The notes under the pieces were generated by a model. That model was not told where the DNA came from, searched no databases, and worked only from the letters and a program-made list of their open reading frames with translations. This document shows positions 1 to 45,390 of a stretch of 45,390 nt of DNA, in pieces. How positions within the stretch are numbered: the stretch's first letter is position 1; the number at the start of each line of letters is the position of its first letter. Origin of the DNA: Macrostomum lignano (lineage: Eukaryota); NCBI GenBank assembly GCA_002269645.1, contig NIVC01001906.1, positions 1 through 45,390 on the forward strand. Reading direction: 5' to 3'. The position numbers and the translations under genes are program-made.

Positions 1-653
1 CTACCCAAATGGATCTCTATTATGAAAAGTTATTGCCTAGTATAGTTAATATCTAGCTTTTATTTTAATTCTTTTCTTCTGATTATCTACTTTTGTCTGA
101 TGATTCTGTTGCTGCTTCCTTTTTATCTAGTTCTATTTCTAATTCACTCATTAGTAACTAATGCCAATGCAACCTAATTAATGAAAAGAAACTTTTAGGC
201 TTTATTGTTATATTATATATAGTTAATTTCAATTGAATTTAAATCAAATGGCAAACTCGTTTTTGCCTCTTTTCTTTACAATAGCAAAATATATTATATT
301 TAATATAGGCTTATATTGTTTATTCTATATCCCCATTAACCATAAAAATCATTCTTTTCATTGAATTTCTAGTTGTATCCTTATGTATAATATATATTGT
401 ACAATCAAAATTTCATTGTTTTTCTAGTATATGTATAAATGTCTATAATAATAATATTAGGGATTTAAAGTTAATTTTTTATATAAAATTAGTAAACAGT
501 TTTTAAAGCTCCACGTGAATTCAGTCAAAAACCTATAATCTAAAGATGTTAATATAGTGTTTCCAAACTATACTACTGACTAGCTATTTCAAATTTATTG
601 CAACTATACTACTTTCATTAAGTAGTTTAATCCAAAAAACAAATTGCAAATTG

Positions 654-1312
654 ATGGCTTTTCCAGGCGCTAATCAGTCGGGCGAATTGGCCCTGACCGA
701 TCTAGATCGGGAGCTGCTGCGCCAATGTCAGCAAGAGAGTTTCTACAGGCGCTGTTTACCATTTAGCGCCGCCCTGACCCTGGTGACCTTCTGGCGTCAT
801 CGCCTGGGTCATTACCAAAAATTCATAGCCCTACGATATCTGGGCTCAATTGTGGCTGGCAATATCCTAGGCAGGGTGTCCTACCTGGGCGTTTGTAGAC
901 GGAAATTTATGGACACAGATGAGGAGCAAAGCGCTGTTAAGACAATGCTGATGAAGAAGCAGCCTCTGCAACAGCAGCAGCAGCAGAAGCAACAACAACA
1001 TCGCAGCAGCAGCAATGGCCAAAGCGAGACATATCTCTGGATAATCAACGCTCGATTCAGGATTTGTCTGATCTGCCTCTACCACGCCGCCTTCGCAGCA
1101 GCAGCAGCAGCCGAAGAAAGACCCAATCTATGTTAAGCCGGACTACAGCTACGGCTCATTCAGCGAACAGTACCAGAAACCGTTCAGCAGTAGTTACTAT
1201 GAAGACGATAGAAGTGGATTGAAAAGCTCAGATTCTGACCAGCAGCAGCAGCCGCAGCAGCGCGTCTGGAATGTTGGACGACGAGTTCTTTAATAAGGCT
1301 CGACAGGACTAG
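654..1312 (+). CDS. OCIA-domain protein (OCIAD1/Asrij-like), reading frame broken at least twice in the Gln-rich C-terminal half
   Basis: ATG at 654. LTDLDRELLRQCQQESFYRRCLPF...GNILGRVSYLGVCRRKF matches the OCIA domain pattern. The poly-CAG (Gln) tracts move from the 654 frame to the 1001 frame to the 1081 frame. The true stop is uncertain (TAA 1291-1293 or TAG 1310-1312). Confidence 0.75.
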
Positions 1313-1739
1313 GGAGACAGAGAGGATCTGTCAAGTGCCTGTTTGAGACTTCGAGTTGGAATTCAATTTGTCTTTGATTTTGCATTGCTGCATATATTTA
1401 TAGATATTGAATTAATATTTATAAAAGAATAAGCGCAACTTATCAGCCTTGTCTGAAATAGTTTCTATTGGCATTATTTTTATTATCATTATATTTAGTA
1501 ATAGCAGTAGTTAAAAATGATGATAAATTAATTAAACTGATAAATGCCGTAGTTTAAGCCCATTTTGGTCAATAATTTCTTAATCGGTTTTTGTTTTTTC
1601 GTTCTATCAGGTGGTAATTAACTGTTTGTTTGTTTGTTTGCTCAGTGTGAGAATTTCAGATCAGACCTCTGTTGTCACTATGAGTAACTGGAAGGTTACA
1701 GTTCTATTTTTAGTCCTGTAAACCGATTTGTCTTTTTGC

Positions 1740-1777
1740 CTGTCTGTCCGTCTGTCTCTGTCTGTCTGTCTGTCTGT

Positions 1778-1808
<31 letters not shown>

Positions 1809-1966
1809 CGTCTGTCTCTCCTAGTGTCTGTCTGTCTGTCTTTCTGTCCGTCTGTCTCTCTTAAGTCTTAGTGTCTGTCTGTCTGTCTTAGTGTCTGTCT
1901 GTCTTAGTGTCTGTCTGTCTGTCTGTCTCTGTCTGTCTGTCTCTGTCTGTCTGTCTGCTGTCTGTC

Positions 1967-1999
<33 letters not shown>

Positions 2000-2080
2000 G
2001 TCTGTCTGTCCGTCGGTCTCTCTTAGTGTCTGTCTGTCTGTCTTAGTGTCTGTCTGTGTCTGTCTGTCTTAGTGTCTGTA

Positions 2081-2143
<63 letters not shown>

Positions 2144-2415
2144 GTCTGTCTGTCCGTCGGTCTCTCTTAGTGTCTGTCTGTCTGTCTGTGTCTGTCTGTC
2201 TTAGTGTCTGTGTGTGTGTCTATCTTAGTGTCTGTATGTCTGTCTGTCTGTCTGTCCGTCCGTCTGTCTCTCCTAGTGTCTGTCTGTCTGTCTTTCTGTC
2301 CGTCTGTCTCTCTTAAGTCTTAGTGTCTGTCTGTCTGTCTTAGTGTCTGTCTGTGTCTGTCTGTCTTAGTGTCTGTCTGTCTGTCTGTCTCTGTCTGTCT
2401 GTCTGTCTGTCTGTC

Positions 2416-2452
<37 letters not shown>

Positions 2453-2533
2453 GTCTGTCTGTCCGTCGGTCTCTCTTAGTGTCTGTCTGTCTGTCTTAGT
2501 GTCTGTCTGTGTCTGTCTGTCTTAGTGTCTGTA

Positions 2534-2572
<39 letters not shown>

Positions 2573-2880
2573 GTCTGTCTGTCCGTCGGTCTCTCTTAGT
2601 GTCTGTCTGTCTGTCTTAGTGTCTGTCTGTGTCTGTCTGTCTTAGTGTCTGTGTGTGTGTCTATCTTAGTGTCTGTATGTCCTGTCTGTCTGTCGTCCGT
2701 CTGTCTCTCCTAGTGTCTGTCTGTCTGTCTGTCCGTCTGTCTCTCTTAGTCTTAGTGTCCTGTCTCTGTCTATCTGTCTGTCTGTCTCTCTTAGTGTCTG
2801 TCTGTCTATCTTAGTGTCTGTCTGTCTTAGTGTCTGTCTGTCTTAGTCTGTCTGTCTGTCTGTCTGTATGTCTGTCTTAG
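1740..2880. repeat. Composite (GTCT)n microsatellite with recurring CTTAGTGT and CCGTC variants
   Basis: Directly visible; source of the spurious SVCL-repeat ORFs. Confidence 0.97.
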
Positions 2881-3157
2881 TGGCTGTCTTTCTATCCCAT
2901 GTATGCACGTTTTTTGTTGAACTTTATCCAGCCTAGCCTAGCTCAGTGTGAATCGAATTAATTGACTTCACCTCTTTCAGCAATGTGGTCTGTTATCTTT
3001 TCTGATTAAACAATACGCCAAAGACAGTGTCCACACTGCGCACACCAGAGCATATTTAAGGAGAGACCCGCCGTTGTGCACTCTGCTCTCTCCTCACCCC
3101 CATACAGTAGACGGCCGGCCCTATCGCGTACACGCAGACAGAGCCAGGCGGTCCTGA

Positions 3158-6042
3158 ATGCTGCCATTCAGACGCGCACTCCGCTGCTTATGCGCACCGC
3201 TGCACCATTGCGGCTCCTGTTTCTATGTGTGCGGCGAAATCTGCTGCGAGGTGGTTAAAAATCCAGCCTTTCTAGTCGTATTCATCATCTTGTGCATTCA
3301 CAGCACTATATTAATCAGCTATTTCACATTCGCTAATACGGCTAAGCCAAAGCCCGGCCCGACTAAACCAAATCCTCTTGACGCTATTATGGCTCTACCA
3401 GAGTACAACGTGTTCTTAAAAGTGGCTAACGACACGTCATCCGAGTCGGTTCATATTGGCAGCGAAGACTTCAAATATCCGTTGCTAGTTGACATGGTTC
3501 AACTAGTTAGCCGGGTGCGCCACAATCTGTCAGTGAATGTGGCGCCAATAAATCGGCATAATTTTCAATTTCCTATTAATCAGGCCGATCTGTGCAAACC
3601 GTATAAGCTCACTGGAAGGAGTCAGCAGAAGCAGCAGCAGCAGCAGCAACCTGCAATAGTGCTGGTGATTAAATCAGCTCTCAGTCATTTCGATCAACGA
3701 CAATTAATCAGGGAAACTTGGGGCAACTTTGATTGCTGGCCAACTGCTGGCTCAGCTTCTTCTTCATCGTCTTCCTCATCATCATCATCATCATCCAGTT
3801 CCGTAAATAAAGTCCGTCGAGTATTCATGGTTGGCCAGCCGAAATCTGCCGATCCAAAATCTTCGGAGTATGCCGAAAAATTGGCTAAAGAAGTGGCTAA
3901 ATATGGCGACATAGTGCAAGCAGACTTTGTCGATCATTATTTTAATAATACGCTGAAGATGATGTCCAGTTTCAGCTGGATGATTGCTCATTGTCAGGGT
4001 GCGAGGTGAGACACCTTTGGGAGTACCTGTCAGTCTGTTTTATCATTCGAATCCCAATAACCCATCCACAAAATCATTCGAATCCCAATGACCCATCCAC
4101 AAAATCATTCGAATCCCAATGACCCATCCACAAAAGCATTCGAATCCCAATGACCCATCCACAAAAACATTCGAATCCCATTGAGCCATCCACAAAAACA
4201 TTCAAATCCCAAAAACCCATCCACAAAAGCATTCGAATCCCAATGACCCATCCACAAAATCATTCGAATCCCAATGACCCATCCACAAAATCATTCGAAT
4301 CCCAATGACCCATCCACAAAAGCATTCGAATCCCAATGACCCATCCACAAAATCATTCGAATCCCATTGACCCATCCACAAAATCATTCGAATCCCAATG
4401 ACCCATCCACAAAAACATTCGAATCCCAATGACCCATCCACAAAAACATTCGAATCCCAATGACCCATCCACAAAATCATTCGAATCCCAATGACCCATC
4501 CACAAAATCATTCGAATCCCAATGACCCATCCACAAAAACATTCGAATCCCAATGACCCATCCACAAAATCATTCGAATCCCAATGACCCATCCACAAAA
4601 TCATTCGAATCCCAATGACCCATCCCCAAAAACAGTCGAATCCCAATAACCCATCCACAAAAGCATTCGAATCCCAATGACCCATCCACAAAATCATTCG
4701 AATCCCAATGGCCCCTGAAGTTCGAATCGCCGCGACAATCCCAAGTAGATAAAAATGGTTTCCTCACTCGCGCAGATTCGCCTTCTTCTTGGACGACGAC
4801 TACGTTGTCAACCCGTTGAATTTGGTCCGGTTTGCCGATGCCATTCCGCCCGAGTCCTACGCAGGCACAATGGCCGGTTTTGTCTGGCGCAATGCGGCCC
4901 CGGTTCGTCGGGCGCCCAAGCGCAATCCGCAGAGCCGCTGGTTGATATCCTATCGAGAATATCCCTGGCCAATGTATCCGGCTTACGTGTCTGCCGGCGC
5001 GTTTCTGGTGTCTATGCCGGTTATTAAGGACTTCACTATCGCTATGGAATATACTAGGTAGGGAGTCTGCTGCGTTGCTTTGCTGTTAGCCAAGTTGCTG
5101 GTTAATGAACACAAATACTAATAGAAGAAAATAAGTAGTGGAAGAGATGAGGGAAAAGGGCGGAAGAGAGGAGGGAAGGGGCCGAAGAGAGGAGGGAAGG
5201 AGCGAAAGGATGAGAGGAGGGAAGGGGCGGAAGAGAAAAGGGAGGGGCGGAAGAGAGGAGGGAGGGGCGGAGGAGAGAAGGGAAGGGGCGGAAGAGAGGA
5301 GAGAAGGGCGGAAGAGAGGAGAGAAGGGCGGAAGAGAGGAGGGAAGGGCGGAAGAGAGGAGGGAGGGGCGGAAGAGAGGAGGGACGGGGCGGAAGAAAGG
5401 AGGGAGGGGGCGGAAGAGAAGAGGAAAGGGCGGAATAGAGGAGGGAGGGGCCGGAGAGAGAAGGGAAGGGGCGGAAGAGAGGAGGACGGGGCGGAAGAAA
5501 GGAGGGAGGGGGCGGAAGAGAAGAGGAAAGGGGCGGAAGAGAGGAGGGAGGGGCCAGAAAAGAGAAGGGAAGGGGCGGAAGAGAGGAGGGAAGGGCGGAA
5601 TAGAGGAGGGAGGGGCCAGAAAAGAGAAGGGAAGGGGCGGAAGAGAGGAGGGAAGGGCGGAATAGAGGAGGGAGGGGCCAGAAAAGAGAAGGGAAGGGGC
5701 GGAAGAGAGGAGGGAATGGCGGAAGAGAGGAGGGAGGGGGCGCAGGACAGAACAGTTTTATAAGGTGAAAGAAGCTGTGAATTGAATTTCATTGTCAGGT
5801 ACCTCCGCTTCGATGACGTCTTCCTGGGCATCCTGATGCACAAGCTGCGCATTGTGCCGTTGCACGCTGAACGAATTCACAGCTTCAGTCCGGTTTACCC
5901 AGACAGTCCCAGCTTCCCTGGCCTCATCGCCAGCCACGGCTACGCCAGAAAAGCTGATAAAGTCCGAGCCGCTTGGTCGGAGATTCTCAATCGAACTGGA
6001 GCAGAGAACAGATTACCACTAGAGTGCATGCTGTCTATGTAA
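3158..6042 (+). CDS. GT31 family beta-1,3-glycosyltransferase (brainiac/B3GALT-like), 3 exons, 457 aa
   Basis: Exons 3158-4005, 4776-5057, 5799-6042; both introns phase 2, total 1374 nt. N-terminal TM segment, IKSALSHFDQRQLIRETWG, YGDIVQADFVDHYFNNTLK, DxD motif FLDDDY, YPAYVSAGAF, RFDDVFLG. A GTAAGT at 6039 overlaps the stop, so a further exon cannot be excluded. Confidence 0.92.
4042..4712. repeat. 31-bp minisatellite (AAAATCATTCGAATCCCAATGACCCATCCAC) filling GT31 intron 1
   Basis: About 21 tandem copies directly visible. Confidence 0.96.
5140..5742. repeat. Purine-rich minisatellite (GGGGCGGAAGAGAGGAGGGA-like) in GT31 intron 2
   Basis: Directly visible; strong strand asymmetry (G/A on +). 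Confidence 0.93.
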
Positions 6043-6365
6043 GTACTCTTTTAACTAGCCCGCCCCAGATTAATAACAGGAATTATTGCTCGAATATTTA
6101 TATCTATATATAAATATGCATATTCCTAATTACCAAAATTTCTGTTCAAAATATTTTCGGTGATTTTGCTTTTCAAGTCTATTTAAGTTTTTGTTCTGGT
6201 CCGCAATTTCAATTTGGTAAAATGCGTTTTTACATACGAATTAGCTGAAGTTCTGCTTGTGTTGCTCAGTTGTCGAGTATTTTTCACCGGTATTCCTTGT
6301 TTTGTTTGTTTGTTTTGTTTTACTCTGGTCTACTAACTACTGTCTGTAGCTATCGGATCTGGAGG

Positions 6366-7030
6366 ACTATCTCCCTCTCCCCTATCTCCCTCTCCTATCT
6401 CTCTCTCTCTCCTATCTCCCTCTCCATACATGCGCAACCTCCAAAATTCGATCGGCCGTGCGACTTAGTTTTAACAAAAAATGCGACTTACCTGTGAAAG
6501 AAACCCGAAAGAAAAATTAACGCAATTTTGGGTAAACGGCAGGAGTAACTATGACTGTTTTATAAGGACTAAATGCCTCGTTATCTAATTAGTACTACGT
6601 CTATTCTTTGGGGTGGGCATTTTTGCGACTTACCTTGGTTGGCCGCCAAATCGGTCGGCCGGATCGGCCGACTGTTGCGCATGTATGTCCCTCTCTCCTA
6701 TCTCCCTCTCTCATATATCCCTCTCTCCTATCTCCCTCTCCCCTATCTCCCTCTCTCCTATCTCCCTCTCTCATATATCCCTCTCTCATATATCCCTCTC
6801 TCATATATCCCTCTCTCCTATCTCCCTCTCTCATATCTCCCTCTCCCCTATCTCCCTCTCCCCTATCTCCTCTCCCCTATCTCCCTCTCTCCTATCTCCC
6901 TCTCCCCTATCTCCCTCTCTCCTATCTCCCTCTCTCCTATCTCCCTCTCCTATCTCTCTCTCTCCTATCTCCCTCTCCCTACTTCCCTCTTTTCTATTCC
7001 CCTTTCTTCCCCTATCTCCCTTTTTGATCT
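6366..7030. repeat. 15-bp CT-rich array (CTATCTCCCTCTCTC), interrupted by a MITE
   Basis: Directly visible on both sides of 6425-6687. Confidence 0.93.
6425..6687. mobile_element. hAT-type MITE, 263 bp
   Basis: Perfect 14-bp TIRs CATACATGCGCAAC / GTTGCGCATGTATG; 8-bp TSD TCCCTCTC (6417-6424 and 6688-6695); three internal GCGACTTA(C/G) motifs. Confidence 0.85.
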
Positions 7031-7774
7031 CTCTCTCTCCTCCCTGTCTCGCTATTTTCTGTTCTCCCCCTCTTCTCCCTCAGCCTCCCCATCCTACATA
7101 CAATTAGCCTTTTAATTAGTCTCTAATCCTGAGCTATCATTTAGCAGGTTGCAGATTTTAGTTAAAGATTATTCCAGCCTTTCATTCGGTCTTGAAGTCC
7201 TGAATACAGTCAATAAGTATCTATATATGCATACATAATAAATCAAATATGGTACAGATTAATTATCTAGGCAATCATTTCTATGCCTAAAACATTTTCT
7301 GTATTTACTGGACCGACCTTCCAATTTTGCCTGATGAACACGGGCTTATTACTTCACTTTGCTATGTGCTAATGTTTACCTGCACTTACGCTTAATATGT
7401 ATTTTTTTAGTTAGACAAAAAGATATGTCAGCGCCTAATCTAACATATTTTTAGATGCAATCCTCAAGCGGTAGGAATTAAGGAGACGCACTGTTTATGA
7501 GATATGCATACAATATCCTCCATCTCCATTCTATTTCTTAAGTATAAGTATTCAACCTCCGTGCTGATTGCATTTTTCAAGTCAGTAAAAAATACCAAGT
7601 TGTATTGTACTGAAGTAACCAAAACTTTAAACTTTCTGTGTCTGGGTGAGATATTGGGCAACATTAGTACAGAACTACTGCAAAAAAATCTTCAATGCAC
7701 TGTACTGATACCTGCTACTGCTAATAACTGAAAAAAGTAGTATTTGGTGTTTTTTTGTCTTTGTTTGTTTAGCT

Positions 7775-7932
7775 CAGAGGTCGCAAAGTGTTTTTTAACC
7801 TTAAGGGCCAGATCGCAAACTTAGCTCATGGCAGCGGGAAGAGAGGAGAGAGCAGAGAAGAGACGCAAACCTTGAGCAGACCGGATTTCCAAAGGACCTG
7901 AGGGCCAGATAGAGAGGCTTTGCCTACCTCTG
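7775..7932. mobile_element. hAT (Charlie-like) MITE, 158 bp
   Basis: Ends CAGAGGTCGCAAA / TTTGCCTACCTCTG; degenerate 8-bp TSD GTTTAGCT / ATTTAGTT (6/8 match). Confidence 0.7.
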
Positions 7933-8446
7933 ATTTAGTTCAACCATTCGTAGGAAGATGTTGTCACGTTTTTCGGGATTTGGGATTTTTTGAAAAGCAA
8001 TATATTCAAGTCTCACTCGTCCCCCTCATGTTTAAAACAAGACCTCCAAAATGTAATAGGCTATATAGCCTCATCATTTCCAAAAAAAGATTTTAACCAC
8101 TCGCTTATTAGTATCTGTTTGTCTGATAGTTGTAATGGAGTCATAATGAATTATTCGAAAACTTGTTTGCAAATTAATCTACTTTTGTCTTCCTTTAATC
8201 TCAGTTTTTATCAGCTGGATCTAAGCAGATTCTATTTTGCTTTCTGTACGAATATAACCTAGATGTATTTCGTCTGTGGTCGCTTTAAAGTTTTGTTGCA
8301 ACGAATATTTCTTTCAGTTAGAAAACACGAAGAAATGAGAAATTATGTAAAATAGACACGGTGCACAGTGCGCTGCTGATGTAAAATTCAGACGTTTTCT
8401 TTTTGTCTTTGTTTTTATCTGGGCTATTGAGTGCACCGATTGCTTA

Positions 8447-8880
8447 TTGGACTGGGGAGTGGGGTGGTTATTTATTGGACTAGGGAGTGGGATGGTTGTT
8501 TATTGAACTAGAGAGTGAGGTGGTTGCTTATTGGACTGGGGAGTGAGGTGGTTATTTATTGGACTAGAGAGTGGGGTGGTTGTTTATTGAACTAGAGAGT
8601 GAGGTGGTTTCTTATTGGATTGGGGAGTGGGGTGGTTATTTATTGGACTAGGAAGTGGGGTGGTTGTTTATTGAACTAGAGAGTGAGCTGGTTGCTTATT
8701 GGACTAGGGAGTGGGATGGTTACTTATTGGACTAGGGAGTGGGGTGGTAGTTTATTGGACTAGGGAGTGGGGTGGTATTTTATTGGACTAGGGAGTGGGG
8801 TGGTAGTTTATTGGACTAGGGAGTGGGGTGGTTTCTTATTAGACTAGGGAGTGGGGTGGTTGCTTTTTGGACTAGAGAAG
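8447..8880. repeat. 28-bp minisatellite (TTATTGGACTAGGGAGTGGGGTGGTTGC)
   Basis: About 15 tandem copies visible. Confidence 0.94.
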
Positions 8881-9534
8881 GGGGTAGTTGTCTGACGCCA
8901 GTCATCTTTATTAGCTACGCCGTCATGTTTAAACTTATTTTTAGTCGCCCCGTTTGATGCTACTATCAAAGTTGCAGTAGTGTAACAAGTATATGCGCCT
9001 CTAATTACATGTATAATTTAAATAATTGAGTTACCATTTGCGATTAGCTCGACACTAGATTTTTTTATGACATACAGATTGCTTGTCATTCACTTGAATA
9101 AGCTTTATTATACGAGTACACAATGTAGGTGTAGCGCCTTCAAGCGCGCCTTTCAAAGTGTATCCTTATCTTTTATGCATGTACATGCAGTTCAACTGGA
9201 CGCAAAGCAAAGCTCAAGAAAGGAATGCAGCGCTGAAAAAACACGTGCTTTTACATTGAAGTGTTTTCGACAGTCTATCTGTAAATTTCACTTATTTTAG
9301 CTGACAATGCAAAATTCTCGCACAGCAATGCAGTGGTGGATTATTAGAATATTCATGGCTAGCTTAGGTTTTAAGGTGTCTGCTTAAAGCAGAAAAAGAG
9401 GTGTGCTTGACTACACGGCTGAACTAAAGTGCTCTTTCACGCGTGAAACGAAGTAGTAAATAGCGTATTTATTACTGTACTTTGTCTTAACGGTCTTGTA
9501 CGCCACTGCACTAGGGGAGGCAGTATATAGGACA

Positions 9535-10040
9535 GTAATGAGAGTTGAGACAGCTAGTGTAGTAGAGACCGCGTGATGAGAGTAGAGTAGAGACTGATGA
9601 GAGTAGAGACCGTGAAGAGAGTAAGGAGACAGCAGGTCGGTACGATGAGAGTAGAGAGTATAGAGACCGCGTGATAAGAGTAGAGAACGTGGTGAAAGTA
9701 GAGAGTAGAGACCTGGTGAGAGTAGAGAGTGGAGAAGTGATGAGAGTAGTGAGACAGTGATGAGAGTAGTGAGACAGTGATGAGAGTAGGGAGACAGTGA
9801 TGAGAGTAGGGAGACAGTGATGAGAGTAGTGAGACAGTGATGAGAGTAGGGAGACAGTGATGAGAGTAGTGAGACAGTAATGAGAGTAGTGAGACAGTGA
9901 TGAGAGTAGGGAGACAGTGATGAGAGTAGTGAGACAGTGATGAGAGTAGTGAGACAGTGCTGAGAGTAGTGAGACAGTGCTGAGAGTAGTGAGACAGTGC
10001 TGAGAGTAGTGAGACAGTGATGAGTGTAGTGAGACACTAG
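9535..10040. repeat. 20-bp minisatellite (GAGACAGTGATGAGAGTAGT), degenerate at its left end
   Basis: Directly visible. Confidence 0.93.
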
Positions 10041-10652
10041 GCCAGTGATGATGACCGCAAGCTGGGAGCAGTGTTGACATACATGTTGCTCACACAAGAG
10101 GCCTGACACGGCACTGGGTGCACTGAATCACATTTTGTGCATATTTGCGTAGGCGTTCGCAGTTTGCAGTTCTTGTGGCACCAATGACTGACAGTGGGCG
10201 CATCAGTACATTTTGCTGAACAATTTCGCATGCTGGGGTTGAGCTTGCATTTTCTTTTATCGTTCTAAGAAAGCTGGCTACTCGACCAGCCTGTGGCATA
10301 GCTATAAAACTAATGAGCTCCACCTACACCTTCCGCTTTGCTCTGGAATTGCCTATTGTGGCCGCCCCAGTCTCTCTCTCCCCCTATATCTCTTGCGTTT
10401 CTCGCCCTCTTGGCTCCTGCCTCCCCCCCCACGCAAATTAATTTTGGAGTCTCCGTCTCATTTTATTTGTGCGTCCAATTAGAAAACGCTGCCTCGTCGT
10501 TTTAGGTCGAAATTTATGCATACGAGTATAAATTGTACGAACTGCAGACCAGACGCATATGTTAATGTGGCCCGCGTCTGCTGGCTAAGAGCGAAACACC
10601 GAACTCTTCTAATTCTTCACCGCTGAAGAAACTTACCGTATATATCAAGGTT

Positions 10653-10886
10653 ATGCCAGCCTCATCAACGATGCTGGCAACATTTCTGCCGACTGTGGCA
10701 CTGCTGCTGCTGGCCAACACGCCAGAGACCAGCGGCTTGAACGTCTGGCTGGACAGATCGACTCTGGCTGGGGTGTTCGACTGGATGCAGTTTATCATGT
10801 CTAGGAAGCCGCACAAGGCCAACCGCTGCAGGCCCAGTGAGTGGCGCCGAGCTGCGTGTCTGTCTGTCTGTCTGTGTGTGTGTCTT

Positions 10887-10935
<49 letters not shown>

Positions 10936-10936
10936 G

Positions 10937-10971
<35 letters not shown>

Positions 10972-10972
10972 G

Positions 10973-11037
<65 letters not shown>

Positions 11038-13169
11038 GACTGTCTGTCTGACTGTCTGTCTTTGTGCATGTCTGTCCGACTATCTGTTGGCATTCATCCA
11101 TTAAGATATATCTAGAAAACCTGTCAGCAAGTCAATACACACCCTGATCGCAATTTCGCCCCTCACACTGCCCCGCAGAGCGCTCCAGCCCTTTTCACCG
11201 GGCCCTCACGCAGCCAACATATCCGCTGGTTGAGAACGGCACGGCACTCCTGTATCCAACGGTGGACTTCGTATCGGCCAGGGGCATCGCTCTGGCATTT
11301 AATGTGAATAAAATCAGATTCAATTGGAGCTCGGCAGCGGGTTCCTACGAGGAGAGTCAGGTTAGTGCAGTGCCAGTGATACTAAGACACATAGGACACT
11401 AAGACACTAAAGACGGACGGACAGACAGACAGATAGACAGACAACGGACAGACAGAAAGACACACAGACAGACAGACAGACAGACAGGCAGGCAGATACA
11501 CAGACAGACAGACAGGCAGCCAGACAGACAAACAAACAAACAGATAGACAGACAGACAGACAGACAGACAAACAAACAAAAAGATAGACAGACAGACAGA
11601 CACTAAGACACTAAGACGTTAAGAGAGAAACTGTACATACATATGAATAGATACTACAAAAATGGCAGACGCTTAATCAATGCACACTCGAAACAATTAA
11701 AGCAGAAACACGTTTCTTCATTGTATCTAGCCGGTTATTTTGACAAATTTTCACGCCGTCAGGTTTATTACCGACTAATTAGATTGAAGTCGCACAACAC
11801 AACAGTTCTGGAGACGCCAATGCTAAGCATTACGACACAAGGATACGTACCAGCCATGCAGGGAGCTGGTGAGAGATTGAAAACTTGCATTTCTACTATA
11901 TGAGTAGCCAGCTAAGACATGGGTTTTTTATTAGATTTTTTCCTTGCAGGATTTTTTATCGAACTGCAATGCACCAATCTCATCTCCGGCATCACCGGAT
12001 TTGAGATGCACATGACTTTCTATTGGCCGCTGCTGGCCAATAGAAGAATGATTGTCATGCAGCGGCACTTTAAAAAGGCCTGCTTGTCAATGGGTGAGCG
12101 ATTTCCTTTAATTTCTGTCTAGTTCAGTAGTCTTGATTCTCTTGAGCAATAATCAATTTGTCTCTGATTCAAGCCAACGTATTTGTCCTAAGTCCAGTCA
12201 ATACATGTGGGCAATGACAATGTGTATTGGCTGTTGATTATTTCAAATAAGTCTGACCAATTCCACTGGTCTTTGAGAAAGTCCAATAGTCTCTGAGCAA
12301 GTCCAATAGTCTCTGACCAAATCCAATAGTCTCTGACCAAATCCAGTAGTCTCTGACCAAATCCAATAGTCTCTGACCAAATCCAGTAGTCTCTGAGCAA
12401 GTCCAGTAGTCTCTGAGCAAGTCCAATAGTCTCTGACCAAATCCAGTAGTCTCTGAGCAAGTCCAATAGTCTCTGAGCAAGTCCAATAGTCTCTGACCAA
12501 ATCCAATAGTCTCTGAGCAAATCCAGTAGTCTCTGACCAAATCCATTAGTCTCTGAGCAAGTCCAATAGTCTCTGAGCAAGTCCAATAGTCTCTGAGCAA
12601 GTCCAATAGTCTCTGACCAAGTCTATTAGTCTCTGAGAAAGTCCAATAGTCTCTGACCAAGTCCATTAGTCTCTGAGAAAGTCCAATAGTCTCTGACCAA
12701 ATCCATTAGTCTCTGAGAAAGTCCAGCAGTCTCTGACCAAGTCCATTAGTCTCTGAGAAAGTCCAGCAGTCTCTGACCAAATCCATTAGTCTCTGAGAAA
12801 GTCCAGCAGTCTCTGACCAAATCCATTAGTCTCTGAGAAAGTCCAGCAGTCTCTGACCAAGTCCATTAGTCTCTGAGAAAGTCCAGCAGTCTCTGACCAA
12901 GTCCATTAGTCTCTGAGAAAGTCCAGCAGTCTCTTCCTAACGAGAGCAACAGCACACATTACCGGACCCACCCGCAAAATTTGCATGCAGCGGACAAGCG
13001 CCGTCAAGCTCGCAAATGCCACTGCCGCAGCGAGTGCCGGCGTCAGCGCAAGAAGAATCGCCTCCGGCATCAGAGGCGACGATACCGCAAATGTCAGAAA
13101 CGATGCCAGAAGCGGTGCAGAAAATCGCCAAGCAGCTGCGGCATCAGTAGAAGCCCGTTTTGGCACTAA
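10653..13169 (+). CDS. Secreted WIF-domain protein (WIF1/shifted-like) without EGF repeats
   Basis: Exons 10653-10836, 11179-11360, 11763-11868, 11950-12093 join in frame (phases 1,0,1). Signal peptide, then [11 protein letters not shown]...YPLVENG...[12 protein letters not shown]...[29 protein letters not shown]...[13 protein letters not shown]...HFKKAC, which parallels the WIF domain and its two Cys. The last exon is ambiguous: 12910-13169 (basic, Cys-rich tail; 291 aa) or 12953-13347 (Ala-rich, then hydrophobic; 336 aa). Confidence 0.82.
10857..11080. repeat. (GTCT)n microsatellite in WIF gene intron 1
   Basis: Directly visible. Confidence 0.96.
11380..11625. repeat. (AGAC)n composite microsatellite with ACACTAAG variants in WIF gene intron 2
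   Basis: Directly visible; reverse-complement relative of the 1740-2880 array. Confidence 0.95.
12280..12935. repeat. 20-bp minisatellite (GTCCAATAGTCTCTGAGCAA) in WIF gene intron 4
   Basis: About 32 copies; the right end alternates two variants as a 40-bp dimer. Confidence 0.96.
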
Positions 13170-13641
13170 CGGAACAATGAGAACACTTGGACTCAACATT
13201 CGATTGCAACCCAGACAGTACCTCGTCAACAATCATTTTGTTGTAATACTACTGCTAATAGCAGCAAATATATCAATCTTTGTTGTATTAACTACCAATT
13301 GGGCAAACCAAAATAAACGATTCTATAGATTTGTTGAGTTTTTTTAAATGTAGATTAATTATTTGTAAATAGAGAAAATAGTTGAAAAAACAGTATATTT
13401 GAAATGAAATGTAATAAATGGGTTTCTAATTATAGGACTAATAATAAGTATAGTATAGTTGCTATAATGCCTACGATTTATTAAAATATTTTGCCACAAT
13501 AGAATATTTTATTTAAGAAGCACACGGCTACGTCATCCTACTAATAGTAGACGAAAAGTGTAAAAATGTATGTTTAATAAATTCTACGGAGGAATCTACA
13601 AAATAATGTTTTTAATAGTCACAGAAATCTCGCTAACGCAA

Positions 13642-16397
13642 TCACATCATGCTGTTGCCCTCGAACGGCCTACATCTGGCTGAAGCGAAATAGGCCTTCA
13701 GCCGGGGCCTCGATTCCATCTGCTGTTTAAATCGGGCCAACAACGGATAAGACGAAATATTGGCCTTCCAAGCGTCCGGGAACTGCGACTCTGTGGCGCG
13801 TAGCACGTGCAACAGGCACAGGTCTACGTAGGTTAAACTGTTGCCAAAACAGTACAGCGAATCGGCGCTCTCTGGCTTGTCAACATTGTTATAACGCAGA
13901 GTGGCTTCAAAGTGCGGCAGGAACTTTGGTATACGATTAGCAATGAAATAATCGATATAGGGCTGGGTGAACTCTTGCTGATTATAGTAGGTTTCGTAAT
14001 GATTTTTGCCGTGAAAGGCTAGCCGACCCTCGGCAATGTAGTCCATCACAGTGGTGCACAGCTGGTCAGCTCGGAATTGATCGGCCTCGCTGGCTGGGAA
14101 CAGGCCGAACTGTTTGCCCAGGTAGCGGCACACTGTGCCAGTCTGGCCGAGCTCGAAATCGCCTGCGGCAAGATTTGCAATCCCATAGAGTAAAGTAACT
14201 ATCATGCTTTCTATACTACTCACTTAAGTACATGTAGCCTACCATCAATCAATTTAACCGCCTGTTCATGATTGTCTAAGACTCTACAAATCTGCTTCAG
14301 TATTACTAGCTGCTCATTACTCCTTCCCGTTCTGCTCATGATTCTTTTTATCTGCTCATGATTCCTTCTCATCTGCTCATGATTCCTTCTTATCTAGTCA
14401 TGATTCCTTCTTATCTAGTCATGATTCCTTCTCATCTGCTCACGATTCCTTCTTATCTAGTCATGATTCCTTCTTATCTGCTTGATTCCTTCTCATCTGC
14501 TCATGATTCCTTCTTATCTAGTCATGATTCCTTCTCATCTGCTCATGATTCCTTCTTATCTAATCATGATTCCTTCTTATCTGCTCATTATTCCTTCTTA
14601 TCTGCTTTTGATTCCTTTTCATCTGCTCATGATTCCTTCTTATCCAGTCATGATTCCTTCTCATCTGCTCATGATTCCTTCTTATCTAGTCATGATTTCT
14701 TCTCATCTGCTCATGATTCCTTCTCATCTGCTCATGATTCCTTCTCATCTGCTCATGATTCCTTCTCATCTGCTCATGATTCCTTCTCATCTGCTCATGA
14801 TTCCTTCTCATCTGCTCATTATTCCTTCTGTAGTGATCCGCTAGTTGATGCTAGGCGTCCCACTTTGTCAGCAGTCTCCCTCGCCCTCGCCCTGGGTTGC
14901 TGTCTGCCGCTGGTCAGCTTCCCACCCCCCTTGGCCCGTCTGTTGCTGCCCTTGGCCTGTTCTGCCCTTCTGCGTCTCTGTTCTCGGCCCTCAGCTTCTC
15001 TGCTGTGGGCTGTCTCTGTTTCGTTCCCGTCCCGTTTTCCTCTGTCATGTGAGCAAGTCACATGACAGACTCTGCGTTCTTCGAGTCCTAAAGTGCAGTA
15101 AACATGTTTACTGCACTCGTTGGCCCTGTTTACCGGGAGAATCACGTGCTTTCGGACCCCTCCCTTCTCTAAGGAGAGGAGTGACTCATGTTGCTAAAAA
15201 TAGCAACTGAGTCACAGCCGCGTGTACTCTGGCCGGAGACCTCAAGTGACGTCAGTTCTAAAAATAGAACGAGTCACGAGGTCTTGCGCGCACTGAGACC
15301 CTGCCTCGAGATCTCAAGTGACGTCAGTTCTAAAAATAGAACAAGTCACGAGGTCTTGTGCGTGGGTGTTTCCCGGCTATAAATAGGACCCCTCTCCCCT
15401 TGTTTCCGTCAAGGAATTGATTGGCTTCTTATCTGCGGAGAATTCACTTAGATCCCGTGTGCGTCAGTGTCTAACTAAGTGCCCTTTGCGTACTGAATCC
15501 GTTTGTACTGGTCTGACTGAGACCCCACTAAAGCCCAAGCCTAAGGGAGGCTAACACTGCCTTCCCAGCCACCCCTGAGCCCGGCGGGGATCTGCTGATC
15601 AGGACGCCTTGTTCGTTAATCTGCAAATCTGCACGCTGTGCTGAGTTCGTTGACTTGTTTATTTCGTTCCGACGGGAAGCTCACCTCATCGAAGGCCGAG
15701 ACCTGAAGGAACTGGTGGCAGCACTACCTACGCTACTGAGCGTTGACAGAACTTCCCACTGAAGAGGCTCGAGTCATAAGGTCATCCGCAAGGGCCTAAT
15801 CCGGGAAGCAAACAGCCTGTACTTCACTGGTGGCAGCGGTGGGATTCAAAGACCTACCAGGCCACCCCGAGAAAACCCCATAAGTATTTCACTTCTTATC
15901 TGCTTATGATTCCTTCTCATATAGTCATGATTCCTTCTCATCTAGTCATGATTCCTTCTCATATAGTCATGATTCCTTCTCATCTAGTCATGATTCCTTC
16001 TTATCTGCTCATGATTCCTTCTCATATAGTCATGATTCCTTCTCATCTGCTCATGATTTTTCCCGCACTGCTCATGGGTCATGGCTGTTTCTATTTCTAT
16101 CTATACGTGACTGTGACTGCCTCTGCCAATGGCTGTTCTCACTGCTCAAAATCGTTTCCCTCTGTTTATTCTTTAAAAAAATATTTTACACTTATGCTCT
16201 CACTCACCCTTCTTTATCATAGGCACAGCGAACACGGGCCAACCAACCTTACTTTGGCCTTTAAATTTATCAGTCAGCGGCTGGGGATCGTTCACTTCTT
16301 TGTAGGCGACTCCGGCCTCTTCAAACATGAGGCGAACGAATTCGCCTCGACCGGCTAGAGGCCAGTACCAGAGCTCCCACTCAGCTTCGGATGACAT
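13642..16397 (-). CDS. Glutathione S-transferase (Tyr-type), 2 exons, 236 aa
   Basis: Exons 16397-16208 and 14162-13642; phase-1 intron, total 711 nt. WELWYWPLAGRGEFVRL, FAVPMIKKG-DFELGQT, LTYVDL, RPRLKAYFAS. Confidence 0.93.
14330..16060. repeat. 21-bp minisatellite (ATGATTCCTTCTCATCTGCTC) in the GST intron, split by a solo LTR (14330-14828 and 15892-16060)
   Basis: The same unit resumes in register after the insertion. Confidence 0.95.
14829..15891 (+). mobile_element. Solo LTR, 1063 bp (Ty3/Gypsy-like by 4-bp TSD)
   Basis: TG...CA termini (TGTAGTG / TATTTCA); 4-bp TSD CTTC; TATAAA at 15378; duplicated enhancer-like segment; no coding capacity. Orientation inferred from the TATA box. Confidence 0.8.
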
Positions 16398-16473
16398 GGC
16401 TTAGGCTGCTTGGGTACGCTGGAGCTGAAAAAGCAGGTTAGGAATGCTTTTAGTGTGAGAACATCACTAAAAT

Positions 16474-16892
16474 CAGTCAGTCAGTCAGTCAGTCAGTCAG
16501 TCAGTCAGTCAGTCAGTCAATCAGTCAGTCAGTCAGTCAGTCAGTCAGTCAGTTAGTCAGTCAATCAGTCAGTCAATCAGTCAGTCAGTCAGTCAGTCAG
16601 TCAGTCAGTCAGTCAGTCAGTCAGTCAGTCAGTCAGTCAGTCAGTCAGTCAGTCAGTCAGTCAGTCAGTCAGTCAGTCAGTCAGTCAGTCAGTCAGTCAG
16701 TCAGTCAGTCAATCAGTCAGTCAGTCAGTCAGTCAGTCAGGCAGTCAGTCAGTCAGTCAGTCAGTCAATCAGTCAGTCAGTCAGTCAGTCAGTCAGTCAG
16801 TCAGTCAGTCAGTCAGTCAGTCAGTCAGTCAGTCAGTCAATCAGTCAGTCAGTGAGTCAGTCAGTCAATCAGTCAGTCAGTCAGTCAGTCAA
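16474..16892. repeat. (CAGT)n microsatellite between UBE2U and GST
   Basis: Directly visible. Confidence 0.97.
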
Positions 16893-17135
16893 ATAAATCA
16901 ATTCCATCTGTGTTTGCTAGTAAAAAAAACTGAATTAGATAATATTTATCTTTAAGTTTGGACGGAACGCAATAACAGGAATTAGGAAAAGGAAAAGGTA
17001 ACACTAGTAGAAGTGAAAAAATAACGAAAATAAGTCTGTATCACAGCGCAACTTGTTCTCTGTTAAATAGCCCCCAATTCAGTCGAAAAGAACTTCAAAA
17101 TAGTAAGCAAACGGCAGTTTCTATGTAAGAATTGT

Positions 17136-20100
17136 TCAGGCCTTAATTCTCTCCGCCTCATCGTTGGGCAAATCTCGAGTCCACTGGACCAGGTCCTCAG
17201 CCTCCACTTCGTCTTCTTCATTGTCAAACTGATGCAGCTGAGAACGCTGATGAGGCGGCTGCGGCTGCTTTTTGATGTCGCTCATTAGAGACCGGCTTGT
17301 TGAGACGTCTGCATGATTTTTTTATCAGTGAATGACAATTCAGCAATTTTTGGTAAATCAATATTTCTATATCTAAGTGATTAAGTATCTGAGAAGATAA
17401 CCCAACAACTGAGGATCTGGGAGGCTGGCATAGCAACTGAGGATCTGGGAGGCTGGCATAGCAACTGACACTCTGGGAGGCTGGCCCAGCAACTGACACT
17501 CTGGGAGGCTGGCCCAGCAACTGACACTCTGGGAGGCTGGCCCAGCAACTGAGGATCTGAGAGGCTGGCCCAGCAACTGACACTCTGGGAGGCTGGTGCC
17601 CCAGCAACTGAGGATCTAGGAGGCTGGCCCAGCAACTGAGGATCTGGGAGGCTGGCCCAGCAACTGAGGATCTGGGAGGCTGGTGTCCCAGAAACTGAGG
17701 ATCTGGGAGGCTGGCCCAGCAACTGAGGATCTGGGAGGCTGGCCCAGAAACTGAGGATCTGTGGGGCTGGCCCAGCAACTGAGGATCTGGGAGGCTGGCC
17801 CAGAAACTGAGGATCTGGGAGGCTGGCCCAGCAACTGAGGATCTGGGAGGCTGGCCCAGAAACTGAGGATCTGGGGGGCTGGCCCAGCAACTGAGGATCT
17901 GGGAGGCTGGCCCAGAAACTGAGGATCTGGGGGGCTGGCCCAGCAACTGAGGATCTGGGAGGCTGGCCCAGAAACTGAGGATCTGGGAGGCTGGCCCAGA
18001 AACTGACCCTCTGGGAGGCTGGCCCAGCAACTGAGGATCTGAGAGGCTGGCCCAGCAACTGACACTCTGGGAGGCTGGTGCCCCAGAAACTGAGGATCTG
18101 GGAGGCTGGCCCAGAAACTGAGGATCTGGGAGGCTGGCCCAGAAACTGAGGATCTGGGGGGCTGGCCCAGCAACTGAGGATCTGGGAGGCTGGCCCAGAA
18201 ACTGAGGATCTGGGGGGCTGGCCCAGAAACTGAGGATCTGGGGGGCTGGTCCAGCAATTAATGAGATGAGATGAATCGAAGATGATAAAATATGTTTTTG
18301 CTAGAAATTCGAGAATCAGGATATTTACGAGCCCTGTGTAAACAGCGAGGTAAAAAAGATAAAAGTTCAGAAAAAACACTCACTGGAGGCGTGCCTCTGG
18401 GCCAAATAGATACGCCGCATCTGATCCAACCGCTCAAGATTTGATTCCAACTGTTTCTGCTGCTGTTTCTGCTTTGGCTGGCCAGAATTTCCGTATTTTA
18501 AACGACGGTGACTGAAGTTAATTGGCCAGCAAAAATTAAGATAGTTTCAAAAGTTATTAAGCTACTAATCTAGTAGGTAGTAGCTAGCCTGCACACTATT
18601 ACCTTTCAATCTTAGCTGACAAAGTGTCGGAGTGCCATATGGAAGCTGAAAAAAATTAAATGAGAAACATAATTAAACTTAATCTTAAATTCTGAATCCT
18701 ATAGACAAATACGTCGTATATATCCTGGTCCAACCACATAGACAAATGTACATTCGGCCCTCAAGTCCCATGCTAAAATGTACACTCTTTTCCTACCAAG
18801 CCTCAGACAAATGTACACCCTACCCTCAAGTCCCATATACACATGTACACTCTGGCCCCCAAGCCCCATAGATAAATGTACATTCTGCCCACCAAGCTCG
18901 ATCGAAAAATGTACCCTAAATGTCCCCAACCCCTATAAAACCGACCAGGATTGAACGGTTCTCGATCGACAGTCTTAGAAGTAGCCAATTTACTCCAATC
19001 GGCGTGGTACGTTTCAAAGCTAATCTTTCTTTGGGATGGTTTCTGCGGCTTAGGCGGCGGTCGGTTCAAATAGTCCAAATCGTATTCGATCTCTACGGGT
19101 TGACGCACACCGCCAGACGCATCGGGATTCTCGTCGTCGCCCGATGGAGAGAATGGTCGCAGCTTGTCTGGGGAGTCTGGAAGATTTAATTTGAAAATAA
19201 AAAAACTGAAATATACTTGTTAAACAAAGGTGTAACTAATTTAAGCATGGATTCATGTAAAGTCAGGTTTGAGTCAGGTTTCCTCAGATAATATTAAGAA
19301 ACAATATCCGATAGTGGTGGTGGTAAATAGCATGATTTCGAATAAAAATCACTTATCTAAGAAGTCATGTTAGTAATTTACTCTGACATTAATAGATTTC
19401 TTATAGTATTACTAATAAGGTAGATATGATTCCACAGTAATTAATAAAAGCTTCTATTAATGATAATCGGCGCACTTCCGCGAATTCAATAGCTTTTATT
19501 TTCATCTGTACTTAATTAACTGTTTTGTCAAAGTGACCTTTTCCATAGACAATGTACACTCTTGCCCTGCCCCTGCCAAGCCCCATATACAAATGTACAC
19601 TCTACCTTCAAGCCCTATAGACAAATGTACACTCTGCCCACAAAGCCCCATAGACAAATGTACACTCTGGCCCCCTAAGCGCCATAGTCCCATAGGCCCG
19701 GATGGAATGGGGTGGGTGAGTTTATTATCGATTAGCTGGTAGTCCACCAACCCGAGTTTCCTAACCTCCCGTCAACTTATATCTATCGCTGCTGGTCATG
19801 TACAGTCACAGGGGGTGGGTGGGTGTTTTTTTATCGATTTTATTATCGGCCTTAAACCTCTTTCCTACCCCGCCAACTTCACTTAATCGCTGCTGGCTAG
19901 ATGGGGGTGGGTGACTGTTTTATCGATCTGGTTGGGCCGTCAACCAATCCTTCCTCTACCCTAACTATATTTATCTTATCGCGAAAGTGCGAATGGGTTC
20001 AAGCAAAGTTAACGCGACCTTAATATTACCAACCAGCTTTTCATTTTATCTCGGTCTCAATGTATGTATGCGGGACTTTAAATATTGTGCTAATTTGGCT

Positions 20101-21902
20101 TGTATTCAACATCGTTAAATTAGCTAAAATACTGGCACATTCAACAAACAAACAAAAATAATTTTCTATTTCACTGAAAAAATTACACATAGAAACTACG
20201 ATGCCAGCTCGTAAAGGCTTTGCGGGCGGATTTGGTGGAGAAATGGCGACTTCTGTAGCTAAAAAGACAATAAATGTGATTCTTTATTAAAATTAAAACA
20301 TGATAATGTAGCTGAAAATGACAATAATTAACTAACACTAACCTAAAAAAACAAAATACAAGACGCGAACTCACTTTCAACAATTTGGCTCATTTGTACG
20401 CACTGAGCAACTACGCTTTTATATTGCTCATAATCAGTGCTCATCATTTCGGCAGCCTCGGGATTCAATATTAGCTGAGCATTTGGCTCAGTTAGCTGCT
20501 GTTGAATGCTGCTCAATAAATCGGCTAAAGAAACTGACGCGTTCCATTTCTGCGGATCGTCCAGATAAGGACATGCAACACGACCAGTGTCCGGTTCAAC
20601 TGCGAATGGCAAAGCGAAAATGTAGATTGGTACTAGGGATTGCAATCTCGGGATCCCGGGATCCCGAAATCCCGGGATTTGGGGTCCCGAATCCTTTTTA
20701 AACAAATTACTTTTATAATCAACGCACAAGTCGTAGGACTACTGTTAGTACTATAAAAATTAATGTTGCAGGTATTTTTTAACAGAGCTCTTGAAAAACT
20801 ACACAAAGATCAATAATAGCTCGCAATTAAACTAAACGAGTATTGTTTTGGTAATAAAATACATTTTTGACTGAACTAACCTCAGGTCATTACCCATTAC
20901 ATTACCCTAATACACCCTACTCACTAAGTAGTTAAAAAATAATCTTTGTTTGACCTAGAGGACATCTTAGCACTATATTAATAAATAATAAAAACATCTC
21001 TTACCATTAGGATGAAATGGCACAGTCACAAAATTAGCCTCAGGTGGCACATAATTGTAGCTCTCGGAGAATCTTAGTCTGAGCTTCAATACGCCACCGT
21101 CCCACAGAGTGTCTGGTAGGCCTTTGATCTTTGCCGACAGTGAAAATAGATTGCCGGCCCTGGTTGGATAGACTCGGATGCCCTGAATTTTGAAGGATTG
21201 GGCCGATTCCCAATGAGGTTAGAGGGCGATTCCCAATGAGGTTAGAGGGCGATTCCCAATGAGGTTAGAGGGCGATTCCCAATGAGGTTAGAGGGCGATT
21301 CCCAATGAGGTTAGAGAGCGATTCCTAATGAGGTTAGAGGGCGATTCCCAATGAGGTTAGAGGGCGATTCCTAATGAGGTTAGAGGGCGATTCCCAATGA
21401 GGTTAGAGGGCGATTCCCAATGAGGTTAGAGGGCGATTCCCAATGAGGTTAGAGGGCGATTCCCAATGAGGTTAGAGGGCGATTCCTAATGAGGTTAGAG
21501 GGCGATTCCCAATGAGGTTAGAGGCCGATTCCCAATGAGGTTAGAGGGCGATTCCCAATGAGGTTAGAGGGCGATTCCTAATGAGGTTAGAGGGCGATTC
21601 CCAATGAGGTTAGAGGGCGATTCCCAATGAGGTTAGAGGGCGATTCCCAATGAGGTTAGAGGGCGATTCCCAATGAGGTTAGAGGGCGATTCCTAATGAG
21701 GTTAGAGGGCGATTCCTAATGAGGTTAGAGGGTGATTCCTAACGAGGTTAGAGGGCGATTCCTAATGAGGTTAGATGGCGATTCCCGGTAGATTTCCAAA
21801 GTACTGATTCAATAGACTTACCTTAACAGGATTACGTTCAAATTTTAGCAATTCCTGTTCAATGAGCAGGTAAGCTCGGGAATGCACCACAGATGATGCC
21901 AT
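17136..21902 (-). CDS. UBE2U: Ubiquitin-conjugating enzyme E2 U-like, 7 exons, 352 aa
   Basis: Exons 21902-21822, 21182-21005, 20599-20375, 19176-18946, 18645-18603, 18511-18384, 17308-17136; phases all match, total 1059 nt. HSRAYLLIEQE, VPFHPNVEPDTGRVACPYLDDPQKWN, ISFETYHADWSKLATSK and EAEDLVQWT resemble UBE2U motifs as I recall them, in both the UBC domain and the tail. Confidence 0.9.
17400..18255. repeat. 28-bp minisatellite (GCTGGCCCAGCAACTGAGGATCTGGGAG) in UBE2U intron 6
   Basis: About 30 copies visible. Confidence 0.96.
18697..18925. repeat. Degenerate ~34-bp repeat (CCCATAGACAAATGTACACTCT core) in UBE2U intron 4
   Basis: About 6 diverged copies. Confidence 0.8.
19540..19690. repeat. 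Same ~34-bp repeat family in UBE2U intron 3
   Basis: About 4 copies of the CCCATAGACAAATGTACACTCT core, same orientation as 18697-18925. Confidence 0.8.
21205..21787. repeat. 23-bp minisatellite (GATTCCCAATGAGGTTAGAGGGC) filling UBE2U intron 1
   Basis: About 25 near-identical copies. Confidence 0.97.
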
Positions 21903-22329
21903 TGTTGCCTGCTTTTTTTGCCTCGTATTGTAGCTGAAATGAAACGACCGATCGAAAATGCACTGTCAAGACTGATCAACAAAAGGTGATTCATATTAGC
22001 GTATGCCTTTTTACTATCTGACATAGCAACTAGCTGGACAGATATCCAGGTGCTTTACTGTGTAAAAACGAAGCATATAGTATGAGGCCAAGTAGTTAAA
22101 TAAGACAGAGATAGCTGCTTTGTGTGCTCTCGTAAGCCTTGTACAAACAAAACTATTGTGTATACAGCATATATCGGACCGAGCACAATCTACCCTGCGA
22201 TAGAGAAAACGTATAGACAACGTATGCAGACTGCATCGAGACCTTTGCATACGATAGCATAGGCAGCTCGCAGCACCTAGCTATAGTTCGTGCTAATCTT
22301 TTTGCTAGACTTCTTACTTCTAATTCCAT

Positions 22330-23500
22330 ATCTACCGACCTGAATCTTTATCTCTACTGACCTGCGCCTCTGTCTCTACTGACCTGCATCTCTATCTCTT
22401 CTGACCTGCATTTCTATCTATTCTGACCTGAATCTCTATCTCTACTGACCTGCGCCTCTCTCTCTACTGACCTGCATATCTGTCTCTACTGACCTGCGCC
22501 TTTCTCTCTACTGACCTGCGCCTCAATCTCTACTGACCTGCGCCTTTCTCTCTACTGACCTGCGCCTCAATCTCTACTGACCTGCGCCTTTCTCTCTACT
22601 GACCTGCGCCTCTATCTCTACTGACCTGCGCCTCTATCTCTACTGACCTGCGCCTCTATCTCTACTGACCTGCGCCTTTCTCTCTACTGACCTGCGCCTC
22701 TATCTCTACTGACCTGCGCCTTTCTCTCTACTGACCTGCGCCTCTATCTCTACTGACCTGCGCCTCTATCTCTACTGACCTGCATCTCTGTCTCTACTGA
22801 CCTGCATCTCTGTCTCTACTGACCTGCGCCTTTCTCTCTACTGACCTGCGCCTCTATCTCTACTGACCTGCGCCTTTCTCTCTACTGACCTGCGCCTCTA
22901 TCTCTACTGACCTGCGCCTTTCTCTCTACTGACCTGCGCCTCTATCTCTACTGACCTGCGCCTTTCTCTCTACTGACCTGCGCCTCTATCTCTACTGACC
23001 TGCGCCTTTCTCTCTACTGACCTGCGCCTCTATCTCTACTGACCTGCGCCTTTCTCTCTACTGACCTGCGCCTCTATCTCTACTGACCTGCGCCTTTCTC
23101 TCTACTGACCTGCGCCTCTATCTCTACTGACCTGCGCCTCTATCTCTACTGACCTGCGCCTTTCTCTCTACTGACCTGCGCCTCTATCTCTACTGACCTG
23201 CATCTCTATCTCTACTGACCTGCATCTCTATCTCTTCTGACCTGCGCCTCTGTCTCTACTGACCTGCATCTCTATCTCTTCTGACCTGCCTCTCTATCTC
23301 TACTGACCTGCATCTCTATCTCTACTGACCTGCATCTCTATCTCTTTTGACCTGCATCTCTATCTCTTCTGACCTGCGCCTCTGTCTCTACTGACCTGCA
23401 TCTCTATCTCTTCTGACCTGCCTCTCTATCTCTACTGACCTGCATCTCTATCTCTACTGACCTGCATCTCTATCTCTACTGACCTGCATCTCTATCTACT
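22330..23500. repeat. 22-bp minisatellite (CTACTGACCTGCGCCTCTATCT)
   Basis: About 53 copies; homogeneous alternating centre, diverged edges. Confidence 0.97.
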
Positions 23501-24479
23501 GCCCAAAAGGCACCTGCTGGCCAACTCTCCCTGAAAGCAACAGAGAACCTGCTACAAAATTATAGCTCGAGAAAAAAACGCCAGTAAGTTTTTGTAGTTA
23601 AATATTGCAACGAAACAACAAACACAAACAAACGCACACACACAAACTAGAACAAAGAGCAGCAAAAAATGAAATTGCGCTTTTTATTTTGTTGCACATA
23701 ATTCAAAGTTTTAGGATTTTTTTAGCTACTATCTAAAGACACCGAACAAAAAAATAAAAATATAATGCAATTGTAATTATAGTAGAACAAAGATAAAGTA
23801 CATGTATGTTTGAAGTGCACACCGAGAGCACGTGTACTTTTAAAGTACAAACTGATAACATGTACTTTTAAAGTACACACTCTTTTTGAGACAATATATA
23901 AAAACTTGAAAAAGCAACTTTTTAAGGATGATATTTAGAACGGACTTTAATGAACAAACAATACAAGATAATTTTGTTTTAATTTTAATCAAAAAGTAAT
24001 AAACCAACAAAAGCACACAACGAAAAGACCATACGATAAAAATGTTTACTATTAACCTCAAATCTATTAACAGCTGTCAAGCTTATATCAGGAGTACATG
24101 TATTTTAACAGAGAAAACAGGAAAATATAACAAAAATAATGAATACTCGCAGATTACGACAATAGAACGACTGGCCAAAAATAATGTGTTTTTAAATTCA
24201 TAATTACTCATCAATTGAACGACATAAAAAGCATAGTTATATAAATATGCGGTTGATACAATCAAAACAATTCGATAACAATTAACTAAAAGAAATAAAA
24301 GATTAACGATTACGAATAGAGTATTAGAATTGCTAACATTTAGACAGATTAACAATAAATAAAATTGTTTTCCTATCAAATACCTTTCACTGACAAAAGC
24401 TATTTGAAGTAGCAAATTCTAATTTTCATATTACTCAAAGTCATCTGAACACTAAATCAAATCCTTTAAACTCAAAATT

Positions 24480-24795
24480 AAATCGATCAGATCAAAGTTT
24501 AGGAATCGATCAGATCAAAGTTTTAAAATCGATCAGATCAAAGTTTTAAAATCGATCAGATCAAAGTTTAAGAAATCGATCTGATCAAAGTTTTAAAATC
24601 GATCAGATCAAAATTTTAAAATCGATCAGATCAAAGTTAAGAAATCGGTCAGATCAGTTTAAGAAATCGGTCAGATCAAAGTTAAGAAATCGATCAGATC
24701 AAAGTTGAAGAATCGATTAGATCAAAGTTTAAGAAATCGATTAGATCAAAGTTGAAGAATCGATCGGATCAAAGTTGAAGAATCGATCGGATTAA
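24480..24795. repeat. ~21-22-bp minisatellite (AAATCGATCAGATCAAAGTTTT)
   Basis: Directly visible. Confidence 0.92.
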
Positions 24796-24903
24796 AATTC
24801 AAACATTTCTTTATTGACTACTTCAAGTAGCCAAATGAAAAGTGCAATAAAACTGCTAAAACTTCTAACGATAAAACTAATCTCATCGCTCTACCCCAAG
24901 AAA

Positions 24904-27900
24904 TCAGAATGAATATGACGACAGCCAATACATTCCGCGCAGACGGCTACGCAATTCGGCCTTCTGAGCATCCGTGACATTGAGCCAAAGCGGCACCATG
25001 AGTCGCTCCTCAAGCAGCAGGTGATCTTCATAGAAATCAGCCAGCCCGTTAACAGCGCCGGCCAGAGATTTTCTAGCGTCGCCGTTGGCGCCACCGGAAG
25101 CGCCGGCAGCGATTGCCTCAGTGGCTTTCTTCACTACTTCGTTGAACTTGCCATGCTGATTGTCGATCTCTTGCCAGAACTGAGCGAACTGAGGATAGGC
25201 CTCTTTGAAGTAGGGGAACAGTTGAGCGTCTTCGAACTCCGAATGGGGAGCGTTCTTTTTTAGAAATCCCTGCAAATGACTGTCCACGTCGGCGACCTGT
25301 TGAACAAAAAATTAAATGAGAAAAAAATTTATAATCCTACTTTTAGTAGACAAAAAGACTTTTTTTCAATAAGTTTGCGATTTACAAAAAGAGTAATAAA
25401 AATGAGGATTCTTAGAAATGACTACTAGGGCGGCTATTGGAAAGGGTAACGGGGGCGATTCTTAGAAAAGGTATCAGAGGGAATTATTAGAAGAAACGGT
25501 ATCAGAGGGAATTCTTGGAAACGGTATCAGAGGGAATTCTAAGAAACGGTATTAGAGGGAATTCCTAGAAACGGTATCAGAGGGAATTCTAAGAAACGGT
25601 ATCAGAGGGAATTCTAAGAAACGGTATCAGAGGGAATTCTTAGAAACGGTATCAGAGGGAATTCTTATAAAAGGTATCAGAGGGAATTATTAAAAGAAAC
25701 GGTATCAGAGGGGATTTTTGGAAATGGTATCAGGGGGGGTTCTTGAAAATGATACTAGGGGCGATCCTCTAATGGGATATTAGAACTCTCTTGTAAAAGG
25801 CAAAGCGATCTGATGAATTTACGCAGAGATTGAAAGAGCCTTTGCCCCACCTGAGCGGCAGTCAAGTCGGCATCGCCGGCCACAGTCTGGCGCAGGGCGG
25901 TCAGCCGCTTTCTAAATCCATCGTGAGAGTACATCCACATGCGCAACAGGCCCTTATTGGGATGCTGCTGCCAGACACCGCGCCAGAAGTCGCTGCGAAC
26001 GGCCAACTTCAGCATAGCGGCCAGATCAGCGTCAGACACTTCAGCGGCCGGAGGCACACCCAGCTGGGCGAGATGTTCGATTAGTTTCTCACGGGACATG
26101 CTCTCAATGTTGGCTTCAACAACTTGACGGCTGCTGTTGCCAGCCGGCAGGCCCAGCCGGACGCCTTGAATAGCGGCGTCGCGTGTTTCGTCGGCTTCGT
26201 TCGACGATTTGTTGTTGTCGCCGGCTCCGCCAGCTTCGGCGCGCTGGCGTACGTCGGCAAGAGTGTAGCTCTGTTGGGCACCCTGTAATTGACAGTTTAT
26301 ATAAGTTTAGTAACCGCTTCCGGACATTTGCCCTCCGGCACTTCCCCTCCGGCACTTGCCCTCCGGCACTTCCCCTCGGCGGCGTTTGCCCTCCGGACAT
26401 TTGCCCTCCGGGACATTTCCCCTCCGGACATTTGCCCTCCGGACATTTCCCCTCGGGGACATTTGCCCTCGGGGACATTTGCCCTCCGGACATTTCCCCT
26501 CCGCACATTTGCCCTCTGCAAATTTACCCCCTCGCACATTACTCACCTCACCTCCTCCTGTACCCACCCGTCGTTCCTCCAGCACCAACCTCATCCTCCC
26601 GCCTCTTGCATCCATCAGGTTCTTCTCCAGCCAACAACTCATCCTTTTCTAGTAAGCAATATATACCCGCGCCCTACCCTATCCCCAGCCTTACCTGTAC
26701 TTTTCCAGAGGGGAAATGTCCGGAGGGCAAATGTCCGGAGGGGAAATGTCCCCGAGGGCAAATGTCCCCGAGGGCAAATGTCCGGAGGGCAAATGTCCGG
26801 AGGGCAAATGTCCCCGAGGGCAAATGTCCTCGAGGGCAAATGTCCGGAGGGGAAATGCCGGAGGGCAAATGTCCGGAGGGCAAATGCCGGAGGGCAAATG
26901 TCCGGTAGCCTTTAGTAACATTGCTAGATGGCTGAATATTTTGAGTCTGAAAGTTCCAGGACTGAGAGACTGATTCTAAGCTGTCTCTAGGCTAGTTTTG
27001 GGTGCTCTTTAAGGGAGTTAGAGATGCACTTGAGACAGGATGAGTGCCCGATGATACTCTTGGGTGAGTGCCAGATGATACTATTGGATAAGTGCCGGAT
27101 GATACTCTTGGGTGAGTGCCAGATGATACTCTTGGGTGAGTGCCAGATGATACTCTTGGATGAGTGCCGGAGGATATTCTTCAGATGCCAGAATATACGC
27201 TAATTCAGATGCCATAAAGATACTCTTTAGATTCCATAAAGATACTCTTTAGATGTCATAAAGATACTCTTTAGATGCCATAAAGATACTCTTCAGATGC
27301 CATAAAGATACTCTTCAGATGCCATAAAGATACTCTTCAGATGCCATAAAGATACTCTTCAGATGCCAGAATATACTCTTCAGTTGCCAGATGATACTAT
27401 TGGATAAGTGCCAGATGATACTATTGGATAAGTGCCAGATGATACTATTGGATAAGTGCCAGATGATACTATTGGATAAGTGCCAGATGATACTCTTGGG
27501 TGAGTGCCAGATGATACTCTAGGATGAGTGCCGGAGGATATTCTTCAGATGCCAGAATATACGCTAATTCAGATGCCATAAAGATACTCTTCAGATGCCA
27601 TAAAGATACTCTTCAGATGCCAGAATATACTCTTCAGTTGCCAGATGATGATACTCTTGGATGAGTGCCAGATGATACTCTTGGATGAGTGCCAGATGAT
27701 ACTCTTGGATGAGTGCCAGATGATACTCTTGGATGAGTGCCAGATGATACTCTTGGATGAGTGCCAGATGATACTCTTGGATGAGTGCCAGATGATACTA
27801 TTGGATAAGTGCCAGATGATACTATTGGATAAGTGCCAGATGATACTATTGGATAAGTGCCAGATGATACTATTGGATAAGTGCCAGATGATACTCTTGG

Positions 27901-30210
27901 GTGAGTGCCAGATGATACTCTAGGATGAGTGCCGGAGGATATTCTTCAGATGCCAGAATATACGCTAATTCAGATGCCATAAAGATACTCTTCAGATGCC
28001 AGAATATACTCTAATTCAGATGCCATAAAGATACTCTTCAGATGCCAGAATATACTCTTCAGATGCCAGAATATACTCTTCAGTTGCCAGATGACACTCT
28101 TGGATGAGTGCCAGATGATAATCTAGGATGAGTGCCAGATAATACTCTTGGATGAGTGCCAGATGATACTATTGGATAAGTGCCAGATGATACTATTGGA
28201 TAAGTGCCGGATGATACTCTTGGGTGAGTGCCAGATGATACTCTTGGGTAAGTGCCAGATGATACTCTTGGGTGAGTGCCAGATGATACTCTTGGGTGAG
28301 TGCCAGATGATACTCTAGGATGAGTGCCGGAGGATATTCTTCAGATGCCAGAATATACGCTAATTCAGATGCCATAAAGATACTCCTCAGATGCCATAAA
28401 GATACTCTTTAGATGCCATAAAGATACTCTAATTCAGATGCCATTAAGATACTCTAATTCAGATGCCATAAAGATACTCTTCAGATGCCATAAAGATACT
28501 CTTCAGATGCCAGAATATACTCTTCAGTTGCCAGATGATACTCTTGGATGAGTGCCAGATGATATTCTTGGATGAGTGCCAGATGATACTCTTGGATGAG
28601 TGCCAGATGATACTCTTGGATGAGTGCCAGATTATACTCTTGGATGAGTGCCAGATGATACTCTTGGATGAGTGCCAGATGATACTCTTGGATGAGTGCC
28701 AGATGATACTATTGGATAAGTGCCAGATGATACTATTGGATAAGTGCCAGATGATACTATTGGATAAGTGCCAGATGATACTATTGGATAAGTGCCAGAT
28801 GATACTCTTGGGTGAGTGCCAGATGATACTCTAGGATGAGTGCCGGAGGATATTCTTCAGATGCCAGAATATACGCTAATTCAGATGCCATAAAGATACT
28901 CTTTAGATGCCAGAATATACTCTAATTCAGATGCCATAAAGATACTCTTTAGATGTCATAAAGATACTCTTTAGATGCCATAAAGATACTATTTAGATGC
29001 CATAAAGATACTCTTTAGATGCCATAAAGATACTCTAATTCAGATGCCATAAAGATACTCTTCAGATGCCATAAAGATACTCTTCAGATGCCAGAATATA
29101 CTCTTCAGTTGCCAGATGATACTCTTGGATAAGTGCCAGATGATACTCTTGGGTGAGTGCCAGATGATACTATTGGATAAGTGCCAGATGATACTATTGG
29201 ATAAGTGCCGGATGATACTCTTGGGTGAGTGTCAGATGATACTCTTGGGTAAGTGCCAGATGATACTCTTGGGTGAGTGCCAGATGATACTCTTGGGTGA
29301 GTGCCAGATGATACTCTAGGATGAGTGCCGGAGAATATTCTTCAGATGCCAGAATATACGCTAATTCAGATGCCATAAAGATACTCTTCAGATGCCATAA
29401 AGATACTCTTTAGATGCCATAAAGATACTCTAATTCAGATGCCATAAAGATACTCTAATTCAGATGCCATAAAGATACTCTTCAGATGCCATAAAGATAC
29501 TCTTCAGATGCCAGAATATACTCTTCAGTTGCCAGATGATACTCTTGGATGAGTGCCAGATGATACTCTTGGGTGAGTGCCAGATGATACTATTGGATAA
29601 GTGCCAGATGATACTATTGGATAAGTGCCGGATGATACTCTTGGGTGAGTGCCAGATGATACTCTTGGGTAAGTGCCAGATGATACTATTGGGTGAGTGC
29701 CAGATGATACTCTTGGGTGAGTGCCAGATGATACTCTAGGATGAGTGCCGGAGGATATTCTTCAGATGCCAGAATATACGCTAATTCAGATGCCATAAAG
29801 ATACTCTTCAGATGCCAGAATATACTCTAATTCAGATGCCATAAAGATACTCTTTAGATGCCATAAAGATACTCTTCAGATGCCATAAAGATACTCTTCA
29901 GATGCCATAAAGATACTCTTCAGATGCCATAAAGATACTCTTCAGATGCCATAAAGATACTCTTCAGATGCCATAAAGATACTCTTTAGATGCCATAAAG
30001 ATACTCTTCAGATGCCATTAAGATACTCTTTAGATGCCAGAATATACTCTTCAGATTACATTAAGATACTCTTTAGATGCCAGAATATACTCTTCAGTTG
30101 CCAGAGGATACTCTTGGAGGAGTGCCAGGAGTACTCTTAAAGCGAGACTCTCTATAGTCAGTTAGATGGTCCGAGACGTGGCCAGATATTTTTCAAATTA
30201 TTCTTACCAT
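24904..30210 (-). CDS. Hemerythrin-like (HHE cation-binding) domain protein, ~275 aa, probable ATG-only first exon
   Basis: Exons 26282-25851 and 25296-24904 join at phase 0 and carry MYSHDGF (H), HSEFE (HxxxE), NQHGK (H) and HLLLE (HxxxE). The start codon is inferred from AAAACACATG|GTAAGA at 30210-30208 (less certain). Confidence 0.78.
25420..25760. repeat. ~22-23-bp minisatellite (AAACGGTATCAGAGGGAATTCTT) in hemerythrin gene intron 2
   Basis: Directly visible. Confidence 0.92.
26315..26910. mobile_element. Mutator-like foldback non-autonomous element, 596 bp
   Basis: 9-bp TSD TTTAGTAAC (26306-26314, 26911-26919); termini CGCTTCCGGAC / GTCCGGTAGCC (9/11 inverted match); inverted arrays of ~15-bp GGACATTTGCCCTCC units around a ~180-bp spacer. 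Confidence 0.85.
27040..30140. repeat. Higher-order minisatellite alternating 24-bp and 22-bp unit blocks
   Basis: Units GATGATACTCTTGGATGAGTGCCA and GATGCCATAAAGATACTCTTCA, joined by a conserved linker seen 7 times. Confidence 0.96.
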
Positions 30211-30934
30211 GTGTTTTTTTTTATGAACAGATTGCAAGACTGTTAGACTCGGGAGTCAATGACCGAAATTGTGAGTTATTTATCAGCAGTCGCCGCGCTC
30301 TCCCAATGACAGACTCGATATTTAATAACGTCGAGTTAGATGCGCACGCGCACACTAGCATTCACGCCAACCCGCCCCCCCCCCCCATTCCAGGTCCCAC
30401 TTCCGCGACTTGAGCTCGTACCGCACCGGCGTACAGCGGGAAGGAGCAAGGAAGGGATAGTTTTTCTTTCCACATACAACTAATCGTACGGGGAACAAGG
30501 AAGGAGAGGATGGCGAAACTGATATACAGTTCCTTCTGCTCTATCCCCATATACCACATCTCCGCACCGCGCTTCCCTTCGCAGAGACCTCCCTGGCCCT
30601 ACTCTCATTCCTGTCGTTTTGATCAGTCAAGTAGTCCTTCTAACTCCTTCTAGCTACTAAAGAGAAACTAATCACAATCCTCTGTATCTCTAGAAACTGT
30701 GAGCCAAACAGGTGCAAGTCTAATATTAACCAATGAGGTCCAACCGACTTAACAACATGTACATTTAAAAGTAATCCAATGCGGAAGATGCTGTCAAGAA
30801 TCTTAATCTGTTTCCTAATCTGTTGCCTAGTTTCAAGGGCTAAAGCTCCTGTACCCAGGAGCTTAAACACAATATGGTGTTTGACAAATAAAGTTGACAG
30901 ATGTTTGTCAATAGACAAACGTAGCATAGCCTAG

Positions 30935-31044
30935 AAATGAGGGGGTAGAAGTGTCGAACAGGAGTCAATTGAAAGAAGATTATAGAGAGGAGAGAAGTGA
31001 CATAAACCTTGAGCAGCGGGACGGCCGGAGTTTGCCGACCCCTG
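30935..31044. mobile_element. Fragment (right end) of a Charlie-like hAT element
   Basis: Ends in TTTGCCGACCCCTG and shares AAACCTTGAGCAG (31004-31016) with the 7775-7932 MITE (7867-7879). Left end not found. Confidence 0.45.
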
Positions 31045-31712
31045 GGGGGTGTTTCATAGATTTGAAAAGCTACAAGTGAATAGTGAAAAGTTACAAGCTG
31101 ACTAAGTAGTGAACTAGATATCTATGGGCCAAACATCAAGTCCGTCCCAGGCGCAGCCACAGCTGACTCCCGTTGGACCCTGGATTATGATCTATTTCTG
31201 TATAGAGGAAAGACAATATTTATCAATATTTAAATATAATCTTTGACATAGAGTCTATCTTACACGTGTGGCCCACTAGCAAGCGTAAGAATGCCTCTCA
31301 CGGTTGAAAACAAAACGCCATACTGCGTCTGCTTAACGAGAAAAAGGCCGAGTTGTTTGGAGAATTTTCCTGTATAATTACGAAGTAATTGAATCAATTC
31401 GATCCTTAAACTGAAAGATTATTCGCGGTTTAAAAATTCTGGGTCTCTTTGCCAATGCAACGTGGCCAATAGCTTCGTCCAAAGAGTCCGAATCAGAATC
31501 GAACATGTTGCCATGCGAAGCGAAATCTGATAGTTACAAGTTTGACAAATCTCGCGGGACTACTCAAGCTTGTCGAAAATCAAACGCTGCTCACTCTTCA
31601 AGAAGCGATGTCCATGAAACAAACCGCTTGTAACTAGCACTTGTCACTACTCACTGCTCACTTGTCGAACTTGTACGAGTAACTCTGACAAGTGGTCTAT
31701 GAAACACCCCCC
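31044..31712. mobile_element. Harbinger/PIF-like deletion derivative
   Basis: 17-bp TIR GGGGGGTGTTTCATAGA / TCTATGAAACACCCCCC. The minus-strand mini-ORF 31506-31378 (..AKRPRIFKPRIIF..) recalls Harbinger transposase N-termini. No clean 3-bp TSD. Confidence 0.55.
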
Positions 31713-32220
31713 CGTGGAATAGATGTATCACTAATGAGGCTATCATATACATAGAAATGGATCGTTTTATTTATCTATGACTCTGTGCATTTGAGTTCCA
31801 AATTCGATCCTAACTGGACCCATAGACTATACGCTCGTAACTCTTGCCAAATTAATTCTATATTTGGCATCCTGAATCAGAATTCAGGTTGCCAACTGGC
31901 ATCAATGAAAAAGTACCAAATAAAATAAAATATACCAACATCTTTAGCCTATCCTTTATACTAGTGAGCCTCTCTGGCAAAAAAAGATTGCAAAAGTCTT
32001 CTTAAAAAAGTTAAAATCCTAAAAATTCCACAAATTAAAAAACTATAGAGATTTCAAGTGAAATATGAATTACAGGAAATCAACTGTGTTGCTGAAATTT
32101 GCTTACTTTTGCCAAAGTTGAATCCACGCTTTAATATCAGATTCTGCCACTGTTGGCCATAGACAGTTGCTGTTCAGTCCAAGGGCTAAGAGGGGGGGAG
32201 GTCCCCACTCCCACCCTCAA

Positions 32221-32363
32221 TTACCCCAGCTAATGCTGGCACCCATTTTACAGCTGGGTGGACTGAACCAATGCAGATTTAAGTGTCTTGCTCAAGGATA
32301 CAAATTGTTTAAAGTGGGTCAAGAATCGAACCATCGGCCTTTTAGTCGTGAGTTCGAGCTCTA
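32221..32363 (-). mobile_element. tRNA-derived SINE, 5'-truncated copy
   Basis: Similar along its length to 36648-36806 (CCCCAGCTAAT...TCTTGCTCAAGGA.ACAAATTGTT...AATCGAACCA...TTAGTCGTGAGT). Confidence 0.7.
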
Positions 32364-32899
32364 GAGGGTCTAGCCTTTAGGCTTACAACTCCCTAATCCT
32401 CTCTCCAGATAAGTTTATGATATGAGAACTCCTTGAGTCAGCTTAACCGTTCTTATGGAACAGAATCTCAAGAAAGAAATAAGAAATGAAGATAGAGAAA
32501 GAGAAATCGGAGAAACCAAAAAAGCATATATAGGGAGAAGGTTTATCAGCTTAAATCTATAGGAATACCAGCTATATAAAATACATACGAGTATATACCA
32601 ACTTGTCCTACTGGTGGCTAAGAAACTCTTGCAAGCAAGCTTATATCGCCACTTATCCGTGAGCTCTACTCCAACCAGACCGGCTTAAATGTGAAGCATG
32701 CAGGCGGGCAGCGGAGAAAAAAGGGAGGAAAAAAGCAGAACTAGTGGCGAGAATTGGCCTGCCTTGACCATACAGCAGAGAGGCGGAGCGTTTCTAATTA
32801 AAGTGAAACTATCAAGGGAAATTGTTGATTGAATAGGAATTAAGCTCAATTATACTTACATTATATTGCAATTTCTTGCGAATTATGACCCCTAGAAAT

Positions 32900-33535
32900 C
32901 CAGATTTTAAACCCCTGGGAATCCACATTGTAAATTCCTGGGAATCCACATTGTAAACCCCTGGGAATCCAGATTAAACCCTGGAATTCCAGATTAACCC
33001 CTGGGAATCGACATTAAACCCTGAGAATCCACATTAACCCCTCGGAATCCAGATTAACCCCTGGGAATCCACATTGTAAACCCCTGGGAATCAACATTAA
33101 ACCCTGGAATTCCAGATTAACCCCTGGGAATCAACATTAAACCCTGGAATTCCAGATTAACCCCTGGGAATGAACATTAAACCCTGGAATTCCAGATTAA
33201 CCCCTGGGAATCAACATTAAACCCTGGGAATCAACATTAAACCCTGGAATTCCAGATTAACCCCTGGGAATCAACATTAAACCCTGGGAATCAACATTAA
33301 ACCCTGGGAATCCACATTAAGCCTTGGGGATTCACATTAACCCCTGGGAATCCACATTGTAAACCCCTGGGAATCAACAGTAAACCCTGGGAATCCACAT
33401 TAACCCCTGGGGATTCAGATTAACCCCTGGGAATCCAGATTAACCCCTGGGAATCCAGATTAACCCCTGGGAATCCACATTAAGCCCTGGAAATTCACAT
33501 TAATCCCTGGGAATCCAGATTCTAAACCCCTGGAA
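32900..33535. repeat. ~20-23-bp minisatellite (AACCCCTGGGAATCCAGATT)
   Basis: Directly visible. Confidence 0.94.
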
Positions 33536-34059
33536 AAGGGGGCCCAGTTCAAAAACATGCTAAGTCCTAGCTAGGAAAAAAGATAAAAGAAAATAACACA
33601 AAACAAAAGAAGTTCTTAATCAAAATACCACATTGGCTCGAGCCAGCACGCCACAGAGTTGGCGGTTTAATTCAAAACTGCACCGTTTTTTTATTTACTC
33701 GCTAGATGGTTAGATGCACAGCAAACAAGACATACTACTCATAAGTAGGTTTAAGCGTTGAGAAAAAGAACGAAGAACACGAACATGAAAAAGATAAGAA
33801 AAAAGGGGTTTTAAAAACAGTCAATTTTAGCAATTTGCTATAGCGAGCATGATGTATTAAAAACTTACACACTAGTAATGTTTTCATATTTTATTAGAAA
33901 ATTTAGACATAAAAAACACACTGAAAAAGGGCCTGTTGAAATTCTGCTGTCGGAATGGCATTATTTTTTATTTGCATTTTTTACTACTACAAGTGAGAGC
34001 TGACGAATTGTGTAAGTGATTGTAAATTAAATAATAAATGGCAGTTTACTAGCGCCCAT

Positions 34060-40717
<6,658 letters not shown>

Positions 40718-41503
40718 GTCACGTCACTGTGATACTTATAATTGTAAATGCAATGAGATACAGGATCGAATGCTACTATTTTGGCAAAATTACAAGAGCT
40801 GACAGTGCCAGAATGTAGCTATGCGCACTTGATTAACCGGATAGAAAAAAATTCACGGGCAATGCTTGCGTTTAAAAAACGATATAGTTTATTGCACTTT
40901 TTACTGACAAGGTTAAAATAAATAACAAAAAAATAACATAACTCTATGCTAGGCAAAATATTATTAACAAATGTGTTGATTATTTTGCCATGCTTTACTT
41001 AAATATAGACAAGAATTTAGTTTCTGTTGTTATAAAAACAGAGTAAAAATTCAAACAAAAGATTGCTAAACATTAAAAAACTGTGGCCTTTTTCAGGTTT
41101 TAATATCAAAATATGAATTTAGAAGTTTCTTATCATTATAAAAAGGTCATTTTACATTTTGTTTCATTGCACCATATGTTAGCTCAAATTTGTGCAACGA
41201 CTCTTATATCAACGCTGTGTATATTTAAAAAACTTAGACCTAGGCCTAGTAAAAAAATCGTCAGATCTGCTGAAATATGTCAATCTTTGTAACTAGGCTC
41301 CCTACTCGAAATTTAATTAAATCCATTTGCATTGGTCTAATTCATGTTAAGTAAATTTAAAGACTAATAATTTCATTGCCTCAGCCCTTTTTCTCTAGTT
41401 TAGTAAGAAATTTGATTAGACCTAGCTTAGCCTAAGCCAAGCCAACCTTGACGCAATTTTTTTTTAATAGGTCTTTTTACTTTAGCTTAGGCTTAATTTA
41501 AAC
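40718..41503. promoter_or_regulatory. Probable bidirectional promoter region between RUVBL2 (-) and PAXIP1 (+)
   Basis: 786 bp between two divergent inferred start codons; no core promoter element specifically identified. Confidence 0.55.
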
Positions 41504-44500
41504 ATGATGAATTCTACTCCAGCTAATAAGCTATTTGCTGGTATGAGATATTATGTCATTTCATGTTCAGACTCAGATAAGTTGGTAAGTTTTGCATTCC
41601 TGTTGTCTTTTTGTTGATTATTAGACTTTTAAATTTTTTTGGTCATGTACAAAATTCGTCAAATTGTTTTGTTGGCTTAAGTTGCTGTCTGTTTAAGTAA
41701 TTATTAGGCCTGATATAGCTTTAGACAAAAAAGATTTTAAAATTAAAGAAACTTATATTAAAAAAGTATAAAAAATGAGTTTCTTTTTCTTGACCCAGCC
41801 TAGTCCCATGTCAGGGTGAAATTTATCCCAAAACAAATAATGCATTCTATGTATGAGAAAAATAAAGAATTAAATGCTCTTGCCTATAAAAGTTTATTTT
41901 TTGGTCCTAAGGAAGCTTTGTAAATAAATATTAGTGCTAATATTATCCCATTGTTAAACATCTTTAAATAGCTACAATAGTCAATATGCACTTTTAGAAA
42001 AAAATCCACTGGCACTTTTCTGTGTACCTTTCTTGGTCAAAATTTTTTGTGTCTACTTGTTGTATGAAATATACCCTGTTTCTTGACAAATATTTATTAT
42101 TACTTATTAAAATTTATGTGATTTAAAATTAAATAGACATTAAATAATTCTGTTAGGCCCTAGTGTTAGCATTTAAGAAAATTAATCTACTTATCTAATT
42201 TTTAGCATATATTTATATCATAATTATTTTGCATCAAAACTTTATCATATTTATAAGTTATTAAAACCCATGAATTTTAAACCTGCTAAATTCCAATTCA
42301 TCTTTTCTCTTTTTTCTCCTTTCTTATCTTCCATTTTTTGCCTTTTTTATCTTTTTCATCTTATCTATTCTTCTCTCTTATCTTCTTGTCCCTCTTCTTT
42401 CTCTTTCTTTCTTCTCTTCTCTCTGGTCTCAGTTCTCTTATCTCTCATCTTATCATGCTTGGGTGCAACCTTGGGATTCACCTGGCCATTTCTATTGGCA
42501 ACATATACATGTAAGTCACTATTGGACAGAATAGTAGTCACGTGACTGCTCTTAGCCAATAGCAACTTACATGTCTGTGTTGCCAATAGAAATGGCTGGG
42601 TGATTCCCAAAGTTGCGCATGTATGCATCTTATCTTTTCTTTTTCCTTTCCTTTATTATTTTCTCTTAAATCTCTCAAGTCTTCTTTATTTTCTTTCCTT
42701 TCTTCTCTCTTCTCTCTCTTTTCTCTCTTTTCTCTTTCTCTTCTCTTTACTTTCTCCCATCCCTATTCTCCTTTTTCCTCTTCCTTTCTCCCTTTCCCCT
42801 TTCTCTCTCTTTGTCTCTCTTCTCTGCTCTCACAAATTTCTTTTCTACCCTCTCTCCTTTTGTCTTTATAATCTCTTTTCACTGTTCTTTTTACTCTTGC
42901 ATCTCTTGTTTTTATTTTTACTTGTCTATTAATTTACTTATATGTTGGTATTAACCTTTATTTTTCTAATACTTTTTAAATAAGCATCACTATTACATTT
43001 CTTGTCTATTTACTCCTGTCTTTGTTCTCTTCTTTTTCCTTTTTTCTTTTCTTTTCTCTTCTCTTCCTTCTCTATTGTTCTTTTTTAGCTCTTTAGCTCT
43101 TTCTCTATTCACTTTTCTTTTCTCTCTCTACTCTCCTCTCTTGTCTCCTTTATCTCTTATCTTTAATTTTTTTATTTAGTTTTATCTCTTTTCTATATAA
43201 CCTTATCTCTTCTCTCTTCTCTTTCTCTCTCATTTTCCCTTTCTCTTCTTTTCTCTTTCCTCTCTGATCTCCTATCTCATCACTCCTCTCTTAGTCCTAT
43301 CTTATCTTTCCTTTCTTCTTTCTGCTTACTTATCTCCATTTTCTAATCTCTACTTCTTCTTTTCTTATCTCTCCTCTCCTCTTCTTCTTATCTCTATTCT
43401 CTTTTCTCACTTCTCACACTCCTCTTTTCTCTTACCCCTTATTCTCTCCTTTCTCTTATTTTTCTTTCCCCCTTTTCCCACATACATGCACAACTTTGGG
43501 AATCACCTGGCCGTTTCTATTGGCAACACATACATGTAAGTCGCTATTGGCTGAGAGCAGTCACGTGACTACTATTCTGTCCAATAGCGACTTACATGTG
43601 TGTGTTGCCAATAGAAACGGCCGAGTGAATCCCAAGGTTGCGCCCAAGCATGTTTTCCCACCTCACTCTCTTTGTCGTCACCCCTTATCCCTTGTTTCTC
43701 TTTTTTATCTTCTATCTTTTCTCTTATCCTTTCTCTCGCCTCTCCTCTGAAGCTAGAGCTAAGCAAGATTTTTCTGGCATTTGATGTTAAAGTCTGCCAA
43801 TCACTGTTTCAAAAGCCAGTGTGTAGAACATAGTACTCTCATGATTGTTCTTATGCTTTGATCATGTAATCTTTCTAGCTAATTTGCAGCCCTGAGAAAA
43901 AGTTGCATATCTTCAGATCTATTGTAGTAGTCTACATCAGTCTAACAACCAAGACAATGCACATTTCTTAAGAGGCCATTTAAATTTTAGAGTATCTTTG
44001 GGTAAAACTTGATGTTGAAATTTCCATGGTGTCACTTGTATTGCATTGCTTTTTATATAAATCTTTCATTTTTACAAACTATGTTGGATTGCCTTGATTT
44101 GCCAATTGCTATTCACTGTTAAATTGCTGCAGTCTGCTAATATAGAAAGCAGTGGTTACAATAAAGCCTCAAAGCTTCCTAAAGCCTCAATCTGAGCACA
44201 ATATACTTATGATTACTAAAGCACTCCTAGCTTTCATAAAGATGTGCCATGTGTTATCCCATCCTAAATTTCATTCCTCATTCATAAGCCACAATCATAC
44301 AACCTCTAAAACTCTTTGATGGGAGAACCAATAGAGTATCCCAAGAATCTATCTCCATTTGTCTGGAGCTCACATTGCTGGAAACTTTCTTGGTGACAAA
44401 TGCATTAATAATGCGGCTGGCAAAACTGAGAGGGTAACCATTGGATCTGAAGATTTTAGTCAGGGCAGAAACCTCTTGGTGGAGTAAACTCCAAGAAAAT

Positions 44501-45390
44501 CTTTTATCTTTTTCTTGACGTTTATTTTCCTACTATTTTCAAAACTATCTTGTCTATATTATATTAACATGGATAATTAATATCTCCTTGAGTTATTGAG
44601 ATTGTTTAACTATATGCAATGAGTTAAAAAATGTTTTCAAGAAAATTATAGTTCTTTTTTGTACAAAAAAATAGAATTCTTTTATTTATAATGTGCTATA
44701 TTTGCTGTTTTCTTTACATTTTAATGTATGGCATTAAATTTGTGCAATCTGGGCTGTGTGTGGCACTAAATAATGCTTAAATCTTGGCTTTGTGTGGCAC
44801 TTAATGGGTGCTTAAATCTTGGCTTTGTGTGGCACTAAATAATGCTTAAATCTTGGGTTTGTGTGGCACTAAATAGGTGCTTAAATCTTGGCTTTGTGTG
44901 GCACTTAATGGTGTGTAAATCTCTACAATTCTCAAATCCCCGCTCTCCACTGTGAACACGCAGGCTCTGGAACTCCTCGATCGCAATGGGCCAGTAAGAC
45001 CAGCCTATTGACGTCTAGCTGTAGTGTAGCAATTAGCGACGATCCAGACGCCGACGAAGTGGCCGAAGCGGCCGATTTGCACAATGTCAAAGTCGTTACA
45101 CCGCAATGGGTGCTGCTATCGTGCAAGCTGCAGAATCAACAACAGATGGATTGGTTTCATCCAAGTATTAAGAAATTATTCCGCGGCGTTACAGCTTTCA
45201 TAGCTAAAGTTGGCCGACAGGACTGGTTCAATCTGTACGCTTTGTTGAGCTTCCGGGGCGCCGAAATGAAATGTCGATTAGATAATACTGTGACGCATTT
45301 TGTCACTACTCAGGCGGCGGCAGATTAATGGATCAATTGACTCAATTAAAGCTAGAGTACACGTTGTACTACCGGATTGGGTTACAGATT
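41504..45390 (+). CDS. PAXIP1: PAX-interacting protein 1 (PTIP) N-terminal tandem BRCT domains; partial, with frameshifts
   Basis: Exon 1 41504-41584 (MMNSTPANKLFAGMRYYVISCSDSDKL|GTAAGT); exon 2 from 44964 (ALELLDRNG..AISDDPDADEVAEA..VVTPQWVLLS..LFRGVTA..LYALLSFRG..VTHFV..HVVLPDWVTD) follows PTIP BRCT1-2 as I recall them. Three single-base deletions are needed to keep the frame. Runs off the window end. Confidence 0.8.
42454..42625. mobile_element. Palindromic hAT-type MITE, 172 bp
   Basis: Exact 8-bp TSD CATCTTAT (42446-42453, 42626-42633); right end GTTGCGCATGTATG identical to the TIR at 6674-6687; self-complementary around GTCACGTGAC (42537-42546). Confidence 0.88.
43481..43652. mobile_element. 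Palindromic hAT-type MITE, 172 bp, inverted relative to 42454-42625
   Basis: Exact 8-bp TSD TTTTCCCA (43473-43480, 43653-43660); left end CATACATGCACAAC; centre GTCACGTGAC (43560-43569). Confidence 0.88.
44750..44915. repeat. 34-bp minisatellite (GGCTTTGTGTGGCACTAAATAATGCTTAAATCTT) near the end of PAXIP1 intron 1
   Basis: About 5 copies visible. Confidence 0.9.

Follow-up and report, generated by a model that had tools for sequence, protein, structure and literature searches.

Contig NIVC01001906.1 of Macrostomum lignano carries three small insertions that share a terminus and all lie in CT-rich DNA, which raises the question of what kind of mobile element they are and whether the enzyme that moved them chooses polypyrimidine tracts. 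The window analysed here is the whole 45,390-nucleotide stretch of this contig; it is gene-dense (its 45 kb contain no fewer than seven genes), tandem repeats make up 37% of it, and Rfam and tRNA scans of it were empty. The explanation that we favour, and to which we give about an even chance of being right, is that a MITE family of P or hAT type was moved in trans and that its position in CT-rich DNA reflects a regional bias of insertion.

A MITE family with a common tip

The three elements (Table 1) have in common a 14-bp tip, CATACATGC(G/A)CAAC, and with up to two mismatches allowed CATACATGCGCAAC has four matches in the window where 0.21 would be expected; copy 1 has one at either end, copies 2 and 3 have one apiece at a tip, and no match falls elsewhere. 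Every copy is bordered by an exact 8-bp TSD of its own sequence (TCCCTCTC, CATCTTAT and TTTTCCCA for copies 1, 2 and 3); in these low-complexity flanks two 8-mers drawn at random, one from the left and one from the right, would agree with a probability of 0.008, 0.003 and 0.001, respectively, and the joint chance of three exact TSDs, with the low complexity allowed for, is ~4e-8. Terminus, TSDs and coordinates stand as the first-pass annotation gave them, and so does its division of the family into two non-autonomous forms of 263 bp and 172 bp, the interiors of which are unrelated although the tip is common to both. Presumably, therefore, one transposase moved both forms.

The TIRs of the 263-bp form (left CATACATGCGCAAC, right GTTGCGCATGTATG) enclose a sequence with stop codons in all six frames. 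The 172-bp form, represented by copies 2 and 3 (92% identical), has tips unlike each other in both copies (end A CATACATGCRCAAC, end B CATGCTTGGGYGCAAC) and makes a near-perfect hairpin (DNA fold z-scores of -13 and -16), with arms of ~80 nt that are 82-87% complementary and differ slightly at the tips; its stop-free frame of 57 codons had no relative in a protein search among 5.8 billion proteins. Identification of all three elements as MITEs, that is, non-autonomous class II TIR elements with 8-bp TSDs and no coding capacity, is supported. Copies 2 and 3 were also considered as two ends of a single composite element, which is rejected by the different TSD that each possesses.

Table 1. Features of the MITE family and its surroundings in the window
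Feature	Position	Strand	Description
CT-rich 15-bp minisatellite (TATCTCCCTCTCTCC)n	6360..7060	+	split by copy 1
Copy 1 left TSD TCCCTCTC	6417..6424	.	right TSD at 6688-6695
Copy 1, 263-bp MITE	6425..6687	.	perfect 14-bp TIRs, tip A at both ends
Subterminal 9-mer GTAAGTCGC (GCGACTTAC on + strand)	6625..6633	-	starts 55 nt from tip A
Further copies of the 9-mer	6460-6468 (8/9 bases), 6483-6491, 42511-42519, 42562-42570, 43536-43544, 43587-43595		
Empty site ACTTTTAG	41990..41997	.	site of an unrelated 1283-bp element with 8-bp TSD, present only in the paralogue
Degenerate polypyrimidine tract, 1.4 kb	42330..43760	+	holds copies 2 and 3
Copy 2 TSD CATCTTAT	42446-42453 and 42626-42633		
Copy 2, hairpin-like 172-bp MITE	42454..42625	+	left tip B CATGCTTGGGTGCAAC, right tip A (reverse complement of CATACATGCGCAAC)
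Empty site ACTATTAC	42989..42996	.	site of an unrelated 591-bp MITE with 8-bp TSD, present only in paralogue NIVC01000051.1
Copy 3 TSD TTTTCCCA	43473-43480 and 43653-43660		
Copy 3, 172-bp family	43481..43652	-	orientation opposite to copy 2

Sensitive blastn within the window found no copies beyond the three, and a combined TIR and TSD scan of the window and the M. lignano loci examined returned just copy 1, its paralogues and a hAT element (see below). Pattern scans of viral, metagenome and genome contig collections for the 172-bp core, or for the tip followed by 35-45 nt and the 9-mer, gave no further copies, and a literature search on the tip sequences gave nothing. In the window and its paralogous contigs, the 172-bp form was seen at two independent sites and the 263-bp form at one. 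The family is previously undescribed, but ordinary in kind.

The internal motif to which the first-pass annotation drew attention is real: GCGACTTAC has four exact copies in the window, all of them within elements. Read in the opposite sense, as GTAAGTCGC, the motif is oriented alike at the right end of copy 1 and in copy 3, where it starts 55-56 nt from tip A, and it lies 55-58 nt inside all five ends that bear it in this orientation, in both forms. It is a candidate transposase-binding site. The subterminal repeats of hAT elements would resemble this pattern too.

Age of the insertions

The insertions recur in paralogous contigs, designated here by locus. Copy 1 is 100% identical in two of them (L009, 22100-22362; L010, 20733-20995), which might be taken for selection, a reading that is rejected by the equal identity of the flanks there. 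Copy 2 matches its counterpart in L006 at 171 of 172 positions, the difference being the terminal base, and is 97.7% identical to that in L005; copy 3 is 99.4% identical in L006. A search for empty sites of the three copies along two paralogous contigs found every readable site filled (the copy 3 site in NIVC01000051.1, ~300 bp outside the locus examined, is excluded from this count). Since the paralogous contigs sharing copies are 98-99.7% identical, as against the 8% difference between copies 2 and 3, the family is older than the duplication, and the insertions predate the recent genome duplication of M. lignano.

Superfamily affiliation

Because no autonomous partner was found in the loci examined, assignment to a superfamily rests on 14 nt of tip and the length of the TSD. 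P elements and the MITEs derived from them have an 8-bp TSD just as typically (PMC1562414, PMC7776569), and being common to hAT and P this TSD is not diagnostic. The hAT terminal motif is 5'-YARNG-3' (PMC3014272), from which the MITE tips CATAC (end A) and CATGC (end B) depart with T at the third base and C at the fifth. The two ends of a hAT element in L005 read CAGGG and CATGG, so that single deviations from YARNG do occur. The hAT target preference is nTnnnnAn (PMC10368747); TCCCTCTC has neither of the fixed positions and CATCTTAT and TTTTCCCA have one of two each, so that none of the three TSDs fits fully, although this is a weak criterion, a genuine hAT insertion in L005 (CCCTAGAC) also having just one of two.

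hAT elements are present and have recently been active in the M. lignano genome. The one in L005 (6935-9859) ends in ...CCAACCT and has asymmetric subterminal repeats. Between its TIR, CAGGGGTCCCCAACCT, and the tip of the MITEs only 8-9 of 14 positions agree, and it is rejected as the autonomous partner on account of its different TIRs and subterminal repeats.

Zebrafish P element Pdre2 has a 13-bp TIR, CATACCTGTCAAC, and an 8-bp TSD (PMC10983969). The MITE tip CATACATGCGCAAC matches this TIR at 11 of 13 positions with one indel (edit distance 3), which a 14-mer starting with CA would reach by chance with a probability of ~0.001, as judged from one comparator and 14 nt. The likeness is suggestive of the P superfamily. 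A literature search for an M. lignano transposase combining THAP, RNase H and GTP-binding domains with the same ends returned nothing. The label "hAT-type" given by the first-pass annotation is accordingly not established, given tips that depart from YARNG, TSDs that do not fit nTnnnnAn, an 8-bp TSD that P elements also make and a tip nearer to that of Pdre2. From these sequence features we lean slightly towards P (THAP9-type), as a possibility just short of even; hAT is almost as plausible, and membership of some other superfamily would be rather surprising.

Pyrimidine-rich surroundings of the insertions

All three copies lie in polypyrimidine DNA, as had been noticed at the outset. Their flanks are 83-92% pyrimidine (with 50 nt per side, 92% for copy 1, 86% for copy 2 and 89% for copy 3), a purine/pyrimidine skew equalled at just 1.7-3.2% of other window positions (~3% of the window). 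Copy 1 starts 383 bp 3' of the stop codon of a GT31 galactosyltransferase gene, in a minisatellite that itself starts ~320 bp 3' of this codon, and removal of copy 1 with one TSD brings the 15-bp unit TCCTATCTCCCTCTC back into phase. Copies 2 and 3, which do not abut but lie 855 bp apart, share a tract in intron 1 of a gene for a BRCT-domain protein (1642 aa; start codon at 41505, exon 1 donor at 41586), 36 kb from the separate CT minisatellite of copy 1. Tandem or low-complexity DNA of other composition is ~10x commoner in the window than CT-rich tracts and contains no copy.

Other insertions in the same region serve as controls. Intron 1 of the BRCT gene in L005 holds two extra unrelated elements with 8-bp TSDs, for which the window has clean empty sites; both inserted in DNA that is not CT-rich (skew of 0.72 and 0.57, versus 0.86-0.92 for the MITE family). 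CT-rich sites were occupied by three of three MITE copies versus none of three controls (one-sided p = 0.05), a contrast that favours some family-specific preference. The two further elements in this intron also lend support to a regional hotspot. As a counterpoint to regional bias, the CT minisatellite that received copy 1 is independent of that intron.

Explanations for the location in CT tracts

Under the explanation we favour, a transposase supplied in trans would bind the subterminal 9-mer GTAAGTCGC, and the same transposase would pair the tips, excise the element and reinsert it across an 8-bp staggered cut. The location in CT tracts would most likely be a regional bias for accessible, nucleosome-poor DNA near the ends of genes, accessibility being assumed; cut-and-paste elements of both superfamilies are known for such bias, and the gene-end sites here would be the first intron of the BRCT gene and the 3' flank of the glycosyltransferase gene. 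Local hopping between copies 2 and 3, in whichever direction, would contribute, as would survival in selectively neutral low-complexity DNA. We do not think that sequence-specific recognition of polypyrimidine DNA is the cause.

Survival might also suffice without any insertion bias, the elements having inserted nearly at random and persisted only in neutral low-complexity DNA, with the CT-richness of all three sites due to chance. The density of genes and abundance of tandem repeats in the window are consistent with this, the insertions are old enough for selection to have had time, and the mutual independence of copies 2 and 3 is not clear. We nevertheless consider it unlikely, as the ~10-fold more abundant repetitive DNA of other composition is without copies, and an insertion of 172 bp should be tolerated equally in most introns and intergenic DNA.

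Targeting of CT-rich DNA by the transposase, as the first-pass annotation had it, is a hypothesis, and it is unproven, for with copies 2 and 3 so close together the independent events number just two or three. In its hAT version, the MITEs would be brought to polypurine/polypyrimidine DNA by a hAT-like transposase that recognises either such DNA itself or the unusual structure of it. Occupation of tracts that constitute ~3% of the window by three of three copies would, if independent, have p ~1e-3 for two events or ~3e-5 for three; both element orientations occur in CT tracts, the three other 8-bp-TSD insertions of the paralogous region lie outside CT-rich sequence, ~45 kb of unrelated M. lignano sequence nearly without CT tracts yielded no MITE copy, and recently active hAT elements exist in this genome. 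Set against these points are a sample of three sites, two of them in one tract, a hypothesis formed after the data were seen, tips that depart from YARNG and TSDs that do not fit nTnnnnAn (PMC3014272, PMC10368747), the different TIRs of the sole hAT element recovered, and the finding of no DNA transposon with CT-tract specificity in the literature searched. This version is a little more doubtful than survival alone.

A P-superfamily (THAP9-type) system in this free-living flatworm with integration steered into polypurine/polypyrimidine tracts, be it by the transposase or by a host factor that it uses, is improbable. That the CT-rich repeats formed or expanded round the elements after insertion, as flank expansion has been proposed for TA microsatellites beside the TAFTA and SaTar MULEs (PMC5907723), is hardly credible and generation of the tracts by the elements is rejected, for taking out copy 1 and one TSD puts the minisatellite exactly back in phase, each copy has exact TSDs with a sequence of their own, and what surrounds copies 2 and 3 is degenerate CT-rich DNA over 1.4 kb, not a TSD repeat.

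Significance

The MITE family is an undescribed addition to the mobile elements of M. lignano; the repeat library published for this genome dropped elements <200 bp and all unclassified ones (PMC5730564). A strong CT-tract bias, if true genome-wide, would be a rare instance of a DNA transposon choosing its targets by composition or structure, and would bear on the build-up of insertions in the minisatellite-rich introns of this species. Should the partner be a P-type transposase, active-looking P-element biology would be extended to flatworms, and a native vector for M. lignano transgenesis might result; so far Minos has failed and integration has been random (PMC5730564). If P-type affiliation and CT targeting were both true, no cut-and-paste DNA transposon family before this one would have shown CT-tract targeting, and it might be the source of a safe-harbour-like integration tool in the sole flatworm with working transgenesis.

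Comparison with known systems

P elements and P-MITEs (Pdre2, Anopheles P-MITEs, Drosophila BuT5) have 8-bp TSDs as do these MITEs, the short 13-bp TIRs of Pdre2 compare with 14 bp in copy 1, and the internal binding site of P elements, tens of nt from the tip, may have its counterpart in the conserved 9-mer. The hairpin of the 172-bp form has no counterpart in BuT5 or the Anopheles P-MITEs. The target consensus of the Drosophila P element is GC-rich and palindromic, not CT-rich. In Drosophila the site bound by P transposase is 10 bp long and internal to the 31-bp TIR, and P elements favour promoters, gene 5' regions and replication origins and hop locally (PMC7776569); P-type MITEs with unrelated interiors carry the ends of their master element (PMC1562414, PMC3698922).

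The hAT MITEs (Mar of Drosophila, Anolis hAT MITEs) likewise have 8-bp TSDs and short TIRs, but differ from this family in the YARNG tip and the nTnnnnAn target. Subterminal repeats of hAT elements, such as the Hermes STRs, are short, asymmetric and bound by the transposase (PMC10368747).

The plant MULE-type MITEs SaTar, TAFTA and Micron are small, non-autonomous, have long TIRs and lie mostly within simple repeats, and in SaTar and TAFTA the TSDs are 9-10 bp or absent in targeted copies, which form end-to-end modular arrays (PMC5907723). Their targets are mostly (TA)n, whereas the M. lignano tracts are CT-rich, the TSDs here are exact and of 8 bp, and there are 855 bp between copies 2 and 3. 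Fish non-LTR retrotransposons Kibi and Koshi, reportedly described by Kojima and Fujiwara in 2004 as specific to (TC)n and (TTC)n, are likewise confined to pyrimidine-rich simple repeats; as retrotransposons, however, they have a sequence-specific endonuclease and lack TIRs, and they arrive there by a mechanism unrelated to that of these MITEs.

Structure of the CATAC family

The three copies in the window belong to a new M. lignano MITE family, of superfamily P or hAT, designated here the CATAC family after the first five bases of one version of its tip. The family is very probably undescribed so far, because the M. lignano repeat library omitted unclassified repeats and any repeat under 200 bp (PMC5730564). 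The first-pass annotation had described three such elements with exact 8-bp direct repeats in CT-rich DNA, and in these respects it was accurate: the elements lie where it had placed them, the repeats are present at all three (TCCCTCTC, CATCTTAT and TTTTCCCA), and the flanks are 86-92% pyrimidine (50 nt each side).

Coordinates of the CATAC-family copies, of control insertions and of the GST gene in the window and in fetched loci of two paralogous contigs (L005 and L009, NIVC01000051.1; L010, NIVC01001145.1)
Feature	Location	Length	Orientation or strand	Ends and TSD
Copy 1	window 6425-6687	263 bp		perfect 14-bp inverted tips CATACATGCGCAAC and GTTGCGCATGTATG
Copy 2	window 42454-42625	172 bp	opposite to copy 3	
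Copy 3	window 43481-43652	172 bp	opposite to copy 2	
MITE	L005 208-798; empty site window 42989-42996	591 bp		~30-bp imperfect TIRs CCCTATAGGAAAAAGTTGTAAAACCGCGGACG; TSD GTAATAGT
Non-coding element	L005 1806-3088; empty site window 41990-41997	1283 bp		ends AGGCACTTCAGTGAG, TAGGGACTTCAGTGAG; TSD CTAAAAGT
hAT element	L005 6935-9859	2925 bp		TIR CAGGGGTCCCCAACCT, other end CATGGGTCCCCAACCT; TSD CCCTAGAC
GST gene	window 13645-16397	2753 bp	(-)	
GST gene	L009 10001-14522	4522 bp		
GST gene	L010 10001-11329	1329 bp		

With up to two mismatches allowed, the tip has four matches in 45 kb (0.21 expected), and all four are element ends. The 172-bp form possesses two unlike tips, end A (CATACATGCRCAAC, beginning CATAC) and end B (CATGCTTGGGYGCAAC, beginning CATGC), both kept in copies 2 and 3, which are 92% identical; minus its tips, it is a near-perfect hairpin (DNA fold -57 and -66 kcal/mol, z-scores -13 and -16). 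Copy 1 has in common with the 172-bp form only the tip and one 9-mer (GTAAGTCGC). At the right end of copy 1 and in copy 3, this 9-mer has the same orientation and begins 55-56 nt from tip A; relative to tip B, it begins at 58 nt. The window contains four exact occurrences of it, all of them inside the elements. Because the tip and the spaced 9-mer are common and the rest is unrelated, copy 1 and the 172-bp form appear to have been served by one transposase, a common tip with an equally spaced motif in otherwise unrelated sequence being the expected signature of its cis sites. Copies 2 and 3 each also contain four CCAAT/ATTGG boxes, symmetric about a central CACGTG palindrome (AGTCACGTGACT), a set of promoter-like motifs in an intronic location.

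Genomic setting

Tandem repeats make up 37% of the window, which is eukaryotic and rich in genes; the M. lignano genome comprises 13% tandem repeats and 3% DNA transposons, with 180 Mb of duplicated blocks at ≥95% identity (PMC5730564). Exons were identified of an OCIA-domain gene, a GT31 galactosyltransferase, a pi-like GST, a UBC-domain gene, a hemerythrin-domain gene, RUVBL2 (joined exons matching a UniRef entry of Macrostomum lignano at 100% identity) and a BRCT gene (1642 aa; start codon 41505, donor 41586), and NCBI protein PAA62730.1 is encoded on this contig (NIVC01001906.1). Copy 1 begins 383 bp past the stop codon of the galactosyltransferase gene; the other two copies are intronic, in the first intron of the BRCT gene.

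The GST gene has one intron, the size of which differs about threefold among paralogues; in the window, tandem repeats (a 21-bp minisatellite, a (TCAG)n array) make up much of it. The galactosyltransferase introns are likewise filled with minisatellites of 31-bp and 20-bp units (4042-4714, 5140-5742). A WIF-domain gene (264 aa) is annotated right after GST in NIVC01001145.1 (L010 11803-14671), and none is listed in the corresponding locus of NIVC01000051.1 (L009). One 90%-identity protein cluster (P0187-P0193) mixes a 237-aa GST, 352-aa UBC-domain proteins and an 814-aa UniRef 'glutathione transferase', which suggests that the adjacent GST and UBC genes were fused into one model in some annotations.

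Insertion and age of the copies

The probability that the 8-mers to the left and right of a copy match by chance, computed on the actual low-complexity flanks (random 8-mers, 150 nt each side), is 0.008, 0.003 and 0.001 for the three copies. Removal in silico of copy 1 and one repeat brings a 15-bp minisatellite (TCCTATCTCCCTCTC) back in phase, as predicted for a true insertion.

Two collinear regions were gathered stepwise via exact protein matches: NIVC01001145.1, with 99.7% identity to the window around copies 2 and 3, and NIVC01000051.1, with about 98%. Copy 1 is present in both at 100% identity, which is uninformative about selection because the flanks are equally identical. Copy 2 matches at 171 of 172 positions in NIVC01001145.1 and at 97.7% in NIVC01000051.1; copy 3 is 99.4% identical in NIVC01001145.1, and its site in NIVC01000051.1 lies ~300 bp beyond the fetched locus. 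No empty site for copies 1-3 was found among the readable sites of the two contigs, and since the copies are found wherever the site is readable, all the insertions are older than the recent duplication. Of the 14 mismatches that separate copies 2 and 3, 13 are transitions and seven are of the CpG-to-TpG/CpA type, and seven CpGs are left in copy 3 and two in copy 2. This pattern is consistent with old, decaying copies, and hints at CpG hypermutability in this flatworm lineage, possibly via methylation.

Control insertions

Three insertions present in NIVC01000051.1 are absent from the window, which has a clean empty site for each; all three have exact 8-bp TSDs, and the CATAC tip is in none of them. 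The 591-bp MITE, whose tip does not fit the hAT motif YARNG, is inserted between copies 2 and 3, in an AT-rich island, and the 1283-bp element is in BRCT intron 1, as are copies 2 and 3; both are in one paralogue only. This intron is a regional insertion hotspot whatever its sequence, because three families have inserted into it, in four independent events. The 2925-bp hAT is missing from both the window, where its site is a 22-bp minisatellite (38213-38519), and NIVC01001145.1 (locus L006). It encodes a Spin-doc zinc finger, DUF4371 and a hAT dimerisation domain in two adjacent ORFs (429 and 178 aa), split by either an intron or a frameshift, and has many subterminal GCGGGCCGCA repeats. Its insertion is younger than the genome duplication, and elements with 8-bp TSDs, including a true hAT, were recently active in the M. 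lignano genome.

Siting in CT-rich tracts

Only 1.7-3.2% of positions elsewhere in the window are as strand-skewed as the flanks of the CATAC-family copies, and three insertions in tracts making up 3% of the sequence are striking at face value. The leading explanation is a regional or open-chromatin bias combined with local hopping. It is ranked above targeting of the tracts because CT-richness was picked as a feature post hoc, after the data were seen; because local hopping, a known P-element property (PMC7776569), may connect copies 2 and 3; because their intron is a multi-family hotspot; and because the copies are old enough for selective filtering. This age also speaks for survivorship, which together with pure chance is a doubtful alternative. 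True targeting, the proposal of the first-pass annotation, would account for CT-rich sites, at fine scale, at 3/3 CATAC-family insertions versus 0/3 controls (skew 0.86-0.92 versus 0.72, 0.57 and 0.51; one-sided p = 0.05), but is the least likely of the three in view of the considerations that rank it below regional bias.

Unrelated M. lignano sequence totalling about 45 kb contained no copies, a comparison without power because CT tracts are almost lacking there. No DNA transposon specific to CT tracts was found described in the literature searched. DNA transposons known to target microsatellites are MULEs of plants, with (TA)n as their main target and TSD behaviour unlike that of the CATAC family (PMC5907723).

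Superfamily affiliation

The assignment to a MITE family with 8-bp TSDs stands, with hAT as one of two candidate superfamilies beside P; an 8-bp TSD is common to both and does not discriminate between them (PMC1562414, PMC7776569). The CATAC-family tips violate the hAT motif YARNG (PMC3014272), and none of the three TSDs fits the nTnnnnAn target (PMC10368747). The local 2925-bp hAT was considered as the autonomous partner of the CATAC family and rejected, its ends being different. hAT MITEs are commoner than P MITEs, which counts towards hAT. On balance, P is tentatively placed slightly ahead of hAT, each a real possibility, and any other superfamily is improbable.

Also in favour of hAT, the local hAT has one end beginning CATGG and the motif CCAACCT at both ends, and CCAACCT is also present in end B of the CATAC family; hAT transposases bind asymmetric subterminal repeats (PMC10368747). 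In favour of P, the TIRs of zebrafish Pdre2, a P element, are 13 bp long (CATACCTGTCAAC) and its TSD is 8 bp (PMC10983969); two substitutions and one indel separate the window tip from this TIR (chance ~0.001 for a 14-mer starting CA). The Drosophila P transposase binds internally, at a site lying either 9 or 21 bp within the 31-bp TIR (PMC7776569), to which the 9-mer at 55-58 nt in the CATAC family, a candidate binding site, is comparable.

Follow-up and report, generated by a model that had tools for sequence, protein, structure and literature searches.

A short WIF protein with a basic, cysteine-patterned tail in place of EGF repeats in Macrostomum lignano and other flatworms

What does a WIF domain do when neither EGF-like repeats nor a kinase domain follow it? 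A gene of the flatworm Macrostomum lignano raises this question; it lies in a stretch of 45,390 nucleotides (contig NIVC01001906.1), which was analysed as a whole and is called the window below. The head-tail axis in flatworm regeneration is set by Wnt gradients, and to our knowledge few secreted Wnt antagonists are known in flatworms. Dickkopf and Cerberus are missing from parasitic flatworms (PMC11805424), and flatworm papers already count a 'wif' among the presumed repressors of Wnt (PMC6225667, PMC11805424, bioRxiv 10.1101/2022.08.31.506052), a role given to it by name alone. In our literature search, no paper was found on 'WIF domain' together with Macrostomum or on the locus tag, and we found no mention of the missing EGF repeats or of the different conserved C-terminal module of the flatworm 'wif'. 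The text string 'wif' does not occur in the supplementary files of the tapeworm transcriptome study, and the link of HmN_000932100 to P0010 of our sequence set is presumed.

The gene was read on the forward strand from an ATG at 10653 and has four GT-AG introns of phases 1, 0, 1, and 1. Exon 1 (10653-10836, 184 nt, phase 1 end, splice sites checked) codes for the start codon, the predicted signal peptide, the first WIF strand and helix, and the beginning of a family-specific insertion with Cys59. Exon 2 (11179-11360, 182 nt, phase 0 end) holds the remaining insertion and the central WIF strands (…LVENG…IRFNWSS…), exon 3 (11763-11868, 106 nt, phase 1 end) holds further WIF strands, and exon 4 (11950-12093, 144 nt, phase 1 end) holds the final ones, carries the family-invariant cysteine pair Cys165 and Cys202, and ends …KACLSM. 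The terminal exon (12991-13169) codes for a basic, cysteine-patterned tail in the frame of the annotated protein, with the stop codon TAA at 13167-13169, 60 residues past the WIF domain. The spliced product of 264 aa was identical (100% over 100% of the length) to BOX15_Mlig030313g1 of Macrostomum lignano, named 'hypothetical protein' at NCBI, whose annotation comes from StringTie/TACO RNA-seq assemblies and TransDecoder (PMC5730564). The layout given by the original prediction, a signal peptide and a WIF domain over four exons and then one short terminal exon, is thus that of the annotated protein. The basic, Cys-rich reading favoured for the last exon also proved to be the true frame, because the splice phase forces it; the transcript-based annotation agrees, and the cysteine motif is kept in distant flatworms. 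Other frames of the last exon, ending at 13150 or 13347, were ruled out by splice phase, the annotated protein, and conservation. The gene end at 13347 had to be corrected, being the stop of an unused frame, and the actual stop codon ends at 13169. These results showed that the locus is a real transcribed five-exon gene, and its sequence points to a secreted product.

On the 3' side, the gene is bounded by a convergent GST gene, whose terminal coding exon is an open reading frame on the minus strand at 13642-14223 (GST_C_3, E = 1.5e-16), so that its predicted end at 13642 was confirmed; 472 bp separate the WIF stop from it. The same GST gene is an annotated neighbour in a sister locus (L001), a duplicate or allele which is 96-99% identical to the window. 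We had expected the sister locus to be identical, and this was refuted by the degree of identity and by the differing lengths of the intron repeats. All splice sites are kept in it, and the coding differences comprise four synonymous and no non-synonymous changes, too few for proof of selection. These data bear on the concern that the gene model is truncated or mis-joined, with EGF or kinase exons located elsewhere or with a wrong last exon or frame. M. lignano assemblies are repeat-rich and redundant, and older UniProt models of the family (P0002, P0004, P0005) are frameshifted or chimeric, which gives the concern some substance. However, the RNA-seq-based annotation yields the same 264-aa protein, with no EGF or kinase exons; the second copy keeps every splice site with four synonymous changes only; the GST gene follows the stop at 472 bp and the window shows no EGF-like pattern; at least 10 orthologues have the same length; and in a chromosome-level tapeworm locus the five-exon layout recurs, with a stop closing the tail. 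The probability of such an error is close to negligible.

The WIF assignment rests on a match to Pfam WIF (PF02019) that scored 45.9 bits, with 25 as the cut-off, at E = 6.1e-12, and in which residues 101-202 correspond to profile positions 38-131; the lack of such a match would have undone the original prediction. No other Pfam family, EGF and kinase included, was matched by the 264-aa protein even at E <= 10. Across the 45-kb window, no EGF-like cysteine pattern was found in six frames, no second WIF domain was detected, and tblastn with a RYK protein gave no RYK-like match, so the predicted absence of both EGF repeats and a kinase holds at this locus. The predicted signal peptide covers about residues 1-28 (10653-10736) and is the sole hydrophobic 19-residue window of the protein; no transmembrane helix follows the WIF domain. 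Its cleavage, assessed by eye and hydropathy, was placed after a hydrophobic core at TSG|LNVW, and this layout is common to all orthologues. The protein thus consists of a predicted signal peptide, a complete WIF domain with a family-specific insertion of about 25 residues, and a 60-residue tail on its own exon.

The fold was examined with AlphaFold2. A single-sequence run gave an unusable model (pLDDT 36.7), and the model built on the family alignment (mean pLDDT 74, about 90 in the WIF core, the exon 4 part included) was used instead. In this model, a strand (30-34) and a helix (35-49) ahead of the sandwich supply the N-terminal part of the domain which the HMM match had missed. All six Foldseek matches at E <= 0.001 were WIF domains (human WIF-1 and fly Drl-2, E from 4e-10 to 7e-9), with target TM-scores of 0.48-0.77 over about 180 aligned columns: 0.64-0.77 for constructs with WIF or WIF plus EGF1, and 0.48 for a longer WIF-EGF1-3 construct. 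The tail was modelled as a helix-loop-helix (205-228 and 234-250) with a pLDDT of only 52-81.

The protein turned out not to be an isolated oddity, since it belongs to a flatworm-wide family whose members are named 'WIF domain-containing protein' or 'Protein shifted' in databases. At least 12 flatworm species or paralogues code for WIF-only proteins of 230-295 aa. They come from Macrostomum, seven tapeworm genera, and two flukes, and include Rodentolepis, Hymenolepis (three species), Anoplocephala, Taenia, Hydatigera, Mesocestoides, Schistocephalus, Opisthorchis, and Calicophoron, together with a M. lignano paralogue of 37% identity. Sampling covered Macrostomorpha, Cestoda, and, among Trematoda, Opisthorchis and Calicophoron. 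WIF was the only Pfam match in all 11 aligned members. Among the residues encoded by exon 1, the alignment shows no variation at L29, W32, and R35 and almost none at C59, and exon 3 codes for eight further invariant residues (Y125, S132, N134, L138, P141, L143, G149, and P152). Hymenolepis-type tapeworms share 94-95% identity in the WIF part with Taenia or Anoplocephala, a sign of strong functional constraint. Gene structure was compared between two genes only, the window gene and a chromosome-level locus of Anoplocephala perfoliata (L002). The latter also has five exons with intron phases 1, 0, 1, and 1; the intron after exon 2 lies at a homologous position in the same phase, exon 4 is again 144 nt, and the tail is placed on a separate terminal exon with the stop immediately after it. 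Since tapeworms and flukes have the same design, it is a flatworm-wide variant of a known modulator of signalling and not a one-off or an assembly artefact. Three older UniProt models of M. lignano, P0002 ('Velvet'), P0004 ('DUF4708'), and P0005 ('ZP'), were considered as longer relatives, found to be frameshifted or chimeric products of an uncorrected assembly, and excluded from the family alignments. P0019 and P0021 were read-through calls on short tapeworm-like contigs and were uninformative.

The tail is the most distinctive part of the family. Its conserved core, K214-R249 (13014-13121, starting KCHCRSEC…), follows the motif K-C-x-C-R-x2-C … C-x3-C, which is invariant or nearly so across the family; K214, C215, C217, R218, C221, and R235 show no variation, C244 and C248 almost none, and a further conserved cysteine lies in the WIF insertion. 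Tails of the members are 45-111 aa long with a pI of 10.2-12.0. That of M. lignano has a pI of 11.8 and 25 K+R in 60 aa, a K+R content of 42% against about 30% in tapeworms, and on this sequence comparison its extreme K/R content is a Macrostomum exaggeration. The earlier suggestion of a polybasic tail needs correcting: all members are basic there, but the tail is not simply polybasic, as its core is the C-x-C-x3-C … C-x3-C pattern. From the motif spacing and the predicted helices, we propose that the tail is probably a helical hairpin with two stapling disulfides. The conserved tail cysteines are odd in number and one more cysteine is conserved in the WIF insertion, which points to a covalent link between tail and domain; the fifth tail cysteine may be bonded to the insertion cysteine.

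When the tail alone was searched against Pfam, only noise was returned (BSMAP, CCT, and CD59, E from 0.016 to 2.8, the one score shown being far under its cut-off). A tail profile searched against the PDB gave as best matches two plant alpha-hairpinins, a vicilin-buried peptide (6wqj) and luffin P1 (6o3s), which are CX3C…CX3C helical-hairpin peptides. Both matches were non-significant (E = 0.12 and 2.6) and were driven by cysteine spacing and composition. The flatworm tail resembles these peptides in cysteine spacing, in its two predicted helices with a short loop, and in a high R/K content. However, the plant peptides are seed peptides freed from precursors, whereas the flatworm motif forms the C-terminal module on a predicted extracellular protein of an animal and has an extra conserved C-x-C cysteine, so the likeness is one of shape, an analogy without family relationship. 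It nevertheless lends some colour to the idea that the tail is a pro-region or a released peptide, with furin-type convertases freeing a bare WIF domain and the cationic, disulfide-stapled hairpin perhaps having a role of its own, which may be antimicrobial like that of plant hairpin peptides. Several R-x-K/R-R motifs lie in the polybasic stretch (RRQRKK, RHQRRR), so convertases could remove the tail, and the insertion contains RPKR. The tails of tapeworms and flukes, however, keep the cysteine motif with far fewer dibasic sites, so the conserved function cannot be cleavage. The suggested covalent tie to the WIF domain and the non-significance of the hairpin-peptide matches argue in the same direction, and we consider a released tail very unlikely.

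We compared the protein with the two known settings of the WIF domain. It shares with WIF1/Shifted an N-terminal signal sequence (predicted here) directly before the WIF domain, and like them it presumably acts as a modulator secreted into the extracellular space. Human WIF-1 gave the best match to the family profile, with 54 bits at E = 1.3e-13, and ranked first by E-value among the fold matches (4e-10). The cysteine pair C165 and C202 brackets the flatworm domain; C202 aligns with the WIF-closing cysteine of human WIF-1 (…KTC), and C165 with that of …FPCLGK. It differs from WIF1/Shifted in the lack of the five EGF-like repeats, which bind glypicans and are required for full activity (PMC3285576), in the tail found in their place, and in the insertion with a conserved cysteine between WIF helix 1 and strand 2. 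With RYK/Derailed/LIN-18, it shares a single WIF domain without EGF repeats behind it, a comparable profile score (Trichinella RYK 46.6 bits, Drl-2 30.6), and a fold match to the Drl-2 ectodomain; unlike these receptors, it lacks both a transmembrane helix and a (pseudo)kinase domain. It might accordingly be a soluble derivative of a RYK ectodomain, a RYK/Derailed WIF domain minus its transmembrane and kinase parts that would act as a decoy for RYK-type Wnt reception. In the single-sequence search, Trichinella RYK was the best non-flatworm match (35.7 bits against 17.6 for human WIF-1), its score stayed at 46.6 bits with the family profile, and the WIF structure of Drl-2 was the closest to the model by rmsd (3.2 Å, TMt 0.76). 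The family profile nevertheless puts human WIF-1 on top, in a comparison of three reference sequences. A decoy derived from RYK is in our view unlikely; it also concerns descent more than mechanism and overlaps with the explanation that we prefer.

Small basic C-terminal modules that hold proteins on heparan sulfate include the exon-encoded heparin-binding domain of VEGF165 and the basic tail of R-spondin. The flatworm tail is likewise a short, Cys-containing and strongly basic C-terminal segment encoded by a terminal exon and joined to a ligand-binding domain, but it has no sequence relationship to these modules, and its own heparin binding is putative. Our preferred explanation, to which we give a probability of roughly 0.55, is that the protein is a secreted, EGF-less occupant of the WIF1/Shifted niche. 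Outside the cell, its WIF domain would capture a lipid-modified morphogen (Wnt, possibly Hedgehog). The basic hairpin, replacing the EGF array, would keep the complex on heparan-sulfate proteoglycans or matrix, and this tethering would determine how far and how strongly the signal acts. Full Wif1 activity requires its glypican-binding EGF domains (PMC3285576); a WIF protein lacking them would plausibly need something in their stead, and for this reason we infer heparan-sulfate binding and Wnt/Hedgehog modulation.

The ligand could shift the picture. In a Shifted-like carrier, the protein would mainly bind Hedgehog or another lipid-modified ligand, move or stabilise it and extend its range instead of blocking Wnt, with the basic tail serving as a transient glypican contact. 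Drosophila Shifted is the WIF1 orthologue and acts on Hedgehog (PMC3285576), and the WIF domain of Wif1 is also able to affect Hedgehog (PMC3285576; PMC8699845). Some database entries call tapeworm members 'Protein shifted', and Wnt and Hedgehog specificity are not separable by sequence. However, Shifted needed its own EGF domains for full promotion of Hedgehog (PMC3285576), and these are absent in the flatworm protein; where work on tapeworms and planarians places 'wif' among Wnt components, expression is the only ground for it (PMC6225667; bioRxiv 10.1101/2022.08.31.506052). We rate a carrier role as fairly unlikely.

The tethered-modulator reading can be widened to the phylum. It is a tentative suggestion, held at less than even odds, that flatworms as a whole have swapped the EGF array of WIF1 for an unrelated, single-exon, stapled basic hairpin covalently tied to the WIF insertion. 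If so, flatworms would have arrived independently at a structure that tethers a Wnt/Hedgehog-binding domain to heparan sulfate, and the protein would perhaps be the sole WIF1-type antagonist of animals well known for regenerating under Wnt control. Should the tail do the job of the EGF array, the protein would offer a compact natural case of module swapping in a morphogen modulator and a small tool (about 235 aa when mature) for the interplay of WIF domain, ligand, and proteoglycan. Should the tail not bind heparan sulfate, the family would still call for an explanation other than the textbook WIF1 mechanism.

The non-coding parts of the gene are rich in repeats. A (TGTC)n microsatellite in intron 1 (10857-11087) and an (AGAC)n microsatellite in intron 2 (11411-11602), its reverse complement, form the left and right arms of an inverted repeat on either side of exon 2, with arms of about 188 nt and 82% complementarity. 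Most of intron 4 is occupied by a 20/40-bp minisatellite (12252-12934) with 17 copies of the 40-mer. The GC content is 58.7% in the last coding exon but 28.8% in 13170-13641, so the drop predicted beyond the stop at 13169 is real, and the first AATAAA past the stop (13312-13317, plus strand), a candidate polyadenylation signal by its sequence, lies within this AT-rich stretch.

The WIF gene was composed of five forward-strand (+) exons, at 10653-10836 (184 nt), 11179-11360 (182 nt), 11763-11868 (106 nt), 11950-12093 (144 nt) and 12991-13169 (179 nt, stop included), the first four ending in phases 1, 0, 1 and 1, and the splice sites, located by sequence reading, were GT-AG for every intron. The spliced product was 100% identical across all 264 residues to the GenBank 'hypothetical protein BOX15_Mlig030313g1', whose gene is located on contig NIVC01001145.1 of assembly GCA_002269645.1. 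Since the GenBank annotation of the M. lignano genome rests on genome-guided RNA-seq assemblies (StringTie/TACO, TBONE, TransDecoder; PMC5730564), the gene model is transcript-based. The phase at the last splice junction forces the tail into the frame …[65 protein letters not shown], which is also that of the GenBank protein, so the tail favoured by the original prediction is the real one; the end coordinate proposed there, 13347, is the stop of an unused frame. The fall in GC after the tail was likewise borne out: the last coding exon has 58.7% GC and the 472-bp spacer 3' of the stop 28.8%. An AATAAA is located in this spacer at 13312, and the convergent gene proved to be an ORF for a GST C-terminal domain at 13642-14223 (-). 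A TATAAAA at 10303-10309, 344 bp 5' of the start codon and past the minisatellite at 9573-10036, is a possible core promoter element by its sequence.

The proposed Pfam examination of the protein showed a WIF domain (PF02019), which scored 45.9 bits where the cut-off is 25 (E = 6.1e-12), and no match to any other family, EGF included, even at E ≤ 10. None of the reading frames across the 45-kb window held an EGF-like cysteine pattern, tblastn found no second WIF or RYK-like match in the window, and the RNA-seq-based model contains neither EGF nor kinase exons. The original prediction of a WIF protein lacking both EGF repeats and a kinase domain therefore holds.

The Pfam match spans profile positions 38-131 only, and the N-terminus of the protein, [13 protein letters not shown], resembles the WIF-1 start LYLWID…ARVL. 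AlphaFold2, given the family alignment, produced a model (mean pLDDT 74.3, pTM 0.64, core about 90) in which a strand (30-34) and a helix (35-49) precede the β-sandwich, so that the WIF fold is complete and includes the N-terminal part that the Pfam match leaves out. When this model was compared with the PDB by Foldseek, all six matches at E ≤ 0.001 were WIF domains, namely human WIF-1 (2d3j, 2ygn/o/p/q) and Drosophila Drl-2 (7me5), with E from 4e-10 to 7e-9, target TM-scores of 0.48-0.77 and alignments of about 180 columns; the matches after these began at E = 4e-3. Sequence and fold thus both placed the protein in the WIF-domain superfamily. Helix 1 is separated from the strand that follows it by an insertion of about 25 residues, modelled with low confidence, which holds Cys59 and is missing from WIF-1. 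The domain may have descended from the RYK ectodomain or from WIF1: a single-sequence search scored RYK above WIF-1, and the family profile matched Trichinella RYK (46.6 bits) and Drl-2 (30.6), but it scored human WIF-1 above both (54 bits).

An exhaustive HMMER search with residues 1-208 against 1.84 billion representatives (E ≤ 0.001) returned 7 proteins, query included, among them 3 broken gene models from an older M. lignano assembly, the 295-aa M. lignano paralogue P0003 (37% identity, UniRef name 'WIF domain-containing protein'), a tapeworm protein of 254 aa (Rodentolepis nana) and a Trichinella RYK. Further members came from cluster look-up and two profile searches, namely the tapeworms Hymenolepis diminuta, H. 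microstoma, H. weldensis, Anoplocephala perfoliata, Taenia solium (as 'Protein shifted'), Hydatigera taeniaeformis, Mesocestoides corti and Schistocephalus solidus, and the flukes Opisthorchis felineus and Calicophoron daubneyi. Full-length models were 230-295 aa, one 195-aa Mesocestoides model ends just past the WIF domain, and Pfam found WIF alone in 11 of 11 aligned members. The WIF-only protein is therefore a member of a family and not a singleton, and with members in Macrostomum, tapeworms and flukes the family spans Macrostomorpha versus Neodermata, among the deepest flatworm splits. The older UniProt M. lignano models A0A1I8FHG7, A0A1I8JL22 and A0A1I8JQS8 are frameshifted or chimeric and carry the misleading automatic names 'Velvet domain-containing', 'DUF4708 domain-containing' and 'ZP domain-containing', respectively; pieces of the paralogue's WIF domain and basic tail can still be recognised in them.

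The Anoplocephala orthologue, on a chromosome-level assembly, was exactly reconstructed from 5 GT-AG exons of 190, 137, 100, 144 and 188 nt, with the same phases (1, 0, 1, 1) as the Macrostomum gene. Introns 2, 3 and 4 lie at homologous alignment positions, exon 4 measures 144 nt in each gene, and intron 1 is of equal phase, its two positions about 10 residues apart within the variable insertion. The tail has a terminal exon of its own in each of the two genes, with the stop directly after it, and no feature is annotated for 3.7 kb downstream in Anoplocephala. This conserved structure rules out truncation, and a mis-annotated or truncated gene model is effectively excluded.

In the 11-sequence alignment, C165 and C202, the pair bracketing the WIF domain, were invariant, as were the tail motif K214-C215-x-C217-R218-x2-C221 and R235. 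The second C-x3-C (C244, C248) and the insertion C59 were near-invariant, missing from the P0003 model only; the insertion cysteine is present in A0A1I8JQS8, another model of the same paralogue. Five conserved cysteines in the tail and one in the insertion make an even number, and the Macrostomum protein has two additional tail cysteines, C240 and C256. Tails were basic in every member (pI 10.2-12.0, 13-45 K+R), most extremely in the Macrostomum copies, with 25 K+R per 60 residues. AlphaFold2 predicted two tail helices, 205-228 and 234-250, with a short loop between them (pLDDT 52-81) and one C-x3-C on each helix. Neither Pfam nor the PDB gave a significant match to a tail-only profile; the PDB chains that fitted it best, both below significance, were a vicilin-buried peptide (6wqj, E = 0.12) and luffin P1 (6o3s, E = 2.6), which are CX3C…CX3C helical hairpins with two disulfides. 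From the cysteine conservation, the predicted helices and the likeness to such hairpins, we read the tail as a probable basic helical hairpin stapled by disulfides, in which the extra C215 may be bonded to C59.

Among cyclophyllidean tapeworms, identity was 94-95% for the WIF part (Rodentolepis compared with Taenia or Anoplocephala) and 73-79% for the tail core. WIF identity between tapeworm orders or between the two flukes (62-75%) was well below the cyclophyllidean value. Between Macrostomum and Neodermata, WIF part and tail were each 24-42% identical. These identities suggest strong constraint on the WIF part in cyclophyllideans; the tail evolves faster but is clearly under constraint. The polybasic stretch contains several convertase-type motifs, by which the tail might be clipped off, but tapeworm tails lack most of them, so cleavage is not the conserved function.

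EGF repeats define WIF1/Shifted, and a transmembrane helix and a kinase define RYK; the flatworm protein has none of these and is therefore filed under neither. WIF plus a basic twin-CX3C tail is a third WIF architecture. We put the probability of this family and architecture, a WIF protein with a basic cysteine-bearing tail, at about 0.9. Its only hydrophobic segment is N-terminal, in line with the signal peptide originally predicted, and hydropathy revealed no transmembrane segment or GPI-like end.

Vertebrate WIF1 uses its WIF domain to bind Wnts, and Drosophila Shifted targets Hedgehog. The EGF-like repeats of both attach to glypican heparan-sulfate proteoglycans and are needed for full activity (PMC3285576). 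In the favoured reading, the flatworm protein would be secreted and bind Wnt (or Hedgehog) outside the cell, with the basic hairpin tail, in the position of the EGF array, supplying proteoglycan or matrix attachment. Compact, strongly cationic and placed where the EGF array is missing, the tail is the obvious candidate for tethering; to the tethering and ligand claims we give slightly less than even odds. A Shifted-like role as Hedgehog carrier is possible from the sequence.

Published expression of 'wif' genes presumed to belong to this family fits a patterning role: planarian 'wif' is a dorsal-midline muscle marker enriched in wnt1+ cells (bioRxiv 10.1101/2022.08.31.506052), and tapeworm 'WIF' HmN_000932100 is up-regulated in the scolex-neck, as are wnt1, wnt11b and an sfrp-like gene (PMC6225667). 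WIF, presumably of the same family, was reported for Hymenolepis, Echinococcus, Schistosoma and Schmidtea and not found in Fasciola (PMC11805424). Databases already carry the family sequences, with names that are generic or borrowed, and flatworm papers use 'wif'; the missing EGF repeats and the conserved tail are undescribed in the open-access literature searched. The gene class is an expected one, and it is the biology of the flatworm family that we infer. The family is real and conserved, and Macrostomum is a transgenic, RNAi-amenable model for testing it.

Window 10049-14634 was collinear with 9397-14333 of L001, the sister locus on contig NIVC01001145.1, with non-coding DNA 96-99% identical and only 4 differences, all synonymous, in 795 coding bases of the WIF gene; all splice sites were retained. 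The window is not contig NIVC01001145.1, and the intron micro- and minisatellites of the two loci differ in length. Intron 1 is 342 bp in the window and 589 bp in L001, and intron 4 is 897 and 1036 bp. As the loci are near-identical and line DV1 has 180 Mb of duplicated blocks at ≥95% identity (PMC5730564), the two are duplicates, alleles or different assemblies of one gene.

The neighbouring genes, an OCIA-domain protein (651-1136, +), a galactosyltransferase (Galactosyl_T, 3158-4009, +), the GST, a ubiquitin-conjugating enzyme (annotated at L001 15303-20132) and a TIP49/RuvB-like ATPase exon (34923-35375, -), are ordinary, with no obvious functional tie to the WIF gene. The (TGTC)~58 of intron 1 and the (AGAC)~48 of intron 2 are mutual reverse complements, and inverted repeat arms of about 188 nt (10856-11043 and 11444-11631, 82% complementarity) flank exon 2, whose 182 nt are not divisible by 3. 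Such repeats could pair in the pre-mRNA and loop out exon 2, favouring exon skipping or a circular RNA; the arrangement may also be chance, because TGTC arrays are common in the genome. Another TGTC array, of 1.1 kb, lies at 1729-2877. The window is unusually dense in long minisatellite arrays of 20-31-bp units, many in introns or intergenic (for example 4042-4714, 5140-5742, 8440-8891, 9573-10036, 12252-12934, 14310-14829, 17401-18257, 21204-21786, 22331-23497, 27038-30115 and 32907-33521), and several yield long spurious ORFs on both strands, such as 9411-10109 and 14358-15065.

Follow-up and report, generated by a model that had tools for sequence, protein, structure and literature searches.

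A stand-alone HHE protein of Macrostomum lignano with a conserved candidate N-myristoylation signal and a start codon probably supplied by a spliced leader

Macrostomum lignano probably makes a stand-alone HHE (hemerythrin-like) protein, tethered by N-terminal myristate and bearing a putative di-iron site, from a genuine gene whose initiator AUG would be supplied by a trans-spliced leader (SL). The window, the whole 45,390-nucleotide stretch of M. lignano DNA that was analysed, carries on its minus strand two coding exons (26282-25851 and 25296-24904), both with canonical splice sites, which together with an ATG yield a 275-aa protein, MGAQQSYT...SSYSF. Three homeologous copies of the gene (that in the window and two others, L001 and L002) have the same exon structure and the same synteny, in the order RUVBL2, HHE, UQ_con and GST. 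The features of the window copy are as follows, a slash marking a splice junction.

30202..30210, minus strand: ATG/GTAAGA, the end of the mini-exon originally proposed; present in the window and L002, ATA/GTAAGA in L001
26289..30201, minus strand: outron, or intron 1 if the start codon is cis-spliced; largely occupied by a 24-bp satellite (27041-30115) and a foldback transposon
26315..26906, no strand assigned: foldback-type transposon insertion, window copy only, 31 nt upstream of the acceptor
26283..26288, minus strand: splice acceptor TTACAG, fitting the SL trans-splice motif [T/C]TNCAG; kept in L001 and L002
25851..26282, minus strand: coding exon 1, Gly2-Gln145; acceptor ttacag/GGT, donor CAG/gtgggg, GGT following the acceptor immediately
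26268..26282, minus strand: codons Gly2-Ala-Gln-Gln-Ser6 of the candidate myristoylation motif, complete once Met is joined
25962-25964, minus strand: His108 codon, near-invariant residue and possible fifth His ligand
25923..25925, minus strand: His121 codon, first predicted di-iron ligand by alignment to YtfE H84
25297..25850, minus strand: spliceosomal intron, GT...AG, phase 0; splice sites kept in L001 and L002
24904..25296, minus strand: coding exon 2, Val146-Phe275 plus TGA; acceptor aacag/GTC; H163xxxE167, H193, H237xxxE241
25009..25245, minus strand: span of the remaining ligand codons, H163 25243-25245, E167 25231-25233, H193 25153-25155, H237 25021-25023 and E241 25009-25011
24810..24815, minus strand: polyadenylation signal AATAAA, ∼90 nt 3' of the stop codon

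The intron between the coding exons holds a 25-bp tandem array (25458-25748), and the transposon upstream of exon 1 is flanked by a 9-bp duplication, GTTACTAAA, that keeps a branch-point-like TACTAAA.

A Pfam search of the 275-aa protein matched the hemerythrin HHE cation-binding domain (PF01814) over residues 114-248 (E=5.2e-13, 50 bits; cut-off 25.3) and revealed neither an F-box nor any further domain, in agreement with the original prediction of a stand-alone hemerythrin-like protein. PF01814 was likewise matched by all 23 aligned members of the family described below, which share no other Pfam domain. The full ligand pattern H...HxxxE...H...HxxxE, noted at the outset from the sequence, is present as H121, H163-E167, H193 and H237-E241. 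Across the 23 members, H121, H163, E167 and H237 are invariant, and H108, H193 and E241 are near-invariant. The AlphaFold2 model, which had been proposed as a check, was all-helical (pLDDT 89.7, pTM 0.88), with long helices at residues 115-134, 143-178, 180-212 and 217-250 that correspond to a four-helix-bundle fold. Comparison of this model with the PDB using Foldseek gave the HHE protein NMB1532 (2p0n) as best match (probability 0.98-0.99, E-value 0.4); no match was obtained at E<0.001, so that Foldseek backs the fold weakly, weak E-values being usual with plain helical bundles. The M. lignano protein is therefore described here as a stand-alone HHE/hemerythrin-like four-helix-bundle protein with a complete predicted di-iron ligand set. 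HHE and hemerythrin-like domains themselves are well known.

A sequence search of the PDB with the single protein returned spurious globin and RifR matches alone, and a family profile was needed; with this profile, the best solved-structure relative was E. coli YtfE/RIC (5FNN, E=4e-8), whose H84, H129/E133, H160 and H204/E208 are in register with H121, H163/E167, H193 and H237/E241. The M. lignano protein differs from YtfE/RIC in being eukaryotic, in lacking the ScdA_N N-terminal domain (Pfam, 23 members) and in having an N-terminal lipidation signal and its own helical N-terminal extension of ∼110 residues. It gave no hit to the RIC/YtfE equivalog models, and the family consensus scored 23.3 bits against 254 for NF008221 and 20.9 against 204.7 for TIGR03652. 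Among the better Foldseek matches were the bacterial stand-alone HHE bundles NMB1532 (2P0N; TM 0.55-0.59 on the target) and the Rv2633c-type protein (6Q09), which have a sequence identity of 13-14%, carry no myristoylation signal and lack the motifs LHPN..RVKNWLWVH and YRSYLSWKY..MY. FBXL5 is the familiar iron/oxygen sensor of animals. Its hemerythrin-like domain has the same HHE-type ligand pattern and was matched weakly by the profile (E=0.04), but in FBXL5 it is joined to an F-box and leucine-rich repeats, and that protein acts via its own degradation, whereas the M. lignano protein has no output domain. Classical hemerythrin, myohemerythrin and bacteriohemerythrin belong to the same Pfam clan and are also four-helix di-iron bundles; their pattern (H, HxxxE, HxxxH, HxxxxD) is not that of the M. 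lignano protein, in which the aligned positions show neither HxxxH nor HxxxxD, and the corresponding models scored below cut-off (TIGR02481, 20.8 against 51.75 bits; NF033749, 17.9 against 84).

The family was recovered through an exhaustive HMMER search, which gave only 80 hits in 1.84 billion representatives, together with a consensus query. A word-indexed search with the single protein found only the worm's own cluster, and with the alignment that cluster and one diatom protein. Members are 230-280 aa in length and come from green algae (Chlorophyta), brown algae (Phaeophyceae), diatoms, oomycetes, labyrinthulids and a gregarine, and their conserved motifs include LHPN..RVKNWLWVH and a C-terminal YRSYLSWKY..MY. 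The M. lignano protein, which UniProt already lists with an automatically assigned name, is the sole animal member recovered: the exhaustive search and the consensus query returned no other animal homolog, and all named relatives are algae or protists. Full-text literature searches combining hemerythrin-like with myristoylation, and hemerythrin with Macrostomum, brought up no description of such a protein, and Mlig016643 and Mlig032384 occur in no searchable paper. A compact eukaryotic HHE family with a conserved candidate N-myristoylation signal thus appears to be undescribed.

Inspection of the N terminus reveals that MGAQQSY fits the PROSITE-type N-myristoylation pattern G-{EDRKHPFYW}-x(2)-[STAGCN]-{P}, in line with the earlier reading of MGAQQS as the consensus MGxxxS. 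The same pattern was matched at an MG-x-x-x-S/T start in 12 of 22 homologs (∼26-30% identical to the worm protein), while the linker that follows the signal is unconserved. Given that more than half of these distant relatives begin in this way, the predicted N-terminal MG-x-x-x-S/T myristoylation signal is conserved, and the core idea of the original prediction holds. The other 10 homologs have no MG start; in some, the model is truncated or wrongly started, and a subgroup beginning MxxxxP..LSV.Y seems to be genuinely without the signal.

The distribution of the family bears on the origin of the gene, for which horizontal acquisition had been suggested. Transfer from an alga or protist into the Macrostomum lineage, followed by domestication in which two introns were gained and the SL AUG recreated Met-Gly, is possible, with the balance leaning somewhat against it. 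The presence of the few recovered members in algae and protists and in a single animal fits a transfer, and the search for vertical animal orthologs, proposed as a check, met none. M. lignano grazes on diatoms. The coding sequence is somewhat richer in GC than those of its neighbours (GC3 of 0.64 versus 0.42-0.62), but the GST gene next to it shows an overlapping value, and GC3 was dropped as a sign of foreign origin. Against a transfer stand the 26-30% identity to any relative (only ∼30% to the nearest), the introns, the position of the gene among ordinary animal genes and a neighbor-joining tree that is star-like, places M. lignano on a long basal branch and shows no donor clade; the tree was likewise set aside as a pointer to a donor lineage. 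Protein collections offer poor coverage of other Macrostomorpha and of many further invertebrates, and vertical descent with wide loss would also fit. A horizontal origin is accordingly regarded as possible. Rather doubtful is the fuller proposition that the gene encodes a di-iron protein tethered to a membrane, was captured from an alga or protist, and became functional once introns had been gained and trans-splicing let the SL AUG recreate an ancestral Met-Gly myristoylation start.

Gly2 is encoded at the very start of exon 1, directly at the acceptor. The frame is open from the first base of the exon, no cis AUG is present, and the in-frame reading upstream (...GY-stop-TYINCQLQ/GAQQS) contains no ATG between the stop and the exon start. 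None of the five public gene models begins with Met; their reading begins either at the acceptor or 1-2 codons downstream. The NCBI “partial” flag was considered as strong evidence of trans-splicing and downgraded, given that the Mlig_3_7 models of the neighbours UQ_con and GST are also ragged at their 5' ends. The SL of M. lignano, CGGTCTCTTACTGCGAAGACTCAATTTATTGCATG, is 35 nt long and ends in ATG at its 3' end, ∼30% of genes are trans-spliced, and the SL acceptor motif is [T/C]TNCAG (PMC8629364), which the TTACAG/GGT acceptor of exon 1 fits. The SL AUG is described as an established initiator in flatworms (Cheng 2006, as cited in PMC9851317 and PMC12582326). In the Schistosoma mansoni case (2006), the SL likewise ends in AUG and is joined to an in-frame exon with a trans-splice-type acceptor and no cis AUG; the M. 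lignano case differs in being inferred from sequence and in that joining the SL AUG would at the same time create a Met-Gly signal for myristoylation. RUVBL2, in the same window, offers a parallel: its conserved coding sequence begins right at an acceptor that follows an in-frame TAG, Met45 is the first ATG encoded in cis, and no ATGGTRAG lies upstream. An operon with RUVBL2 was considered and rejected, the RUVBL2 stop lying 4.7-7.8 kb from the HHE acceptor (∼3.5 kb minus repeats) compared with a published criterion of 1 kb. No SL RNA gene was found within the window.

The original prediction had instead derived Met1 from ATG 30210-30208, spliced to 26282. This would place a promoter near 30.3 kb and a short first exon, ending in that ATG, cis-spliced to give the same MGAQQS protein. 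The sequence ATG/GTAAGA is indeed present at 30210-30202 and the arithmetic allows the junction; it is a consensus donor, preserved in the window and L002, and within the 7.8 kb that precede the acceptor no other ATGGT combines with GTAAG; a TATA-like GATAAATA lies ∼70 nt upstream of the ATG. A GTAAGA donor occurs 0.85-3.9 kb upstream of the acceptor in all three copies, the distance from ATG or ATA being 3.9 kb in the window, ∼2.25 kb in L002 and ∼0.85 kb in L001. Were such a donor part of the pre-mRNA, splicing in cis would be favoured. As the source of Met1, however, this ATG is unlikely. It is ATA in L001, a copy with an intact coding sequence, and the flanks of the site are ∼92% identical among copies, within the range of non-coding DNA here, compared with 98-99% for the exons. 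With both strands of the window counted, chance alone predicts 3.05 copies of ATGGTRAG; for the 7.8 kb preceding the acceptor it predicts ∼0.26, and the probability of meeting one there is about 1 in 5. The junction would create a 3.9-kb satellite-filled first intron, the short first exon is absent from every public model, including the transcript-based PAA92452.1 and PAA71700.1 and those in UniRef, and RUVBL2 shows that a cis ATG is dispensable. Taken together, the ATA of L001, the fit of TTACAG to the SL motif, an SL that ends in ATG and the absence of a cis start in RUVBL2 make the leader AUG the likelier initiator. Met1 is thus most probably derived from the 3'-terminal AUG of the leader, with trans-splicing at 26283/26282, and we infer that the HHE gene itself encodes no start codon. 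It had been recognized that another start could remove Gly2; MGAQQS is obtained, and Gly2 kept, with either candidate ATG.

Initiation at Met62 (MSREKL...), the first cis-encoded ATG inside the exon, would give a soluble 214-aa HHE protein without myristoylation, the 180 nt upstream being 5' untranslated region. This is very unlikely: those 180 nt differ at 0-1 positions between homeologs compared with ∼5-8% for non-coding DNA, homologs align from about residues 46-60 and their N termini (MGxxxS) correspond to the exon start, and the helices predicted at residues 30-61 are confident (pLDDT 90-95).

Exon 1 of L001 and L002 is 98-99% identical to that of the window, versus ∼92-95% for flanking non-coding DNA. 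Across the copies, 7 non-synonymous and 8 synonymous changes were counted against a neutral expectation of ∼3.3:1, a pattern of substitution that shows purifying selection on the HHE gene, which is a genuine, expressed-looking gene of M. lignano. That the DNA is a contaminant, for example from algal food such as Nitzschia, from one species of which a member of this otherwise algal and protist family comes, is effectively refuted by synteny: the three diverged homeologs reside on M. lignano scaffolds of 325-877 kb, each with RUVBL2, an E2 enzyme gene and GST on its flanks and with satellites of the worm type, and identity to the Nitzschia protein is only ∼31%.

With the leader AUG as initiator, the following sequence of events can be proposed. 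The pre-mRNA would be SL trans-spliced at TTACAG/GGT, and translation would begin at the 3'-terminal AUG of the 35-nt SL to give MGAQQS... The methionine would then be cleaved by methionine aminopeptidase and Gly2 acylated by N-myristoyltransferase, such that the di-iron domain would be held at the cytosolic face of a membrane. In the third and weakest step, the membrane-held di-iron site may react with O2, NO or peroxide. Because an output domain is absent, the protein would be likelier to act itself, in redox, scavenging or iron-repair chemistry of the RIC/YtfE kind, than as a fused signalling input module. The earlier suggestion of an iron, O2 or NO sensor or detoxifier is a reasonable one given the predicted fold.

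If this is correct, a hitherto undescribed family of N-myristoylated HHE proteins would be defined in eukaryotes, placing an O2-, NO- or peroxide-reactive di-iron centre at a membrane. If the gene was also acquired horizontally, SL trans-splicing would have given it both its start codon and its lipidation signal; as the sole animal member found, it is a candidate through which gene transfer from algae to animals can be tested. A gene without a start codon of its own would also explain why all five public models are wrong at the N terminus and hide the lipidation signal. The HHE gene would thus be a concrete flatworm example of SL-AUG initiation distorting annotation, and RUVBL2 presents the same problem. 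Like the family itself, the lack of a cis start codon in this gene and its standing as the lone animal member appear to be undescribed. Both transgenesis and RNAi are available in M. lignano.

The hemerythrin-like (HHE) gene encodes a product of 275 residues once a methionine is joined on. After splicing, the protein matches M. lignano entries UniRef A0A1I8HXK9 and A0A1I8J8A8 and NCBI PAA92452.1 and PAA71700.1 at 98-100% identity, which marks the window as genomic DNA from this free-living flatworm. The gene order RUVBL2 (TIP49), HHE gene, UQ_con E2 enzyme gene and GST, all on one strand, is shared by two further homeologous copies of the locus, L001 and L002, which were taken from assembly GCA_002269645.1; this synteny rules out contamination by algal food as the source of the DNA. 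The features of the window are as follows, the last four being ordinary animal genes or exons.

26282-25851, minus strand: HHE exon, with acceptor ttacag before it and donor CAG/gtgggg at its end
25296-24904, minus strand: HHE exon, with acceptor aacag before it and stop TGA
24815-24810, minus strand: AATAAA signal of the HHE gene
3158-5061, plus strand: beta-1,3-galactosyltransferase-like ORF
13642-14223, minus strand: GST exon
20343-20729, minus strand: UBC/E2 exon
45008-45328, plus strand: ORF resembling, by eye, a BRCT domain

The reading frame and splice sites of the HHE gene are kept in all three copies. Eight synonymous and seven non-synonymous changes were counted over the three coding sequences, against a site-ratio expectation of ∼3.3 non-synonymous per synonymous change (P ∼0.01 for the window/L001 pair), and none of the changes touches a ligand residue.

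The original prediction of a stand-alone hemerythrin-like protein was borne out by two of the checks proposed for it, a PF01814 search and structure modelling. Pfam PF01814 covers residues 114-248 with E=5.2e-13 and a score of 50 bits, where the cut-off is 25.3; the HHE domain lies far above chance expectation. The full H...HxxxE...H...HxxxE ligand set was recovered as H121, H163xxxE167, H193 and H237xxxE241, in register with H84, H129/E133, H160 and H204/E208 of E. coli YtfE (5fnn), which the family profile matched at E=4e-8. The AlphaFold2 model, built with the family alignment, is all-helical (pLDDT 89.7, pTM 0.88) and consists of four long helices over residues 115-250 preceded by a confident helical N-terminal extension. 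The top Foldseek PDB match was the HHE protein NMB1532 (2p0n; probability 0.98-0.99), with the weak E-values that are usual for simple helical bundles. By contrast, FBXL5 was only a marginal match to the family profile (E=0.04), scores against the RIC/YtfE equivalog and classical hemerythrin models fell far under their cut-offs, and no second Pfam domain was present in any aligned family member. Taken together, these results identify an HHE-domain protein and rule out RIC, an FBXL5-type sensor and a respiratory hemerythrin, in line with the earlier claims that the ligand pattern is unlike that of respiratory hemerythrins and that there is no FBXL5-like fusion. A further conserved segment, EKLIEHLAQLGVPPAAEVSDADLAAMLKLA, occupies residues 62-96 (window ∼26000-26100, minus strand; family consensus EELxxxLxxLGVxxxxxxSxEELxxxLxxV). 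It was modelled as helix, extended loop and helix, resembles by eye a SAP/HeH-type motif, and has no Pfam match.

Word-indexed searches with the HHE protein returned nothing beyond the worm's own cluster. An exhaustive HMMER scan covered 1.84 billion representatives and found no more than 80 hits with E<1e-3, 12 of them with E<1e-10, the better matches being proteins of 230-280 residues that align over residues 46-270, well past the Pfam domain. Named members come from green algae (Tetraselmis, Bryopsis), brown algae (Nemacystus, Choristocarpus), diatoms (Ditylum, Seminavis, Nitzschia), an oomycete (Saprolegnia), a labyrinthulid (Aplanochytrium) and a gregarine (Selenidium); the remainder are marine metagenome or transcriptome sequences. 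Residues W101, W117, H121, R125, H163, F166, E167, L171, H237, E242 and W249 are invariant in the family alignment, and H108, H193 and E241 nearly so.

The N-terminal MGAQQS, proposed originally as a probable myristoylation signal, matches the consensus, and the motif recurs across the family. Twelve of 22 aligned homologs have an MG start that conforms to G-{EDRKHPFYW}-x(2)-[STAGCN]-{P} (for example MGNSESQ, MGSGQST, MGSAASL, MGNSSSS, MGNSGSE, MGNSNTT, MGNGASL, MGNFLST and MGSQPSV). Another homolog, P0014, carries the same kind of motif at an internal Met, which may be its true start. Given that the linker following the motif is not conserved among homologs, selection appears to act on the motif itself. 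In the worm, GAQQS runs from the exact first base of the exon and aligns with these MG N-termini, and the agreement is the strongest support for a myristoylated HHE protein. MARCKS, a classic substrate of NMT, likewise begins with MGAQ.

Read upstream in frame, the exon gives ...GY*TYINCQLQ/GAQQS with no ATG, so that its Met has to be added by splicing. The spliced leader (SL) of M. lignano, CGGTCTCTTACTGCGAAGACTCAATTTATTGCATG, has ATG at its 3' end and is received by ∼30% of genes (PMC8629364); joined at the HHE acceptor it reads ...ATG/GGT GCC, again yielding MGAQQS. This acceptor, TTACAG, fits the published trans-splice motif [T/C]TNCAG (PMC8629364), as compared with CAACAG at the internal cis acceptor of the same gene. 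In Schistosoma, the flatworm SL AUG is described as an established initiator (Cheng 2006, as cited in PMC9851317 and PMC12582326).

The window itself provides a precedent for a coding start without a cis ATG. The RUVBL2 coding sequence opens at 38155, immediately behind the acceptor ttcattag; the in-frame codon before it is TAG (window 38008-38163, minus strand; L001 258-430). Its first cis ATG is Met45, although the conserved N-terminus of the human protein is matched by the 44 residues ahead of it, with residues 9-44 aligning with residues 5-40 of human RUVBL2 (E=2e-70 overall). No ATGGTRAG lies upstream of RUVBL2 anywhere in the window, and its start is probably the SL AUG, giving M+AAQPAQ.... 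The UQ_con and GST genes are probably also SL trans-spliced, since TTTCAG acceptors lie 33 and 26 nt 5' of their cis ATGs (L001 14121-14165 and 19737-19775; L002 20445-20490).

The original prediction had instead drawn Met1 from a cis mini-exon ending at ATG 30210-30208 and spliced to 26282. The sequence ATG/GTAAGA does exist at 30210-30202, but its occurrence is not above chance, with 3.05 ATGGTRAG sites expected per window on both strands and ∼0.26 in the 7.8 kb that separate the RUVBL2 stop from the HHE acceptor. Moreover, in L001 (Mlig016643; 9149-9159, against window 30202-30212) the candidate start reads ATA/GTAAGA, with GTAAGA kept and the coding sequence intact. The surrounding region is ∼92% identical among copies, within the range of other non-coding DNA there, whereas the HHE exons are 98-99% identical, with 0-1 differences in the first 180 coding bases. 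None of the five public HHE models (P0001, P0081-P0084) contains the upstream exon, and all five lack a Met, their artefactual N-termini showing no Met-Gly start: two begin with LQ, the translated intron TTACAG, two codons into the intron; two begin at Ala3 or Gln4, 1-2 codons past the acceptor; and in the fifth, A0A1I8F7Y1, the initial ∼46 residues are frameshifted. The models were weighted lightly because annotated 5' ends are also ragged nearby, the public UQ_con and GST models starting up to 3 nt before or after the ATG. With the SL offering another source, the mini-exon is an unlikely origin of Met1, and the balance of sequence evidence points with reasonable confidence to the SL AUG. Gly2 is retained under either start.

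Within the family, the worm protein diverges most (mean identity 26% to the others, against 36% among them), and a neighbor-joining tree, star-like in shape, places it on a long branch. M. lignano feeds on diatoms, and a distribution of SAR lineages, green algae and one diatom-eating flatworm fits horizontal acquisition. The same distribution is also compatible with an ancient eukaryotic gene that most animals have lost, and the tree contains no donor clade for the worm gene. Horizontal transfer is advanced tentatively, as somewhat short of an even chance. The gene has two introns, and its GC3 of 0.64 is at the upper edge of its neighbours (0.42-0.62). No other animal homologs were found in the protein collections searched, which are without other Macrostomorpha.

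The HHE protein combines a conserved di-iron ligand set, a confident four-helix bundle and a conserved lipidation signal, with no output domain. Removal of Met followed by myristoylation of Gly2 would place it on the cytosolic face of a membrane, where the di-iron site may react with O2, NO or peroxide. Given that YtfE/RIC is the nearest characterised relative and that nothing is fused to the domain, direct chemistry at membranes (scavenging, redox or repair of iron centres) is favoured, only slightly, over a relay-type sensor; alternatively, the protein may be a myristoyl-switch sensor acting via binding partners. UniProt already lists the protein under an automatically assigned name, and its HHE domain is of a known kind. 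What appears to be new is the putatively N-myristoylated eukaryotic HHE subfamily, of which no description was found in full-text literature on hemerythrin-like proteins and myristoylation or on hemerythrin and Macrostomum; the single-animal distribution of the family; and a start codon probably supplied in trans, which would make every public HHE model wrong at its N terminus.

Repeats are found close to these acceptors. A foldback-type transposon of ∼590 bp (26315-26906) is present only in the window copy, L001 and L002 having the empty site. It lies 31 nt 5' of the HHE acceptor and comprises two arrays of 15-bp subrepeats, TCCGGAGGGCAAATG, in inverted orientation, the arms reaching up to 133 nt at 92% complementarity. 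The 9-bp duplication flanking it, GTTACTAAA, keeps a branch-point-like TACTAAA. Most of the DNA upstream of the HHE acceptor is a 24-bp satellite (27041-30115) in two interleaved variants, which varies widely in length among the copies, being ∼3 kb long in the window, ∼0.6 kb in L001 (∼9240-9850) and ∼2 kb in L002 (∼7850-9850). Arrays of satellite DNA also occupy 38213-38519, immediately 5' of the RUVBL2 acceptor, as well as 25458-25748 within HHE intron 2 and 24480-24803, a short way beyond the poly(A) signal.
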